From: Moniliella sp. 'wahieum'
Lineage: Eukaryota
Length of the DNA stretch: 64,000 nucleotides
Direction: 5' to 3'
NCBI GenBank assembly: GCA_003971905.1
Contig: RSEE01000004.1
Location: forward strand, 992,001-1,056,000
Under the pieces are notes generated by a model. The model did no database searches and had not been told where the DNA came from. It saw nothing but the letters and a program-made list of their open reading frames with translations. Made by a program: the position numbers and the translations under genes. Below, piece after piece: positions 1 through 64,000 of the stretch (position 1 is the first letter of the stretch; every line of letters starts with the position of its first letter).

Positions 1-690
1 GCATGTTTACCTTCGTGTTGATGATGGCAAAGGGGGCGAGGTGGTGCAGCGTGCTTACACGCCCTTTAGCAGCAACCAGCTCTTGGGTTACATTGATATT
101 CTCATCAAGGTCTATGCGCCCTGTGCGGCGTATCCCTTGGGGGGCAAGATGACAACGAGGTTGGAACGCTTGCCGCTCGAGTCGCCTGTTGAGCTCAAGG
201 GGCCGATCGGTAGCTTCACCTATCTCGGTCAAGGGCGGGTCAAGTGGCGCGGGGTGGAGCGGCGGGTGAAGCGCTTGGCGATGATTGCCGGTGGCAGCGG
301 CATCACACCCATCTGGTCCACACTCAAGGGCGTCATGGACGACCCCCTCCTCCGCTGGGAGAGAAAGGGGTGGAGGTGTGGCTGGTTGACGCCAACCGGA
401 CCGAAAACGACATTTTGGCCCGTGAACACATCGATGAAATCTCCAGTGCGTTCCCCGACCGTTTCAAGCTCTGGCACGTCCTCTCTCGTCCGATGGGGCC
501 ATGGGTCATGTCCAAGGGCCGCATCGACCGTGAAGTTCTCCGCACCCCCTCTGCCCGCCCCCGACGACGGTCGAGGGCGAACTGGAGGACACCCTCGTCC
601 TCGTGTGGGCCGCCACCGATGGAGCTCATGGCACGCACTGAGCTGGCAGCCATTGGGTGGGACGTGGAGCGGACTGCAGTGTTTTTCTAG
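1..690 (+). CDS. C-terminal FAD/NAD(P)H-binding (cytochrome b5 reductase) module, probably the 3' end of assimilatory nitrate reductase; partial, with indel frameshifts
   Basis: HVYLRV...VQRAYTP (RxYTP FAD motif), IKVY...GGKMT, KGPIGSF and MIAGGSGITP; after a frame change near 350: LVDANRTENDILAR, CGPPPM and a GWD...VFF* end (TAG 688-690), the typical nitrate reductase terminus. Confidence 0.8.
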
Positions 691-1355
691 CGCTTCTCAA
701 GCTTAGTTTTCATAAGGTACTAGTATATGTTGAAACAGTATATTCGTTGATGCGCGGTACGGAGTATAGTGTCATCTCTTCCCGCTGTGGTCCAGCTGTC
801 CCCTTTTTCGGATCGTCACACTGTGGTGCGAGCGGGCCGTGTGTGATGGAGCAGATCAGAGCGGTAGGATGGGATTGTCAAAGCGTGACCAAGATGGGGT
901 ATTGTTGGAGAAGATGATAGCCCTAGTATAGGAATAGATGGAAGGAGCTTTGGAGGGATTGGTTCCAATGAGAGAATAGCCAAGCCATCAACAATACGAG
1001 GGAAGGGCGAGGTGTGACCTTCGTGAGGAGGTGCAGTTTGGTGGTTGCCAGTTACACTGTTGTTATTGGGAGAAAGGAAACACGGTTTGTATTTCTCCCA
1101 GAGCCATTGCTGCATCAATATTCCATCGCATCAATCTTCGACTAGAACTTCCGTCCTTGGCGTGTGGGAGGAAATATATGCCACGGCGGTGTTGTTAGAA
1201 GGCTGATGCATGATGCATGGTGCAGATGGCTGATCTTTTCACAATTGCACATGAAATGTCACATGTCACACACGTCACCCAACCCATCCCGGTCACTTGC
1301 CGGTAACCGGTAATCGGCAACCGGTTACGGTAACCGCGACTAAGGTTGATGCAGA

Positions 1356-1424
1356 TGGGGCTAGTGGGGGGTAGGAGGGGTTAGGCCGGCCGGTTAGGGG
1401 GATTGGGGGGTTGGGGGGTTGGGG
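1356..1424 (+). other. G-run cluster (potential G-quadruplex) with TTAGGG-like units
   Basis: About 8 runs of 4-7 G with short spacers, e.g. GGGGTTAGG, GGTTAGGGGG, TTGGGGGG. Confidence 0.5.
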
Positions 1425-1516
1425 CCGTGCGGGGTCACTCCACCCGTAGTCACTAGTCACTACTAGTAGTCGCTGTTCTACCCTCCGATTCGCGCCTCCA
1501 TCTCAGCCCTTTTCTG

Positions 1517-2385
1517 ATGCAGATTCCTGGCCGCATCTTCTACGTTTACTGGCGCTGCGAGTGGTCTTGGCGAGGCGGCCGCGCGCGAGCTGCACGCCAA
1601 GGGGGCTCTGGTTCTGCTCCTGGACCGCGATGCCGAGCGCGCGGCGAAGTGGCTGCGTCTCTTGGCCCGGCCCGTGCGCTGGCCGCTGGCGAGACGGACG
1701 TGCTGAATTCCGACCAAATCAACGCTGCCATCGCGCTGGCGGATGAGGCCTGGCCCAATGCGCAGCCAGGCGGAGTGGTGCATGCCGCGGGCGTTTCGGC
1801 GGCGCAAAAGACACTGGACAATGACGGTCAGCCGCACGACTTGGACCTGTTTCAAAAGGTGGTGGAGATCAACTTGGTGGCTCCTTCAACGTCGCTCGTC
1901 TGGTCGCCGCGCGCATCGTGCGCGACGTGCCCAAACCAGCAGTCAAGGCCACTGGCGAGTCGCGCGGGGTGATTATTCTCGTCTCCTCGGCAGCTGGCCT
2001 GGAGGGCCAAATGGGCCAGGTGGCCTACGGATCGTCCAAAGCCGGGGTTGTGGGGCTGGCGCTGCCCTTGGCGCGGGACCTGGCGTGGTGGGGGATTCGC
2101 ACGCTGGCCATCTGCCCAGCCATGTTTTCCACACAGATGAGCGAGCTGATTCCTGAGCGAGGTACGTGGCCCGTCCCCTCGCCACTTGGTACTTTGATGC
2201 TTGGTATTGTTGCTAACTCGTTCCTTCCCACAGCCAAGGCCCAGCTGCTGGCCAAGACCGAGTTTCCCCCGCGCATGGGTACACCCGACGAGTTTGGGTC
2301 GCTATGTACCATGGTGGTTGAGAACGAGATGCTCAATGGCAGCCACATTCGTCTTGATGGCGCTGCTCGTTTGGGGAAACTGTGA
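1517..2385 (+). CDS. Short-chain dehydrogenase/reductase, 3-hydroxyacyl-CoA dehydrogenase type-2 (HSD17B10-like); indel frameshifts; intron 2162-2233
   Basis: TGAASGLG Rossmann motif (second frame), VVHAAGV, RGVIILVSS, GQMGQVAYGSSK (YxxxK), LPLARDL, FPPRMGTPDEF, ENEMLNGSHIRLDGAARL. Intron reads GTACGT...GCTAAC...CAG. Confidence 0.9.
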
Positions 2386-4419
2386 CGCTTGAAACTACGC
2401 TTTCGCTCTGATCCCCCTACAATGGAACCTTGGTTTCCCCCGGCATCAACCATGTACATCCAAGATAGCTGATGGCCGATGGTCGGGTTGGATCGAATGA
2501 GGAAGCAGCGGATATGGCACAGAAGGCACAGAAGACAGGCAATACGATCATGGAGCGGTTAGATTCTATCGATTGAAATGGAAGCTGTTGGGGGCGTGCG
2601 TCGCACTCGGGTCCTATACCACTCAACGTCGTGTTTTTCCTTGACTTGGTTGGGCGTTGTACAAGCAGGGCAAATTAATGCGAGGGCCAGCCAGATTCGG
2701 TGGGTGTGGGGACCACCCCCATGTGCGGTAAGCGTGCGGAGAGAGCGCGCTGTACCATTTGCGCCGGCCCCAACTTGAACCCACGGAACCGGCCAAGGCG
2801 ACGGAACGACTTGCGGCTGGGCATCTTAGCTGCCACGTCTTGTCAAATACTAACACCAGATTGTAGGCCACCACTCTGCCCGATGCACGAGTTCCAGCTT
2901 TTGACCACAAGGGCGAAAAGTCAATTCCCCGGCTAAGAGTGAAGTGAGGAGGGTGCTTTACAGGGGCGGCTGTTTTTTGGGCCAGCGTCTCGCACGCTTC
3001 AAGGTTGGTTGGTGACATATCTACGGTTCCTGATCCTGCACATGTATACAAGGGGCAACCGTTTTTTTCACACCACTTGACGATACACTTATACCCGTTC
3101 GACCTCGCCTTGCCTCTTGCCCCCCCGAGGCCTCTTTAATACGATTTGGGAGGGGAGGAGAGAGAAGAAGCAAGCAACCTCCTCGCCCTGCTCTCTTGGC
3201 GCGCTTCGTCTCTGACCGGTCAGCGCAACAGCCCGCTTGTGCGTCAGCCCACTTGGTTGCGAGGGTGCGAGGGGTACGCCTCCCTTGGTTCGCCAAAGTG
3301 GAGAAGTGATGGGATGGCCACTGGAATCCGCTCCAGTACTACAATCCAGAGGCGCTGGACTCTATCGCATCGCCACAGGCGCTGGGAACTACCCCAGCGC
3401 TCCGTCCCCATGAGGATGTGAGGTTGCCCAAACCGTCGATTCTCCTCGGTATCCAACCAATGGCATAGTCGCCATGTCTCCGTGTGCTAGGCAACGAGCA
3501 CTCCAACGACCGATAGCAGAGCAGAGGCAAGTTCCTTGGTGCTAGCATCATGGCTGCGTGGATGTGGAGAAAAGAGGAGCGGACGGGTGCAACGGTGCAC
3601 TCGGTCGGAACGGGGCGAGACAGGCGAGCGCCAGGAGCTAGCAAGGGACAACATGAGAGGGAGGCAGCGGCCGGCTTCCGTTTCCGTGTGGGGTGTCTTG
3701 CTTTTCCTAGTAGGCAGACCATGTGTGATCGGAGGAGATAGGCCGGTCCAGTTCTAAGCCTGGGACGGGGAGCGAGGCGAGTTATGTACCTGCGTAAGCA
3801 TTTGCAGCGGCTATGGCGGGGTAGAGACGGGAGCAGGGCCTGGTTGTGCCCGCAGGCCAGTCTGGCAAAAGAAAGAGATGAGGGCGCGGCGTGTATGGCG
3901 GGGTGCATCATCTTCTCCAATAGCCACAAAACAGCAAAAAAAGGGAAGAAAGGCAACGGAAGCGGTCGTGGGGAGAAAGAGTACGTTCGTAAGCTGGATT
4001 AGGCAAGGGGCCTTTACCCGGCGGAAAGGCGGGGAGTTGTGAGTGGGTTGCAGCGGCCACACTCGAATAGTTGCCTGAACCAGACGAGAAAAGTGGAGGG
4101 TATTAGAGGGGCACAGAGGAGGTGGGGGCGGCGACGGAGTCGGGGTCAGATCCGGGGCCAGAGAGGCCCGGCATAGGACACCCAGGAGAAGGTTCGTAAA
4201 AGACGAATAGGTTAGCCGTGTCGCGTGGTGAGCGGTGATGAGCAGGACGCAGCCGGTCTTAAAATGGGGGAGGACAACCCCCCGGAGGGGCAACCATGCA
4301 TCAGGACACCAAAAGTTGAAGTCCATTGGTGCCCGGTTTCGTAGGAAGCCAAAAAGGATTGTCCCTCCTCCATATGTCCGACGCTGTCCTTGGCCTTCAT
4401 GCAGGTGCAAGGGGGGGGG

Positions 4420-6040
4420 TCAGAAGTCCCTGTTTCCGGGGCGGACCGAATCAGAATGATAGTAGGACGAGGTGGATTGGTCCGGCATGATGGGGGGGAA
4501 CCGAGCGGTGCTAGTACTATGGGGCGGGTTGGTAGAGTAGTACGATCCAGCGCCTACAAACGGCAGGGAAGAAGCCTGAGAGGCGAGAGGAGGAACCTGC
4601 AATCCCGGTTCAGCTGAGGGGGCAACAAGCTGGACGAACCATAGCCCGAGTCGGAAGGGTAGTACCCCCTGTGTTGGACGGGGCCGAGGTGTGGGAAAGC
4701 GGGGCAGGCAAGGACCCATGGCTTCCCATTCCACCATTTCCTAACCCAAACGGGCCATAGCGAACGGAAGGGCTGGCCAACGAGCCACTCGACACGTTGG
4801 ACGGGGAGGGTCGGTCCAAGGCGGTCGAGGAGCCGTGGTAGGACATGGAGGCGGAGCGGGTCGGATTCGGTTCTACCTTGATCCGATGTTCGTTGGTCGG
4901 CGGAAGAGGAGTGGTATGAAGCGGTTGGGAGGGACGAAGCAGTGTTCGTTTCAGTGTCCGACCGGCTGCGGGGTTTGTAGGGACGCTTGCTGTGCTGGGA
5001 CCGAGCACGAGGATGAAGGACGGTGTTGAAATGGTTCTTGATCCGGTTGTCGGGTCGTCCAGGCAGATGGCGGGCCATCTCGGACCACCGGGACCCGAGG
5101 CGCTTGTACATATCAAGAATCTTGGCATTCTCTTCATCGGTAAAGGGGTTCTTGTTGATGGTAGGGTCCGCATGGTTGTTCCACCGCTCGCGACACTGCT
5201 TGGCAGTGCGGGTGCCAAGACGCTCCGACACTACCGCCCACTTATCCACTCCAACCTCTTGAACTGTCGCGAGCAACTGGGCATCTTCTGGCTTGCTCCA
5301 TTGCCCTCGGTTTGAGGTGGGACGGCACAAGGTGCGCCAGCGCGACGAACAGGCCACCTTGTCAAACGGACCATCCGGGAACGCTGTCTCGGCAATCCTT
5401 GCCCACGACTTGATAGAGGGAGAGTTGGTGGTAGAGCGCGGGCGGATCCCACTCGCCTCGTCGACCGCCTGGCGCTCCATGTGCATCTTGACGGCTGACT
5501 CGAGGCGCTCATCGTCCTCCTTGGTCCAACCCTTCTTGGTCCGCGGCTCGGGGGAGCGCGGGGCGGCAAAGCCGAGCCTGACGCGACTCCTGGCGCGACT
5601 CCCGGCGCGACTGCCGATGGCATTCCCGACGCGACTGTCGACGCGGCTCCGGATGGCGTGTAGCGGGTCGACCAGCTCGAGTCCAGCAGTGGTTTGGCGA
5701 GCAGAGCACTGGCGGACGAGGGATCAGCCGGGGCGGGGTACGGCATGCCCTTGGGAAGCGAGGGCAGAACTGGGCCGGTCCGACTGGGATAGGCGGCCGG
5801 AGGGGCGGGATGGGGCTCATAGGCAGGGGCGGGAGGGAACAAGGTGGGAGGTATGGGGCGCAAGTGGGTCATGCGGCGTAGGGTGGGAGGCGATGGGTTG
5901 ATCGACGGGGGCGGTGCGGCAAAGGAGCCGTCCATGGGGGGGGAGACAGAGACGAGCCGCGGGGGGGGTTCACTGACGGGCGGGTCATGCATGTAGCCGG
6001 GATAGGCACCGTAATAGCCTCCCGCTGGGTGGTCTTGCAT
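4420..6040 (-). CDS. MYB-family transcription factor with three Myb repeats and Pro/Ser-rich flanks; indel frameshifts; start uncertain
   Basis: R1 KKGWTKEDDERL...SWARIA...CSSRW; R2 RGQWSKPEDAQL...KWAVVSERLGTRTAKQCRERWNNH; R3 KNPFTDEENAKI...GSRWSEMARHLPGRPDNRIKNHFN. Confidence 0.88.
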
Positions 6041-6939
6041 CTGCAACTGTTTGAGGGAGAGGCAGCGGCGCGTGGGCCCAGGCCGGTCAGCGGAGGGGAG
6101 GCAGGGTGGGGGATGGGACGAGGAGGGACACGCACCGTTGGTGGTGCTCAAAGGAGACAGCAGAGGGGTGGGTGAGGGCGCACGGGACACGGGGGGGAGG
6201 CGCCGGTTGCGGTTGCGGGTGCGGTTGCGGCGGCGGTTGCGGCGGCGGCGGACTGTGGAGATGGCAGAGGGGGGCCAGGGGAGCCGGAATGGTGGTGGCA
6301 GGGAAGAGGAAATACGGGGCGGGGTGCGGGAGGCGGTGGCTCGAACGAGAGAAAAGGGTCTGCAGGCGGTGTGGGATGGTCGGGAGCAGGTGGGCACGGC
6401 GAGGGGCGCGTCGCGGGTGGGTGTTTGACGTAACAAACAGACCTCTCGGCCTGCTGCTCCTGCTCCTGGCGGCGAGCACTGGGCTGCGTTCCACGTTACC
6501 CGCGCAGGACTGGCTGAGTCGAGGCGGTGGGTGCGCTGTGCCTCTGCGATCTCAGATCCCAGGGCGCCAGGCGGGAGGCACTAGTCCGGCCAGGACCGGC
6601 TGGTTGCGGGCATCAGCGGGCAGCGTGGGAGTGTCGAGGCCAGCGCCCAACTGAATCCGACACAAACAAACCACCACGCCCCGTCACTGGTCACGGGTCA
6701 GATCGAGATGGGCAGCAAGGCCAGGGCGCCATGGCCGGCGCGAGCTACGCGGCAGCCGGGGGGCAGGCGGCCTCGCTTGGGCGCTTGCGGCGGGGGAGGG
6801 GCAAGAACGAAGAGGAGGCCGCAGCGTGCATCACCCATCCGCCCTCGCCTCCCGTACCAGTAGCGCTACCAAAGGCAGCCCGCCGCACAGGCCAGCGTCA
6901 CACGTCAGAACGCGCGTCAGACAGCACGCCACGATGCGT

Positions 6940-9900
6940 GACTAGTGACTCGCGACGGGCCACACAGATGTGCGTGCGACTCCCTGGCCGACAATCGATG
7001 ATTGATGATCGATTATGCATTACGCGTTACGCATTGGCGCACTTGGGCATTGTATGGAGGACTCAGTACTGAGTCTCAGCACTTGGTACTTACCGGACTT
7101 GCCACTGATCACGGATTCCCCGTCTCCTCCATGTCGATGGGTGCACGGCGACGTTGAAAAGGCCGGGGGAGCCCGCTGCTGACCGTCTGGGATTCTGAGC
7201 GCGCTGCGATCTAAGCACGGCGCGGCTGCTGAGCGGCGGAGCCGCTGAGCGCTGAGCAGCTGGCCAGGGGCCTGCGGCCAGGCCATGATCAATGATCGAT
7301 GATCGATATCGATGGTTAGGGGTAGTATTCCGTACAGTACGTGGTAACTGGTGACACTATTGGTGATACAGGGTCGCGGGGGTTCCATGCCACATGCAGC
7401 GTGTGACAGGTCACGCGTCACAGGTCACGCCGGTCACATGGGGTCGCAAAACTGGACAAAAAGCATGGTGCATGGGCGGACGCTCTTCCTTCAAGCTGCA
7501 AGCTTCCGAGCTTCAGCGCGCTTTCTTCCAACTTGCAGCCGACAGAGTATAGGCGTTTGTGCCTGTCATGTCATCATGTCATGCATGCCACGTATCACGC
7601 AGCATACATTATGTGCGGGTGAAGCGTGACCGTGACCAGTCACCGGCAGGCAGCCCAGACGCCGAGATCTGAGGTGTTTGACAGCTATTGTATTCCGGTC
7701 CCTACTGTCTCTCTCTCTTCTCCTTTCCTTCTTCCTTTTTTCTCTCTCTCTTCTTCTTCCCTAGTCCTTGCCTCCCCGCCCCGCCCTGGCTTTTGTATGT
7801 ACGGCTGTATGGAACGCGGGTTGCGTGGCGTGATGTCGGTGACCTGGTAATGCGTAACGCGTAACGTGCGGGCTCGGCCTCAAGCTTCAAAAGCTTCAAG
7901 CTTCAAGAAGTCTCAACGGGCCAGCGCCATTGGCAATCATTAATCATTAAATCAGTTGCACGACATACCTCTGCGGGCGGTGGCAGGCGGGAGCCCTTCG
8001 GTGGCACCAAAAGGATTTTTGGAGTCAACTGAAGGGCTAGATGACTGTGCCCCCGGCACAAGACGAGAGAAAACGTAGGATCGATCCTCGCAACGTCCGG
8101 TCTCTCGTCTCTGCTGCTCGATGTTCCACGGGCCATGTGGTGTGTACCACATGCACCCGGTGCCCCGCAGACATGCTCCAAGCGCAGAAGCAGCTCCGCT
8201 TCCCGCCGCATCACCTGGGAAGCATCGATTATGGGTTAACGTTTTAACGTTTAACGCGTTACGCGCTACGCGTTAACGTTTTCGTTCTTTCGCATTTAGC
8301 CGAATAGGCGTCCTTTCTTCGGGGAGGCCCTGGGAGGCCGCCACTCGCCGGTCAACCCGTGGATGTCGTGAACTCCCGTGACGCGTGAACCGTTCAGCCT
8401 GGGCGCCTCAGCTTTTCATCATCGATCATCGACCGTTTGTCATTAAATCATGAATCACCGGTCACCATCATCAAGTCATCAAAGTCATCGCGTTGGCGCG
8501 TCTGTGACAGAAGGCTGTGTGGCAAAGGAAAAGCAACAGCGGCAACAACTTGCAGCACTAGGCCGCAGCTCGGATATACACCAGGCGGGGTACCAGAGGC
8601 AGGTACGGGTGCATACTGGAGGGAGGTACGAAGGCTACGTATTGAATGAAAAAGTGCATGCTCCCCGTTTCCAGGCACGGGGGCACAACACGCAGAATTG
8701 CAGCAAGCCAGGACGGGGCCACTAGCCACTAGCCACCAGCCATCGGCCACATCGGCGCATCCGCCACCATCTTTCCCGCATTCGCTGCCACATCGTGTTC
8801 CACCTTTCCACGCTGTGCGAGCATGGCCGGCGGTTGACACCGTATGGGCTGGCCCGTTCCCGCTGTATTCGGCACCCTCCGTTCCGACCGCATCGTCTGC
8901 CCTGAAAACGTCCTCGATGTCGATGCGGTCGATCAAAGAACAGATGCCGGGAGGCCTCTCAACTTCACCGGTCACCAGACTCTAGAGGCCGGAGACCGAA
9001 GGTCGGAATGTCCTGAACGTTGAAACGTTGACTAACCTTGCGATGTCATATCATATTTTTTCCATCAAGTCAATTGAAGCTAAGCTGAAGCTTCACTTGA
9101 AGCTTGAAGCTTGAAGCTTGACTAGCAAGTGATTAATGATCAGTGACTAGTGAGTGACAAACGGCCTGCGCTTGGTGCTTGGCAGGCAACCGGGCCGGGA
9201 GCGGGCGTTGGCACACTACTAATAGGGTGTGTCAGACATACATAGGGTCAATCTTTATTGAGCGGCCGCTGCGTAGGGCTTGCCAGGGGCTGCTCCACCT
9301 CGGTTGGGTGTGGTTCTCAACGAGCGGCAAAAGGTGTTGGACGACCCATCGGCTCCCTCTGCTAAGGCGCTAAGGATGGTTGTTGATCGGTGATTAATAT
9401 GCAAGGTGCATATCATATGGATGGTGCAGGTGATGCATGCATGATGTCTGCTTTGCTGACCGGTGACCTGCAGCAGTAAACAGATGTTAAACGGCATCGG
9501 TCTTCCTCTAAGCTCCAGGGCCTCTACTAAGCCCCTAAGGCCTAAGGCTGAGTGTTGCGACGTTGAACGTTGAACGTTGACTGGCTTCACCGATCGCCGG
9601 GCCCGTCCGGCCTCACTAGTCCCGAGTCTCCGCGGGCTCCGAAAGCTGGTGCGCCTAAGCCAACGACTAGTAGCCTTCTCTCGTCCTGCTTCCTACCACG
9701 CCCGCAATCGATCGCTACGCTACTGTCCTAAACGCTTCCGCATCCATTCCGGTTTCCATCGCCGGGTGGACCAGGACGGCGCTACCTCCGGCCCATGGCC
9801 TAGACCGAAGGCCTAAGTCCATGACCGAATCGATACCATCCAAAGTCTTTCCAGCCTTCTCTGCTTGGCGCTTACGGCATCGGATCCCACCCCTCCGGTA

Positions 9901-11200
9901 ACCGGTAACCGGTAACCGGTAACCTCTCGACGATACATACCTATCGGTCGCTGTGGAGGATGATCGGTGATCGGTGATCGGTGATGCATTTTGAATGATT
10001 AATGACTGCATCATGCATCATGCATCACGCGTCACGCAGACACTAGTCACATGCACACATGTCACACTAGCTATCCCTAAAGCAGCCCTCAGCTAGTCAG
10101 CTAGTTAGAGATCGTCAGACCAGGTCAAACCGCCCCAGCAGGCCCCAGCTGGGTCCGTCGGCACGCCACTCGTCTGCGCGGGGACGTTCCTTGCCGTCGA
10201 GCCGATCGTGTGTGGAGGGGCGCGTGCAGGATGCAGGATGCATGATCGATCTGTGGTCCATGGTCGACGTTCTCTCTCTGCTGCGTGGACACGAAAACCG
10301 TTGTCGGCTGCAGAAAAAAGTGGCGCCTGACACATCCGATCCGTTCCCATATCGGTACGCGTTACACGCGTTACACACACGTTACCCGTTGCCACGTTTC
10401 GTAGGGTACGCGGTACGCGTTTAGCGCTTCGCGGCTCCCAGCTGTCTTGCTACCCACGCAACAAGAACAGGCGAGGGAAACGGTTCTGGAATCGAGTTGC
10501 TTCCCAAATAACGAAAAAAAAACTTTGTTGTGATGTGGACTTGCCACCGACCTCAGTGGAACGTGTTGAGTACGTTGAACGTTGACCACGTGCACCTCCG
10601 ACACCAAAACCCTCTTCACTGCTCTCGACCCTGCGGGGCTGACCGATTCAGTTACGCGGGTAAACTGCAACCGAAAAAATTAACCCGCAGGGAATATTCA
10701 TGTGTCGGCAGCCGAAACGGCCCCCTATGCTCTGCCGAAAAGAGCCAAAGCAGCGCATGCCGCATGCCACAAGTCACCACGTCAAAATCGTGTCCATGCC
10801 CAATGTGAGATGCCCTTACGTGTACGCACGTCCAGCATCCATCGTCTCTCTAGGTCCCGTCTCTATTATCTCTCGAATCATTTAATCGTCGGGCATCTCC
10901 AGCAGCATCAAACCCCGACCACGAGAGATGCGAGTCACATGTCACACGAGATCACACGCACCCACCCCTCGGATCGATGTCAGCGATGCCACAGAACCGA
11001 CGAAGAACGATTTGTATTTTGGATCGATAACATGTAGTGCCTGCTGGCTTTACCGGTTACCGGTTACCCCGGTTACCACGGATAAATAATACGGTACCCT
11101 ACGTTCTGGACCATGGTCCTTCAAGTTGAAGCGTCTCACGCGTCTCACGCTGGACTTTGAACTTGACTTATTGAATAAGCTTCAGGCATCAGCTTCATGC
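6940..11200. repeat. Dense field of 7-bp-period arrays of A-NNNN-T hexamer palindromes (intergenic)
   Basis: (AAGCTTG)3 9100-9120; (ACCGGTA)3 9901-9921; AACGTT-G-AACGTT 9566-9578; ATGCAT-C-ATGCAT-C-ACGCGT 10013-10032; ATCGAT-T-ATGCAT-T-ACGCGT 7008-7027; ACCGGT-T-ACCGGT 11052-11064. Confidence 0.9.
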
Positions 11201-12148
11201 CCATGCGGAGTGTGCACCCGCGGGTAGGGTATAATCAAAGCTTCGACGATAATTCAACGTTCATTCCACCCATTCCAGACCCAAGCGACAAACCGAACGA
11301 GAAGGCGCGAAAGCGACCACACCGAACGCACTGCTGTGGGAGGGTCGATGATCGACGATGGAGATCTCGACGATCTCGCACAGAGGAAACCAAACGAGAA
11401 AACGACAGAGACATGCACGGTACAAACGCGTCATATGGGCCTTTGGCAATTTGGTAGCTGGTTATTGCTAGTTGGGAAACGGGGTTCATCGAGACACATC
11501 ACAAAAAGAACGGGACAGTATGGCAGACGTTTCCCTCTGCGTCGTTGGCAGGCATGGCAGGCACACTCCGCCGTGCCCACCGACCCGCGTCCACCTTTCT
11601 TTCTCTCGTGCAATCAACAGCGTAATACCCGACGACGAGCGGACGCACAGGTATCTCGGTGTATACGCAAATGACTCGCACCCTCAGCCCCAGCCTGGAC
11701 TTGGGGTGGGACCGAGTCCAAAACCACCGGGGCGCGATCGAGGTGAGAGGCGTGTGAGGAAAGTCTGACGCCCTGAGGGCCAACCATCAGAGAGAGCGCC
11801 GGATGCCAACATGGGGAAACAAGTCTATAACATCAAGCGACGGAAACCAAAACGAAAGAGACAAAAGAACATTGCATAGAGAGACCGTGGGTCTTTACTG
11901 AGACCTGCGTCCTAAGGCTAAAAAAGGTTCAAAGGCACAAAGTTTGAAGCGAGAAACAACAGTGCAAGGTGTACCATGTCAACCCGCCCGGAAAAAGACC
12001 GTGACCGACTTCCATACGAAGCATGGCAACGAGCGGAAAAACACAAGGTGGGAGCGAGTGGGGTGTGGCGTATAAGAAAGGGAAGAGACTGTTGGGGGAT
12101 ATAGATAAAAGAGAGACGTGCTGGCAAAGCAGGGACAAATCTAGCTGG

Positions 12149-14297
12149 CTAAAGAAGCAAGCTGCTGATCAGGAGAAGGGGCAGTCCAAGGCCCGCAGTC
12201 CAGGAGACGGACGACGCCAGAGTCGCGCCACTCTTGTGGCCTTTGGACCCATCCTTGGACCCGGACGAACTGCCCGGCGAGCCCTGGGACGATGCGGGAA
12301 CACTCGCTCCGGTACCAGTGTAGATGGTGGGCGCATGGCTGTACTTGGTGTTGTTGCTGCCGGGCAGGCAGGGGGGCAAGTGCACTGCCAATGGCCGGGG
12401 TGATGGGAACCACACCAGCCTGGGCCATGTCCACCCCAACCGAAATAAACTTGCCCTGAGACGGCACCCCGCCAATCGTGACAAAGAGCAGAGCCGGACC
12501 CGGGGTGATTAGATTCGGGTTAGGCGGCAACGGGTTGACGGTGTAGACCACACTGCCATCATCCTGAACGGCATAGGTGTTTTCCAATTGGAGAGATCGC
12601 TGGCCCATGTTCATCGCATGGGTTGCAAAGCCGGGGCGAATGACCATGAATTTGGTAGAGGCAGCGAGCTCGTTGGAGGATTGGTTAAAGTACGAAGCCG
12701 GAACAGTCACGTTGAAGGAGGAACCGCCGTAGGGGATCATATCCGGCAAGCCCTGGGGCTCGGGCCGAGGGGCAAAGTAGTCCGGGTACCAGCGCTCCAA
12801 AACATATGTCGTGTTGTAACCCGACGGCGAGGAGCTGAGGGGCATGCTCAGGCTCACGTCCTGGTGTGGGTTGCTTCCTCCAACGAGGACCGACCCATCA
12901 GGGATGAGAATCGCGGTGGAGTGATACAAGCGGGCATAGGGAGAAGCACCGAAGTTGGCACTAGTAAAGCGTTGACCCTTAGGCGCATCGGGGTTGTACA
13001 AGACAGGGGTTGTTGTCGGGCCAGAGGAGAAGCCCTCCAAATTGACAGTCTTTCCATGAAGCTTGATGGTGTTCCAGGTGGTGTTACCGTACCCTGCTGT
13101 GCCGTTCTCGGCACCATTGACGATCAGCATCTGCCCCGTGGGCAGGTGAATGAACTCGCCCATGGTCCGGCCCTGAGGGAGCGCATCGTCTTGCACGAAT
13201 TGGGGGTTGGCAACTGCCGAGCCATCCGCATTTTCTGGTTGAATCGAGGCGCAGTTGGTTGAGGCTGGCGTCTCGTACATGTTGACGTTGGGTGCTGTGT
13301 AGTTACCCCAATCGTTGTCGTTCTCCAGCACAGTGCCGCCACAGAAGAGAATTTCCGGGGTGTATTTGTTGGCCGGCGTGAGCGGCTTCATGGCAGTCGC
13401 TGCCGACGCAGGATACACACGCACCACTCCGCCGGGCGTGTCGGGCAAAGGAGTTTCGACATTTTGGTTGTGGTCCCAGATAATGTTGGAGGTGTTGGCA
13501 TTCATAAAGATCTTGCCGCTTGGCAGGAGGAACATATGGGGGTACATGTTGAGTCCGCTGGTGGTTGTCATGAATTTGGACATTTGCATACCAGCATACG
13601 ATCCCTGTGCGGTAATGTTGGTGCGGTTAGGGAAGTACTCGTAGGTTGGATTGGCACCACCCATAGCGATGTTGGTGATCGAGCCACCCCCACTGGCAGT
13701 TGCGAATGTAGGGTCGGTGTTGGGCGTGTTGCGGTTAATGTACCCGCCTGACGTAGCACCCCAACAATGACAGCCTCACCCGAAGCAATCGTCTCAACGG
13801 TTGGGTACCAGCGAGGGCTGTTCATTCAATGTGACCATCATCATCCCAGTTGAGTGCGCTGTCCTTAACACCTTGAATGTCGAGGAAGCGGATGGCCTTG
13901 CGGCCATCCTCGTCCATGTACGGGTTGGCCGTGCCAGCCAAGGCAGCACCGCCGTATTGGACGGCCTGGTTGCCTCCGACAACGATCCAGGTGCCGTTGG
14001 GCATTGTCGCGCCAGCGGCACAGAAGGTGTTGGTGTTGACATCAACGGCGCGAGCTGAGCCGTCAGTGAGGTCAATAAGCGATCCCCAGACAGGCTTGCC
14101 ACTGGGCAGCTTGGTTGGGTTGCCCTCGACCTTGTCTAGGACGAAGGCAGTGTTGTTGTCAACGAGGCCGAGCATCATTGCGGAGGCGAGGGAATCCTTG
14201 GTAAGACATCGTATGTCAGCGGCGAGCCAGCTTGCGCCGCCGTAGGGCCCAGGGCGGCGGCAGCGGCAAGCGCGATGGAGGCAGCCGGGAGCAGCAT
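12149..14297 (-). CDS. Copper radical oxidase (glyoxal oxidase, CAZy AA5_1) with signal peptide and a C-terminal GPI-like hydrophobic tail; indel frameshifts
   Basis: N-terminal MLLPAASIALAAAAALG; NTFCAAG (Cys), PRWYPTVETI, MYPHMFLLPSG, RVYPASA (Tyr), RLYHS (Tyr-His), GSNP, FATHAMNMGQR (His); Ser/Gly linker then LGLPLLLISSLLL*. Confidence 0.92.
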
Positions 14298-14557
14298 GAC
14301 GGTGGCGAGGTGGGAGGACCGGGGCGGGGGGTGGGGTGGGTGGAGAAGAGAAGGGGCACCCCGACGGCGGCAGAGATGGGAAGGCCAGGGCGCCTCAATA
14401 GCGCTCGCCCTATCCATCTCGCGGTGGGCATAATGCGGCTGTGTGCGTAGTCTGCTGCTGCCTGCCCTGCCGCTGCACTGCTCGGGACTCCGTACACCAC
14501 CCAGCACACACTCGGCAGGCGCTGCTGCTCCTCAGCAGACGCCGAGCGGCGCTGGCC

Positions 14558-14587
14558 GGCAGGCTGCGGCAGGCTGCGGCAGGCTGC
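14558..14587. repeat. 10-bp tandem repeat (GGCAGGCTGC)x3
   Basis: Three exact copies read directly; each contains the interrupted palindrome GCAG-G-CTGC. Confidence 0.85.
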
Positions 14588-14959
14588 GCCGCTGCTCTGA
14601 ATCTGACATCTGACGCGTGACGTGTGACGAGCACAAGGCACACCCAGCGCTGCCTGCCTGCCGCCTGCCGCCCTCCGGCATTCGCTGCGTGGTGCACCCG
14701 GTGCGCCCGCCTCCGATCCGCCGATCCTGGCAGCATCGCGCCAGTGTATCCGCCCCCCGCCCTGCACGGGGTGGGTGGGTCCTTCGATACAGACGCACAG
14801 AAGCACTAGTCATCTTCGCACTCATCGCAAGCCCCATCCGCTCTGCTCCGCCCGGGGTCGCATGGCTGGGGGCACGGAACGCAACATAAAATACACACTG
14901 CTGCCCCGCCTCGCGCCCGAGCAGGAAAATTTGAACCTCCAAATTAGGCTGAAGATCTT

Positions 14960-15835
14960 GAGAGCGTGATTAATGATTGTCGTGAGCGTGATTAACGTGA
15001 TTGAATACTAAATTGACAAGCTAGTCACTCTAGTCACTGTGATACGCGAACGCGATGCATGTGTGACGGGCTCGTCATGCAACGCGTGGTTGTCACGTGC
15101 CATGTTGCTCTGCCTTGCGCAGCAGGCTGCTAAGCCTGCTAAGTTAGCGCTAAGGCTTAGCTTTTAGCGCTAAAAACGCTAAAAGAGTGCGAAGCGCTGG
15201 TATAAGCTCTGGGGAGGGCTGAGGCTGAGGCCTGAGGAGCTGAGGCACAGTACTGCGGCCTACTGCGACCCAATACTCAGTATTATGCCGCGTCGCTGGC
15301 CGCCACCCGTAATCTGGCCGCCCTGCCGTGTCGCTGCTATGGCTGCAGAGCATGTCATGCATCATGCATCATGTCAGTACGACTGATGCTTCCTGTTGCT
15401 CGAAGCAATGTAGCGTTTGTACACAGCCTCCAGCTTGAACAGCTTGAACACGCGACGCTGCATCCCCACAGCGCCGGTCTCGGCAAGAGCTTAGGTAGTA
15501 AGTGATGGTGCAGCATGCTTCGGCGCTTCGGCTTGGAGCAGCTTCAAGCTCTTCAAGGTTCAACGTACTCAACGTTCATACACATCCTGCGTCCCGTTGC
15601 AGTATTCTCACACACACTTGCGCCAGTTGGTACCTCAGCGCCTCAGCTAGCATTCCTGCGTTCAGGCCGAGCGAGCGATCTTCGGCTCCTCGCTTGCAAA
15701 GGCCAGCAACCAACAGTGTGACCTTCTGTGGCGTGGGTGGACGCTTGCATCGCATGTCACATGCTTCACATGCATCACCCAGCCTCGGGCATCGATCACC
15801 ATGCACATCATGCATCATGCATCATGATCGCTGCA
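14960..15835. repeat. Cluster of 7-bp-period A-NNNN-T palindrome arrays upstream of glyoxal oxidase
   Basis: ATTAAT ~14969; TTTTAGCGCTAAAA 15162-15175; TGAGGCCTGAGG ~15226-15237; ATGCAT-C-ATGCAT ~15357-15369 and 15810-15822; ATGTCACATG ~15754. Confidence 0.8.
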
Positions 15836-18800
15836 TGGCACCTCTCTTCTGCTGCGCCCTTCGGTCTTTTGCGCTCCGCTAGGCGTCGCTCCGGCTTTGC
15901 ATGCCACTGCGCCAGAGCCAGCGCGAACAGCTCGCGGACCAACCCCAAGCTGAGGTATGTAGATGTGTATTTGGGCGTTGGGGCGCTTAGGCTCCCCTTC
16001 CCACGCGTGTCCTGCCACGCGAGGCCGCACGTGACGCCCAATCCATAAGAAAAGAAAAGAGTGTGGTGTCTTCGCATGCCACGGTCCTCTCTTTGCCTAA
16101 CAGCAGTAGGCAGACCCACTCTCTATGCCTCGTGGATTCTATTGCCCTCTCAGATCTCAAAACTCCCAGAGGCCTCCGTTGTTTTGTCCTCACCGCCTCG
16201 TCTGTCTCTTGCATTTTTTGCTCCGGTAGAGAGAAAGAAAAATAAGTGAGAGATTCCGATCCTAGTATTGAGCTGCTCCTACATATCCAGTAGGCTCGAG
16301 CATTATATCGTAGTGTAGTCATGCTGTGGGGGCTCTGGGCGCTCCACCTCACCGTTCCTTCTCGCAACCAATTTTCCTTTCTTGCCTTGCTTGCGGCCCT
16401 CTGAATTAAGGGTCTCGCACACATACCCACCCAGGCTGTGCTAGACCAACACAGTTCTCCACATCTTCCCTGACCCGCCTGACCCCCTGACCCCTTTGTG
16501 TGTATTTTCTCTCTCTCATCACACGTTGTTTAGCGTGTGGTTGCGTCTCCATTTCCTCTGGTATGATAAAAGGCATCATTCAAGTATCCGGCCTGAATGA
16601 ATATCAACGTGCAACGACATCCAAAGCAATACCCCCCTCACTCTCAGCGTCCCTCAAGTCGTTAGGCGACCCTGTGGCCAATAAGCGAGGTATGGGTTCA
16701 ATTCGCATTCGAGCGCTATGGTGAAATCCTCGTCATAGTTATTCCTCCAATTAGCAATGTATCAGAGAAACAGGATCAGCAAAGTATAGGGTGAGAAGAT
16801 CGGTCTGCTGTGCTCACATGGAGGACCGTGTTAACAGACATCCAGGTCCGCGCCCCCATATCCTCCCCCATCTCGTCCCACACTTTGGGGCGATTATGGA
16901 ATGGATACGTACTCCATTTGGTAGTACTATTCTTGGATGATCCTGTGTGTCCATCATCTCTCCGTTCTGCCTCTCGTCTTTGTACAAAGGCCATCTTTCG
17001 CGCCATCGGCACATCGTTTAAAGCCGGCATCACTTCAGTTACCGTGCCCTTTTGTCCTTATACACGGTATATTATTCCGGGAAAGGCGGGATCCATCTGC
17101 CTGATGAAGCACCAATCAACTCATCTTATCGGCATCTCTCGATTCAGTGAAAGCTCATGACCACAGCATTGGTGGCTATGGCGGCTATAACAGTAAGACT
17201 GGACTATTACAGCTGAGTGTTGTGCATGTGCACGTCATATGATGTGTCGTAGCATTTCCTTTTTGTTGTGAGCAAAGCAAAGAAGGAAGTAGCGAGACCG
17301 TGGCCATGAGATGGGCCCGGGTGCATGGGCACAAGAAGAGAGGGGGGGGGTTCAGCAGAATGGGGCACCGCGTGGCACAATGTTTGCTATATAGTGACTG
17401 CCTAGTGTACGTGTGAACAGGGCTATAATGTTGGGAGGTGGTGCCAAATGGATTAACTAGGAAGCTGTAAAGAACCATCCTAATCGACTGTGGGATAGTA
17501 TCTGGTGCCTTCATACCCTCCATTCAATAGAATCGTCCTATCAAAAATTCATTGGCAGGTGCCACTTAACGACAGACTTCGTCTCCACAACCTGATCGCG
17601 CGTACATACGCGCCCCAGCTTGTCGAAGTCGCACCAAGCGTCAATGTATCGTCGATTCAGTCTCACTCTCCTTTGTTTGATCAAAACTACACGCAATCGC
17701 TTCCACAAAAAGTCCAATGTATTTGACTATGAACGAATCGCTGTGGCACAGCCGTTAGTTCAAAACAAATCGACCCTCTCTTCCACTCTGAGAGAAACAC
17801 GAAGACAAGGTGTGAACCGCCAATTCGCATGACATTTCTCCTTTATTTTGTTCGGATGCGCCTCGTCCCCCAGCTCGCAAAGAACTGTGCGAATTGAAGA
17901 ATTTAGAGGGTGCGTATCGACCACAGTCTGTGCATTTGCCCATCGCCGTGCAGAAATATATAGGTGTACTGCGAAATGTTTTAGATCATAGAAGAAAACA
18001 GGGTCAGGCTCGACGATCTCATAGGGCCAACTACTGATGAGAGTTGGGGGGTCGAGGGTGACGCTATCGCACTGGTGGTGGTTACGATTAAGCCGGCCAG
18101 CAATGCCTGTAGTGGAGCTTGACATCAAGCAGCGAGTCGTCACCAAGGGCTAAGCTGCCGAACGAAGAAAACACAGGAGAGAGAAAACAAGGAAACTCCT
18201 AGGCATGAGGAGAGGAACTGTCGGGGCGTTGGCCAAAGCACGAACTACTCTCCAGTGTCTCACCAGCAGTCAACAAGCGTCACTCGCGTCACGTTGCCAT
18301 TACACACAGGACTATGACCCCCACAGTTATATTCTCCCGAAGCACAGGCCAACATCGGCATGTGACCATCATCGCTCTTCCTCTGAGTGAAGTCTTGTTA
18401 GTTAATGACGTGGTCACCGCGTAGCACTGCGAAAGCTTCTGGGCTAAGAGAGATAATGGACCGTCCAATGGCCTGCTCCACATAAGGATCATCCACAGAG
18501 GTTCAACATCGGGCGGCCCCACGAGAAGTTTTGAGCGTTGGCCTCTCCATCGTTGCCAACTCTCACTGGCAGTTTTGGCATATAATACAAAAAACTTTTT
18601 TAGATGTCTGCATCTAACCAAAAACCCTTTGGTATATTCACGGGTCGTCGACGACCTAGGTGCCACTTTGTGACGATGTAACTACTGCATTCATACTGTT
18701 TTCGAAATTCGCGACATGGACAGAAACGCTGGACCCATACCGGAGGGGTTAATTGCTCATCCACCGGCGTATGTGCGTGTATTGTCCAACTCAATCAACA

Positions 18801-19859
18801 AGAAAAGCAAAAGTGGAGTCTCGTCAGACAGCCACAGAACACGCTCTGCCTCACGCCATTGGCTTCCACACTGGATGTAGCGCCAGGGGACACGAATGTG
18901 CTTGCGCGTAGTACTTGTGAGTGATTCATCGTATTCATCCATCCGTAATGATCAGGACTCTTCGGCCCGCTCATCCCCCAGTGCTCAACCATCTTCTTTT
19001 GTGGCAATCGTGCTGGCATGCTGTTGGGACGCTAGTGCCGTGTCAAGAGCATAGCCGGACTCTGGCGCTCCAGAAGCCACTTCCACCCAGCAGCTATAGC
19101 TCCCTTCGTTCCACCCGGGCGGAAGTTTATAGCAGTCCGACGTGCCTCTCCTTCTTGAAGCTTCGTCAGTCTCGTACCTTAGTAGTCTTCTCTCTCTTCC
19201 ACTCCCTCATCCTCCCTCTCGCTACTCTCTACTTTCGCACACCAGCAATCAATCCCTATCGTCTATTGACCTTCCGTTCTTGGCTGCCGTTTTCCCTTCC
19301 CTCAATTCACAAGGGAGGTTGGAGGGGATCTATGGTTACCGCGGTTATTGCGTCATGCTTGTACGCCAGGCGCTGAGGACGGAAACACTGCGCCCCAGCC
19401 GCTGGGGGAGGTGCTTACGTAACAGCGGCAATGTTGCACCTGCCTGGACTGCTGGCAAAGCCCATGAACGAATCATCCATCGATCGAAGCGCAGGCCGGA
19501 GGGGTGGTATCGATCCAGCCTGGGGAACGGCGGAAACAGACGCAAGCATGGCGGGCGCTGTTTTCAGCACACACCCAATCTCTTGCGGCTGGTTGCTGGC
19601 CGACACGAGGCCCAGCTACCGTCTTGCGGCCGCGCATCTCAATGTTCGCGGGTGAATTCATTGCATGTGGGCTGCCCAGACTGACGTAGATGAAGAATTT
19701 GGGCCGGCGCCTGGTACGCAACACTGGCGCTGTGCCCAAAAGGCAGAAGGCCAGTGTGCTTTTCTTGTTTTTTTCCCCTGCCTTCGCGCTGCCGACGCTG
19801 GCGGGGCGCAACCGAAGCTGTATCTGCCCACCACCACTACCACCACCACCACCACCACG

Positions 19860-22800
19860 ATGCCCGCCTCTGCTCCTCGGCCCATGTCCATGTGGGCTGG
19901 CGAGCACCCCAGCCGCGATCGTGCTCATGCCGCTTCACTGAACGCCAGCGCCACCTCCAACACCGCCACCCCCCACCGGCGAGGGACTGCTCTCCAGCGT
20001 CTCCCGCCTTTTGCCCCGCCCCCTCAGTTGGTTCGCCCGCTCCCCTGCTCCCGGAGATTCTTCCAACGTAACTGCCGACGGGGACTCGTATGCGGCCAAC
20101 GCATCAGATCGGCTCGCCCCTCCCTCCCGTGCGTTGGCGCCCAGTCGCCGCCAGACGCCGCGCCTGCGCCAGCGGACCCGGGCGCGCGTTCTCCACGCCC
20201 GCGATCCTCCGCTTCTCCCGCCATCTCTCCCCGTCCAAGTCGCCTGCGCGTGCCTGGTTCATACGAGCCAAACGATGTGCTTTCTCCCCAAGTTGGCGCT
20301 CCTGCTTCGCCACATCTACTGCCCAGCCTGGCTGCCCGCCCCCACCACACACCCAGTCGTCTGCGCCGCTCCTTTCTTGGTGACCACTCCATCACATTTG
20401 GCGCCTCGCCTGGGCTTCGCTTCCAGGGAGTCGCTCCAGCGGCCGACACTTCGCTTGCTCCCAGCACTGCGGCCGATGTCTCAATTTCCGTTTCCCGCCC
20501 CGCCGCATCCCCCAGCCCCCATCCAGCTTTAGGCAAGCACGTTCGGCAGCTGGATGAGGGCGGCGCCACCTCCCTCCTTTCAGGTTCGGGCAATGTTTCG
20601 GTACGCGGCTCCTCCCCCCCCCAGTGCGAACGGTTACTGACTTATATCATCTTCAGCAGGTCGGAGACAACCCACGAAAACGTCGGGCAGTCATGTGGGA
20701 CCCGAAGGAAGGTTTCCTTACCCCTGACGAGCATGGGGCAGTCCACCCACCAACGCCGGTGGCAAAGAACGAGGCCGAGAGGATCTTGCTGGCCTTGGAG
20801 CAAATCCAGAAGGACGCTCGTCCTCTCTCCCCCCCGCAAGTGGGGGACTGAACCGTCTTCTGGCCCCAGTCCCTGTGCCTATTCCTGCACCCGACCAGGT
20901 GCGCAAGGCGACGACCTCGGGCCAACAGCATGGCCCCGTACACCCGTATGGCGGCTCAGCAGGCAGAGCAACGCAGTGGCGCTGCTCGTGTTCCCCACTC
21001 GCTCCGTTCTCGCATTCGGCAGCAAGCGGAGCGTTCCGCGCGGCGGCGCAACCAACCTCATAGTACTGCACCGACTGAGGCGGACGCTAGCTCTGCTTCC
21101 GCATCCGAGGCTGAGGAACCAGAACAGGATGGTGCCGCGAAACGTCACCGGTCCTCCCCTAAGGCCGCTCCGCCCGCTAAGCGGCGGGCCTTGGCCCCAC
21201 CAGTCCCGACAATGACGGTGATGCCACCGAGAATGGAGAAGCCGATGTGACGAACGAATTGAACGACACTACAGCGCAAGACGTGTTCAAGGTGGTGGAG
21301 AGGGGCGCGGAGGGCACGTTCAAACCGTACCCAATTGCGGAAAGATGGTGACCGTGTCAGTCGGAAGAGCGGCCATGTGTCCGTTCGGCCTTCGCAACGT
21401 ACCAAACCTGGGAATCGGATTCGAGTCGAAAGCGATTCAGACGAGGAGGCCGAGGTCGAGAAGGCGAAGACCATTAAAGCGATTCAATCGGTTTCCATTG
21501 CACTCCATTTCCCAGCTGGGTTCAAGTTTGGCGCGGCACTCGGAACCAAGTCGGATGTTCGACCGCAGCCGGTCCGGCCCGGGACAGGCGCAGTCCGGCG
21601 TCCACAACCGCCCAAGCCGAGCAAAATCTCCTTCAACTGTCCCAGTCTCAATCTTCTCTCTCTGAGCCCCCCAGTCGCAGTCGCAGTCGCAGTCCCAACC
21701 CCAGTCTCAGTTTCAGCCTTCTTCTCAATTGGCATTGCCGGCCCCTCCATCTGCTTCCACCCCTGCCTCGTCAAAACCGGTTGAGCTTCAACCCACTGAC
21801 ATTCAAGAACCGCGAGGAAGAGAGCAAGTCGTCTGGTCCTTCGCTCTTGTCGCGCATGGGAGGCCCTCCAGCTGCCTCTAGTGAACCAGCGAAGCCCTCC
21901 TCAGCCTTTCAACCGTTTTCCTTCGCCCCACCCGCCAAGAAGGAGGAGCAGGTGAGAAGAAGCCTTCTGAACCAACTACGACACAGGCGAAAGAAAACCC
22001 CCCATCTTTCTTTGGTATTGCTGCTGGAGACAAGAAGGATAGCACGGCCAAGCCTTCGTTCAACTTCGGCGCAGCCGCTGCCACTTCCTCTGCTGTACCT
22101 GCCGATGCAAACAAGGCACCGGCTAAGCCCGCTTTTTCGTTTGCCACTCCCGCTTCCGCCGCCACTCCTGCGGCGTCTGAGACCAAACCTACCCCATCTT
22201 TTTCATTCGGTGCCAAGCCCGCCGACAAGCCAGCAGAACCAGCCAAACCCTCGTTTGCCTTCGGAGCCCCCAAGGTTTCTGAGGAGAAGAAGGATTCTCC
22301 AGCTCTTGCTCCTTCGCCTGCACCTATTGCCTTTGGCGTTCCGAAGACTACAGAAGAGAAGAAAGAAAACCCTCCTGCCTTTGCATTCGGTCTTCCTAAG
22401 CCAACCGATGAGAAGCAGAACGCCCCCTCTCCCTTTTCGTTTGGCAATAAGCCATCAGACAAGCCAGCCGATGCGCCCAAGCCAGCCTTTGCCTTTGGCG
22501 CGCCCAAGCCGGTTGAGGAGAAGAAGGACACACCGACTCCCTTGTTTGGAAACGACAAGAAAGATTCCGCAGTAAGCTCTGCGTCCCCTTCCACCCAGCC
22601 AACCCCTGCCCCTGCCCCTGCATTTGGGGGCGCTACAAGCCGGGTCTGTCGAATGGGACTGGATTTGGCTTTGGTTCGACTGCGTCCGCGCCCTTCGGAC
22701 AAAAGTCTAGTGCGGCCCCTTCGGAACCAGCCAAGCCGTCGTTTTCCTTTGGTCCACCCAAGACGGAAGAGGAAAAACCTGCAGGCAACACCTCCACCCC

Positions 22801-23869
22801 TGCGTTCAGCTTTGGGGGGGATGCGGCCAAACCTGCCGCAGCCGCATCGCCATTCACCTTCGGCCAGTCTTCGGAGAACAAGCCTGCTCAGGGTTCGGCG
22901 CCCGCCTTTTCATTTGGTTCTGGTGCCTCTACTCCCGCGTCGACCGACCAGGGCAGTAAGCCTACCTTTGCCTTTGGAGCTACAAATGAGACTAGCACCA
23001 AACGGCGCGCTGACGACGACAGCGAGCCACCAAGTAAGAAGCCATCCTTCTTTGGAGGTGCGACGGGTGGCTTGAATGCAGACAAGAGTGCCAAGCCGGC
23101 GTTTTCGTTTGGCGCAGCAGGAAGTGACGCCAAGCCGGCCAATGGCTCAGCCACTTCTAGTCCGGCTCCCACGTTTGCATTTGGTGCTCCCGCAGCGGCC
23201 CCACCTGCCTCCACGGGTGGGTTTGGTGGGTTTGGCTCTGGAACGGCTACGCCCACATTCAACATGGGCGCTGCTCCAAGCGCACCATCGGGGACCGGGA
23301 CGGGGACGGGCGCGTTCACCTTTGGTGCACCCGCGCCTTCAGCTCCCGCTGGGGGAGAGGCCAAGATGGACGATGCAACCAGCACGGCACCCAGCACGGT
23401 ACCCACCACTGGCTTCTCGTTTACAGGAACAACAGCTCCTTCCACCCCCCTTCACGTTTGGTGCCCCGGCGGCCGGTAGTGGTACGTCGACCCCTGGTGC
23501 GGGGACAGCGCCGACTTTTACGTTTGGTGCGCCCTCAGCAGCCCCTGCGTTTACATTTGGTGCACCTGCAAGCGCACCAGCGTCGTCCGCTGTCCCCAAT
23601 GGCGGTGCTTCGGCTCCCTTTACCTTTGGAGCGTCCAATCCGATCCCTGCGTCAAGCGCACCGGCACCATTCAGCTTTGGCGCCGGGGCCGGAGCTGGGG
23701 CTGCTGCACCGAATGGTGGAATGATGTTTGGCGGCGGTGGTGCGGCGCCCGCGCCCACGCCCGGCGCACCAACCTTCAACATTGGTGCTGGGCCCACTGG
23801 TCCGGCTGCGGCCACGCCCCGGGCGGACGGAGGATCCGAGGTCTGCCTTCTCGCGCGCGGCGTGCGTAA
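19860..23869 (+). CDS. FxFG-repeat nuclear-basket nucleoporin, Nup1/Nup153-like; many indel frameshifts
   Basis: Ser/Pro-rich N-terminal half with TPVAKNEAERILLALEQIQKDARP; dozens of FSFG/FAFG/FTFG repeats with Lys/Glu spacers; bipartite NLS-like KRRADDDSEPPSKK; basic C-terminus GRRIRGLPSRARRA* (TAA 23867-23869) typical of Nup1/Nup153. Confidence 0.8.
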
Positions 23870-24164
23870 GGGTGGTTGGTGTTTGACTCTACCGGTGTTG
23901 TTGTCACCGCTTTCTTCTGCCTCCCTTGTATCTTCCCCTTCGCGGTGGACCCAAACGATTTTAATTCTTTGGTTTTGCCCAGGCCGCACTGTTATTCGTT
24001 TGCTTTCAATTGGCGCCGAACTTACAAAGCCGTTCAATAGCTTAGAGAGAGGGGATGTCCAACGAACTTCGCCCATGGGCGCTAGAGGTAACTGGTGGAG
24101 TGGTATAGATTCCTGATGTGCTCTTTTTGGGTCTGGGGTCACAATGAAAGAGAAGGAGGTCGCT

Positions 24165-25150
24165 CTGATGATCGATGAAGCTTGAAGCTTGAAGCACAAG
24201 AGATAAACCCGATAAAGGTATTGTCCATAGTGGAGGGACTGTTGCCTTGTAACCCAACTGCTCTCTGCCGTAGCTAGCGAAGGTGAACACAGGATGAGAA
24301 ATGAGGCGTGAGGGAGAAGCCCGCGCAGGGGGGCATCGCGTTGTAATATACATCGTGTGCCATCCAGGCTAGGGGCCTGTGTACTGCGAAGACTCACAGC
24401 GCAGGCGTTAGCGCTTAGCCGTCGTCGTTCCCCACGGCACACGACCCTTTTCTGGAGACAATAGTAGAAGGATGAATCGATGAAGGGAATGAGTTTTGCT
24501 TCTGTGAGTAGTAGAGATAGTGAGTAATGCCTGTATACTAGGTGTCAGCGGCACCGATCCCTATCAACATTGGTGCAGATGATTGATGTGCGTGTGGGTT
24601 GCTGAGCGCTGATATACCGCCGGAACGAGATGCCCAAGATATAGATTAGGGCCAACAGGGTTTGGAGGGAAGAGATCCGGGTGGCATCTGAACTGAAAAT
24701 CTGTGAATATTTACAACGGCGCAAGCGGAGCCAAGACCGGGGTATGTATACAATAGCGAGCAACTGCTGTATGACTGGTGTGGCGCAATGATTAATGAGG
24801 CCCTGAGGCCTGAGGCTCAGGCCTGAGGGAGCCCGGCAGGGCCTCAGATCTAAGACGGAAGAAACAGACAAAGTGGATTCGCGATTCCAGTGGGGCGTTG
24901 GACTGGCGTTGTGGGAGGCTCGCATCCTCGAGAACCGATCATCGATCATCGACAGAATTCGCGGATGCGGACGTGAGGCAGTGCGCCCGTGCCGTTGAGA
25001 TTGGACCCCGGGATTGGGCCCCGCTTAGGGTGCTGCTTAGTACTAGACAAGCAGGCAGCAGAAGACTTGGCGCTACGCCTTAAGCTTTCAGCCACACGCG
25101 TGACATCATGCATTGCATCAACCACGTCAACGCGTCCACGTTCAACTAGC
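24165..25150. repeat. 7-bp-period palindrome arrays upstream of the amino-acid permease
   Basis: ATCGAT-G-AAGCTT-G-AAGCTT 24171-24190; ATTAAT 24791-24796; AGGCCT 24806-24811 and 24819-24824; AGATCT 24846-24851; ATC-ATCGAT-C-ATCGA ~24938-24952. Confidence 0.85.
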
Positions 25151-25591
25151 TAATACCGTTGTCTAGTGAATATATGGGTAGTGCCTTTCTTGGGATGCGT
25201 TTACACGCCCTCAGACGACGGCTCACGCATCGTGTTCATCCTAATGTTTACGTTTTTACCGAGCATCGAATTATATGCCTTCCTGCGGGAATAGAAGTAT
25301 GTAGTTTCCGTTGAGGTGGAGCGAAAGGCCGGGACGAGTGTGTGCCACCTTTCTTCCCCCGCAGGAGCACCAATGCATATCCACACCAATTATTCCCCTG
25401 TAGCACAACTATTCTCGTACGTTGATCTCCTGGGGGTCCGCTTCACCGGGGATTCACCGTAGCATCGCTGTTGTCCTTCCCTGCCAGGATATATATATTG
25501 GAGGGGCAACCCGCACCTTACTCCCCAAGCATAATTTCGCTCCAAGTTTGCTTTCACACCTCCCCACCACTGCCACAGTACATTCACCGGC

Positions 25592-27951
25592 ATGCCCTTC
25601 CAGTGGATGCTCTCTCGCTTCCGACCCGGCACCAAGAACGATGCCAACAGTGGCTGCGAAGACGACTTCGCCCACCCACCTCCGCCTTTTGATCCCGTTG
25701 GCGTGTACCCCCTGGATAACTTGGGCACCGTTTCTGAGCCATCCCGTATGACTGTATCCCAACCTCAGTCTGGGGCCATGCCCCACAATTTCCGTTTCTC
25801 ATCAGCCTTCTGCGAGCACCAACAGTGGCACCAAACCATCCCTGACCACAAAGAGGACGATATGGATGAACTGAAAGAGCAACTCGAGGCCGAAAAGGAG
25901 TCCCAATCATGTGACAGTAGCTCCCATCACCCAATAGACGGAACATCCGCTCCGGCCTTATTGCTCAAGGATGTTAAGCTTTACCCCTCCACCACCATCC
26001 CAACACTCGCCCTCGACCGCGAAGCCAACCCAGTTGAACCAACCGGCCCTGTTGTTGCTGTACAGTCGCAGCAGCAAAGCTGGAGCCATGCTGTCGACCA
26101 GTATGCTGGACCACTCAGGACTATGGAGACATTCAAGGCGTTCATGGCGAAACCCGCGGTCTCATCTTTCGTGAGTTTGGCTTACGGGTGGAATCAAGCC
26201 GCGACAGTGTGTATCTCTTTCACCTTTACGTCACGAAGCTCCAGACACATTCTGACCCTTTTCACGTTTAGTGTGCAGATGATCGGCTTGAGTGGTGCCT
26301 GCGGCACCGGCATCTGGCTGAGCATGGGCCAATCTCTCGCCACCTCTGGGCCTCTTTTTCTCTTCTTGGCGTACCTTATCACAGGCACTATCGTATCGTC
26401 CATGATGCTCAGTCTTGGTGAAGTGGCCACGCTGGCACCCACCACGGGTTCGTACATCGCTCATACCTTCATGTTTACGTCAAGCAGTGCTGGCTTTGTC
26501 GCGGGTATCAATTCCGTGGCAGGCAATTGTTTGGCCTTAGCAAGTGAGCTATGCGGGTGTGCTGTACTTGTTCAAGTACGTTCGTATATACCTCACAGTT
26601 TGCAGAGAGCAAACCAACTGACCCCTTTCTTGTCTCTGACATATTCAGTACTGGACCGACATCTCCCCCGCCATCTTTATCACAATCTTCGGGGTAGCAA
26701 TCGTGTTGGCAAACATTGTCGGTGAGCACATGTCCCCCTTCCACTTGCATTTATTTGCTCTTTTCGTTTTTGCATATCGGGCATTTTGCCAGAACAAAAG
26801 CTGATTTTCCATCTCTTTCCCCGTTAGTTGTGCGTGCGTGGGCTGAAGTGGAGTTTATCGCTGGTCTCTGCAAACTCTTACTCTTTACTGGGCTCATGAT
26901 CTTGTCACTTTGCATTGACCTTGGGAGTGGCCCAAAAGGAACGCGCCTTGGCTTTCACTACTGGCATGATCCAGGTCCGGTTAGCCAGTACCTCCTGGAA
27001 GGTGGGGCAGGTCGATTCTTTGCTTTTTTAACGGCTCTTTGTGGCTCAGTCTTTTCGTATGGTGGAGTGGAATCGATTAGCCTTGCTGCCGCTGAGACGG
27101 CTACACCGCGCCGGACAATGCGCAAAGCCACCAACCGAATCTTTGTCCGTGTCTTCGTCTTGTACCTGTCCGTCGCGTTGGCCACTGGCATGATCGTCAG
27201 TCGCACCGACCCTGCACTTCTAAACTCTACTGGAACTGCATCGCAAAGTCCTTTTGTGACCGCGGCTCGGCAAGCAGGAATCAAGTCCTTGGGAGGCGTG
27301 ATCAACGCTGCGGTTCTTATCTCTGCTTGGTCTACCGCGGACCAGACGGTTCTCAATGGTTCCCGATCGCTCCTCATGCTTGCGGCAGACGGCTTGGCAC
27401 CGAAGGTCTTCCTGCGTGTCCACCGTTTTGGCGTACCATGGGTTGCCGTCTTATTCATCTGTAGCTGGATGTTGTTGTCTTACACCATTGTGTCTTCTTC
27501 CGCTACCCGGGTATTCTCAATCCTAACCGACTTGGTGGGTGCCTCACTCCTGTGGACCTGGATTTTCATCTGCATCAATTTTCTCAAGGTATATTATGGC
27601 CTTCGGGCTCAGAATATCTCACGTTCTCAACTGCCTTGGGCCACGCCGTGCCAACCATTTTGCATGGTACGCGCTTACCGGCTGCGTCCTCCTCCTCCTT
27701 CTCGGTGGCTTCTCTATCTTCGTTCCAGGTCATTTTCAGGTGGACGACATGCTCTCTGCATACGCCTCCCCGTCATCAATCTCGCTCTCTGGCTTGGGTA
27801 CATGATCTTGTGGAGCGGATGGGATTGGGTAAAACTGACAGAGGTACCTCTTCAGCCTTGGATCTTCCAATTCCAAACCGGAACTCCTGAGCCGTGCGAG
27901 GCCCCACCCCGTTTCTGGCCGCTACGCCTCATTTCTTGGATCTGGATGTGA
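25592..27951 (+). CDS. Amino-acid permease (APC superfamily, fungal YAT type); introns ~26171-26275, 26576-26648, 26722-26827; start uncertain
   Basis: QMIGLSGACGTGIWLSMGQSLATSGP, SLGEVAT, WAEVEF, LGFHYWHDPG, FSYGGVESISLAAAETATPRR, RIFVRVFVLY, SPFVTAA, SRSLLMLAADGLAPK, GVPWVAV; canonical splice signals. Confidence 0.9.
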
Positions 27952-28709
27952 TCTGTTCCGACTCCCTTTTCTTCTTCAATTGAACGTGACTCCCTAGCCT
28001 CTTCTGTAGCTCATGAGCAATGCATCAATACCTGCTCTCTTTGGTCTTTAACAACACAGCGTGGGCGCAAGAGATGAGATGTACAGACTACCCACTGATG
28101 GGACCCGGAGCGTTCGGAGGATCAGGAATGGAGGTGGGCCACACGCTGCGCGACACGGGAACGCAAGAGGCGCAGAGCGCGTCCCAGAAGGTGGTGCATG
28201 GCAGCACCGTGATGCCTTTGGAATGCCGGGAGAAGGAACTTCTTCGACTGTTAGAACAAGCAGAATGCGACAAGAACGCCAAGGTGCCAGGGATGAGAGC
28301 CCAAGAGCCGGTTTTCCCCCTGGTTTTGAAGACACGAGGATACTAGGGAACCAAGACAGCGGGCAAGATGCTTGGGCACTGGAAGTATTTGAGTACTGAC
28401 TCTCAATGGAGATGGTTCACCGTACGTTCACCCCTCGATGTCTACCACTTTCATCCGTATCCACATGCGCTTCCTCGATTACGGGAACGGATGGCGGGCA
28501 CCAGTGGGTCCAGATCTCCTGTGGCGATCCTCCAGGTTCCTTAAGCGGGGTTGGCGCTACTGCAAGCAGCACACGCAAGATGAATGGTCGGTTTAGGCGT
28601 AGCGTTTCCCTGCCCCAGCCTTAAGCTCTGTCAATGATATGGATGCCAAGTAGAAAAAAGGGGCCAGAAAACAGGGCGGAGGTAGACCATACACCTGGGG
28701 AGGCCTGGG

Positions 28710-29365
28710 GCCTGACATGCACCTGACACTTGACATGTGACATGCATGACAGGAGGAGAATTCAGGGACATGTGCAGAGATAACAACGATAGTTATTATG
28801 TCTTTTGACGTCTCTCTCCTAGTCCACACAGTAGTCTCCATATGGTTTTGTGCGCACACCACAAAACGAGAAGAGTTGCAACGTTTTGTTCATGTTGGCT
28901 AGTACCTAGTTCTCATAGTTAGACTCTCCTGAGGCGGCCTGAAAGGCTTCTGTTGGCCTGAGGCTTGAAGCTTGAGGAGCCTGAGGCGGAAAGCGCGTAA
29001 CGCGTAAGGCCTGAGGCCTGAGGGGCCTGACACCCCTGGTGGTCCTGATAAGGATGCCTCTAAGATACCGCGCGTACCTGGCAGAGGTCCTATCTACTAG
29101 CCTGTCCTAATAACTTGTGTGTGGGGGAGTGAAATTGAATCCCCCCCCCCAGAAAGAGCCAGGGTAGATGGCTTTAATCCGGTGTATAGTGCGCTGATGG
29201 GGGCTGATGCGCTGATACGGGGTATAGTATTGGGGGAGTGTGGACTGATACACTGATGGGACTGATAGTTCGAGCAAGCGGGGCTACGCGCGGCTACGAG
29301 AGCCCCTCTTCCGCTCAGAGCTTCAGCCTTCAAGCTTCAAGCTTCAAGCTTTAGCGCTTCAGCGC
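28710..29365. repeat. 7-bp-period palindrome arrays upstream of the OPT gene
   Basis: TGACATGTGACATG ~28731-28744; ACGCGT-A-AGGCCT-G-AGGCCT 29000-29019; AAGCTT-C-AAGCTT-C-AAGCTT-T-AGCGCT 29332-29358. Confidence 0.88.
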
Positions 29366-29791
29366 CCTCGGGCCGCCTCCTGTGGGCAGGGCCGCGAGGA
29401 TCCACCTGGGCAGGGTTTACTTATTAGCCGCAGAGAGTCTGAAAGTTTTGAACGCCCAACTATCGATACTGGCTCAGCGCCACATGTCTTGTAGATATCG
29501 AGCTCACTGGCCCCGCCCCAAGGAATGGTCACCGGTCAGAGACCAGAAGTCAGCCCTGTAAGGCTATCATGATCGTGATCTCAGAGGTTCCCCGTGCCAC
29601 TAACAGGATCACACTAGCCGATTGTCTGAACGCACACAAGACATCCAAAACACTCATGGCAACTCCCGCTGGCCCTGATCGGACTGCTTTCCCCACTCGG
29701 GTTGGTCTCTCTCCTTCACCTCTTTTTTCCTGCTCCTCCATCACCTGCAACTCCACCGTACCTTCGCCACCTCCCCCTCTTCCGTTTCATT

Positions 29792-32474
29792 ATGTCCGGG
29801 ATGGGGTTCTTGGGTTTATTCCGTCGACGCGGCGATTCTCCTTCACCCGAAACCATACCCGCCCCTCCACCCTTCGCCGATATCTCGTCGCAGGAAGGTG
29901 GCGAGATGGAGGGCAAGAAGGAGGACAAGAAAGCTGATGATGATCTGCTCGCTCCCGCGGATGAAAAATCTGTTGTGGAGAACCTCAACTACGAGGGCGA
30001 GTTGCCCATGTCAAAGGAGGCCTCTGTCGGTGTGGATTCAGATGCCGAAGGCGACTCGGGGCTTGATGCTCATCCTGAAGTGCGTGCTGTGGTGCCTGAA
30101 ACCGACGACCCCGATATGCCCATCAATACTTTCCGAATGTGGTTCCTCTCCATTGTCTTCGTCTTGGTCGGGAGCGGAGTCAATCAACTGTTCAGCCTGC
30201 GCTACCCAGGTATCCACCTTGTTTCCCTCGTCTCTGAACTCATTGCCTTTCCCTTGGTATCTTTCTCGCTCACGTCCTACCCATTTGCCGGATCAACCCT
30301 GACCGCAAATTTAACATCAAAGAGCATGGCCTGATCGTCATTGCCAGTAATGTCAGCTTTGGCCTTGGTACCAGCGCAGACAGCACCAATTGATCCAGGC
30401 AGCTCGAATGTACGGCATCAAGTTTCCCGCTGGGGAATCAGTGTTGGCTGTGCTCTGCTGCCAGATGCTCGGGTACGGTATGGCTGGGCTGGCCGTGCCC
30501 TTTTTGGTCAAACCCTCGTACGTCGTTTGGCCTGCAAACCTGTCCAACATTGCTCTTCTATCCTCAATGCATGCCCGTATCCGTGAGCCTGCTCCCTTTG
30601 GTCTCCGCATGACTCGCCTGCGCTTCTTTTGGATCGTGTTTGGAATTGCCTGGACTTGGTACTGGGTCCCTGGCCTCATGTTCACTGGACTCAGCTACTT
30701 TACATTTTTCTGCTGGATCTGGCCAAAACACAAGGGTGCGTTTCTTCTTTCTCTACGTGTCTCCCATATCGCTGACCTGTTTTATCGTGTGGCTACAGCG
30801 GTCAACCTAGTATTTGGCGAAGTGACGGGCATGGGCTTTGTACCAGCAACCCTTGACTGGAGTATGATTGCTTACAACAGTAACCCACTCCTCTCACCTC
30901 TTTCTGCATGCACCAACGTCTTCATCGGGTTCGCGGTGATTTTCTGGATTGTGGCACCCATCCTGTATGTGAAAAACTACCGATTTACCTCCTATCTGCC
31001 TTTTTGCTCCGACCAAGTCTATGATCGAACCGGCGCCATCTACGATGTAACTGCCGTCATGACAAATGGGACACTGGACGTCGAAAAATACCGCCAATAC
31101 TCTCAGCCTTACCTTCCCATCACCTTTTTGATTGTCTATGGCCTTTCATTTGCCAGTTTGACTTGTGTCTTGGTCCACGTTGCACTGTGGAATTACGGTG
31201 ACTTGGTGCATGCTTTCAAGGGAACTGGCCGCAAGGACATCCATACCCGTCTTAATGAACGGTACCAACAAGTGCCTTGGTGGTGGTGGGCCAGCTGCAT
31301 CGCCATCTTTGGTGTGCTGTCGATCGGTACGCCTCATTCCTATACAATTCACCCGTTGTTACTATGAGTGCATACTGACCACATTTTTCTTCTTATTCCC
31401 ACTTCAAGTCCTCATCGAGCACTTCCACACCGATCTTCCTGTATATGGATTGTTCCTCGGTTGGATCATCCCCTGCGTCTTCTTCATCCCCTGTGGGATA
31501 ATCTTGGGTGTAACCAATGTGAACCCCAACCAACTAAATGTGGTATGTACCGACCTTGGTCTCTCTCTTGCAACATTATTAGTCGTGCCCCCAACTGACA
31601 CATCCTTCAAATTCCCATTTCCTTTTGTTCCAAAGCTGAGCGAGTTTATTGGGGGTTACTTGTTCGAGGGCAAGCCGATTGCTAACATGCTTTTCAAGAT
31701 GCTCTCCACCGACACTGTTGGTCAAGCCCAATATTTCGCTCAAGACATGAAGCTGGGCCATTATCTTCACATTGCACCGCGTTCACTCTTTTGGATCCAG
31801 GGGTCAGCCACCATACTGGGTGCCCTCACTCAGGCTGGGGTCACCATTTGGATGCTGGGTCACGTCAAGGACATTTGTAACCCCGACCAAAGCAATGGCT
31901 TCGTCTGCCCGAACGGGCAGACAGTCATGAGCAGTTCTGTCGTCTGGGGCCTGGTTGGGACACGGAGACGTTCGGGGCGGGTCAGATGTACTCGCCAATG
32001 CTTCACTTCTTTTGGATCGGCGCCCTCACCCCCGCCATCACCTGGGTATTGTACAAAAAGACCGGGTGGAAGTTGCTACGGCTTATCAACTGGCCTCTGT
32101 TTTGGGTAGGGACCTACAATGTCCCGCCCGCCACGGGTGTCAACTATTCGAGCTGGTTTATGGCCAACTTGATCTGCACCAAGTTTATCTTCAAAGGCTT
32201 CTTTAGCTGGATGTATGCTTTTGCTGCCGCCCTCGATTCGGGCCTGGCCATCTCAGGTCCGTCATTCCCTGTATGGATTTGTGCACACAGTAGTACTAAC
32301 ATTCTCCCCCTAGGCATCGTGATCTTCTTCTGCGTCACCTATGGTCCTGGCGTGGAGTTCCCCTCCTGGTGGGGCAACACGGTGTGGCAGAACACGTACG
32401 ACAACAACGGTACCGCGTGGATTGACATGCCTGCCTCAGGTTACTTTGGTGGTCCCGTGGGATCCTGGAGTTAG
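29792..32474 (+). CDS. Oligopeptide transporter (OPT family, Isp4/Opt1-like); introns ~30736-30798, 31327-31408, 31543-31635, 32257-32313; indel frameshifts
   Basis: HPEVRAVVPETDDPDMPINTFRMWFL, NQLFSLRYP, QMLGYGMAGL, TLDWSMI, DIHTRL, QDMKLGHYLHIAPR, SSVVWGLVG, AAALDSG, PSWWGNTV. Confidence 0.93.
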
Positions 32475-32627
32475 GCAAAGCTCCACAGATCGAGATGTCC
32501 ATTTTCGTTCTGCTTGATTCTTCTTCGAAAAGATGCTTCAGAGTAAAGTAAGGGAGCATTTCGTTGTGTGTTTTATCGCCGCCTGGTCTGTGTCTCGTCT
32601 TTCCACTGGCCTGCCAAGCTGTGGCGT

Positions 32628-32712
32628 AATTTTCCTTCCTCCTTCTCTTCCCTCTTCCCTCTTTCCTCTTCCCTCTTCCCTCTTCCTCTCTTCCTCTTTC
32701 CACCTCTCCCTT
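32628..32712 (+). repeat. Polypyrimidine tract with degenerate CTCTTCC units in the OPT 3' region
   Basis: About 80 nt almost entirely C/T, e.g. CTCTTCCCTCTTCCCTCTTTCCTCTTCCCTCTTCCCTCTTCC. Confidence 0.8.
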
Positions 32713-33179
32713 TGTTCGGTACGTTTTGTTATTCATCTCTCCCTTGCTCTCTGTATATGGGAGAGATGCATGATCGAGATCCTTGATGATTCGTTGAACG
32801 GATCTCTCCGCATACTACCCTTTGTGCGATGAATTCGATGACTGGGTTCACGACGGCAGATATATATACGTGTTGACTATCTGGGTGCAAGCAATTTTAT
32901 GTGCTTAGTGCAGATCCGCTCTTTCCACTGCTGACCGTAGATGACAGATGCAAGTCTGACGCACTTTCGGCAGGAGCTGGGGATACGCTTCGCCCTTCCT
33001 CAACACCAGTTCGCTTCTATTCGTTTATTTCGGGGACGTACCCACATTGTGGTCACGAGGCATTTGAAATGTTGCATACCAGCCATTATTCGAACGGAGG
33101 CTGGCGCGATAGGAGTGCGATAGCCACGATCGCTCCCCTCCCCTAACCACCACCACCACATTTCCTCCCGCCCCAACGC

Positions 33180-34382
33180 ATGGGTCTCCTCTCCCTTCCA
33201 GCGATGCTTGCTTCGCTCGCCTGCATCGCTGTGTGGGCTGCCGCGATGTCTACGCGCTGCCTCCGCCTTCGCAGATGGCGCATATTCCGGCGCCCCTCCC
33301 TTGTGGATCCCCGTTGGCGCCACCGTCGCTCCAGGCACCGATCTTCGATGCCCAAGTTTCCCGCCACCCCGAAGAGATGACCCCCGAAGACGGCTGGCGC
33401 GCCAACCCAGCGTCGCCTATGGAAGTGCCTGCCTGCAGCACTTACTCCCTCGAGGACCAACTTGCCTTTGCTGTCGCACAGCGTGTGAAGGCCGAGGCCA
33501 GCGAAGTTCAAGCGAACCAACGGACTCAGCAGGCTGCTCAAGCTGCGGCGCTTGAGGCCGAGCAGGCTAAGCCTGGATCAAGCAAGCTGCTTCCCCCTCC
33601 GGCATTTTATGCCCCGGAGGAATCGTGGGACGAGACATTGCCCCTGGGAGACCTGGAGCGGGCCGAGGAACGATTGCAGGCGGCTCTGGGTGCCGCCCAG
33701 CTCTATTCCCCCAACCCATTCCGCCTGCGCTACTCTACCCAGCATGATGGCAGTGTGAGTGGGAGCCACCTGCATGCTGGGCCCATTTCCCCCAGTTCAG
33801 GCGCGGACGCGGACCATGTTGGCTCTGTTGATTTGAACCGTCAGGGCTTCCAACACCCTCCCTCCTTTTTGGAGCAGCAGGACACGGCCAAGACTCAACC
33901 CCCCAATTTGCAACCTCCTACATTTACCTTTGATCTTGCTCCCGCCCCGTCTCCTGTGGGAGAGGGGGGCGGACGCAAGTGGTCGTGGCGACAGTGCCCC
34001 ACCCCTCCCTGGCGGCGCCCGCGCGACGCGGTTGAAATCAAGAGTATCAGCCTGAGTCCGGACCCGCCCGTGCCAGGGCAAAATGTGACGATCAGCGGGT
34101 GGGGCACTCTTCGGGCGCCGGTCAAGCAGGGAAGCGATGCCGAGGTACTCATCCGCCTTGGCCTCGCCCTTGTGCATCGCGAAACGGTTGACTTGTGCAA
34201 ACTGGCGGAACGGGAGGCGTTTGCGCTGCAGTGCCCTGTCGAGCCGGGCACCTACCACCTGTCCCATACTGTCATGGTGCCCAAGTCCGTCCCGCGTGCC
34301 CGCTACAATGCCCACACCGCCGAGAACCACTTGAGCGATGATTTGCTCTGTGGATGTGAGCGTCGACTTTAGTCCCTTCTGA
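33180..34382 (+). CDS. ML-domain (NPC2-like, phosphatidylglycerol/phosphatidylinositol transfer) protein with a long N-terminal extension; indel frameshifts
   Basis: Signal-like MGLLSLPAMLASLACIAVW; ML domain WSWRQC...DAVEIKSISLSPDPPVPGQNVTI...VDLC...QCPVEPGTYHLSHTVMVPKSVPRARY; last frame ends ...VSVDFSPF*. Confidence 0.8.
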
Positions 34383-34934
34383 GCCGTCCTGTTCCTTGCG
34401 TTCGCCATTCTCCCCATGGCTATTATAGTTGCCATACAACCTTTTCTCCTTAAACCGAACAGTGGGGTTTGCTCTCAATATATAGGGGAAGAACGAGAGA
34501 AATGTGTAAGGGCAAGACTGTGTGCCCTATTGCACATGTGATACCATGGATCCCCCACATTCCTCAGATACTCTCTTCATTCCCATGACCGTCGAGGAGG
34601 CCAGGATAGTGCCTGTCTCTTCTTACCACAGGTTTTGCTGTTGGTAATGCACTCCAGTAAGTTGCCGCGTCCGTTACCCTGGCCGAGGGGCCTCTCTATG
34701 GTGCATTGACTTGAGCGAACTTTTGTGCCCCTCCCAGGGGTCCACGTCAATCGTTGGCGCCCCTGTACCAATTTTAAGGGAGCTGATCAACGTGCTAGGT
34801 CCGCTAAAAGCGCCTAGCTGGCAGTTACTCTAAGTAGTACTACTGCATATTTCCTCTACGTAGAAGGCGGGGATCTACGAAACCGCAGGAAGCCAAGTCA
34901 TGTGGAAGGCGATCTAGTGGAGAGCGCCCGTAAT

Positions 34935-37761
34935 TTACAGCTTCAGCTGCCCACCCTGGGCTGGTGGTGGTGCCTTGGCCCGCTCCAGCATACCACGCTT
35001 CCGGACCATCGTGTTCCGCTGTCCATCGGCTCCGACCAGGGACACCCCCGGTTGTGTAGCCAACGCCTGGAGCGCCGCCTGCTTCTCTGCGCGCGCACCT
35101 CCCGTCTTGGGTTTGATCGTGGGTGTCGGACCAGAAGGGCCATGGTTGCGAGCTCGCTTGAGCCGGCGGAGGCGAGTGTGCTCTTGCTTCTTTTCTTGCG
35201 ATGTGAGCTCGTTGCGGGCTCCGGCGAAGGAGCGTGATACCCGAGCGCCCTGTGACCCCGGACCTGCTGTAACCCCAGTCCGGGAAGACGGGTCGTACAC
35301 CTCGCGTGGTGCCTGTTGGGTAGCCTGACTGGACGTGGCGAGCATAGGCAACGCTTGTTCCGATGCCATTGCCGCCACCCCACCCGTGGGTGCAGCGGTA
35401 ATTTGCCCGGAATGCACATCGGCCGGACGAGGGGTGTAGTGGGCATTGGACAGACGATCGAGTTGGTGGAACACATTCTCCGCCAGCGTCGTCAGTTGGG
35501 CATGCTCGGCGGCCAGCTTGCTATCTGCCTCAGATGTTGGCGCCGCGCCCGTCTGCGCTTGCGTGTACTCTTGCTCGTACAGCTCGGCCAGGGACTGCTG
35601 GGACTTTTGGTCGCTGAGCGACGCAAGCTTGGAAGGCAGGAACTCCTTCTCGCTCAAAGCCAAGCGGCGCGGCACATCGTCAAATTCACCGGCAAGGATG
35701 CGGCGCTTGATTAATGCTTCCACCTCTTCGTTCTCCTCAGCCGTCGCCAAAGGAGCTGACTTGAGGGCATGAACAAAATCCATATCCATGTCCAGCGCTG
35801 CATCCTTGGCCCGCGACGAGCCCGACGCTTCTCCCTTCAACTCCCACTCCTTTGCCCCCACATTTTCTGCTTCCAACGCAGCAATCTCGGCTTCCAGCGC
35901 CGCTTGTCGTTTTTCGTGCGTGGACAGCCCATCTGCAACATCGTTCTCCGCATCTTCCTCGGCAAACAAATCCTGGGCCACGCGCCGCGCCGTGCCCTCC
36001 ACAGAGCCCTCGTCCTCATCTGAAGAACTCTCCTCCTCTTCTTGGTGACCCGGCGCATCCAGACTCATCTCTTCTCCCTCAAAATAGGAGGGCTGGTAGA
36101 AGTAGATGCCATCTGATTTTCGTCTTGTCCGTCTCCATGTTCCTCCTCCTCATCGTCCTCCTCCTCCTCACCGTCTCCATCTTCGTCTTCGTCTTCGTCC
36201 TCCGCTTCGTCGTCCCCGTCCGAATAAATACCCATGCCATTTTCACCCAATGAAGCAAATAAGGGAAAGCCCTGGGGTTCGCGCATACCGGGGCACGCTT
36301 GATCCGACGCACCTGAACTTGGTCTGAGAAGCGAATTCGGCCGCGGCCAGCACTAGTCGATGGGGTCCCATTGCAGGCGGGAGGAATCTGATTGCCCTGA
36401 GCCGCCGACGTGGACTTGCAGCCAGTGGAGCGTCCCGCTGCAGTAGGGGGTGCAAAGAATTGATCGTACATAAGATTGCCATCCTCCTCTTCCCCCTCCA
36501 CGTCTGAGACCCAGGTGGAAGGGTCAGCGAACATGTCCACGTCCGCTTCAGGTTCTTTCGCCTCGGCGGCAATTGTGTCCCGTTGGAAGGCAGCCAAGTT
36601 GAAAAATCCATCATCTAGGCTGGACGAGGGTGCAGGCGTGGCAGGCTCAGCGTCTTGTGGTACATCCTCCATTTCCTCCGCCTCGTTATCCGAGTCAGAG
36701 CTCGAGTCCAATTCAGAAGCGACACCGAACATATCCTTTCTTCGCAGTTGCTTCTCTTCGTCCTGGAGAGGCTCAAAAGTCACCCGGCTAGCCTCCTCAT
36801 CATCCGACAAGTCAGATGCGCCTGGGAAACCCTCCTCCTCCTCCTCCTCAGGGCCATAGAACTCATCGTCAGACAAATCCTCAAGCTCAGCATCTTCGAA
36901 TTCAGCCTCTTCGTTATTGTGCGGTGCACCCGACGACTCAATCGTAACACCATGCTTGCGCAATTCGGCGCGCACCTTCAAGATTTCGTGCGGGGAAAAC
37001 CCGATCGCCTTAAGTTCTGCATCGGTCATGGCCGCCAGCCGAGCCAAATCTTCGTCCGTTGGTTGCTCCTCGCTGCTATCGTACTCTTCTTCATCCTCGT
37101 ATTCAGCTTCGGCAGTGGCCATCCGCGCATCGGCTTCGTCATCCTCCTCTTCCTTTTGTTCCGCTTGGACTGCCTGTTCACAAACCCCATCCAGGCCGGC
37201 ATGGCGGAGCTCGAGCTGGGCCCACAGTTGTGCTGCCCTCCACAGTCTCAGTAGTCGCGCCAGCCTCAGCAGGAGGAGGTGGAGGGACATAAAGCTCAGT
37301 TAGGGGCGTTGGCGGAGGCAAGAGATCAGGGATCGCTTCGGACTCGGACCCGGACCCGGACTCGGACTCGGACTCGGACTCAGGGTGGAGGGGCCGCTTT
37401 CGCTTGTTGGTAGTGCGGATTGTGGGAGGGTGGAGCGTCCTGCTGCGGCAATGAGGTAGGCATGGATGGCAGGACGAGCCTCCGACTCGGTGGCGACACC
37501 AGCATCAAATAGGGCTTTGACCGCATCGCGGGTTTGGACATGGAGCCAGTGCTGGTGCTCAGCCCATGACGCTGAGGGCCCCAGGGAGGTGGGAGTAGCG
37601 GTTTCTGCCACTGGGGACGGCATGGAGGCATTGCTAGAGGAAGGAGCAAAGGGCAGACCGGCCAGGGCGGTGGGCAGGCTGGCGAGGAGCTGCGGGTGGG
37701 CGGCGACGCGGTCGCCCAGCTCGACGAGCCAGGCGGGGGGAATGGGATCCGCGGGGGGCAT
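34935..37761 (-). CDS. MPP10: U3 snoRNP/SSU processome protein Mpp10; indel frameshifts
   Basis: LDDGFFNLAAF, acidic tracts, LSTHEKRQAALEAEIAALEAENVGAKEWELKGEA, EALIKRRILAGEFDDVPRR, LSDQKSQQSLAELYEQEY, LDRLSNAHYTP, C-terminal LKL*. Confidence 0.92.
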
Positions 37762-38383
37762 GCGATGCTGGGGCAGTAAGGTGGAGGTGCGCGGGGAGGT
37801 GCGTGCGGGGTGGTCCTCACTGCTCGTTCACACCGTCGCGGCCGTTCGTGGCGATGATGATGATGATGATGGCGGGGGCAGAACAAAAAAATGGGCAAAA
37901 AATTAGCGCCCCCTCGCGCCACACGACTGCGCCTCACTGCCCCCGAGCCTGGGTGGCGGAAGTCCCATTCCGCCTCGAGGGCGCCTAGACACTGGCCCCC
38001 TGGCGGTGGCCCTCCTGTGGGTGGGGGCACAGCATTCAGGATTCAGCGGGCAATGCGAAACACGCTAGGGCAGGGCGCATCGTTGCCGCCGGGGTGGAAA
38101 GGGGAGAGGTGATGGTGGAGGGCGTGGTGGAGGTGGTGGAGGCAGTGGAGGCAGTGGTGGTAGCGGGCCGGCTGAGGACAGGGAGAGGCGGCTGTAGCAC
38201 ATACCAGCTGTGCCCCCACGTGGCCTGCCCTGCGCCCCAAGCCCTCCCAAGCCTCCGAGCAACCGCCTGGATGCCGATCATCGATCATCGACCATTGGCT
38301 CGAGCTCAGCACCATCGACCACCGATGATCATCGACCATCGGGCCACAATTGCATACTTACGAAATGCTGCGCGCATTGAAAT

Positions 38384-39100
38384 GTTCATCGTGGTGGCAG
38401 CAGGGGTCGCAGTCCCTGAATTAGTCGTCCGCAGACGGCGGGCATACCGGCCCAGACCGTCCTGTCTACCCGGGCGCACACGCACCGACTTGGAGCGGTT
38501 TCGTTCCCTGCAATTCTCCATCTTGCGACGGTACTGCGATTTCCGTTGGCTCCACGCCGTCTTCATCCACAACCGCCAATTGTCCATCTCGCGTCCGTCC
38601 TGGAGAAGGTCATGGTGGGCCGTTTCAACCCGATGCTGGTCGAGTGCGAGCGGATGGGGCTTGGAACTGTGCATTAACAAGACTGCCAATCACCCCGAGC
38701 ACCCTCTTCAAGCCAGTTCAAATTCCGAGCAAGCACCGCCGGCACCGGGTAAGGCCGAGCAGGACATGGCCGAGCAGTTTGCTGCCCTCCTGTCAGCTTG
38801 TTATCAAGGGCGACCTGCGCCTGCCTCGCAGGTGTGGGGGAAGCGAAAGCTCTGGCAGCGCAATGCGGGGAGGAGCAAACCGAAGTGGACGTCCATGACC
38901 TGGACTCAATCGTGTACGAGTCCAATAGGACGGTGGGGCAGTGTCTGCAAGGTGTGCCAACGCGCCAGGATGCGTGGATTGCTCGGTGCGGGCTGCCGAT
39001 GACCTGAACAAAGCGCTGGCCAAACACGATCGGATACGGGACCAAGGACACATAGGGTCCATAAGGACTTGGTCGAGCGCGAGACTGAGATTATGCAGGG
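38384..39100 (+). pseudogene. Degenerate, internally deleted Vps5/SNX1-like sorting nexin (PX plus partial BAR)
   Basis: RTDLERFRSLQFSILRRYCDFRWLHAVFIHN, then in another frame PVLEKVMVGRFNPMLVECERMGLELCINKTANHP (PX motifs RRYSDF..WL, PPxPEK, FxExRR decayed); later fragments weakly resemble the BAR region. Confidence 0.6.
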
Positions 39101-39803
39101 CCGCCATACCCGTTTTGATGTCATATCTCCAGCCTTTGCCAGCGGGTGGTGTGGCCAACTTTGACCAGAACACACCAAGGATATCCACTCTGCTTGGGCC
39201 TTTGGATTCTGGAACAGGGAATGGTCCACAAGTGGAAAGGGTATATGCTGCGCTTGTCGCTCGACAGATCAAGTACCTTCACAAGCTCTGCCCCAGCGCG
39301 CGGATATTTTTGCCACTGCGACTATCCCTGTGGCTATGCTCCACCTCCATCCAGTGGGCGGCCGCTGTCGCTCCTAGTACCAAGGTAACGAGAGATGCGC
39401 TTTTGTCTGTTGCGACAGACCGCGTCGAACCACCCATATTATGTCCTCCATCTGTGCTGATGAAGCTGATGGTGCATGGTGACAGGCACGGCGATGTACC
39501 AATCGCTAGTGATGGATGGACTCTGGCTCACTGAGTAGATGCAATGCATTAAAGTATGAGTGTTAATTAGTAGTAGCCCTCAATGGAACAAGGATCTATG
39601 AATAGCGCATCGAGAGATGTATGGACACCATCATTTCCCTGAGCGCACCACACCCAAGCGAAACTATCGAAACCGGTAAGAGAACAAGAGGCAAAAGAGA
39701 CACGACCAAGAGACCGGGAGCAAATGGCCGGAGACGGGGGCGGATTCAAGCATCGGGTGCCCCCTCGACCTCGACATGACTCCCGCATCGGCACTCACTG
39801 CTT

Positions 39804-42800
39804 TTAATTAGCATGGTACATGACCAGGGCGAGAAGGGCCGAGCGGATCCAAACGCCGTTCTTGACCTGGCGCCAGTAGGCCGCGTGCTCCGACAAGTCC
39901 ACCTCCTCTGCCAACTCGTTAACACGGGGCAGCGGGTGCAGGACAATCATGCTGGGCTTGGCACGGGTCAGGACATCATTGTTGACCACGTAGGCATCCT
40001 TGACAGCCTCGTACTCGGCCGGGTTGGTGAAGCGCTCCTTCTGCACCCGTGTGACATACAGCACATCCGTGGTCGGCAGTACCTCCTGCAGATCCGTCGT
40101 CTCGTATTGCGCTACCCCACGCCGTGCTGCCTCTGCCTTCACCTCCCGCGGCATAGACAGCGCCGCAGGCGAAACGTAGTTGAGAGTCACACCGTACAGC
40201 GCCAGGAGGCGCACCAGGCTGTGTGTCGTCCGTCCATTCTTGAGGTCGCCCAGCAATGTGACCGTCAACCCGCTAACAGTACCGAGCTCTTCGCGAATGG
40301 TAAAGACGTCCAGCAGCGCCTGAGTTGGGTGCTCTCCAACACCATCGCCGGCGTTGATGATGGGCACCTGCGAGGCTCGCGCCGCCTTCTGGGCCGAGCC
40401 CACCGCAGGGTGGCGCATGACGATAGCGTCAGTGTAGGAACCGAGCGTGCGCACCGTGTCCTCCAGCGTTTCGCCTTTGGCCACGGATGAGGTTTGACTC
40501 TTGACCGGGAGCACTTGGCCACCTAGACGGTACATGGCTGCCTCGAACGAGGACGAGGTGCGGGTCGATTCTTCGTAGAAGAGCGTGCACAGCACACGGT
40601 TGCGCAGAATGTTGAGCATCCCGTTCCGCTCCACACCCATCCGAATCTCCTGGGCCACCGAGAACAAGCTGTGGAGATCGTCGCGGGTAAACTGCTTCAC
40701 CGAGAGAACATGGCGGCGGTTGAACGATGGATGCGCCAGCTGCAACGCCGAAGCCGGGCTCAACTCGCGGGCGGGCTTTGGCGCAATCGGCTGCACCAGC
40801 TCGCTCGCCGTATCCAACACTGGGGGCAGTGACACCTCGCTCTCAGCAATAGACACCCGACGAACGTGACGCGTAACATTGGATGCACCAAACGAGGCCG
40901 ACACGTTCTGGCCCACAGGGCCATGCGACACACTCTCACCATCAACAAAGACGGTCTTGCCCTTGTTCACCACACGAGAAACGGCACCAATGGTGGCGCG
41001 CGTTGCTAGTGGCGACCAAACCTTGCCCGCTGGAAGCGGAGCAGCACGGTCAACATCCACCTGTACTTCCGCATCCAGCGGGGCGTTGAATCCAAAGATG
41101 TCGCGCGGGGCCTTGAAGAGCTTGTCGTAAATGTCTTCCAGACGCAGACGTTTCTGGTTGACTGCGTCGAGGAGAAGATGCATACTCTCCACGACACCCG
41201 ACGCGGCCGAGACGGAGTGGCCAAGCTGGACACCCATAAAGTAGGGCAAGCTACCCACGGAGAGCACGTCAATGTTTGCCAGGTTCTCCCACAGTGCGAC
41301 CTGATCCGCCTCCGTCGGCAACACGGTCGCCTTGGGGTAGGCGTCACGGTTGAAGAACAAAGCATAGATAGGGACGTCCACTGTCACCTTGAGCCCCTTG
41401 TTCTTGGCGAGTGTGATGAGGTTCAGGTGGGCCGGATCAGTCAAGCCGGTAACGTGGATGGCACGTTGCTGCAAGCTGGCCAAGAGAAGGATCGAGGCCA
41501 GGTCGTTACCCTTGGCGCTCGTCACCAGAAGACGGTTCGTAGGCCACTCGGAAACATTGGCTGCCACTGTAGCCAATGGGACGGCCTCTCCGTTCGGATA
41601 AGAAGTCACAACGCACAGAGTGCGGGTACGCTCCGACAGTGCCGCCACTTCGTCTGGTTGGGCCGTGGCGGGCACGGCAAGCGCCAGCGACACATCGCAA
41701 TAGGCCGCTCCGGCCAACTTGCCCTCAATGATCGATAGAGTGTGCTCGTCTTGGATCGAGGTGGTGGTACCCAAGGCGAAAGGTGAACCGTGGTAAACCC
41801 GGCAGAGAGCGAGGCCTTGGTCAACTCAGCCAGCTCACGAGCGCCCACCTTGGGATCGGCAACGTCGGGTAGGAAGGCTCCAACATTGAACAAACCAGGG
41901 AACGTGTGGGTTTGGTGCGACGTTTTGAAGTCGATGCTCGAGATGGGGAAGTCCGAGCCAGCACGGCGGTAACGCGCCAGAGCTTCAATGTAGAGTTTGG
42001 CGTTCTTGACGTTGGTGATAAGCGGAATAGACCGGTCAATTGCCAGGCGACGGGCTTTGTACCCAATCGAAGTGAACGTAGGAGGACGACGGTACTTGTT
42101 CTTACTTGGGAGCGAGATGAAGAGAGAAGAGACACCTTGCGACAAGTGTGAAAGCAGCGAGTAGTTCGACATTTTGTTGTCGTCTCCCTTCCAGTCCTTA
42201 TCCTCGGGCAAGGCCTCGAGCTGGATGATGGGGATACCTTGCTCAGAGTAGAAGTCGGCTGTACCACTTGAGCCGTAGAGAGTGTAGCCCAACTGGTGCA
42301 GCGTCCGTACGGACTGGACCAGCTCCTGCTTCTCGCTGAAAGATCCCACCGATAAGAGGACATTCTTTGTCGGTAATTTGAGGCCCGATGCGATCATGCC
42401 CTTCAGGTACGCCTCGTACTTGTCGTGACCGAAACAAGCAACCTCACCCGTTGAGGCCATCTCCACACCCAAGATCGGGTCGGCACCAGCCAAACGGCTG
42501 AACGAAAACTGCGGGACCTTGACACCCACGTACTCTTTAGGTAGCGTGATCTTGGGATACGGCTCAATGGGCAAGCCCAACATCACTTCCGTGGCCATCT
42601 CGATCGCGTCGACACCCGTGACCTTGGAGACGAAGGGGAAGGAGCGGGCAGCACGGACATTGCACTCGATCACCTTAATCTCGTTGTTCTTGGCAATGAA
42701 CTGGATGTTAAAGGGTCCTGTGACATGGAGCGATTCCGCAATCTTAGCCGTCGCCGCAGTGATGCGCCGCACCGTCTCAGGATCAAGATCCTGAGGAGGG

Positions 42801-45800
42801 AGGATAAGAGTAGCGTCACCCGAGTGCACACCAGCATTTTCGACGTGCTCCGAGATGTAGTGCATGACCAGCTTGCCATCGCGAGCGACGGCATCCATCT
42901 CAATCTCCTTGGCACCCTCAAGGTACTTGGAAATGACGACCGGATGTTCTCGGTTAACGGCGGCGGCTTGGGAGAGGTAAGAGCTAAGGTCATCCGAAGA
43001 GTAAACCACGTTCATCGCTGCCCCAGACAGGACATATGACGGGCGGACCAAAACGGGATAGCCGAAGCGCTCGCATGCAGAGTAGGCGTCATCGTACGAC
43101 GTGAGTTCCTTCCACATCGGCTGGTCCACACCAAGTTTGTCGAGCATACGCGAGAACTTGTACCGGTTCTCAGCCATGTCAATGTTCTCAGGCGAAGTAG
43201 TACCGAGCACCTTGACGTCTTGACGATGCAGGGGGAGCGCAATGTTGTTGGGAACCTGTCCGCCCATGGAGATAATCACGCCGCTCGACTGCTCAAGATC
43301 ATAGATGTCCAAGACCGTCTCGAGACTGATCTCGTCGAAATACAAGCGGTCCGCCTCGTCATAGTCTGTTGACACCGTCTCAGGATTGTAGTTGATCATG
43401 ACAGTCTTGTACCCACGGGCGCGTAGCGTGCGAACAGCACGCACAGCGCACCAGTCAAACTCAACACTGGAACCAATCCGGTACACAGAGCCAAGCACAA
43501 TGATCCCTTTGTCGTTGAAGTCCACATCGTGCTCGGTGGCATGGTAGGTGGTGTAGAGGTAATTGGTATATGCCGGAAATTCGGCAGCGACCGTGTCGAT
43601 CTGTTTAACGAAGGGCATGATCCCCGTCTCCTTACGAACGCGGCGGACTGCAAGCTCGGTGCTGCCCATGCACTTAGCAAGCAGCTTGTCAGAAAAGCCG
43701 AGCTGCTTACCCGCCCGCAGCTGGTCAGGGCTGAGCTGCGACAGTGTCTGCTTTGTGAACCATTGAGCAGCCTTAGTAATGCGCTCAAGCTTGTGAAGGA
43801 ACCAACGGTCAATCGAGTGGCATCGTGAATCTTGTCAACCGAGTAGCCCTTGCCAAAAGCGTTGGCAATCGCAAAGATGCGACGGTCCGTGGGAACAGTA
43901 AGCTCTCGATCAATCTCATCGTCCTTGACCAAGTCGTTCTAAAAGAGAATGATAGGCGGGGGAAGTCAGTAATCAGGCCCAAAATAGATAGGATGAAAGG
44001 CAGCGCAAGCTTGAGGGATACGTACCGTGGCAAAGCCAGGGAAGGAGGGGTCGATTGAACGAATTGCACGTTGAATCGCTTCTTCAAAGGTGCGACCGAT
44101 TGACATGACCTCACCAACCGACTTCATCGACGAGCCCAGTGTGGACGAGACGCGAACAAACTTGCGCAGATCCCAGCGAGGGAACTTGCAGACCACATAG
44201 TCAAGTGACGGCTCAAAGCACGCCGAGGTTTTTTGGGTTACTGAATTGCGGATCTCGTTGAGGGGGATATTGAGACCCAACTTGGCAGCGATAAAGGCGA
44301 GCGGGTAGCCGGTGGCCTTGGACGCCAGTGCGGACGAACGTGACAGACGGGCGTTGACCTCAATAATGCAGTACTCCTTGCTGTGAGGGTTGAGTGCATA
44401 CTGGATGTTGCACTCACCTACCACACCCAAGTGGCGAATAACGTTGACAGCAGTGGTACGAAGCATGTTGTAATCCTCATCAGACAACGTTTGGCTCGGC
44501 GCGACAACGATTGAGTCGCCGGTGTGAATTCCAAGTGGGTCAAAGTTCTCCATGTTGCAGACGGTGATGCAGTTGTCCTGAGCGTCACGAACAACTTCGT
44601 ACTCAACCTCCTTCCACCCGCGCATCGACTTCTCCACCAGTACTTGCGGCGAGTTGGCAAACGCAGCCGTGCAGAGCTTCTGCAGCTCATCCACATTAGA
44701 GGCAAACCCACTACCCAACCCACCAAGGGCAAACGCCGCACGAACAATCACTGGGAAGCCAATCTGCTTGGAAGCCGCCAGAGCCTCCTCCCAAGTCGTG
44801 GCCGAGGCCGAGGGAGCAACCTTCTCGTTAATTTGGGCCAGAGCCTTAGCGAATAGGTCACGATCTTCTGTCGTGATGATCGTGTCAATTGGAGTTCCAA
44901 GAATCGTGACCCCCAAGGCAGTGAGTTCATCCTTAATGGCAATACCCACGTTGAGGGCCGTCTGTCCACCAAATGTGACCGCAATACCGTCAGGCCGCTC
45001 GTGCTTGATGACCTTCAAGACAAATTCGGGTGTGACTGGAACGAAATAAACCTTGTCGGCCAAACCGGCACTCGTTTGGATCGTAGCAATGTTGGGGTTG
45101 ATAAGGACAGTGTAGATACCCTCCTCCTTGAAAGCCTTGATCGCCTGACTGCCCGAGTAGTCAAACTCTCCAGCCTGACCAATCGACAGACCGCCAGATC
45201 CAAGCACAAGAACCTTGCGCACATTGACACGAGGGTGCGCCGCTTGGTTGTCCGCTTTCTTGCCTCCGACAAAGGGAACGGGGGGAAGGGTCGGGGCAGG
45301 CGTCTTGGAAGCCGCCTTGACCGCGGCACAGTCAACCACGGAGCGGATGAACACATCAAACAGGAACTCCGTGTCGCGCGGGCCAGGAGCAGACTCTGGG
45401 TGGAACTGGACCGAAAAGAAAGGGCCTGCGATGAGTAGATACCCTCGTTGGAGCCATCATTGGCATTTTGGAAGAGCTCATGCCAGCCGTGAGGAAGAGA
45501 GTCGACGTTAACGGCGTACCCGTGGTTTTGGGAGGTAATGTAACAGCGCCCGCTCAGAACATCAGTGCAGGGGATGTTGGCACCACGGTTACCAAATTTC
45601 ATCTTTTCCGTTTTTGCACCTGCAGCGAGCGAAAGAAGTTGATGGCCGAGACAAATACCGAAGATGGGCACCACATCCTCGCCTTTGCGGGCAAGGAGTT
45701 TTTCAACGGTCTTAATAGTCGCACCACACATGGTGGGGTCACCGGGACCGTTCGAAATAAACACACCATCAAAGGGCTCAGACTCCTGTGTCGTTACATC

Positions 45801-46836
45801 ATAGTCCCACGGCACCACCTTGAGCTCAACCCCACGAGAGGTGAAGCAGCGGATCTGGTTGCGCTTCATACCCACGTCAATGGCAATAATCCGAAGAGGA
45901 CGGCCGGAGGGGTGCAAAAGTTGACTGGTAGCCGTACCCTTGGCATCGTTGGTGGCCGTCGTAGCCAGGGTAAAAACTGAGGCTTGGTGAGGGAGACCTT
46001 GGCGACCAAGTTGGTGGCGTTGTTGTCGGCGTAGGGAATTTGCTCAAACTCGACGCGCCAAAGAGCATCAGCGTCACCAGCGAGGCCGGTCACAGGCTTG
46101 ACAGCAGGCGTTAGCGCAGGCGAGTCGGCAGCAATGGCTGCCTTGAGGGAACGCAGCGGATCTTTGGGAGAGGACGAAAAGTTCTGCCGAGCCAGCAGTT
46201 TGCCCAGCATCGATCCACGGTCACGGATCTTTTGTGTAATAGCACGGGTGTCGATACCATAAATAGCAGGCACACCATTCTCGGTGAGCCACTGGCCGAG
46301 GCTCGACTGGGCCAAAAAGTGGGAGAAGTCCTCGCTGTAGTAGGCCACGACAAGACCAGCAACGTGAATGCGGGATGACTCGAAGGGCAAGGCGAGCAGT
46401 TTTGCGTCGCGGCATCTACTTCCTTGCGCGAAGGGACACCGTAGTTCCCCACGAGGGGGAATGTGAGCACAAGAATCTGGCCCTCGTACGAAGGATCGGT
46501 GAGGGACTCGACGTAACCAACCATGCCTGGCCAAATAATAGCAATTAGTACGGGCAGCAAGCAAAGCCAGAGATCGAAAGCGGAAATGATGCACATACCT
46601 GTTTGGAAGACGCACTCGCCGCTGACGCTCTTGGAAGCACCAAAGCTGAAGCCTCGGAAAGCAGTGCCGTCGGCAAGCTCCAAGACCATGTCCCCAGCAT
46701 CGGCCGCATGGGGAGCGTAAGGAGCCGGACGGGTGGCAGGCGGAGCAGGACCGGCAGTGGGCGTCGCCATGGCGGGCGCCGCTGTAGTTGCCGGTGCCGG
46801 CGCGGGAGCAACGGCAGGAAGAGTGGAGGGGCTCAT
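39804..46836 (-). CDS. URA2: Multifunctional pyrimidine biosynthesis protein (GATase-CPSase-pseudo-DHOase-ATCase); introns 46527-46598 and 43939-44025; indel frameshifts
   Basis: [128 protein letters not shown]. The DHOase-like segment ([11 protein letters not shown]) lacks the HxH metal ligands, as expected for fungal Ura2. Confidence 0.97.
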
Positions 46837-47550
46837 GGCGAATAGAGAGGGTAACCGGAGCGGTGGGGATGGAGGGCTTGTGAGGGGGCAACCTTCCTGG
46901 CAGGCCAAGTGTCCTACCAGGAGAGAGAGGAAAGAAGGCACGTCTCGCAACTCGCTGGCTGTCCATTTGTTACACGGAAAAAAACTCGTCCGTCGGATGA
47001 GCAGAGCGGAATTGGGGAAAGCGGAGGCATGGCGCCAGTGTTCTCTTGTCCCGCCGGTCTCGCCTTGCTGCTGTGTGACGTGTGATGCATGTGATACCAC
47101 ATGTGACTGTCACATGTCAACCCGCCCAATGCCCCTGCGCAGGGGCAGTGTCACCAGCCGAGGTGTGCTCAGCACAGCGCCAGCGTGTTGCCGCCTTTCC
47201 AACTTTAATGACAGTGGCCACGAGAAGAGGAGGATCCTTTTATACACGCTGTGGGGTAGCAGAAACATTAGGACACGAAAGCCACTAAAGGTCCTACCTT
47301 CCTACTTGCATTGCCCCGCCCCACTCGCTCCCTTTCGTCGACCACTCGCGCCCAGCCCACTCGCTTCCCATAAACGCTAACGCAGCAAAAAGTTAAATCA
47401 GCATCATTTCCGCCTCCTCATAAGCGTTTGGCAGCCGGGCTAGTATGTCCCGCCTGCTACCGCATGGACCCACAAAAGAATGTGTAGCCATATCATTACC
47501 AAAGCGATATGTGCACTGATGAGCCCCTCTATACGAGCGGCCTGCGACGT

Positions 47551-48114
47551 TCACCACAGCTTCCTCCTCTCAAGACGCTCGGCGTGCTTGATCCGCTGCG
47601 CAATCGACCACCGCTTGCGCCGTTCGTCACTGGCCATGATCGCGTGTTCACGCGTACGCGGGGTGGCCGGAGCAACCATGCGAATCCACAGCGGCTTGAC
47701 ACTATACATACGTGCAAGGGCGTAAATGTTGTACTTGACCGGTCCGACGTGCGCAAGCGCTGGATCGCGATGATGTCCGCAGCCGTCAACGGGGTCTGAC
47801 GTGGGTTCACCTCCGGTTTGCAACGGCTGGGTCTCGCGGCGCGTAGGAGGCGGCAGCGGCGCATCGCCCACCGAGTCGTCCGTGCCCGTCCTGGCATCTT
47901 TGCCATCCAGGATCGGAGACAAGACCATCGTCGTGCTCTCCGGCGGCTCCACCGACGGAGGCGGGCGCACCACAAACGTTTCACCCGTCGGCAACCGGCT
48001 CCAGCCCGCTTTCTTGTCCTCTTCCAGAGGGTCGCGGCTACGCCGAACGGGGGTCACATGCGAATGGCGCCCTGCCACGTGCGAGGTAGAGAAGGAACGA
48101 CGCTGCCCCCCCAT
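47551..48114 (-). CDS. Mitochondrial large-subunit ribosomal protein mL58 (yeast Mrpl20 family), apparently the C-terminal part of the SQR ORF
   Basis: QRRSFSTSH presequence-like start; LPTGETFVVRPPPS; LTAADIIAIQRLRTSD-PVKYNIYALARMYSVKPLWIRMVAP (two compensating indels); basic W...RR..RRKLW* end. These match recalled features of the MRP-L20 family. Confidence 0.72.
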   Translation of the reverse strand: MGGQRRSFSTSHVAGRHSHVTPVRRSRDPLEEDKKAGWSRLPTGETFVVRPPPSVEPPESTTMVLSPILDGKDARTGTDDSVGDAPLPPPTRRETQPLQTGGEPTSDPVDGCGHHRDPALAHVGPVKYNIYALARMYSVKPLWIRMVAPATPRTREHAIMASDERRKRWSIAQRIKHAERLERRKLW

Positions 48115-49686
48115 CGGAAGGGAGCCGTCAAGGTGGCGCGAGCTGCAGTGTGCATCCCACGAGCCCCCGTCGGCGGGGCAAGCGTCTTGGGATTGAGCCA
48201 TCCCTTGGCCCCGGCCCAGTTGCCCTTGACCATCGAGCTATAGTAGACGCGAGGGAAAAACTCTTTCTCAGGTACCAAACGCGCGCATGGGCTCGCCTTG
48301 GTCAATGCCAACTTGGCGAACGACTCCTTGGGTTGCCCGCCGTATTTAAACTCAGCCAAAAGCACCTTTCCGTACTCGGTGATGAGCGGGCAAGAGGTAT
48401 AGCCGTCGTACGCAGCAGGGATCCGTTGCACCGGATTTTCCATGGCGAAGAGCATGTTGGCTACCGTGACAGGCGCTTGGGAGGTAATCGCAGCCGTCGT
48501 CTTGGATGTGGGGAGAGACGAGGAGTCACCGAGCGACCAAATGTTCTTGTACTTGGTGTGCTGCGTCGTGGCCGGATCGACATCAACAAACCCGCCTTGT
48601 TCAGCTGCCAGAGGGGAGTTCTTGATAAAGTCAAGTGGGCCCATGGGAGGCGATACATGCAACAGATCGTAGGAACGTTCCAACGAACCACCTTCGGGGG
48701 TGGTAAAGGTAGCCACCTTCTTTCCCGCATCGATCTGACAAGGTTAGTGTTGAATAAACCCTCAACATGGCATTCTTTGCGCAGCTCCTCCAACACCGCA
48801 CTGTACTTGGGGACACCGAACATGGTTGGCAACCCATCGAGGAAAGAGACCTTGACTCCCTTGGTGGGATCCGACGGGGAGAATTGGCCCCCGTTTCCAG
48901 TGGTCCAAAGCCATCCACATGATTTTTGAGTGCTCCTGCGCACTTGATTACAGCAGCAGGTTGAGTAAAATTGCCTGGCCTTTGGTGAGCGCCTCAATCG
49001 CTGGGAATACGTGAGGAACCGTGTTGTAGCCATAGATGCTAACCACACCGCTCTCCTTGGGTTGAGCCAAAGCTTCGGGAAGGCCTTCAATGGCATCCCA
49101 GTTGGTCTTGATGCCTGGGGCAACAACGAGCTGCTCGTATGAGATAGTCCGACCATCACGTGTCTTGATCTCGTTGGATTCGGGAGAAAAGGTGGAGACC
49201 GAGTCCCGCAAGTAATCGACACCCGCTGTCTTGCCAGCCACAGCTGACGTGACGGTGAGCTCCTTCATACTCCGTCGACCCTCCTCGCGAGTGCGCACAC
49301 CACCGCCGACGAGAGTCCAGCCTGGCTGGTAGTCATGGAACTCGGCCGGGTCAACGACAAGAATGTCGGCAGCCCCCTCCGTGGGGAAGTACCCAGACTT
49401 GGCTACCTCCTTGGCAACGGCCTGGCCGGCAGTGCCGCCGCCCACAACAACAAGACGGTAAGCATGCTTGCGTGCACCGCTCGCGATGCTGGCAGCGGAA
49501 AAGGCATCGTCGGCGACGGTGGTAAGCGTGCGGTGTAGGAGGTGTCCAGGGGCGCAAAAAGTGGTGCGCGCGGGGAGAAGCAAGCGCAGAGGCAGAGTGG
49601 AGTGTGCTCAGGCGCCGGGAGAGAACAAGCGGAGAGCGTCGCGCCGAGCGCACTGCGAGCTGCAGCGGAACGAGCGAACCAGCCAT
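48054..49686 (-). CDS. Mitochondrial sulfide:quinone oxidoreductase (SQOR/Hmt2-like); indel frameshifts
   Basis: Arg-rich presequence; VVVGGGTAG, HDYQPGWTLVGGG, YEQLVVAPGI, IKCAGA motif, MFGVPKYS, YDLLHVSPPMGP, NIWSLGDSSSLPTSKT, YDGYTSCPL, LAEFKYGG. Confidence 0.93.
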
Positions 49687-50330
49687 GAATACTGCTGGCG
49701 TGGTCGGCGTCGTCGTCGTTGCCGCCTAGGCTAGGGCAGAGGCCAAATTAGCTCAAGTATAGAAACGCTAGGCCCGCTTTAGCGTTTTCGCCTACGCCTC
49801 CCAGAAGAATTGCATTGATGTTCCGCTATTCCGCCGTCCAGACCTCGGCGTTTTTTAATGACAGCTCAGCTACTGAGTCCTGAGCCATTGTAATATTCCA
49901 GGGCTTTACCTCGTTCGTTTTACGACGATACCTAGCCCACTCCCACCCGCTCATCCTCTTTCCCACTTCGCTGCGCAGCACTGAGTTTCTGATGCCGCCA
50001 CTGGAACCAAACGAAGAACAGTTACAGCTTTTGGTTCAAGGTTACTCTTCCGTGTCCCAGCGCAATCGCGCAACCAGACCCCTGTTGTTGAAGCGTGTAC
50101 AATATGGGAATGTGGCGCCTCTCACATGCCATGATTGGACTGACGGATAATGGAAATGAGTCCCAGCTCTGAACTCCAGTTCAAGAAAGGGAGGGTCTGT
50201 GGTGATGGAATAAAAATCGAGCGGCTGCGACTGCGGTGCCAAAGAGGAAAGCTTGCACTTGATGCACTATGGGAGGTACGGGAAATGTGAGGTGCAGTAT
50301 GGATAAGGGCCAGAATGCCGAAGCATAGCT

Positions 50331-51363
50331 TTACTTTTCTTGGTAGCCTTGAGCCGGATGGTCTCGTTGTTGACAAGACACCTTTCCCCTAGAAACATCG
50401 TGTCAGTATGCATGGGCACGTCGGAAGGAATACAAAGAATCGGACGTACCTTGTAAGGCTCAGGCGGACGCCACCGCCTGATGGTTGCAGCGAACTCGCC
50501 GAGCAAGTCCTTCGTTGTACTCTTGAGGATGATACGGGTCTGAGAAGGCATAGACGCGACAATGCCCTTGGGGACCGGGATCAACACAGGGTGAGAGAAA
50601 CCAAGACGAAGGTTGAGACGGGTACCGTTACGCTGACGATTGCTCATGATTGCCTTGCGGTTGTGGTAAGGAAGAATGTGAAGCACGTTGGTATTTTTTC
50701 CGCGCGAGAGCCGCAATGCTGGAGGGGATACCTTCGCTCTCCAACTTGTAGTTGGCCAGACGTTCTTGGTACTTCTCCGCAGCGAACGGGTCCGGCTCGA
50801 TCATGGCTCTGTATCCGACACCAACCAGGTTGATCACAGCAGAGTGCGACTCGGTCACACCAGTGATGGCGTTCTGGAGCAGCTGACGAGTCAGACCCAC
50901 AGGGCATGGTTCTTGCGCTTCTCCACCTCGGCGACTCGGGTGGTCACCACACCGCTCTGGTTCTCCTCATCCTTTGACTTGGCGGCAATCGGAGGCGTAA
51001 TGCTAAGACCCACACACTCGTACAACGGCACCACACACTCGCCCACCGGCCCGAGACCACAATGCTGCGAGCACTGCGCATGTCGGGTGCAGACTGAGAG
51101 TCGGGTAGATCCCTGCGGGACACAGCGGCCACCTCGTATGCCTTGAGTGCCAGCGCAACAGGAGGAACGGACTTGGGCCACGACGCCATTCCTCAAGGAT
51201 GCCCCCCGGAGGCAAGAGCGGTGGGGGAGGTCGACAATCTTGAACGTGACGCCGACGGGAACGTGGATGGGAAGGCGGCCAATGTGGCTGTGGCGCACCG
51301 GACCCAGGCGTGCAGAGGGTGCAGCCAGAGTACGGCCTAATGGGGTGATGGCACGCCAAGCAT
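50331..51363 (-). CDS. MRPL6: Mitochondrial ribosomal protein uL6m; intron 50389-50449; indel frameshifts; start approximate
   Basis: SHIGRLPI, GPVG, WGLTRQLLQNAITGV, NLVGVGYRA, LRLGFSHPV, LLGEFAATIRRWRPPEPYK|GKGV. Confidence 0.92.
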
Positions 51364-51858
51364 GCTCCCCAGCCCAGTGCGAGGGGCGTGCATAGCAGCT
51401 CGATGGGGCGGGCGCAACGTCGGAGTGAACGAAGACGCGGTGGGCGCTTCTGCCACGCAGGAGAAGCCCCACCCGTTTTCTTCCACACCGGAATGAGTGC
51501 CTCCATTCCGCCGGGCCACCAGCAAGGAAGCGTGGAATCGGCATGCAGCTGACGTAATGCGTGTCCGACTGGTCCGGAGCGAAGCGGGGAGGCGGCGTCG
51601 CTGGGGATGGGGGCAGCACCAGCGCAGTGTCGCCAGGTGCTCGATGGGGGACTGTCACTGAACGATCATCGATCGCGGTCACGGGTCTCTGCCGACGATC
51701 ATTGCCTCTTGTCGGGCACGGGCCATCCACCCCATGATGGCATCGGTTCGATGATAATGCCTGGCTGGCACGCATGGCTCCTGGCCCGCATTGTTGGCCC
51801 ACTGCTCGCCCTCGCTGCGCGCCCACCGCCTCTGCCTCTCTCCTCTGCCTCCACCACC

Positions 51859-54800
51859 ATGCCGTCCCCGCCGTACCCCGTCCTGTCGACCGACGAGGCC
51901 CGCCCTGTGCGTGGCCTCCCCATCCGCGGCGTCCGTGAGCGCCGCGTAGGCGAGTTTGTCGGCGGGCAGTACGCCGACTACAACCTCTCGTCCCTCCTCT
52001 TCGAAGCACGCACCGACGACAAGGCTTACATCCGTCTTTCCCGCTGGGATCCTGAGCCCTGGCTCCACCCTAACCCAGAGGGAAAGGGCGGCGATGTCAT
52101 CAACAAGCCCCCTTTCTCGAAGCGGTCAAGCAGACTTACCGACACCAAGAAGGGCACCACTTTGGTCCCAGCTGGACCAACCACTGGGTCAAGCTGTCGT
52201 TGACAGTGCCCCCGCAGTGGGCTCATCGCGAGCCTGGCTCCGTCCAACTCGAGTTGACCCCGGATGCGAGGCGATGATCTTTGACACCAAGGGTCTCCCC
52301 CTGCAAGGCATTACCGGTGGCAACGCGGCCAACCGTCGCGTCGACTTCCCCCTGACAGGGCCATGTTGGAGCCGGGCACGGTCACTACGTTTTATATCGA
52401 GATCACCGCCAACGCCATGTTTGGTCTTCCTAGCGTGGGTAATGGTGGCGACCCTGACCCAAACCGGTACTTTAAGTTGCTGTCGGCCGACCTGGTACTC
52501 AAGCGGCGAGGCCTGGCGCCTCATGTGGGACTTTAGTCTTCTGCGCGGTGCCGTCGATTGGGTGGACCGTGACACGTCCTACAAAACAAGGCTTTGTGGG
52601 TAGCCAACGAGATTCAGAACACCTTCCGCCACTCGGATGTGACTTCGATTGCACGCTGTCGGAAACTAGCTCAGGAGGTGCTGGGATCCAAATGGGATGC
52701 CAAGCCCGACGGGGTCTGGGAGGAGCCGACTAGCACCAAAACCACCGTGTGGGCTATGGGGCATGCCATATCGATTCGTGCTGGCTCTGGCCCAAGAAAG
52801 TGACCGAGCAAAAGGTTGCTCGCTCCTGGGCTACACAGCTTCTCTGATGGAGCGCTACCCGAACACCGCTTTGTTGCCTCGCAGGCGGCGCAATTTGACT
52901 GGCTCGAGCGACTTTACCCTTCTCTGTTTGAGAAGCTCAAAGGCTTTATCAGTTCGGGTCAGTTCTTGCCCATTGGGGGCACGGGTTGAGAACGATGCCA
53001 ACATCCCCTCGGGTGAGGCTTTTGTTCGCCAATTTATCCACGGCCAGCGCTTCCTATCGCGCTTTGTCAGCGGTGCAAAATTTCTGGCTGCCCGACATTT
53101 GGTTACAATGCCCAGATCCGCAATTGGCTCGCTCGGCGGGACTCGACTACTTTTTCACTCAAAAGTTAAGCTGGAACAACATTAACCACTTCCCGCATAA
53201 CACGGTCATGTGGGAGGGTCTGGATGGTAGCCAGATCATCACCCATTTTTCGCCAGTGGAAAACTACGACTCCATGTGCCGTCTGGACGACATCACCAAG
53301 TGCATCAAGAACAGTATGTACTCTTTTAAAGTTATTTCATCATTTGTTCGCGATACTGACCTCGGGGGTGCTAGACGGCAACTTGGACGTTCAGCCTAAC
53401 GGGCTTCTCCTCTTTGGTTATGGCGATGGTGGTGGCGGTCCTACCGAGACCCATCCAAAATCTTCGCCGGGCTCGAGCAGCGCATAATAATGGGTACACG
53501 GATATCCCCAAGATTAAGCTGGCCATTCGTGCAAGACTTTTACGATGAGGTGCTGCGCGTGACGGACGGGGGGAAGCGCCTGCCTACTTGGCAGGGCGAC
53601 CTCTACCTCGAGTTCCACCGGGCGTGTACACGTCGCATGGGAGCATCAAGCGATGGAACCGCAAGTTGGAGATTAAGTTGCACAACGTCGAGTGGGCAGC
53701 TACGCTCGCGTCGTTGGCTACCCCACTTACGAGTATCCTAAGAAGACACTGGAGAACTTTGGGAGGGGCTACTCTTCAATCAGTTCCATGACATTTTGCC
53801 GGGTTCCTCAATCCGCATGGTCTATGAGGATGCAGAGAACGATTATGCTTCGATCGATAAAAGGGCAGACAAGCTGCTGGCATCCGCTCAAGACGTCTTG
53901 TTTGCCACCTCGGCCTTGAGTACCGGCCTGTCGATGGAGACCCTCTCGCTCGGCGACGGAGCAGGCACAATTGTTGCCCTTAACACACTGGCCATCCCGC
54001 GCAATGAACTTGTTGCTGTTCCTCTTCACAAGTACCCGGGAGTACAAGCGGCGATCCAGATGGGTGGGGCGCAACTTGTTTCGACCCCAGAATCAGATGG
54101 CTCTGGTGCCCATGCACGACGCCGATGGGATGGAGTGGCGTCCTTTTCGCTCGGTCATGCGCACAATTGGCTGCCAAGGTCCATCGCAATGGGGCGACGG
54201 CCTTCCATGACGTCCAGTCCGAAAGCTATGTGCTAAGCAACGTGCTCAAGGTGGTTGTCAAGAGTGGCCGGATCTCGTCTGTGTACGACCAAGTGCTGAA
54301 GCGGGAGTTGCTGCGCCCCGGCCAGACGGCAGGGCTTTCGATTGCGGAGGACTACCCTCCCTCGTACGATGCTTGGGAGACAGAGGTGTATGCGCTGGAC
54401 ACACAGGAGCCGATTGCGTTTGACTCGGTCGCAGTGCACACGGAGCAAGGCCCGTTGCGCGCTTCGTTGGTGGCGCAGGCCCGCTTTGGGCAGAGCAAGG
54501 TGAGCGTCAAAATGTCGCTTGATGCAAGTGCGATGCAGATGACGTCCAAGGGTCGTACGCCGTTGGTTCTGGACTTTGAGGTAGACTGGCAAGAAAAGCA
54601 CCGATTCCTTCGGTTTGAGGTACCGACCAACTTGGTGCCGACAATGCCGCGTACGAACGCAGTTTGGCATTACCCACCGGCCCACGGGCCGCAACACAAG
54701 TTGGGATGCAGCCAAGTTTGAAGTATGCGCACCGCTTTGTCGATTTGTCCGAGGCAGGCTATGGAGTTGCGCTACTGTCCGAGTCCAAGTACGGCTTTTC

Positions 54801-55309
54801 GGTAGAGGGGGCACGATGCGGGCTTCGCTGCTCAAGGCGGGTACCTATCCGGATGCTCACCAAGACGAGGGGAAGCACATCTTTTCCTTGGCGGTGCTGC
54901 CACATGTGGGGCCGATGGAGGACCCTGCGAGCGGAGTTATTCACGCGGCGCGCGCGTTCAACAACCCGTTGTTCCTTCGCATTCTGCCAACTCAAGCGTC
55001 ACCAGCGGCTTGGGTCTGCACCTCGAATCGGACACGGGCACTGTCGTGCTCGATACCATCAAACGTGCTGAAGCGACTTTCCTACCACCACACACCTGCC
55101 TCCGGTAAGAAGACTGTGGTGGCTCGCTTCTATGAAGCGGCGGGTGGCCACACACACACCAGTTGTATGTGCGTGGAGCCGGAGTGCTGAAAGCGTCAAC
55201 TGCGTCAATTCTGGAGGATACAGAATCGGAGCTGGCGCCGTACCATGGCGGGTACCAGCTTTCCTTCCGCCCATACGAGGTGAAGACGGTCGTTTTCGAA
55301 CTGGCCTAA
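51859..55309 (+). CDS. AMS1: GH38 cytosolic/vacuolar alpha-mannosidase (Ams1/MAN2C1-like); intron 53314-53374; many indel frameshifts
   Basis: [120 protein letters not shown]. Confidence 0.93.
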
Positions 55310-55934
55310 CACACTGTGGGATACGTTGTGGACCCCACACAGACAATATATGAAGTTTGCTTGTTGGAGCGGGATTCATCCATTGCGGATGGGTTTGTTT
55401 TGCGATGATTGCCAGATAGTATTGCGTTCAGCGTACGTTCATCAACCCACGTCGCCCGTCGCCGCCCCCGGCCCTCTTCTCATAGCCACAACCATTACCA
55501 CGGCAACAAGCATTATGCAAGCAGACCAGAACATCGTGTCCTCTGACTGCGGGGGACTGTCAACTGGGCAACCAACACCACCCAGGGTAATTGGCCAGCC
55601 ACTACATGGATGAGTAGGCCATGGGGGTCCAGGAATTGAAGCTTGAAGCAGCTTGACGCGACAAGGAGAGCTTGGATGGGGGGATTGACAAGCGAGCCAG
55701 TCCTGCCAGCCCACCCGCTCTCTCGTCACGCGAAAGCGGAACCGGCCGTGGGGTGGCGGAATGCACTGATCAGGCAATCGCTTGGGCGTGATCGATGATC
55801 GATGATTGATGACGAAGAAGAGCTATAATTAGGGCAACGGCAATGGCATCGGCTAAGCGCATCATCAGCACCGCCGCCCCACTCGCCCACCCACACCACC
55901 CACTCCGCAACCCGCCTCCCCGTCCGTGCCCACC

Positions 55935-57459
55935 ATGGCAGGTGGAGTCTACGGCATGTTCGGGGCAGCTGCGTCGCAGGTCCATGGCGCCCCATCATCC
56001 GCCCCTCCGCGCGTGACCGCCGCCGACTTTACTCTGGACGATCCGTCCCCAGCCCCCTCCCGCGCCCTCGACCTTGTCTTTGTGATGGACGCCACCGGCA
56101 GCATGGGGTCTTACATCCGCGAGGCCACGCGCAACATCGAGGCCATCTGCGATACCATCACCCAGCTGATCAGCTTCATGGCCCTGGCGCACTGCGCATT
56201 GCTCTCATCGCTTATCGTGACCATCCGCCCCAGGACCATAGCTACGTCACTCGCACCTGGAGCTTTACTACCTCTGTTCCCGAAGTCAAAGAGCAGCTTC
56301 GCACGTTATATGCGTCCGGGGGCGGAGATGGCCCCGAAGCGGTCACAGCGGCCTTGGCCGAGACGGTCAAGCTTCCCTGGCGTCCTGAAGCGACCAAGCT
56401 AGCAGTGCTCATCACTGATGCCCCGCCTCATGGCATTGGCGAAATCGGGGATGGTTTCCCTCGAGGATCCCCCGATGGCAATGATCCTCTCGTATTGGCT
56501 CGTACGATGGCCTCAATGGGCATTAGTTTACTGATGGTTGCCTGCGAGCCGGCTTTGTCAGGCTATCAGCATGCGTTGATTTTCCGGGGCCTGGTGCAGA
56601 TTACCGGTGGCACCTGCGTCCCGCTTACACCGCCAGCTTGTGAGCCCACGTAATTGTCGCAGCGGCTGGAGAGGCGATGGATTTGGAGCGCCTCCATCAA
56701 GACATTGATACTCAAGTCTTGGATCGGCTGCGGTCCCTCTCTCTTGCCCAAACGGGAGGTGGACCAGGTGGCGATGCGGCTTTGTTGGACGATGTTGCTA
56801 GGGAGTTACACGAAAGCTCCTGCTTCGCAACGAAAACACCAAGCAGCTTTACATTGAATCTATCTATCAACCTTCAGCCGAATCGGACAGCAACATTGCC
56901 ATTTGGGCCATGGCTCCCTCGCTGGATGCGGCCAAGCCCCTCATTCGTCGTGTCCCTGGTCACCGCCTTAGCGAAAATACCTCAAGACGCGCACAGCCAC
57001 TTCCTCATTCCGCTCAACTCCACGCCCCTTGCTTTCGACGCCGCCAAGGCCACAGGACGCAAAACCGATCCAGTCATTTTCCACCTATACGGCTGGACCT
57101 GGCTTGAGTGCTGGCGCCTCGCCCCCGTCCAGAGCGGAGGCCGGGCCGGACGGGTTTTCTTGCTGGGTCTTCCTTGACAATGAACTCAATTCGTTCTCAA
57201 GGCCTCAAGCGTTTGCCTCTTTTGGCGCGCGAGGAAGACGATGACGGTCTGGGCGGGTTTGACGGACAAAATGCCGCCGATCGAAGCGGAGAGAAGAAAA
57301 TGACAATGCAGCGGCGCACAACTGCCCGTCACAACCACGGCTCAGGGCGTTGAGGTGGCTGGGGCCAATGGGCAGAAGCTCTTCTTCGGCAAGGGGCCAT
57401 CTACTAGAACAAACGCGTCGACTGGCATGCAGAGTGCCCAGCGTGGTGGGCTGGGATGA
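55935..57459 (+). CDS. von Willebrand factor A domain protein (vWA similar to that of VwkA-type alpha-kinases; no kinase domain visible); indel frameshifts
   Basis: LDLVFVMDATGSMGSYI (MIDAS-like DxTxS), AYRDHPPQD, ASGGGDGPEAV, LPWRPEATKLAVLITDAPPHGIGE. Confidence 0.85.
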
Positions 57460-57679
57460 GGGGCAAGACGATCCAGAAGCAAATACCCTGGCATGACAAA
57501 TGTGAGAGCAGTTGTACATGAGGTGCGGTAGATGGCCATAGTGCTATGTTAGGCTGATTGACATGAAGGACAGCCCGCATAGCGTGCAATGGCTAGTGGC
57601 TGTTGCATGGCTTCACTGTACTTACGCGATGTATGAAAGACAGGTTGGCTGAGTAGTGCGGAGGCAAGGAGAAAAAAAG

Positions 57680-57751
57680 TGGACGAACAGGGAATTGAAC
57701 CCCGGACCTCATGCATGCTAAGCAAGCGCTCTACCCCTGAGCTATCCGCCC
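57680..57751 (-). tRNA. tRNA-Ala (anticodon AGC), intronless
   Basis: GGGCGGATAGCTCAGGGGTAGAGCGCTTGCTTAGCATGCATGAGGTCCGGGGTTCAATTCCCTGTTCGTCCA; cloverleaf, G3:U70 Ala identity pair, A/B boxes, downstream T7 Pol III terminator. Confidence 0.96.
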
Positions 57752-58231
57752 TTAGATGAACGGTAGACACGGTGTGGAATGTAGTTCAGAGTGTCGCCTA
57801 GATAGCGGATTTTCCATTGGTTTATTCCTTAGCGAACTAGTTGAGCACCCAACGTTCTCCACCAACTGAACACCAAGCAGCTTGCTCTCCAATACACTAC
57901 AAACAGAATAACACCCCCCCTCAATTATAACCAAAGTAACGGGAACCAAAGAGAGCGTGCATAAATGGCGTTCAGGATGTTGGGCACCCATTGCGACATT
58001 ATTAGGGGAGGAAGAGAGGGGGAGATAGAGAAGCACGAGGGAGAGGAGGCACACGAGGGAGCGGGAGCAATGCTCATTTGAAAGGGATAGTGCTGGTGCA
58101 CCTATTTCAAACAGGTGCGGGTAGCCAAAACAATTGTCCAGAGGAGACAGCGGCGCGAGAGATTCACGACTGATGGTCCACAGGTGAGGCAGAACGGATG
58201 TAGGAACGGACGGGGTGGCCGTACTTGAGGT

Positions 58232-59944
58232 CTAGGCCTCATCGCCATGAGGCCCAGTGTAGGGTGGGGCGCTGAGATGCGACGAGGTGGGCGGAGTTTG
58301 GTTGCGGGCAGGTAGGAAAGCTTGCGCAAACCGACTTGGGGAAGGGGTACGCGCTACGTCCACTGTCACGGAACGCTGGTGGAATGACACGGGCGCCACT
58401 TGACCTTCCTCATCGTGGAGTAGGATCGAGTTGGATTCAGAGGCCAGGCCAGGTCCAGAGGGCATATCGATCCGGGTGGAAAAGCTAGTGGCCCGCTTTG
58501 GCTGGTTCATGGCGAACGCTTCTCCACCTTCGTCCGCCAGTAGCGTCTCCCTCTCAGCCTGGTGGGCGGTGCGACGAGTGGAGCCAGCACCGCGAGAAAG
58601 ATCGAAAGCAGAGTTGGGCCCCGAGGGCCGGATGCCGGCAACTCGCATCAAGTGGCGCGCCAAACGAATAGGGGGGCCGGCGATACGAGCCAACGACAAA
58701 GGCGGCACGACCTGGGCACGGCGTAGCAAGCCGTAGATGACACCCACGAGGGTCACTAGGAAGATACTTACCCCCTTGCCCAAAGCCTGAATGAAGCTGG
58801 CATCATTGGCGTGCCATGATGATCCGTAGAAGTGCTTAAAGAAGGCGTGCTCGCGGGCCTGCTCAGGCGGAAGGTTCTTTCCGTACAAGGATTTGGGAAG
58901 AACCCGCACTCCGGACCATCCTCTCGAGGGGTGGTCCATGTCAGACGGAAGACTGACCCCATTGGCATCAACCCACAACGAGTAACTGGCACTGACCAGC
59001 ATTGGCCCGGTTGAGAACATCACAGTGGGGTAGTGGAGGATGTAGTTGTGGTTGAAGAGGACGATGATTGAGCATCCTCTCCATGAATGGATGTTTGGGA
59101 ACGATCATCATAAGATCGTTAGAGACGCCTATTGGTGCGGTCTCGGCAAGACAGCCTCGAAGCGGAGGAAGAGGACCCATAGGTTTGAGGCAGCCCATCT
59201 AGATCCATGTAGATGCCACCAAAGTGATGCAGAACGAAGTAACGGATCGCATCAGCACGCTGGATCGGATATGGATATCCATCGAAGACGGGCAGGAACC
59301 AATTGTAATGCTTCTCGATGAAGGCTCGTGAGTTCTCATCGGTCCACAAAATGTAGTCGCTGACGATAAGGTGGTCAGGTCAGCACATGTCAGCCAGGGG
59401 GGGGAGAGAAGACGCACTAGTCGGGGTGCATTTTCCTGCACTCTCTCGGATTGGGGCCCACTTTTCTGGCAAAGTGTCGGTCTTCCAAGTTTGATGAATG
59501 ATGCGGGATCTTTTCCCCGGGGCGGACATCTTTAGGGCCTGTGCCTGGGGTGAAGTGGCCCTCATACACAGCCGGATCGGGTTGTTGCTGGGCCCGTGCA
59601 GTGCCGGTCGTGTTGAGAGGCGAGGCAAGCGTTTCGATCCCGGGCGTAAGGGGAGGGGAGGGTTTACGGAGTGTGGCCATGGCGCGAGGGACAGGTGTGG
59701 GGATTCGCATTGCACCAGGCAATGCGTCGTTAACCTGGGATGCGACGATGGCGGCCGCGGCAGCGGAGCCAGCGGCAGAGGCCCAAGATGCGACAATCAT
59801 CTGGATCTCCATGGGGGTGATCATGGCGCGGCGGTCGACATGGAAAAAGCTCCACACGCTGCCGAGCACGATGCACGTGCCCACGAGAATGAGCGAGAGG
59901 CAGATGAGGAGGACCGAGACGGTCCGGCGAGAGCAAAGGTTCAT
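58232..59944 (-). CDS. Inositol-phosphoceramide mannosyltransferase (GT32, Sur1/Csg1-like); intron 59360-59417; indel frameshifts
   Basis: N-terminal TM segment, IIHQTWKTDTLPEKW, WTDENSRAFIEKHYNWF, YPYPIQRADAIRYFVLHHFGGIYMDLD (DxD), PIGVSNDLM, MFSTGPM, FKHFYGSSWHANDA followed by a TM segment. Confidence 0.9.
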
Positions 59945-60848
59945 TGCGAGCAGCCAGCGAGGATAAGGGTCGGAAGCAGAGCGCGGGTCTGGGGCGTGGC
60001 TTGCAGGGGGCGGCTGCGTGAGCAGAGAGCTCAGGCTGAGCGCTGAGAGGCTGCGATCGGCGGGTGGAGGGTTCAGATGGGGGTGCTGCAGGCCATGCTG
60101 CGCCGCAGCTGGCAGACGGAAGGAACGATGCGTGGGTCGGCGGGCGGCGTCGGCGAGTGGGCGGGCGACGGTGCGGACGGCAAGGGGCAAGGCTGGAGAT
60201 GGGGGCAGGCGCGGGTGGTGGGGCGCTGGCCAGAAGACGGCAGGCCTCGCGCCGAGAACCAACCAAGTCAGCCGCAAGCCTCGGCATTCGAACTTCAAGC
60301 TTCAGCTAGCTTCAGGCCCAAAACGGCATGCCAGCGCTCACGGGTCACATGTCACACATACCCATCCTGCATCACGTGGCACACCGTATCGGCCGCATCA
60401 AATATCACATGCATCACACACCACCCCTATCTCTGGTTTGTTCGCATTTTTATAGCGTTCGTTTTCAGTTCCTTTCTACACACCGTCTCAGTACCCGGCC
60501 CACACCACCCCTTCTATAGCCACGCCGACGCTCACCATCTATGCAAGACGCCTGGCTTCTCTCTTACCCATAGGCCAGAACCTCCATCACCACCCCCTTG
60601 AATCCGTGTTGGATCGTCGTCGCAAAGGTCAATTGAACAAATGCAAAAGAACGTGACGTCGCTTCACAGTCTCATCAGTCGTGTCTGAGGTCGTGAACGG
60701 GAAGAGAGAAGAGCTTTTCGACCACATCGTGGGCGGGGGATTTGGCCTCTGTCCCCCACCCCGCAAGTCGCATCAGTGAGAAAAGATATGTAAGCAGGAG
60801 AGATCGTATGAAAACCACTGAGAGAACATCGGCATGTACGACGAGGGT

Positions 60849-62220
60849 CTAACAATAGCTGTCGTACCGATGACTTCACTCGGCTCGCGTCCCCGCAACA
60901 TCGGAGGCTCGCTTCCCTTGACATACATCTTCCCATAGCTTGGCATTCGCAGGCTCCGGGGCGTTTTTGGCATGAGCAATGCCTCTTCGACAATCTGCTT
61001 GGCCTGTTTGTCGACCGCCTTGAGTTCCTCCTCTGAAGCCACGCCCCACTCGAGCAGTTGCGCCTTGAGTCCCTGAATCGGGTCGGCTGAGGTGCGCATG
61101 CGTTGGATCTCTTCCCGGGTGCGGTAGGTGGTGCCGGGGTCCGAGAGGGAGTGGCCGCCATAGCGGTACGTAACCAACTCCATCACCACCGGTCCCTTGC
61201 CTGTCGTAGTAAATTCGCGGGCCCAAGCCGTCGCCTGCCGCACAGCCAGCACGTCCATCGCGTTGACCTGCAACCCCGGGATTACATCGCCACGTGTGTA
61301 ATACTGGGTGTTCATCGACGAACGTTCGGCAGAGGTGCCCATGCCGTACTTGTTATTCTCACACACGTACACGCACGGTAGCTTCCACAGCTGCGCCATG
61401 TTCATCGCCTCAAACACTTGGCCTTGGTTCGAAGCACCGTCGCCGTAGAGAGTAAAGACGGCATTGGGATGTTGAGATACTTTTGTGTAAATGCTAGTCC
61501 CGTCCCGACGGGCACTTGTGCACCCACAATTCCATTGCCCCCGAAAAAGGTTTTGGTAAACATGTGCATCGAGCCCCCCTTGCCTTGACTGATGCCCGTC
61601 TCCCGTCCAAACAGCTCGGCCAATACTTTGGCAATGGAGCCGCCACGTAGGGCAGCAAATGGATGGCAACGATACGAGGTAATTAGCAAGTCTTCGGGCG
61701 TCATGGCCGTGTGCATGCCAGTCGCTACAGCTCCTGGCCCATCGCAAGGTGACAAAAGCCACGAATGAACTTTTGCTTGTAAAGCGCATCGGCCGCCATT
61801 TCCATACGCATTTGCACCATCGTGTCGTACATCCGCACCAACTCTTGCTTCGTTGTATGCAAAGTCAAGCCGGGTCCCCCCGCCATGACCTTCCAACTTG
61901 TACTCGTGGAATGACTGATCAGACAACGTTACTTCAAATGGCTCTTCTGCTCCATCAGGCACGTCCTTTGACACCGTTGCACTGTCGGCGACAAGATGGA
62001 TAAAACGGGCACGGTTCAACATGCCGATGGGGGCAGCCACTTTAGGGAACATCTGAATAAGAAGAGACCCAGTGCATGGGGAATGGAATGCGGGTTAGCT
62101 GAGCGCAAACAAGCATATTCTCTTCTCATGCCACTGCTGAGCACACTATAATGTGTACGCACCATCGATGCACCCGTCAGTGCTGCGGGCAAGCTGGCGG
62201 ACAAGATTACCGGATATCAT
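60849..62220 (-). CDS. PDA1: Pyruvate dehydrogenase E1 alpha subunit, mitochondrial; probable intron ~62053-62162; indel frameshifts; ends approximate
   Basis: ITSYRCH, GKGGSMHMF, FFGGNGIVGAQVPVGTGLAF, LYGDGASNQGQVFEAMNMAQLWKLP, CENNKYGMGTS, TYRYGGHSLSDPGTTYRTREEI. Confidence 0.96.
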
Positions 62221-62784
62221 GGACGAGGAAAAAAGACAAGGCGGCTGTGGTGTAGGGTGGGTGTGTTGTGGGTGGTGATGGGTCTGGTGAAGGGTTTTGC
62301 CCAGAGGATAAAACGTGCATCTTAAGCAAAGCCGGTGGACCGAGACGGCATTCGAGGGCGCAGCTGGAGTGCGCCACCGCATGGCGCCAGTGTACGGCGT
62401 TGCCTGTCTTGCTTGCGCCGCTGCTATTGCATCTCAATCAAGGTTTTGCTATAGCCCGTCTTGCGGCTGCTCAGAGCTCTCTATGACACCCGTTGCCCGC
62501 TCAATAAATGACACGGCCGCCACCTCTGAAGCTAATACACAAAATGGATTGTCTCGTCGTACAGCATCCTCACCAGGACCACACATGTGCCCCATGCAGA
62601 TGCTTCCAGACATGAACTCGAAAAATAGATAAGGAGAAAGACGATCATCATAGTGGGACGCTCAAGAACTCCTTCACAGAGGAAGCCACACGTATCAACA
62701 GATATCCCACCAAAGTCGCCATCAGAGGGACAAAAGGAAACATGACAATTGAAGTTTTTTGTAACGGCCCATTCTACCGTATAG

Positions 62785-64000
62785 TTATTCCTTGCGTTTG
62801 GGTGAGACCGACAGACCCGTCCGTGGGGCGGAAGAGGATGAGGCGTCATTCGTGCGGCGAGTCAATCTGCGTCCAACCGACCTGGTGGAATGGAAAAACG
62901 AGCTTGGCTCGCCACCCTGGCTAGGGGAAGAATTGACATGGGCTGCCGGAGGGCTGTTGAATCGGTTCAAGGCAAGGTCGCGGACCGAGGAAGAACCTGG
63001 GCGGGGAAGAGTAGACAGGGCCATCTGGGAGCGGTGCACCACCATCTTCTCCAGGCCAAACGACGGACGCTCGGTTCGGAAACTTTTGCTGCGCTGCACT
63101 TCCAGAGCCTTGCCCGACACCACTTTCTTCAGTTCGAGATGGGCCTCGTACAGCTCCCCCATGCAGGCTTTCAGACGGCCCAGCTCATAATGAGCAAAAT
63201 ACAGAATCCCACATCCTCTCCACGCAAACGAGAGCCAACCGAGAAGACTTTGTGGAAACAATCAACGGCCTCGTTGGCCAGATCAGTGGCGACGGCATCT
63301 GGTCATCCGGCGGCATACGAGGGAGAGTATACTCAATTGGAACGCTGAGAAGCGAAGGATGACGCTCGAAGAAAGTAGGCAAGGGCATAGGCGCCTGCCA
63401 CTCCGAATCGTCCGATGGATTGTACGCCGAGGCAGTGGTCGATTCAAGCAAGGCAATTTCCCGCGTCACCACCGCCCCAGCTGCCTCGTACAGCAAAAAG
63501 ACGGGGTGTGGGGGAGGGTGTGCCAAATGTAGGCAAACTCAAGTCCAGGAAGAGTGAGGCGGCCGTTCTGGATAAACTTCTTGGCTCGTCCGATGGCAAA
63601 GCGCTCGGCTCCAATCGACTGTCCAGCAACTCGCTGGCTCAACAGAGGCACGGTCGCCATAATCGTCTTGGCCCGCTGAATCGTCGCCTCGTCTTGTTGC
63701 CCCGACTTTGTCTGGTTCTTGGCCGAGTATAGAGACAAGGCTTTAGTACTGGAATAACGCCTTCGTGAACGACGATTGGCGCGAGAGAGCATCGAAACAC
63801 TCAAACGCTCGCTCGTGATCAGCTAGGGTAAGATATGCCAAGGCCAAGTCCCAATACACAAGGTGGCTCAGCTCGCGGTACTGGTGTTGACACGTAATGG
63901 CGTTGCGGTACGACTCCATGGCTCGTTCAGGAAGGGCCAGCATACTGAGCATGCGACCTTGGAAAAAGTGGAAAAAGAAGCCTTGTGGGAAACGTTGAGG
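62785..64000 (-). CDS. TPR protein of the Iml2/TTC39 family, 3' part (5' end outside the window); indel frameshifts
   Basis: RFPQGFFFHFFQGRM, ELSHLVYWDLA, CFDALSRQSSFTKALFQY, QRVAGQSIGAERFAIGRAKKF, LPGLEFAYIW, YFAHYELGRL. Confidence 0.78.

Follow-up and report, generated by a model that had tools for sequence, protein, structure and literature searches.

Seven-base-pair palindrome chains in intergenic DNA of Moniliella sp. 'wahieum' follow a TNA-anchored copying rule that suggests a DNA-insertion process

Template switching and synthesis-dependent end joining produce inserts that copy nearby sequence in both direct and inverted orientation independently of sequence, with neither a fixed trinucleotide anchor nor fixed lengths. 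PIF/Harbinger and IS5-type elements duplicate a 3-bp target, T-N-A (TWA), and Tc1/mariner leaves the footprint TA-CATG-TA. Flank hairpins and donor-site footprints are reported for hAT, Transib, RAG1 and a MULE (PMC5499845), and Transib is described as the only eukaryotic DNA transposon with five-bp duplications (PMC1131882). In addition, the mitochondria of fungi and algae carry palindromic repeat elements that have been presented as a new kind of mobile palindromic repeat linked to intergenic indels (PMC7218506). The chains described here lie in a stretch of 64,000 nt from Moniliella sp. 'wahieum' (GCA_003971905.1, RSEE01000004.1, positions 992,001-1,056,000, forward strand), hereafter the window; its genes are nuclear-type, and every rule and count given for the Moniliella chains derives from this one 64-kb window. 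Literature searches found no description of 7-bp palindrome chains or of the rule set out below.

The palindrome-chain pattern is real and far above chance. A sequence-only reading of the window had noticed chains of hexamer palindromes of the form A-N4-T, joined by a single base, and had asked for a comparison with shuffled sequence and with the other palindrome classes; the chains exceed both. In non-ORF DNA (16,436 bp outside stop-to-stop ORFs of at least 150 aa), 22 pairs of A-N4-T palindromes lie one base apart, against 0.18 +/- 0.45 (maximum 3) in 200 dinucleotide shuffles of that DNA; spacer-1 pairs of two unlike A..T hexamers number 6 (0.16 in shuffles). Single A..T palindromes are also in excess there (155 against 53.3 +/- 7.1), while the C..G, G..C and T..A classes stay at or below shuffle expectation. 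Among the 965 six-bp palindromes of the window, same-class pairs at spacer 1 number 26 for A..T with A..T, and any other combination of class and spacer (spacers 0-6) gives 0-5. The density of A..T palindromes is 9.55/kb outside ORFs and 2.76/kb inside, and the other three classes range over 2.3-4.4/kb both inside and outside. Splitting the window by terminal class, spacer and coding or non-coding DNA, as the same reading had suggested, placed the excess on A..T palindromes at spacer 1 in non-ORF DNA.

The strict 7-bp period was likewise recovered: perfect tandem duplications, counted from at least two copies, number 43 at period 7 against 3.45 in shuffles and are the commonest among short periods (9 at period 8, 12 at period 9). 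Their unit is near-palindromic in 31 of the 43 (10% expected), and 30 of these 31 units consist of A-N4-T plus N. Head-to-tail copies are present, and period-7 arrays reach 4.3 copies at most. What is conserved is symmetry and spacing, not sequence, as had been proposed; 14 different inner 4-mers occur, and the pattern is neither one microsatellite nor one factor site. Thirteen of the 16 A-N4-T types had been claimed; 14 were found inside TNA-N4-TNA words of the window, and the absence of AAATTT and ATATAT from these words held. Clusters were confirmed at 1204-1459, 6939-11263, 14611-16159, 24169-24948, 28390-29538, 38278, 47110, 55637-55805 and 60037-60354, while a further cluster claimed at 32766 is merely a degenerate chain.

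The repeat unit can be written as TNA plus a 4-bp palindrome. A palindromic centre is present in 89 of 196 TNA-N4-TNA words (45%), against 3.4-8.1% in the 15 other XNY frames; in 638 kb of unrelated contigs the share is 6.2% for TNA and 6.1% for other frames. Across these 89 words the middle base of the two TNAs is identical in 76, complementary in 7 and otherwise different in 6, and it is G or C in 62 of the 76 direct-repeat words. The smallest form is a 12-mer in which a 5-nt word, TxAN1N2, is followed by N2'N1', the reverse complement of its own last 2 nt, and then by the same word again. Such 5+2 copying automatically produces both the A-N1N2N2'N1'-T hexamer palindrome and the 7-bp period, whichever bases N1N2 are. 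With a word of length L=5 and a flipped tail of p=2, the window gives 136 matches, 91 of which begin with TNA, against 0.28 (maximum 3) in block shuffles; TNA-beginning matches at other tail lengths number 7 (p=0), 5 (p=1) and 3 (p=3), and length combinations other than L=5, p=2 show no enrichment over background in the window. In 91 of 94 cases a T precedes xAN1N2N2'N1'TxAN1N2, and the construction occurs 94 times on A..T hexamers but 4 times on C..G, 5 on G..C and 2 on T..A. The 5+2 element is equally readable as four direct plus three inverted bases.

In the 64 distinct loci, period-7 identity runs peak at exactly 5 (17 loci; runs of 4 and 6 in 5 and 8 loci, respectively); run length equals 5 modulo 7 in 20 of the 64. 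In 16 of the 17 run-of-5 loci, the two bases that extend TxA both lie on the same side of it. Runs of 5-6, corresponding to 12-13 nt and thus below two full units, account for 25 loci, and runs of 7-10 for 20. The polarity is pronounced, as the flipped pair is taken from the N1N2 end in about 62 loci and from the Tx end in only 2. In mixed chains the middle base is usually held while the centre switches wholesale (t/t at 8254, c/c at 10013, g/g at 24171, c/c/c at 60326 and t/t/t at 6994), and at 24167 the left-hand and right-hand elements have one TGA in common.

Table. Positions of 7-bp palindrome chains and 5+2 elements, numbered from the first base of the window
Position	Strand	Feature	Remark
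1204..1228	.	(TGATGCA)n array	2.3 perfect copies, then mutated third copy
1256..1336	.	(ATGTCAC)2 + degenerate (CCGGTAA)n array	
1447..1462	.	(TAGTCAC)2.3 array	ACTAGTc
6938..7035	.	GTGACT A GTGACT, then mixed chain ATCGATg ATTGATg ATCGATt ATGCATt ACGCGTt ACGCATt	
7243..7314	.	(CGCTGAG)2 + (ATGATCG)n arrays	
7852..7950	.	(GCGTAAC)2, (AAGCTTC)2.4, (AATCATT)2.3 arrays	
8236..8280	.	Mixed chain AACGTTt / ACGCGTt ACGCGCt ACGCGTt AACGTTt	
8455..8466	+	Elementary 12-mer TCACC GG TCACC (5 direct + 2 inverted + 5)	Identical 12-mer at 8965-8976
9014..9153	.	AACGTT 8-bp variant; (TTGAAGC)n; TGATTAATGAT and AGTGA CT AGTGA elements	3.7 perfect copies of (TTGAAGC)n
9457..9580	.	12-mer TGACC GG TGACC, (CCTAAGG)2, (ACGTTGA)3	
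9895..9924	.	(CCGGTAA)4.3	Longest perfect array
9961..9985	-	(TCACC GA)n	Exception: flipped pair from Tx end; 1 of only 2 such loci
9994..10038	.	AATGA TT AATGA, then chain ATGCATc ATGCATc ACGCGTc ACGCag	Middle base kept, new centre
10225..10585	.	Degenerate arrays: TGCAGGA, ACGCGTTAC 9-mers, GGTACGC, ACGTTGA	
10934..11081	.	GTCACA T GTCACA + (TTACCGG)2.7	Terminates exactly as (W5 P2)2 W5
14611..16159	.	TGACG CG TGACG, TGATT AA TGATT, CTGAGG C CTGAGG, two (TCATGCA)n, TCTCA GA TCTCA	Upstream of glyoxal-oxidase-like gene
within 24167..24952	.	GATGA TC GATGA and (TGAAGCT)2.9	Joined via one common TGA
within 24167..24952	.	TTAGC GC TTAGC; GCTGA GC GCTGA; AATGA TT AATGA; (CCTGAGG)n; (CGATCAT)2.4	
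28731..29538	.	(TGACATG)2; ACGCGTa AGGCCTg AGGCCTg; AAGCTTc x3 then tAGCGCTt; GGTCA CC GGTCA	
38275..38291	.	(CGATCAT)2.4	Between Mpp10-like gene and next ORF
47108..47119	-	12-mer TGTCA CA TGTCA	~140 bp upstream of URA2/CAD-like ORF start
55636..55812	.	(TTGAAGC)2 + (TGATCGA)2.6+	Latter ends ~10 bp before TATAA word
60035..60356	.	GCTGAG C GCTGAG, CTTCA AG CTTCA, chain GCATGCc AGCGCTc ACGGGTc ACATGTc	

The loci are strongly clumped: 42 of them lie within 6 non-ORF segments totalling 8,620 bp, while 12 other non-ORF segments (7,271 bp with 364 TNA sites) hold none; these include a spacer of 2.4 kb, which has 134 TNA sites, as well as the two convergent 3'-3' spacers. Only two loci fall in Pfam-supported coding sequence (13057 and 25974), each with a run of 3, which is chance level.

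An internal complement rule without a fixed sequence points to copying and not to recognition, and it suggests an undescribed DNA-insertion process rather than a protein-binding code. On balance, and with some reserve, we read the chains as what a mutational process specific to this lineage has left behind, namely templated insertion of 7 nt anchored at TNA. The elementary event would add 7 nt at a T-N-A site and leave TxAN1N2 twice around N2'N1', the empty site having presumably held a single TxAN1N2. Such 12-mers could grow into arrays of 2-5 copies either by repeat events at one site or by ordinary replication slippage. If a further event struck the outermost TNA of such an array, unrelated flank would serve as N1N2, and the neighbouring palindrome so formed would have another centre but keep the middle base, the pattern that the sequence-only reading had called a 'grammar'. 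Since 7-nt insertions shift the reading frame, they would be expected to persist only in non-coding DNA; the elements occur in only some of the intergenic spacers, so the process would be either regionally targeted or regionally tolerated. That the inverted pair has no spacer hints at a hairpin end closed covalently or at a template switch of very short reach, and the strictness of the TNA anchor hints at a nick or break that is sequence-selective; the responsible enzyme and the timing of the events are what we infer from the sequence. Among the options raised by the earlier reading, a footprint of hairpin generation or template switching fits best, the 12-mers consisting of a 5-nt direct and a 2-nt inverted copy.

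Several observations sit poorly with the insertion model. The runs of 7-10 match a 5/12/19 series only if later mutation or slippage is allowed, the polarity of about 62:2 is predicted by no symmetric break-repair or transposon model that we could formulate, the flipped tail is constant in length, unlike usual end-joining footprints, and the loci are clumped in some spacers. That a dedicated TNA-anchored activity, present or recent in this lineage, writes '5 copied + 2 flipped' 7-nt insertions into promoter-side intergenic DNA is a more tentative proposal, which we would sooner doubt than assert; its agent could be a sequence-selective nick or break coupled to hairpin closure or an ultra-short template switch, and it would stem either from a mobile element that has gone unrecognised or from an enzyme of the host.

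An unlikely alternative is that the chains are excision footprints of a hairpin-leaving cut-and-paste transposon of hAT, Transib/RAG or MULE type, in which a 5-bp target duplication at TNANN would gain a 2-nt palindrome at excision and re-insertion into the duplicated target would build arrays. The 5-nt direct repeat with a 2-nt inverted neighbour copy is what target duplication plus P nucleotides would give, and clumping in promoter-side spacers would suit an insertion preference. However, a symmetric transpososome should treat both flanks equally and use a symmetric target, whereas nearly all loci share one polarity and TxAN1N2 is asymmetric, and scars should vary in length while the tail does not. 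A search of the window for inverted ends flanked by a TNANN duplication yielded no element, its single match falling within coding sequence (18 matches when the 5-mer is left unanchored), and no transposase domain was detected among the 66 ORFs scanned. Moreover, Transib targets are described as GC-rich and symmetric, e.g., CASTG, and the one fungal Transib reported as of 2005 was in soybean rust (PMC1131882). An assembly or base-calling artefact is scarcely credible, as the pattern respects coding sequence and obeys a strict, biochemical-looking rule; the same mixed junctions also recur in a few unrelated, eukaryote-like metagenome contigs (AAGCTTt ATCGATt in L047, AACGTTa AAGCTTg in L011), which makes an artefact of one assembly unlikely.

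Selection, rather than mutation, might also have shaped the arrays as promoter or insulator modules that are read by a shape-sensing or dimeric factor, or that form cruciform or slipped DNA, with tandem duplication merely building them. The restriction of loci to some intergenic spacers, excluding the 3'-3' and 2.4-kb ones, agrees with this, as do several arrays that precede a start codon or a TATAA word by 10-300 bp. We nevertheless judge it improbable, given 14 different centres with no common recognition sequence, and to our knowledge no protein reads the complement of the neighbouring two bases; a TNA-N4-TNA code for a dimeric factor, as earlier suggested, leaves the constant complement of the word's last two bases unexplained. 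The middle base is also repeated directly, not complemented (76 against 7), the reverse of what selection for longer palindromes would do, which counts against the earlier hairpin reading as well. These points are compatible with a secondary use of mutation-born array DNA, and the arrays may have a promoter function, original or later acquired. DNA folding gives weak support to a hairpin function: among seven folded arrays only (CCGGTAA)4.3 at 9895..9924 beats shuffles (z -3.2), the other six show no gain (z -1.6 to +1.1), and for the 12-mer no fold was obtained; the CNG-like hairpin or cruciform repeat first envisaged is not supported in that form. The weak hairpin stability also counts against ordinary microsatellite slippage, in which near-palindromic 7-mers would win because hairpin-prone slipped strands evade repair. 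We consider slippage very improbable, even though many loci are plain arrays of 2-4 copies and the predicted hairpins form their three-base loop from T-x-A. The 25 loci that are shorter than two units cannot stem from tandem duplication of bases already in place, the preponderance of the A..T class has no reason in stability, and structured repeats are reported to stall a model replicative polymerase, constraining expansion (PMC7441554).

Should a real enzymatic event underlie the 5+2 rule, the rule would provide a clean and countable mutational signature, simple enough for scanning any genome. It would show how a single process can turn arbitrary sequence into palindromes, restriction-like sites and short satellites, and in which parts of the genome that process may operate; this would help to trace the nuclease, transposase or repair pathway behind it in a fungal lineage that has been little studied, and would offer a test of targeted mutation against selection as the shaper of promoter DNA. 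A dedicated activity, if there is one, would continually supply new hexamer palindromes and 7-bp satellites by a mechanism without a described counterpart.

Among known systems, the mitochondrial palindromic elements are organellar, and their description, as available, gives no 7-bp period or TNA rule (PMC7218506), whereas the Moniliella window holds nuclear-type genes. PIF/Harbinger, IS5-type and Tc1/mariner elements resemble the chains in the trinucleotide anchor and in duplicated target words around a 4-bp palindrome; in Moniliella, however, the 4-bp centre is set by the flank and not by fixed element ends, and a TWA duplication was rejected because the word is 5 nt rather than 3 and its middle base is G or C, not A or T, in those 62 of 76 words. 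CNG repeats share self-complementary tandem units with a regular mismatch and predicted hairpins, but the Moniliella arrays have a period of 7, 14 different units, no more than 4.3 copies, six of seven folds no better than shuffles, and an elementary form that is not a tandem duplication. The footprints of hAT, Transib/RAG and MULE transposases and V(D)J coding joints resemble the chains in a direct repeat with spacerless inverted flank bases, and Transib/RAG also in the 5-nt duplication, while the Moniliella tail is strictly 2 nt, untrimmed and one-sided with an asymmetric TNA anchor, and the events are iterated into arrays with no element or transposase found in the 64 kb. Template switching is likewise similar in combining direct and inverted copying, whereas Moniliella has 91 TNA-anchored 5+2 events of fixed lengths.

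The sequence-only reading had described chains of A..T palindromes (6-bp palindromes of the form A-N4-T) set one base apart in non-coding DNA, and this pattern is real, as counts against shuffles, by palindrome class, by spacer and by coding split all favour A..T hexamers at spacer 1. The window has 965 six-bp palindromes, which form 26 A..T/A..T pairs at spacer 1, while the other combinations of class and spacer give 0-5. Long ORFs leave 16.4 kb of the window, which contains 22 A..T pairs versus 0.18 +/- 0.45 in 200 dinucleotide shuffles, and pairs of unlike hexamers in non-ORF DNA number 6 versus 0.16. A..T palindromes occur 9.55 times per kb in non-ORF DNA and 2.76 times per kb within ORFs, and each of the remaining three classes is equally dense in both. 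Short perfect tandem duplications favour period 7 (43 versus 3.45 expected; 9 at period 8 and 12 at period 9); 31 of the 43 period-7 units are maximally palindromic for an odd length (10% expected), and 30 of these 31 are A-N4-T plus one base. The clusters located earlier were recovered, with the site at 32766 being a degenerate chain only. Coding and non-coding DNA were split by a crude ORF mask because GC3 periodicity gave too weak a signal for gene mapping, and all results are based on 64 kb of one genome, with unrelated contigs as controls.

The unit is best written as T-x-A followed by a 4-bp palindrome. Over the whole window, the centre is palindromic in 89 of 196 TNA-N4-TNA words (45%), compared with 3.4-8.1% in the 15 other XNY frames; in 638 kb of unrelated metagenome contigs, TNA gives 6.2% and the other frames give 6.1%. 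The two x bases of the 89 words are identical in 76 (G or C in 62 of them) and the flanks are therefore direct repeats. The x bases are of other kinds in 6 words and complementary in just 7, the class that selection for longer palindromes or hairpins would favour.

When the TNA words were collapsed into 64 loci, period-7 identity runs peaked at exactly 5 (run 3, 4 loci; run 4, 5; run 5, 17; run 6, 8; runs 7-10, 20; runs 11-14, 7; runs 17-23, 3), and run length equals 5 modulo 7 in 20 loci. Tandem duplications must start at run 7, but these runs begin lower. A run of 5 corresponds to a 12-mer, TxAN1N2, then N2'N1', then TxAN1N2 again, and in 16 of the 17 run-of-5 loci the two extra matched bases lie on a single side of TxA. 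An unbiased scan for a word, the reverse complement of its last p bases and the word again gave, for words of length 5, 136 matches at p = 2 (91 starting with TNA), 260 at p = 0 (7), 120 at p = 1 (5) and 5 at p = 3 (3). The 91 TNA matches compare with 0.28 (maximum 3) in block shuffles, and the non-TNA matches are mostly the same arrays in other phases. T precedes xAN1N2N2'N1'TxAN1N2 in 91 of 94 cases, and the analogous construction on C..G, G..C and T..A hexamers occurs 4, 5 and 2 times. The flipped pair derives from the Tx end of the word at two loci only, one being the otherwise anomalous (TGATCGG)n array at 9961-9985; 11 further cases are only apparent, as the two readings of the unit are the same.

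The flipped bases always complement their neighbours, whatever the sequence of these, a rule that no protein could read and that marks copying, and the 12-mers are shorter than two units and thus not duplications of pre-existing bases. Because none of the other break-repair schemes written out gives the product, we commit to a mechanism that is phenomenological only: a templated insertion of 7 nt, anchored at TNA, that would be iterated or slipped into arrays. The 12-mer would result from a 7-nt insertion made of a direct copy and an inverted copy (5+2 = 7), with the inner four bases of the hexamer coming from the flip and its outer A and T supplied by the TNA anchor, so that both the palindromic hexamer and the period of 7 bp would arise automatically. 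If the next event strikes the final TNA of an array, it could use the unrelated flank as N1N2, producing a new centre while keeping x, from which mixed chains would follow. The base x is retained across the junctions at 8254, 10013, 24171 and 60326 and in the last three units at 6994, and altered at 29000, 29332 and inside the 6994 chain; at 24167, one TGA is common to the left-hand and right-hand elements. Arrays such as the two listed in the table end exactly as the scheme predicts, and arrays with other endings would need later mutation or slippage. Period-8 and period-9 kin of the arrays, which keep the hexamer with 2-3 spacer bases, are unexplained by the 5+2 scheme. The 7-mer AGTACTA/TAGTACT, found 11 times in non-ORF DNA versus 0.7 expected, is seen mainly in isolated 8-bp palindromes TAGTACTA outside the 7-bp arrays and may be a separate motif. 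Telomere-like words and G-rich 8-mers also adjoin arrays.

Several break-repair schemes were considered and rejected. A 3-bp TNA duplication with 2 nt per element end needs about 13 families with differing ends and leaves the 5-nt repeat unexplained. Written out, the observed sequence does not result from symmetric targets of 5 or 7 bp in which 1+1 or 2+2 bases are flipped, from hAT-like 8-bp targets, from hairpin closure after double cleavage beside T on each strand, or from flap or snap-back schemes. The elements might instead be footprints of a transposon that leaves covalently closed hairpins on flanking DNA, since a spacer-less flipped copy is the product of opening such an end; excerpts of one source describe hairpins on flanking DNA, and the footprints left, for hAT and Transib/RAG transposons and for one MULE or more (PMC5499845), and Transib is reported in excerpts of another source as the sole eukaryotic DNA-transposon superfamily with 5-bp duplications (PMC1131882). 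However, the one-sidedness of the flipped pair is near-absolute, the tail length is invariant and the target is asymmetric, whereas the targets reported for Transib are GC-rich and symmetric (PMC1131882). Moreover, no inverted-end element with a TNANN duplication was found in the window, and a transposase domain was present in 0 of 66 window ORFs scanned. Between 6.9 and 11.4 kb, several arrays of the same unit do face each other as inverted pairs at distances of 0.8-2.9 kb; as element ends these pairs were rejected, as they overlap, are not nested and have no duplications.

A CNG-like structural role, the leading proposal of the sequence-only reading, is weakly supported, because DNA folds mostly match those of shuffles and structured repeats have been reported to stall a model replicative polymerase, constraining expansion (one study; PMC7441554). 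Among seven predicted folds, the four-copy ACCGGTa array alone beats its own shuffles (z -3.2); z lies between -1.6 and +1.1 for the six others, and no fold forms from a 12-mer.

The elements are unevenly spread, with 42 loci within six non-ORF segments (8,620 bp in all) and none in twelve others (7,271 bp in total, 364 TNA sites). These twelve include three spacers with many TNA sites, two of which are the only convergent 3'-3' spacers counted; across the third, of 2.4 kb, no Pfam match was found among 10 ORFs tested (16.0-18.7 kb). The remaining 22 loci lie under the crude ORF mask, most of them, by reading of coordinates, under Pfam-less ORFs inside array-bearing spacers, while Pfam-supported coding sequence holds two loci only, both chance-level runs of 3. 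Several arrays stand just upstream of ORF starts or of a TATAA word. Either the process would be aimed at promoter-side DNA, or its products would be retained there.

The window is eukaryotic and most likely fungal. Atlas clusters resembling its genes belong to Zoopagomycota or Basidiomycota, and the ATCase part is nearest to a fungal cluster, look-alikes that only suggest this affinity. The Mpp10-like protein has 17 database homologues, the closest 45% identical.

Features of the window, with positions
Feature	Position	Strand or remark
URA2/CAD-like gene (GATase-CPSase-ATCase)	39.8-47.0 kb	minus
Glyoxal-oxidase-like gene	12.1-14.8 kb	minus
Mpp10, amino-acid permease, OPT transporter, GH38 mannosidase		
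Myb protein, mitochondrial ribosomal protein L20, pyruvate-dehydrogenase E1 subunit		
tRNA-Ala (one)		sole Rfam/ARAGORN match
12-mer TCACC GG TCACC	8455 and 8965	
12-mer TGACC GG TGACC	9457	
12-mer TGACG CG TGACG	14611	
12-mer TTAGC GC TTAGC	24408	
12-mer AGTGA CT AGTGA	9142	read on other strand
Array end (TTACC GG)2 TTACC	11050	
Array end (TCATG CA)2 TCATG	15355	
Period-8 and period-9 kin	9016-9031, 10357-10385, 15431-15450	AACGTTGA, ACGCGTTAC, CAGCTTGAA
AGTACTA/TAGTACT	~4512, 16922, 25038, 34835, others	
Telomere-like GGTTAGGG / TTAGGG words and G-rich 8-mers	1367-1424, 7316-7325, 25024-25030	
16-nt perfect inverted repeat	7020-7035 / 7849-7864	holds imperfect unit ACGCAT
Element-free spacers	16530-18920 (2.4 kb), 34475-34842, 39532-39779	
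54-nt coding tandem repeats, 4 copies	22200-22543	in ORF 21781-22575, no Pfam match
Long CT-rich tracts between genes	7690-7770, 32633-32705	one (CTCTTCC)n array among them

A scan of metagenome contigs with (AAGCTTS)3 matched 121 loci, which share no homology with the window beyond the arrays. At least one is bacterial, in contig L048, where inverted arrays flank a 23S_rRNA_IVP gene; at L048:2340-2800, its neighbours are PAPS_reduct (cysD-like) on one side and GTP_EFTU (cysN-like) on the other, and the arrays that bracket it are (AAGCTTG)n. Only a handful of the loci have other A..T units; a few eukaryote-like contigs (L047, L011, L079 and L087) contain such units together with mixed junctions like those of the window, and L079:1-20020 is a tandem repeat of about 5.5 kb built of helicase-like (AAA_11) gene pieces, with 7-bp A..T arrays in each copy. 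Since assemblies made independently share these junction types, an artefact is less likely. Taken together, the metagenome contigs follow the TNA rule no more than background, and thus the grammar is a property of this genome.

No description of a TNA-anchored 7-bp palindrome rule was found in the full-text literature, literal array sequences included, subscription journals being outside that coverage. Palindromic repeats are known from the mitochondria of Fusarium and, as far as excerpts of that source describe them, differ from the TNA-anchored chains of the window (PMC7218506). The elements are rated as kin to known insertions of the footprint-like or template-switch kind, which seed short satellites, and the activity behind them has a substantial chance of being new.

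Follow-up and report, generated by a model that had tools for sequence, protein, structure and literature searches.

How do different 6-bp palindromes come to stand side by side in one and the same 7-bp register? The preliminary description, struck by several such mixed strings, held that a palindromic core can change and stay palindromic only through paired compensatory substitutions, and hence that selection or templating of each half from its neighbour must be at work. Here, we followed this up across the window, i.e. the whole 64-kb stretch of DNA that was analysed, which protein similarity assigns to a fungus of the smut/Malassezia subphylum. Different palindromes do share the register more often than expected by chance, but the changes between neighbouring units follow an approximately neutral pattern.

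The tandem unit and where it occurs

Exact period-7 tandem arrays are enriched about 15-fold in the window, with 43 arrays against 2.9 ± 1.7 expected from 20 Markov-1 simulations. They run head-to-tail for 2.0-4.3 copies and 14-30 bp. A 6-bp palindrome lies within the unit in 31 of the 43, against 0.15 in the simulations (about 200-fold), and its outer bases are A..T in 30 arrays, G..C in one and C..G or T..A in none. The unit in 30 of the 43 arrays is A-xyy'x'-T, i.e. an A, a palindromic 4-bp core and a T (A-pal4-T), plus one spacer base. No such palindrome bias was present in the same window at periods 5 (a 4-bp palindrome plus one base), 6, 8, 9 or 10. The arrays comprise at least 11 different 4-bp cores and at least 13 heptamer classes, among which ATCGAT+G/C recurs in six arrays, AAGCTT+G/C in five and ATGCAT+G/C in four. 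The hexamers in the arrays are all familiar restriction sites. The spacer class is fixed per palindrome (permutation P = 0.0018), and since the spacers point to either strand, a role at the RNA level is unlikely. Palindromic arrays (mean 17.4 bp) are no longer than the other 12 arrays (17.1 bp), so that there is no direct sign of greater expansion. The arrays resemble microsatellites in that a short unit is repeated head-to-tail, exactly or nearly so, whereas a microsatellite unit would be largely unconstrained beyond its composition. We found no description of the A-pal4-T + 1 rule in the literature searched.

Six of the seven phases are represented among the array starts. Of the 18 arrays with 2.0-2.4 copies, 13 contain the full hexamer only where two copies join. 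The phase of the ends is nevertheless not uniform (chi-square worked by hand, P about 0.006): the ends flank the 4-bp core in 14 of 30 cases and enclose a hexamer-plus-spacer block in just 2. Among 62 flanks, 48 are unrelated to the unit (at least 4 mismatches in 7) and 14 resemble decayed units. No array is adjacent to its own reverse complement, an arrangement that would give a long hairpin, as in the inverted heptamer arrays of bacteria; where two arrays of one type are oppositely oriented, the distance between them exceeds 1 kb, and no flanking sequence common to same-type arrays was found.

Five tracts are dense in arrays (Table 1). All of them lie 5' of ORFs with family matches, which is the location expected of homotypic clusters of transcription factor sites. 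The main tract holds 14 exact A..T heptamer arrays, with 79 A-pal4-T hexamers in bins 7001-12000, and none of the 11 ORFs tested there reaches the Pfam cut-off. The third tract also contains 10- and 14-bp palindromes at 15144-15175. Overall, the arrays are spread through 30 kb of otherwise ordinary intergenic DNA; they are absent from the 600 bp adjoining the glyoxal oxidase 3' end and from 46967-48150, the promoter region on the 5' side of CAD, and AAGCTT and AGGCCT arrays are common to both transporter promoters.

Is the rule confined to this locus? The A-pal4-T unit rule and in-register mixing were also found in unrelated eukaryote-like metagenome contigs (L011, L046, L050, L085 and the pair L026/L040), which amounts to 4 out of 242 flanks, where each control offset gave about 1, and heptamers identical to those of the window recur in such contigs. 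L026 and L040 are 99.1% identical and their arrays are the same, in a comparison that spans only about 60 bp.

Table 1. Dense tracts, arrays, mixed chains and neighbouring genes, in window coordinates.
Feature	Position	Strand	Content or setting	Mixed string of the preliminary description
Short-chain dehydrogenase ORF	1825-2385	+	adh_short match	
Myb-type DNA-binding protein gene	4554..6580	-	domains in ORF 4554-5723; ORF 5231-6580 may be its 5' part	
Glyoxal oxidase (copper radical oxidase) gene	12141..14394	-		
Amino-acid permease gene	25592..27951	+	two ORF pieces	
OPT oligopeptide transporter gene	30390..32109	+	start probably further upstream	
Dense tract 1	1100..1500		5' of short-chain dehydrogenase ORF	
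Array	1204		TGATGCA x2.3	
Array	1256		ATGTCAC x2.1	
Array	1300-1336		CCGGTAA x2.0, inside a decayed 5.4-copy array	
Array	1447		TAGTCAC x2.3	
Dense tract 2 (main)	6900..11600		between Myb-domain gene 5' end (-) and glyoxal oxidase gene 3' end (-)	
Mixed chain	6994..7034		ATCGAT-G ATTGAT-G ATCGAT-T ATGCAT-T ACGCGT-T ACGCAT-T	ATCGAT-T-ATGCAT-T-ACGCGT (7008-7027)
Mixed chain	8236..8280		AACGTT / ACGCGT-T ACGCGC-T ACGCGT-T / AACGTT-T	ACGCGT-T-ACGCGC-T-ACGCGT-T-AACGTT (8254-8280)
Mixed chain	9096..9151		AAGCTT-G x3, then ACTAGC; ATTAAT-G ATCAGT-G ACTAGT four bases out of register	AAGCTT-G x3 then ACTAGC (9100-9126); ATTAAT-G-ATCAGT-G-ACTAGT (9132-9151)
Longest homogeneous array	9895..9924		(CCGGTAA) x4.3, i.e. 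ACCGGT + spacer A	
Mixed chain	10006..10032		CTGCAT-C ATGCAT-C ATGCAT-C ACGCGT-C	ATGCAT-C-ATGCAT-C-ACGCGT (10013-10032)
Mixed chain	10225..10250		ATGCAG-G ATGCAT-G ATCGAT-C; central CG/GC swap	
Additional mixed case	10238		ATGCAT-G-ATCGAT	
Additional mixed case	11023		ATCGAT-A-ACATGT	
Other additional mixed cases	8224, 9984, 60333			
Dense tract 3	14400..16500		5' of glyoxal oxidase gene	
Array	15355		(TCATGCA) x2.7	
Array	15806		(CATCATG) x3.0	
Dense tract 4	24100..25100		5' of amino-acid permease gene	
Mixed chain	24171-24195		ATCGAT-G AAGCTT-G AAGCTT-G	ATCGAT-G-AAGCTT-G-AAGCTT (24171-24190)
Array	24802		(CCTGAGG) x2.1	
Array	24936		(CGATCAT) x2.4	
Dense tract 5	28700..29400		5' of OPT oligopeptide transporter gene	
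Array	28731		(TGACATG) x2	
Mixed chain	28993-29023		ACGCGT-A x2 with AGGCCT-G x2	ACGCGT-A-AGGCCT-G-AGGCCT (29000-29019)
Mixed chain	29328-29358		AAGCTT-C x2, AAGCTT-T, AGCGCT-T	AAGCTT-C-AAGCTT-C-AAGCTT-T-AGCGCT (29332-29358)

Mixed chains and the changes between neighbouring units

All eight mixed strings first singled out are present letter for letter and in place (Table 1, last column). Measured start to start, different A..T palindromes form nine pairs at distance 7 and 12 at distance 14, with 0-2 at each distance from 8 to 13; the nine stand against a mean of 1.0 over distances 8-13 (Poisson P about 1e-6). For the five dense tracts, monomer frequencies and density predict 2.04 such pairs where nine were observed (P = 2.7e-4). 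When the 125 runs were relocated at random in 5000 trials, mixed pairs averaged 1.77 and never exceeded 8. Altogether 36 palindrome pairs lie at distance 7, 18 same-palindrome and 18 mixed; the nine mixed pairs other than A..T/A..T, at 2242 and 33772-63327, match the chance background. Fourteen palindrome chains were observed, and 20 simulations gave 19 zeros and a single 1. The 7-bp spacing of the hexamers is exact also across differing spacers, and the mixed junctions are exact, without extra bases.

Does such mixing need compensatory pairs of changes? The neighbours of intact palindromes do not bear this out. At a distance of ±7 we counted 30 units with one, palindrome-breaking change (control 5.1), seven of them CpG-to-TpG/CpA, 47 + 6 units with two asymmetric changes (control 17.8 + 0.5) and five symmetric two-change pairs (control 0.6). 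Symmetric pairs therefore make up 5/58 of the two-change neighbours, where neutrality predicts 1/15 (binomial P = 0.34), in a test that compares paralogous units within arrays and not polarised substitutions. Decay of the units is through ordinary substitutions, among which CpG transitions stand out. Two of the five symmetric pairs are ATGCAT/ACGCGT, i.e. two CpG transitions on the two strands, whose one-hit intermediates ACGCAT (7029) and ATGCGT (7850) are found in the window; another two are swaps of the adjacent central CG/GC. Four mixed pairs differ at four positions and are unrelated palindromes abutting (4 vs 0.9 expected, P = 0.012). Over the window and the metagenome loci, 6 of 11 mixed junctions are one half-site change apart, against 40% for random core choice. 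The chain at 6994..7034 can be read as two abutting arrays, one of ATCGAT and one of ACGCGT, each with CpG-to-TpG/CpA decay. Doubling the central CG of AACGTT gives the 8-bp palindrome AACGCGTT found at 8253. From the chain at 10006..10032, a TCA-plus-4 frame runs on to about 10105.

Relation to known repeats and operators

Tandem dyad units bound by one dimer each are known from the 8-bp met boxes of MetJ and the 7-bp heptads of the plasmid omega repressor, and the arrays share with these operators the head-to-tail arrangement of 7-8-bp units with a dyad in each. To our knowledge, a function of such arrays is proven for this architecture only. The MetJ/omega units, however, have one fixed sequence and are read by a bacterial ribbon-helix-helix protein, whereas the cores here vary freely. 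The work on structure-forming short tandem repeats reportedly covers units of 1-6 nt; the unit here is 7 nt long and obeys the strict A-pal4-T + 1 rule, and fold energy does not predict the flank rule. In the parts of Murat, Guilbaud and Sale (2020, PMC7441554) on which we draw, such repeats are, like the present arrays, short and point-mutation-rich tandems of hairpin-capable units, the length of which is a balance of slippage and decay.

The GGGNATC heptamers of Xanthomonas and Nostoc, an example of the over-abundant heptameric repeats of bacteria, as portrayed in the relevant sections of Rehm et al. (2015, PMC4692102), are likewise intergenic, of period 7 and low copy number, occur at many loci per genome and have a unit that can form a non-B structure. 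Each genome, within the scope of those sections, has one G-rich, quadruplex-forming unit with four copies preferred, unlike the at least 13 heptamers here, which share only dyad symmetry and A/T flanks in a eukaryotic host. HIP1 (GCGATCGC) of cyanobacteria is also a short palindrome far over expectation and, in the portion of PMC5861425 used here, one with no settled function; it is a single fixed 8-mer, dispersed and bacterial, whereas the present arrays are tandem.

Origin of the arrays

We favour, tentatively and with a probability of about 0.4, the reading that the arrays are short-lived heptamer microsatellites, made by slippage, decaying by point mutation and passing an A..T-palindrome filter that is unexplained. 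Such arrays would originate through replication slippage or 7-bp duplication, and only units of A-xyy'x'-T plus one base would often be made or kept. Period 7 is the shortest that lets a 6-bp palindrome go tandem without creating a long perfect palindrome. A 5-bp stem closed by a T-N-A triloop could form from two neighbouring units, and a folded slip-out would favour duplication or evade loop repair. Mixing could then come about through independent hits on both symmetric CpGs (ACGCGT to ATGCAT), through an altered or doubled central dinucleotide, whose two bases are adjacent (CG/GC; AACGTT to AACGCGTT), or through a second array that arises or re-amplifies beside an existing one in the T-N-A frame common to both. 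The low copy numbers and heavy decay match the report, in the portion of PMC7441554 that concerns us, that structure-forming short repeats stall the polymerase, remain short and readily acquire point mutations. Hairpin energy as the cause of the flank rule was considered and rejected: model folds of three units give -5.4 kcal/mol for G..C, -5.3 for C..G, -2.96 for A..T and -3.10 for T..A, so that the types that fold better are nearly absent from the arrays and a stabler fold does not go with a stronger effect. The recurring heptamers and the palindrome-specific spacer class also count against a purely structural filter, and the slippage reading has against it the non-uniform phase of the array ends and the position of all five dense tracts 5' of genes, with the CAD-side promoter region free of arrays.

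Its main rival is that the heptads are selected cis-regulatory elements, bound by dimeric proteins with one dimer per 7 bp, possibly cooperatively, while slippage supplies copies and selection retains intact ones. Tracts 5' of the dehydrogenase, Myb factor, glyoxal oxidase, amino-acid permease and oligopeptide transporter genes, the two array-free regions, the AAGCTT and AGGCCT arrays of both transporter promoters, the recurrence of favoured heptamers with their fixed spacer class, the exact spacing across differing spacers and a flank rule that is sequence-specific and not energetic are all consistent with it. We nevertheless regard it as possible but rather unlikely. So many cores are too many for one factor, and together with the 13 heptamer classes they do not amount to a small motif vocabulary matching known factors; the motifs presumably bear resemblances to MCB, Myb or CGG-type sites, and we know of no fungal factor family that reads A-NNNN-T. 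Most related neighbours are broken palindromes, at about the neutral ratio, so that any purifying selection on single units is weak, and an intergenic location alone is expected, coding sequence being unable to hold 7-bp repeats. Sharp ends, arbitrary phase and unrelated flanks in most of these 14-30-bp arrays would also fit arrays copied into break sites by microhomology-primed repair synthesis, as would the same heptamers at several loci, the association of type with spacer class and the junctions without added bases. A palindromic 3' end would anneal to any copy on either strand, and repeated switching of template would bring different arrays together at the shared T-N-A frame. This origin is improbable: same-type arrays without common flanks leave no direct trace of copying, identical heptamers in unrelated metagenome contigs favour an intrinsic preference over common descent, and the A..T rule is left unexplained.

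Quasi-palindrome template switching makes several 'compensatory' changes per event and turns imperfect inverted repeats into perfect ones, and it requires arms and a loop long enough to fold. Active restoration of symmetry by such templating, from the other half or a neighbouring unit, would agree with the excess of perfect different palindromes side by side and with three two-change junctions (window and metagenome) that are central CG/GC swaps. We strongly doubt it, however, since a 6-bp palindrome has no such arms and cannot self-fold, and the neighbours give no sign of a bias towards restored symmetry (30 with one change and 53 with two asymmetric changes vs five symmetric pairs). Moreover, inverted templating from a neighbour flips the spacer to its complement, which is seen in only 1 of 14 chains (10231-10250), and even-length palindromes of at least 8 bp are not enriched in the window (46 vs 39.8). 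An origin from cut-and-paste transposons is very improbable as well; the arrays would then be scars of such elements, consisting of 7-bp target-site duplications in tandem or of a 3-bp T-N-A duplication with two bases per inverted terminus. Basidiomycete elements with 7-bp target-site duplications do exist (hAT7 in rusts and Kyakuja in Agaricomycotina, in the excerpt of PMC12730594 on which we rely), their product is likewise a 7-bp tandem duplication in Basidiomycota, the arrays lie in promoters, and two terminal bases per inverted end would automatically yield a palindromic 4-bp core. Such scars would keep one phase and one length, two copies or, in the 3+4 model, 7k+3. But the phase is not fixed: the 3+4 model needs a T start and an A end, found in 0 of 30 arrays, and the odd-palindrome phase of a symmetric 7-bp target occurs in only 8 of 30. 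At least 11 cores would demand as many element families, the arrays reach 4.3 copies, the units are many, and no element lies in the window, none of the 41 window ORFs scanned belonging to a transposase family. An origin by chance, or through faulty assembly or cloning (for instance polylinker contamination), would suit hexamers that are restriction sites, but is hardly conceivable given the excess of arrays, palindromic units and chains over simulation, the near absence from arrays of palindromes starting with G, C or T (1 of 31), the dispersal over 30 kb and the similar arrays in independent metagenome contigs.

In summary, short tandem repeats stand upstream of several genes, and their unit is nearly always an A-NNNN-T palindrome with a spacer. 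No symmetry-restoring process is needed to account for the mixing of palindromes in one 7-bp register, which arises mostly through ordinary mutation.

Palindromic units in period-7 arrays

In the window we found 43 exact period-7 tandem duplications, compared with 2.9 +/- 1.7 in Markov-1 simulations, and in 31 of them the cyclic unit contained a 6-bp palindrome (0.15 such arrays in the simulations). The unit form of 30/43 arrays is A-xyy'x'-T plus one spacer base, i.e. a palindromic 4-bp core within A..T flanks, while a single palindromic unit carried G..C flanks (GCATGC) and none C..G or T..A. The cores seen in the arrays cover 11 of the 16 possible ones, and by our own reading 5 of the 12 remaining period-7 arrays lie one mismatch off the rule. 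The palindrome bias is specific to period 7: a 4-bp palindrome was present in 21/87 period-5 arrays, about as simulated (15.6/51), no period-6 arrays of bare palindromes stood out in the window, and just 2/9 period-8 and 3/12 period-9 arrays contained a palindromic hexamer of this kind. Mixed arrays, in which different palindromes are joined in the same 7-bp register (e.g. ATGCAT-C-ACGCGT), are a small part of this larger period-7 palindromic pattern.

The arrays concentrate in five dense tracts (see table). Here, 141/509 A....T hexamers (27.7%) had a palindromic core, compared with 4.2-9.7% for each other flank pair in the same tracts and 6.5% elsewhere in the window, and T.A triplets recurred 111 times at lag 7 versus 17-41 times at other lags between 3 and 13. 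The evidence base is one 64-kb window with small samples (30 arrays, 9 mixed pairs), and several P values in this text belong to tests picked after data inspection.

Of the seven phases possible with respect to the palindrome, array starts occupy six, and unevenly so (our chi-square, P about 0.006): in 14/30 arrays the start or end falls at a border of the 4-bp core, 8/30 adopt the odd-palindrome phase and only 2/30 bound a 'hexamer plus spacer' block. The duplicated block resembles 'core plus T-N-A' more closely than 'hexamer plus spacer'. Exact-repeat ends avoid the T and the spacer. Of the 18 arrays with 2.0-2.4 copies, 13 show the complete hexamer at the junction and nowhere else, and therefore the duplication itself creates the hexamer. 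Among 62 array flanks, 48 were unrelated to the unit and 14 were decayed units; palindromic arrays did not exceed the others in length (17.4 vs 17.1 bp). Of the spacers, 23 are G/C and 7 A/T; their class is fixed per palindrome (P = 0.0018) and their orientation mixed along each tract. Particular heptamers recur, namely ATCGAT+G/C in six arrays, AAGCTT+G/C in five and ATGCAT+G/C in four. Even palindromes of at least 8 bp (gap 0) were unenriched (46 vs 39.8), and the palindrome excess at gaps 1 and 3 is due to the arrays themselves.

Two further ideas were rejected. The clusters lack a regular, nucleosome-like long-range spacing (gap coefficient of variation 0.73, flat autocorrelation), and an RNA-level or stop-codon role does not fit spacers that face both strands, in our tally about 13 vs 10 relative to the downstream gene.

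Mixed arrays and the symmetry of neighbouring units

The eight mixed arrays quoted in the preliminary description are all present at the coordinates given there (8/8), and we found five more in-register cases. Different A..T palindromes start 7 bp apart in 9 cases and 14 bp apart in 12, compared with 0-2 cases at each distance from 8 to 13 (distance 7 vs 8-13, P about 1e-6). The mixed pairs exceed chance: the dense tracts hold 9, where monomer frequencies and local density predict 2.04 (P = 2.7e-4), and random relocation of the 125 runs gave a mean of 1.77 and never reached 9 in 5000 trials. With positions fixed, the in-register pairs of the dense tracts comprise 16 same-palindrome and 9 mixed ones, the predominance of the former being the expected product of slippage. 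Chains of three or more units, each with at most one mismatch and at least two of them perfect, occurred 14 times in the window; of 20 simulations, 19 gave none and one gave a single chain.

Do mixed arrays need paired compensatory changes, as had been argued in favour of selection on symmetry or half-to-half templating? For each intact unit we examined the hexamers 7 bp to either side, with those at offsets 9-17 serving as control. Neighbours with one change, which always breaks the palindrome, numbered 30 (control 5.1), and 7/30 carried a CpG-to-TpG/CpA change. Two changes had broken two pairs in 47 neighbours (control 17.8) and one pair in 6 (control 0.5), and had left 5 pairs palindromic (control 0.6). 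Of the 58 two-change neighbours 5 are thus symmetric, versus 1/15 for two random hits (P = 0.34), and the supposed need for compensatory changes is not supported; symmetry is lost about as frequently as neutral decay predicts.

The five symmetric pairs comprise two ATGCAT/ACGCGT pairs, in which each CpG of ACGCGT was hit once, on opposite strands, two ATCGAT/ATGCAT pairs, in which two adjacent central bases changed, and one ACGCGT/AGGCCT pair. The one-hit forms ACGCAT (7029) and ATGCGT (7850) lie within or beside ACGCGT arrays of the same tract. A third route to mixing is seen in the 8-bp palindrome AACGCGTT, where the central CG of AACGTT is doubled. Pairs that differ at all four core positions, i.e. 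unrelated palindromes abutting, were found four times versus 0.9 expected (P = 0.012). Since 6/11 mixed junctions (window and metagenome loci) lie one half-site change apart, versus 40% for a random core, neighbours are not clearly derived from one another. The excess over chance lies in unrelated palindromes standing in the same register.

Genomic setting and similar arrays in other contigs

The window is eukaryotic, with a G+C content of about 57%. Its ORFs carry Pfam domains of glyoxal oxidase, amino-acid permease, OPT transporter, Mpp10, the carbamoyl-phosphate synthase/aspartate carbamoyltransferase (CAD) fusion in several pieces, pyruvate-dehydrogenase-type E1, a Myb factor and short-chain dehydrogenase. 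Among named genera, the proteins closest to the glyoxal oxidase ORF (56-60% identical) come from Pseudozyma, Ustilago, Sporisorium, Violaceomyces, Malassezia and Exobasidium, and further relatives share protein identities of 89%, 84% and 74%. The source is on this basis a fungus that belongs to the smut/Malassezia subphylum but to none of these genera. Each of the five dense tracts is situated 5' of a family-matched ORF, as judged from ORFs only. None of the 11 ORFs tested within 6518-11674 reached the Pfam cut-off, and the dense tracts hold no Rfam families or tRNAs. Arrays are absent from the 600 bp adjoining the glyoxal oxidase 3' end and from 46967-48150, on the 5' side of the CAD gene. 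Other repeats and palindromes of the window are included in the table.

Features of the window (coordinates are window positions)
Feature	Position	Strand	Remarks
Five dense tracts	1100-1500, 6900-11600, 14400-16500, 24100-25100, 28700-29400		8.9 kb in all
Further in-register mixed cases	8224, 9984, 10238, 11023, 60333
8-bp palindrome AACGCGTT	8253
Interstitial telomere-like G-rich repeats	1367-1424, 7314-7322		beside palindromic heptamer arrays
Telomere-like GGTTAGGGG	1392, 7314
Telomere-like (TTGGGGGG) x2.8	1403-1424
16-bp palindrome GACTCAGTACTGAGTC	7060-7075		with TGCCCCTGCGCAGGGGCA the longest perfect palindromes, both outside heptamer arrays
Long CT-rich polypyrimidine tracts	7690-7760, 32633-32705		main period-7 arrays outside the palindrome rule; the second consists of a 7/14-bp CTCTTCC repeat, now decayed
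Perfect 10-bp repeat (CGGCAGGCTG) x3.2	14557-14588		just upstream of glyoxal oxidase gene
Cluster of longer AGCGCT-based palindromes	15120-15190		interleaved with GCTAAG/CTTAGC fragments
TTAGCGCTAA	15144, 15164		in the cluster
14-bp AGCGCT-based palindrome TTTTAGCGCTAAAA	15162
CAD fusion gene, large	39804-46966	-	at least 4 ORF pieces in different frames, hence several introns or frame breaks
18-bp palindrome TGCCCCTGCGCAGGGGCA	47130-47147
tRNA-Ala (AGC)	57679-57751	-	sole RNA family match within the window

Is the unit rule private to this genome? Metagenome contigs scanned for three copies of the AAGCTT heptamer gave at least 121 stretches (L001-L121), and the whole collection is estimated to contain about 1300. 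Several of these contigs, with about 50-54% G+C and short eukaryote-like ORFs, contain other A..T heptamer arrays and in-register mixing: AACGTT-A x2 followed by AAGCTT-G x3 (L011), AAGCTT-C x2, AAGCTT-T and ATCGAT-T x2 (L046), AAGCTT-G x3 followed by AGGCCT (L085), AAGCTT followed by AATATT (L050), and AAGCTT-G runs followed by AACGTT with TG spacers (L026 and L040). Among the matches listed, a different palindrome stood in register at 4/242 array flanks, versus about one per control offset. The unit rule is therefore not private to this genome, though the evidence from other contigs is thin. L046 showed weak protein atlas matches and an Aspzincin_M35 match below the Pfam cut-off; our guess is that it may be fungal.

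Distinct from these arrays is an element, phage or bacterial, that is widespread and low in G+C. Its conserved leader, about 35 nt long and ending in GTC, precedes heptads of a constant GCTTG and two variable bases, the AAGCTT heptamer being one state of these. It makes up about one third of the metagenome stretches (44/120 among the matches listed, by our rough signature), and many of the 58 viral-contig matches (L122-L179) share its leader and heptads. Between two contigs that are 94% identical (L038 and L120), unit order and copy number differ. A test of intrinsic propensity in the viral contigs, with 58 stretches for three AAGCTT heptamers, 11 for the flank-swapped and 10 for the scrambled version, was set aside as confounded, because many of the 58 appear to belong to this one element.

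Possible origins of the unit rule

The arrays form by tandem 7-bp duplication in arbitrary phase and decay via ordinary substitution, with no symmetry-restoring bias. We favour, with a probability of roughly 0.4, the reading that they are slippage-born, short-lived heptamer microsatellites, filtered for A..T palindromic units. Period 7 would be the shortest at which a hexamer palindrome can stand in tandem without generating a long perfect palindrome, and two neighbouring units could form a hairpin with a 5-bp stem and a T-N-A triloop. The microsatellite reading fits the behaviour of structured short repeats, which, according to PMC7441554, stay short and gather point mutations. Its weakness lies in the filter. 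By fold energy, G..C and C..G flanks should be preferred, with no distinction between A..T and T..A; the observed 30:1:0:0 (A..T, G..C, C..G, T..A) contradicts this, and hairpin energy was rejected as an explanation of the rule.

Because the filter lacks an energetic basis, palindromic arrays are not longer than others, heptamer words recur and the arrays are located in promoters, a regulatory reading of the heptads stays alive, though we consider it somewhat doubtful. Rather less probable still, we speculate that a sequence-specific, non-thermodynamic process writes or protects A-(palindromic 4-mer)-T + N heptads in fungal promoters; one candidate agent is a small dimeric protein that binds DNA, polymerises at 7 bp per dimer and recognises nothing but the outer A/T and the dyad, and another is a dimeric nuclease or repair activity at the borders of the 4-bp core. 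Copying from array to array during repair seems improbable to us. Templating that restores symmetry is very improbable, and we rate equally low an origin as transposon scars: basidiomycete hAT7 and Kyakuja elements are reported to make 7-bp target duplications (PMC12730594), but the array phases do not fit. Array phase also rules out fixed-phase staggered-cut or footprint models. That the arrays are an artefact we regard as hardly credible.

Operator arrays of dyad-symmetric 7-8-bp units exist; like quasi-palindrome template switching and HIP1, a hyper-abundant single palindrome, they are among the closest known counterparts of the present arrays but lack the A..T palindrome unit rule. The same holds for structure-forming short tandem repeats (PMC7441554) and over-abundant bacterial heptameric repeats (PMC4692102). 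A literature search that included the array strings, with subscription journals mostly outside its coverage, found no description of the heptad rule.

Neither composition nor fold energy accounts for the A..T palindrome rule. The arrays are natural experiments for counting symmetric versus asymmetric substitutions. Should the rule (period 7, unit A-palindromic 4-mer-T plus one base) prove valid across the genome, a class of eukaryotic microsatellite would be constrained with unusual strictness, and the rule would mark either an undescribed activity in DNA binding or repair or a new route by which promoters gain and lose symmetric sites. Were the sequence-specific process to prove true, the tracts would represent an undescribed eukaryotic cis-element or mutational signature, common to other fungi.
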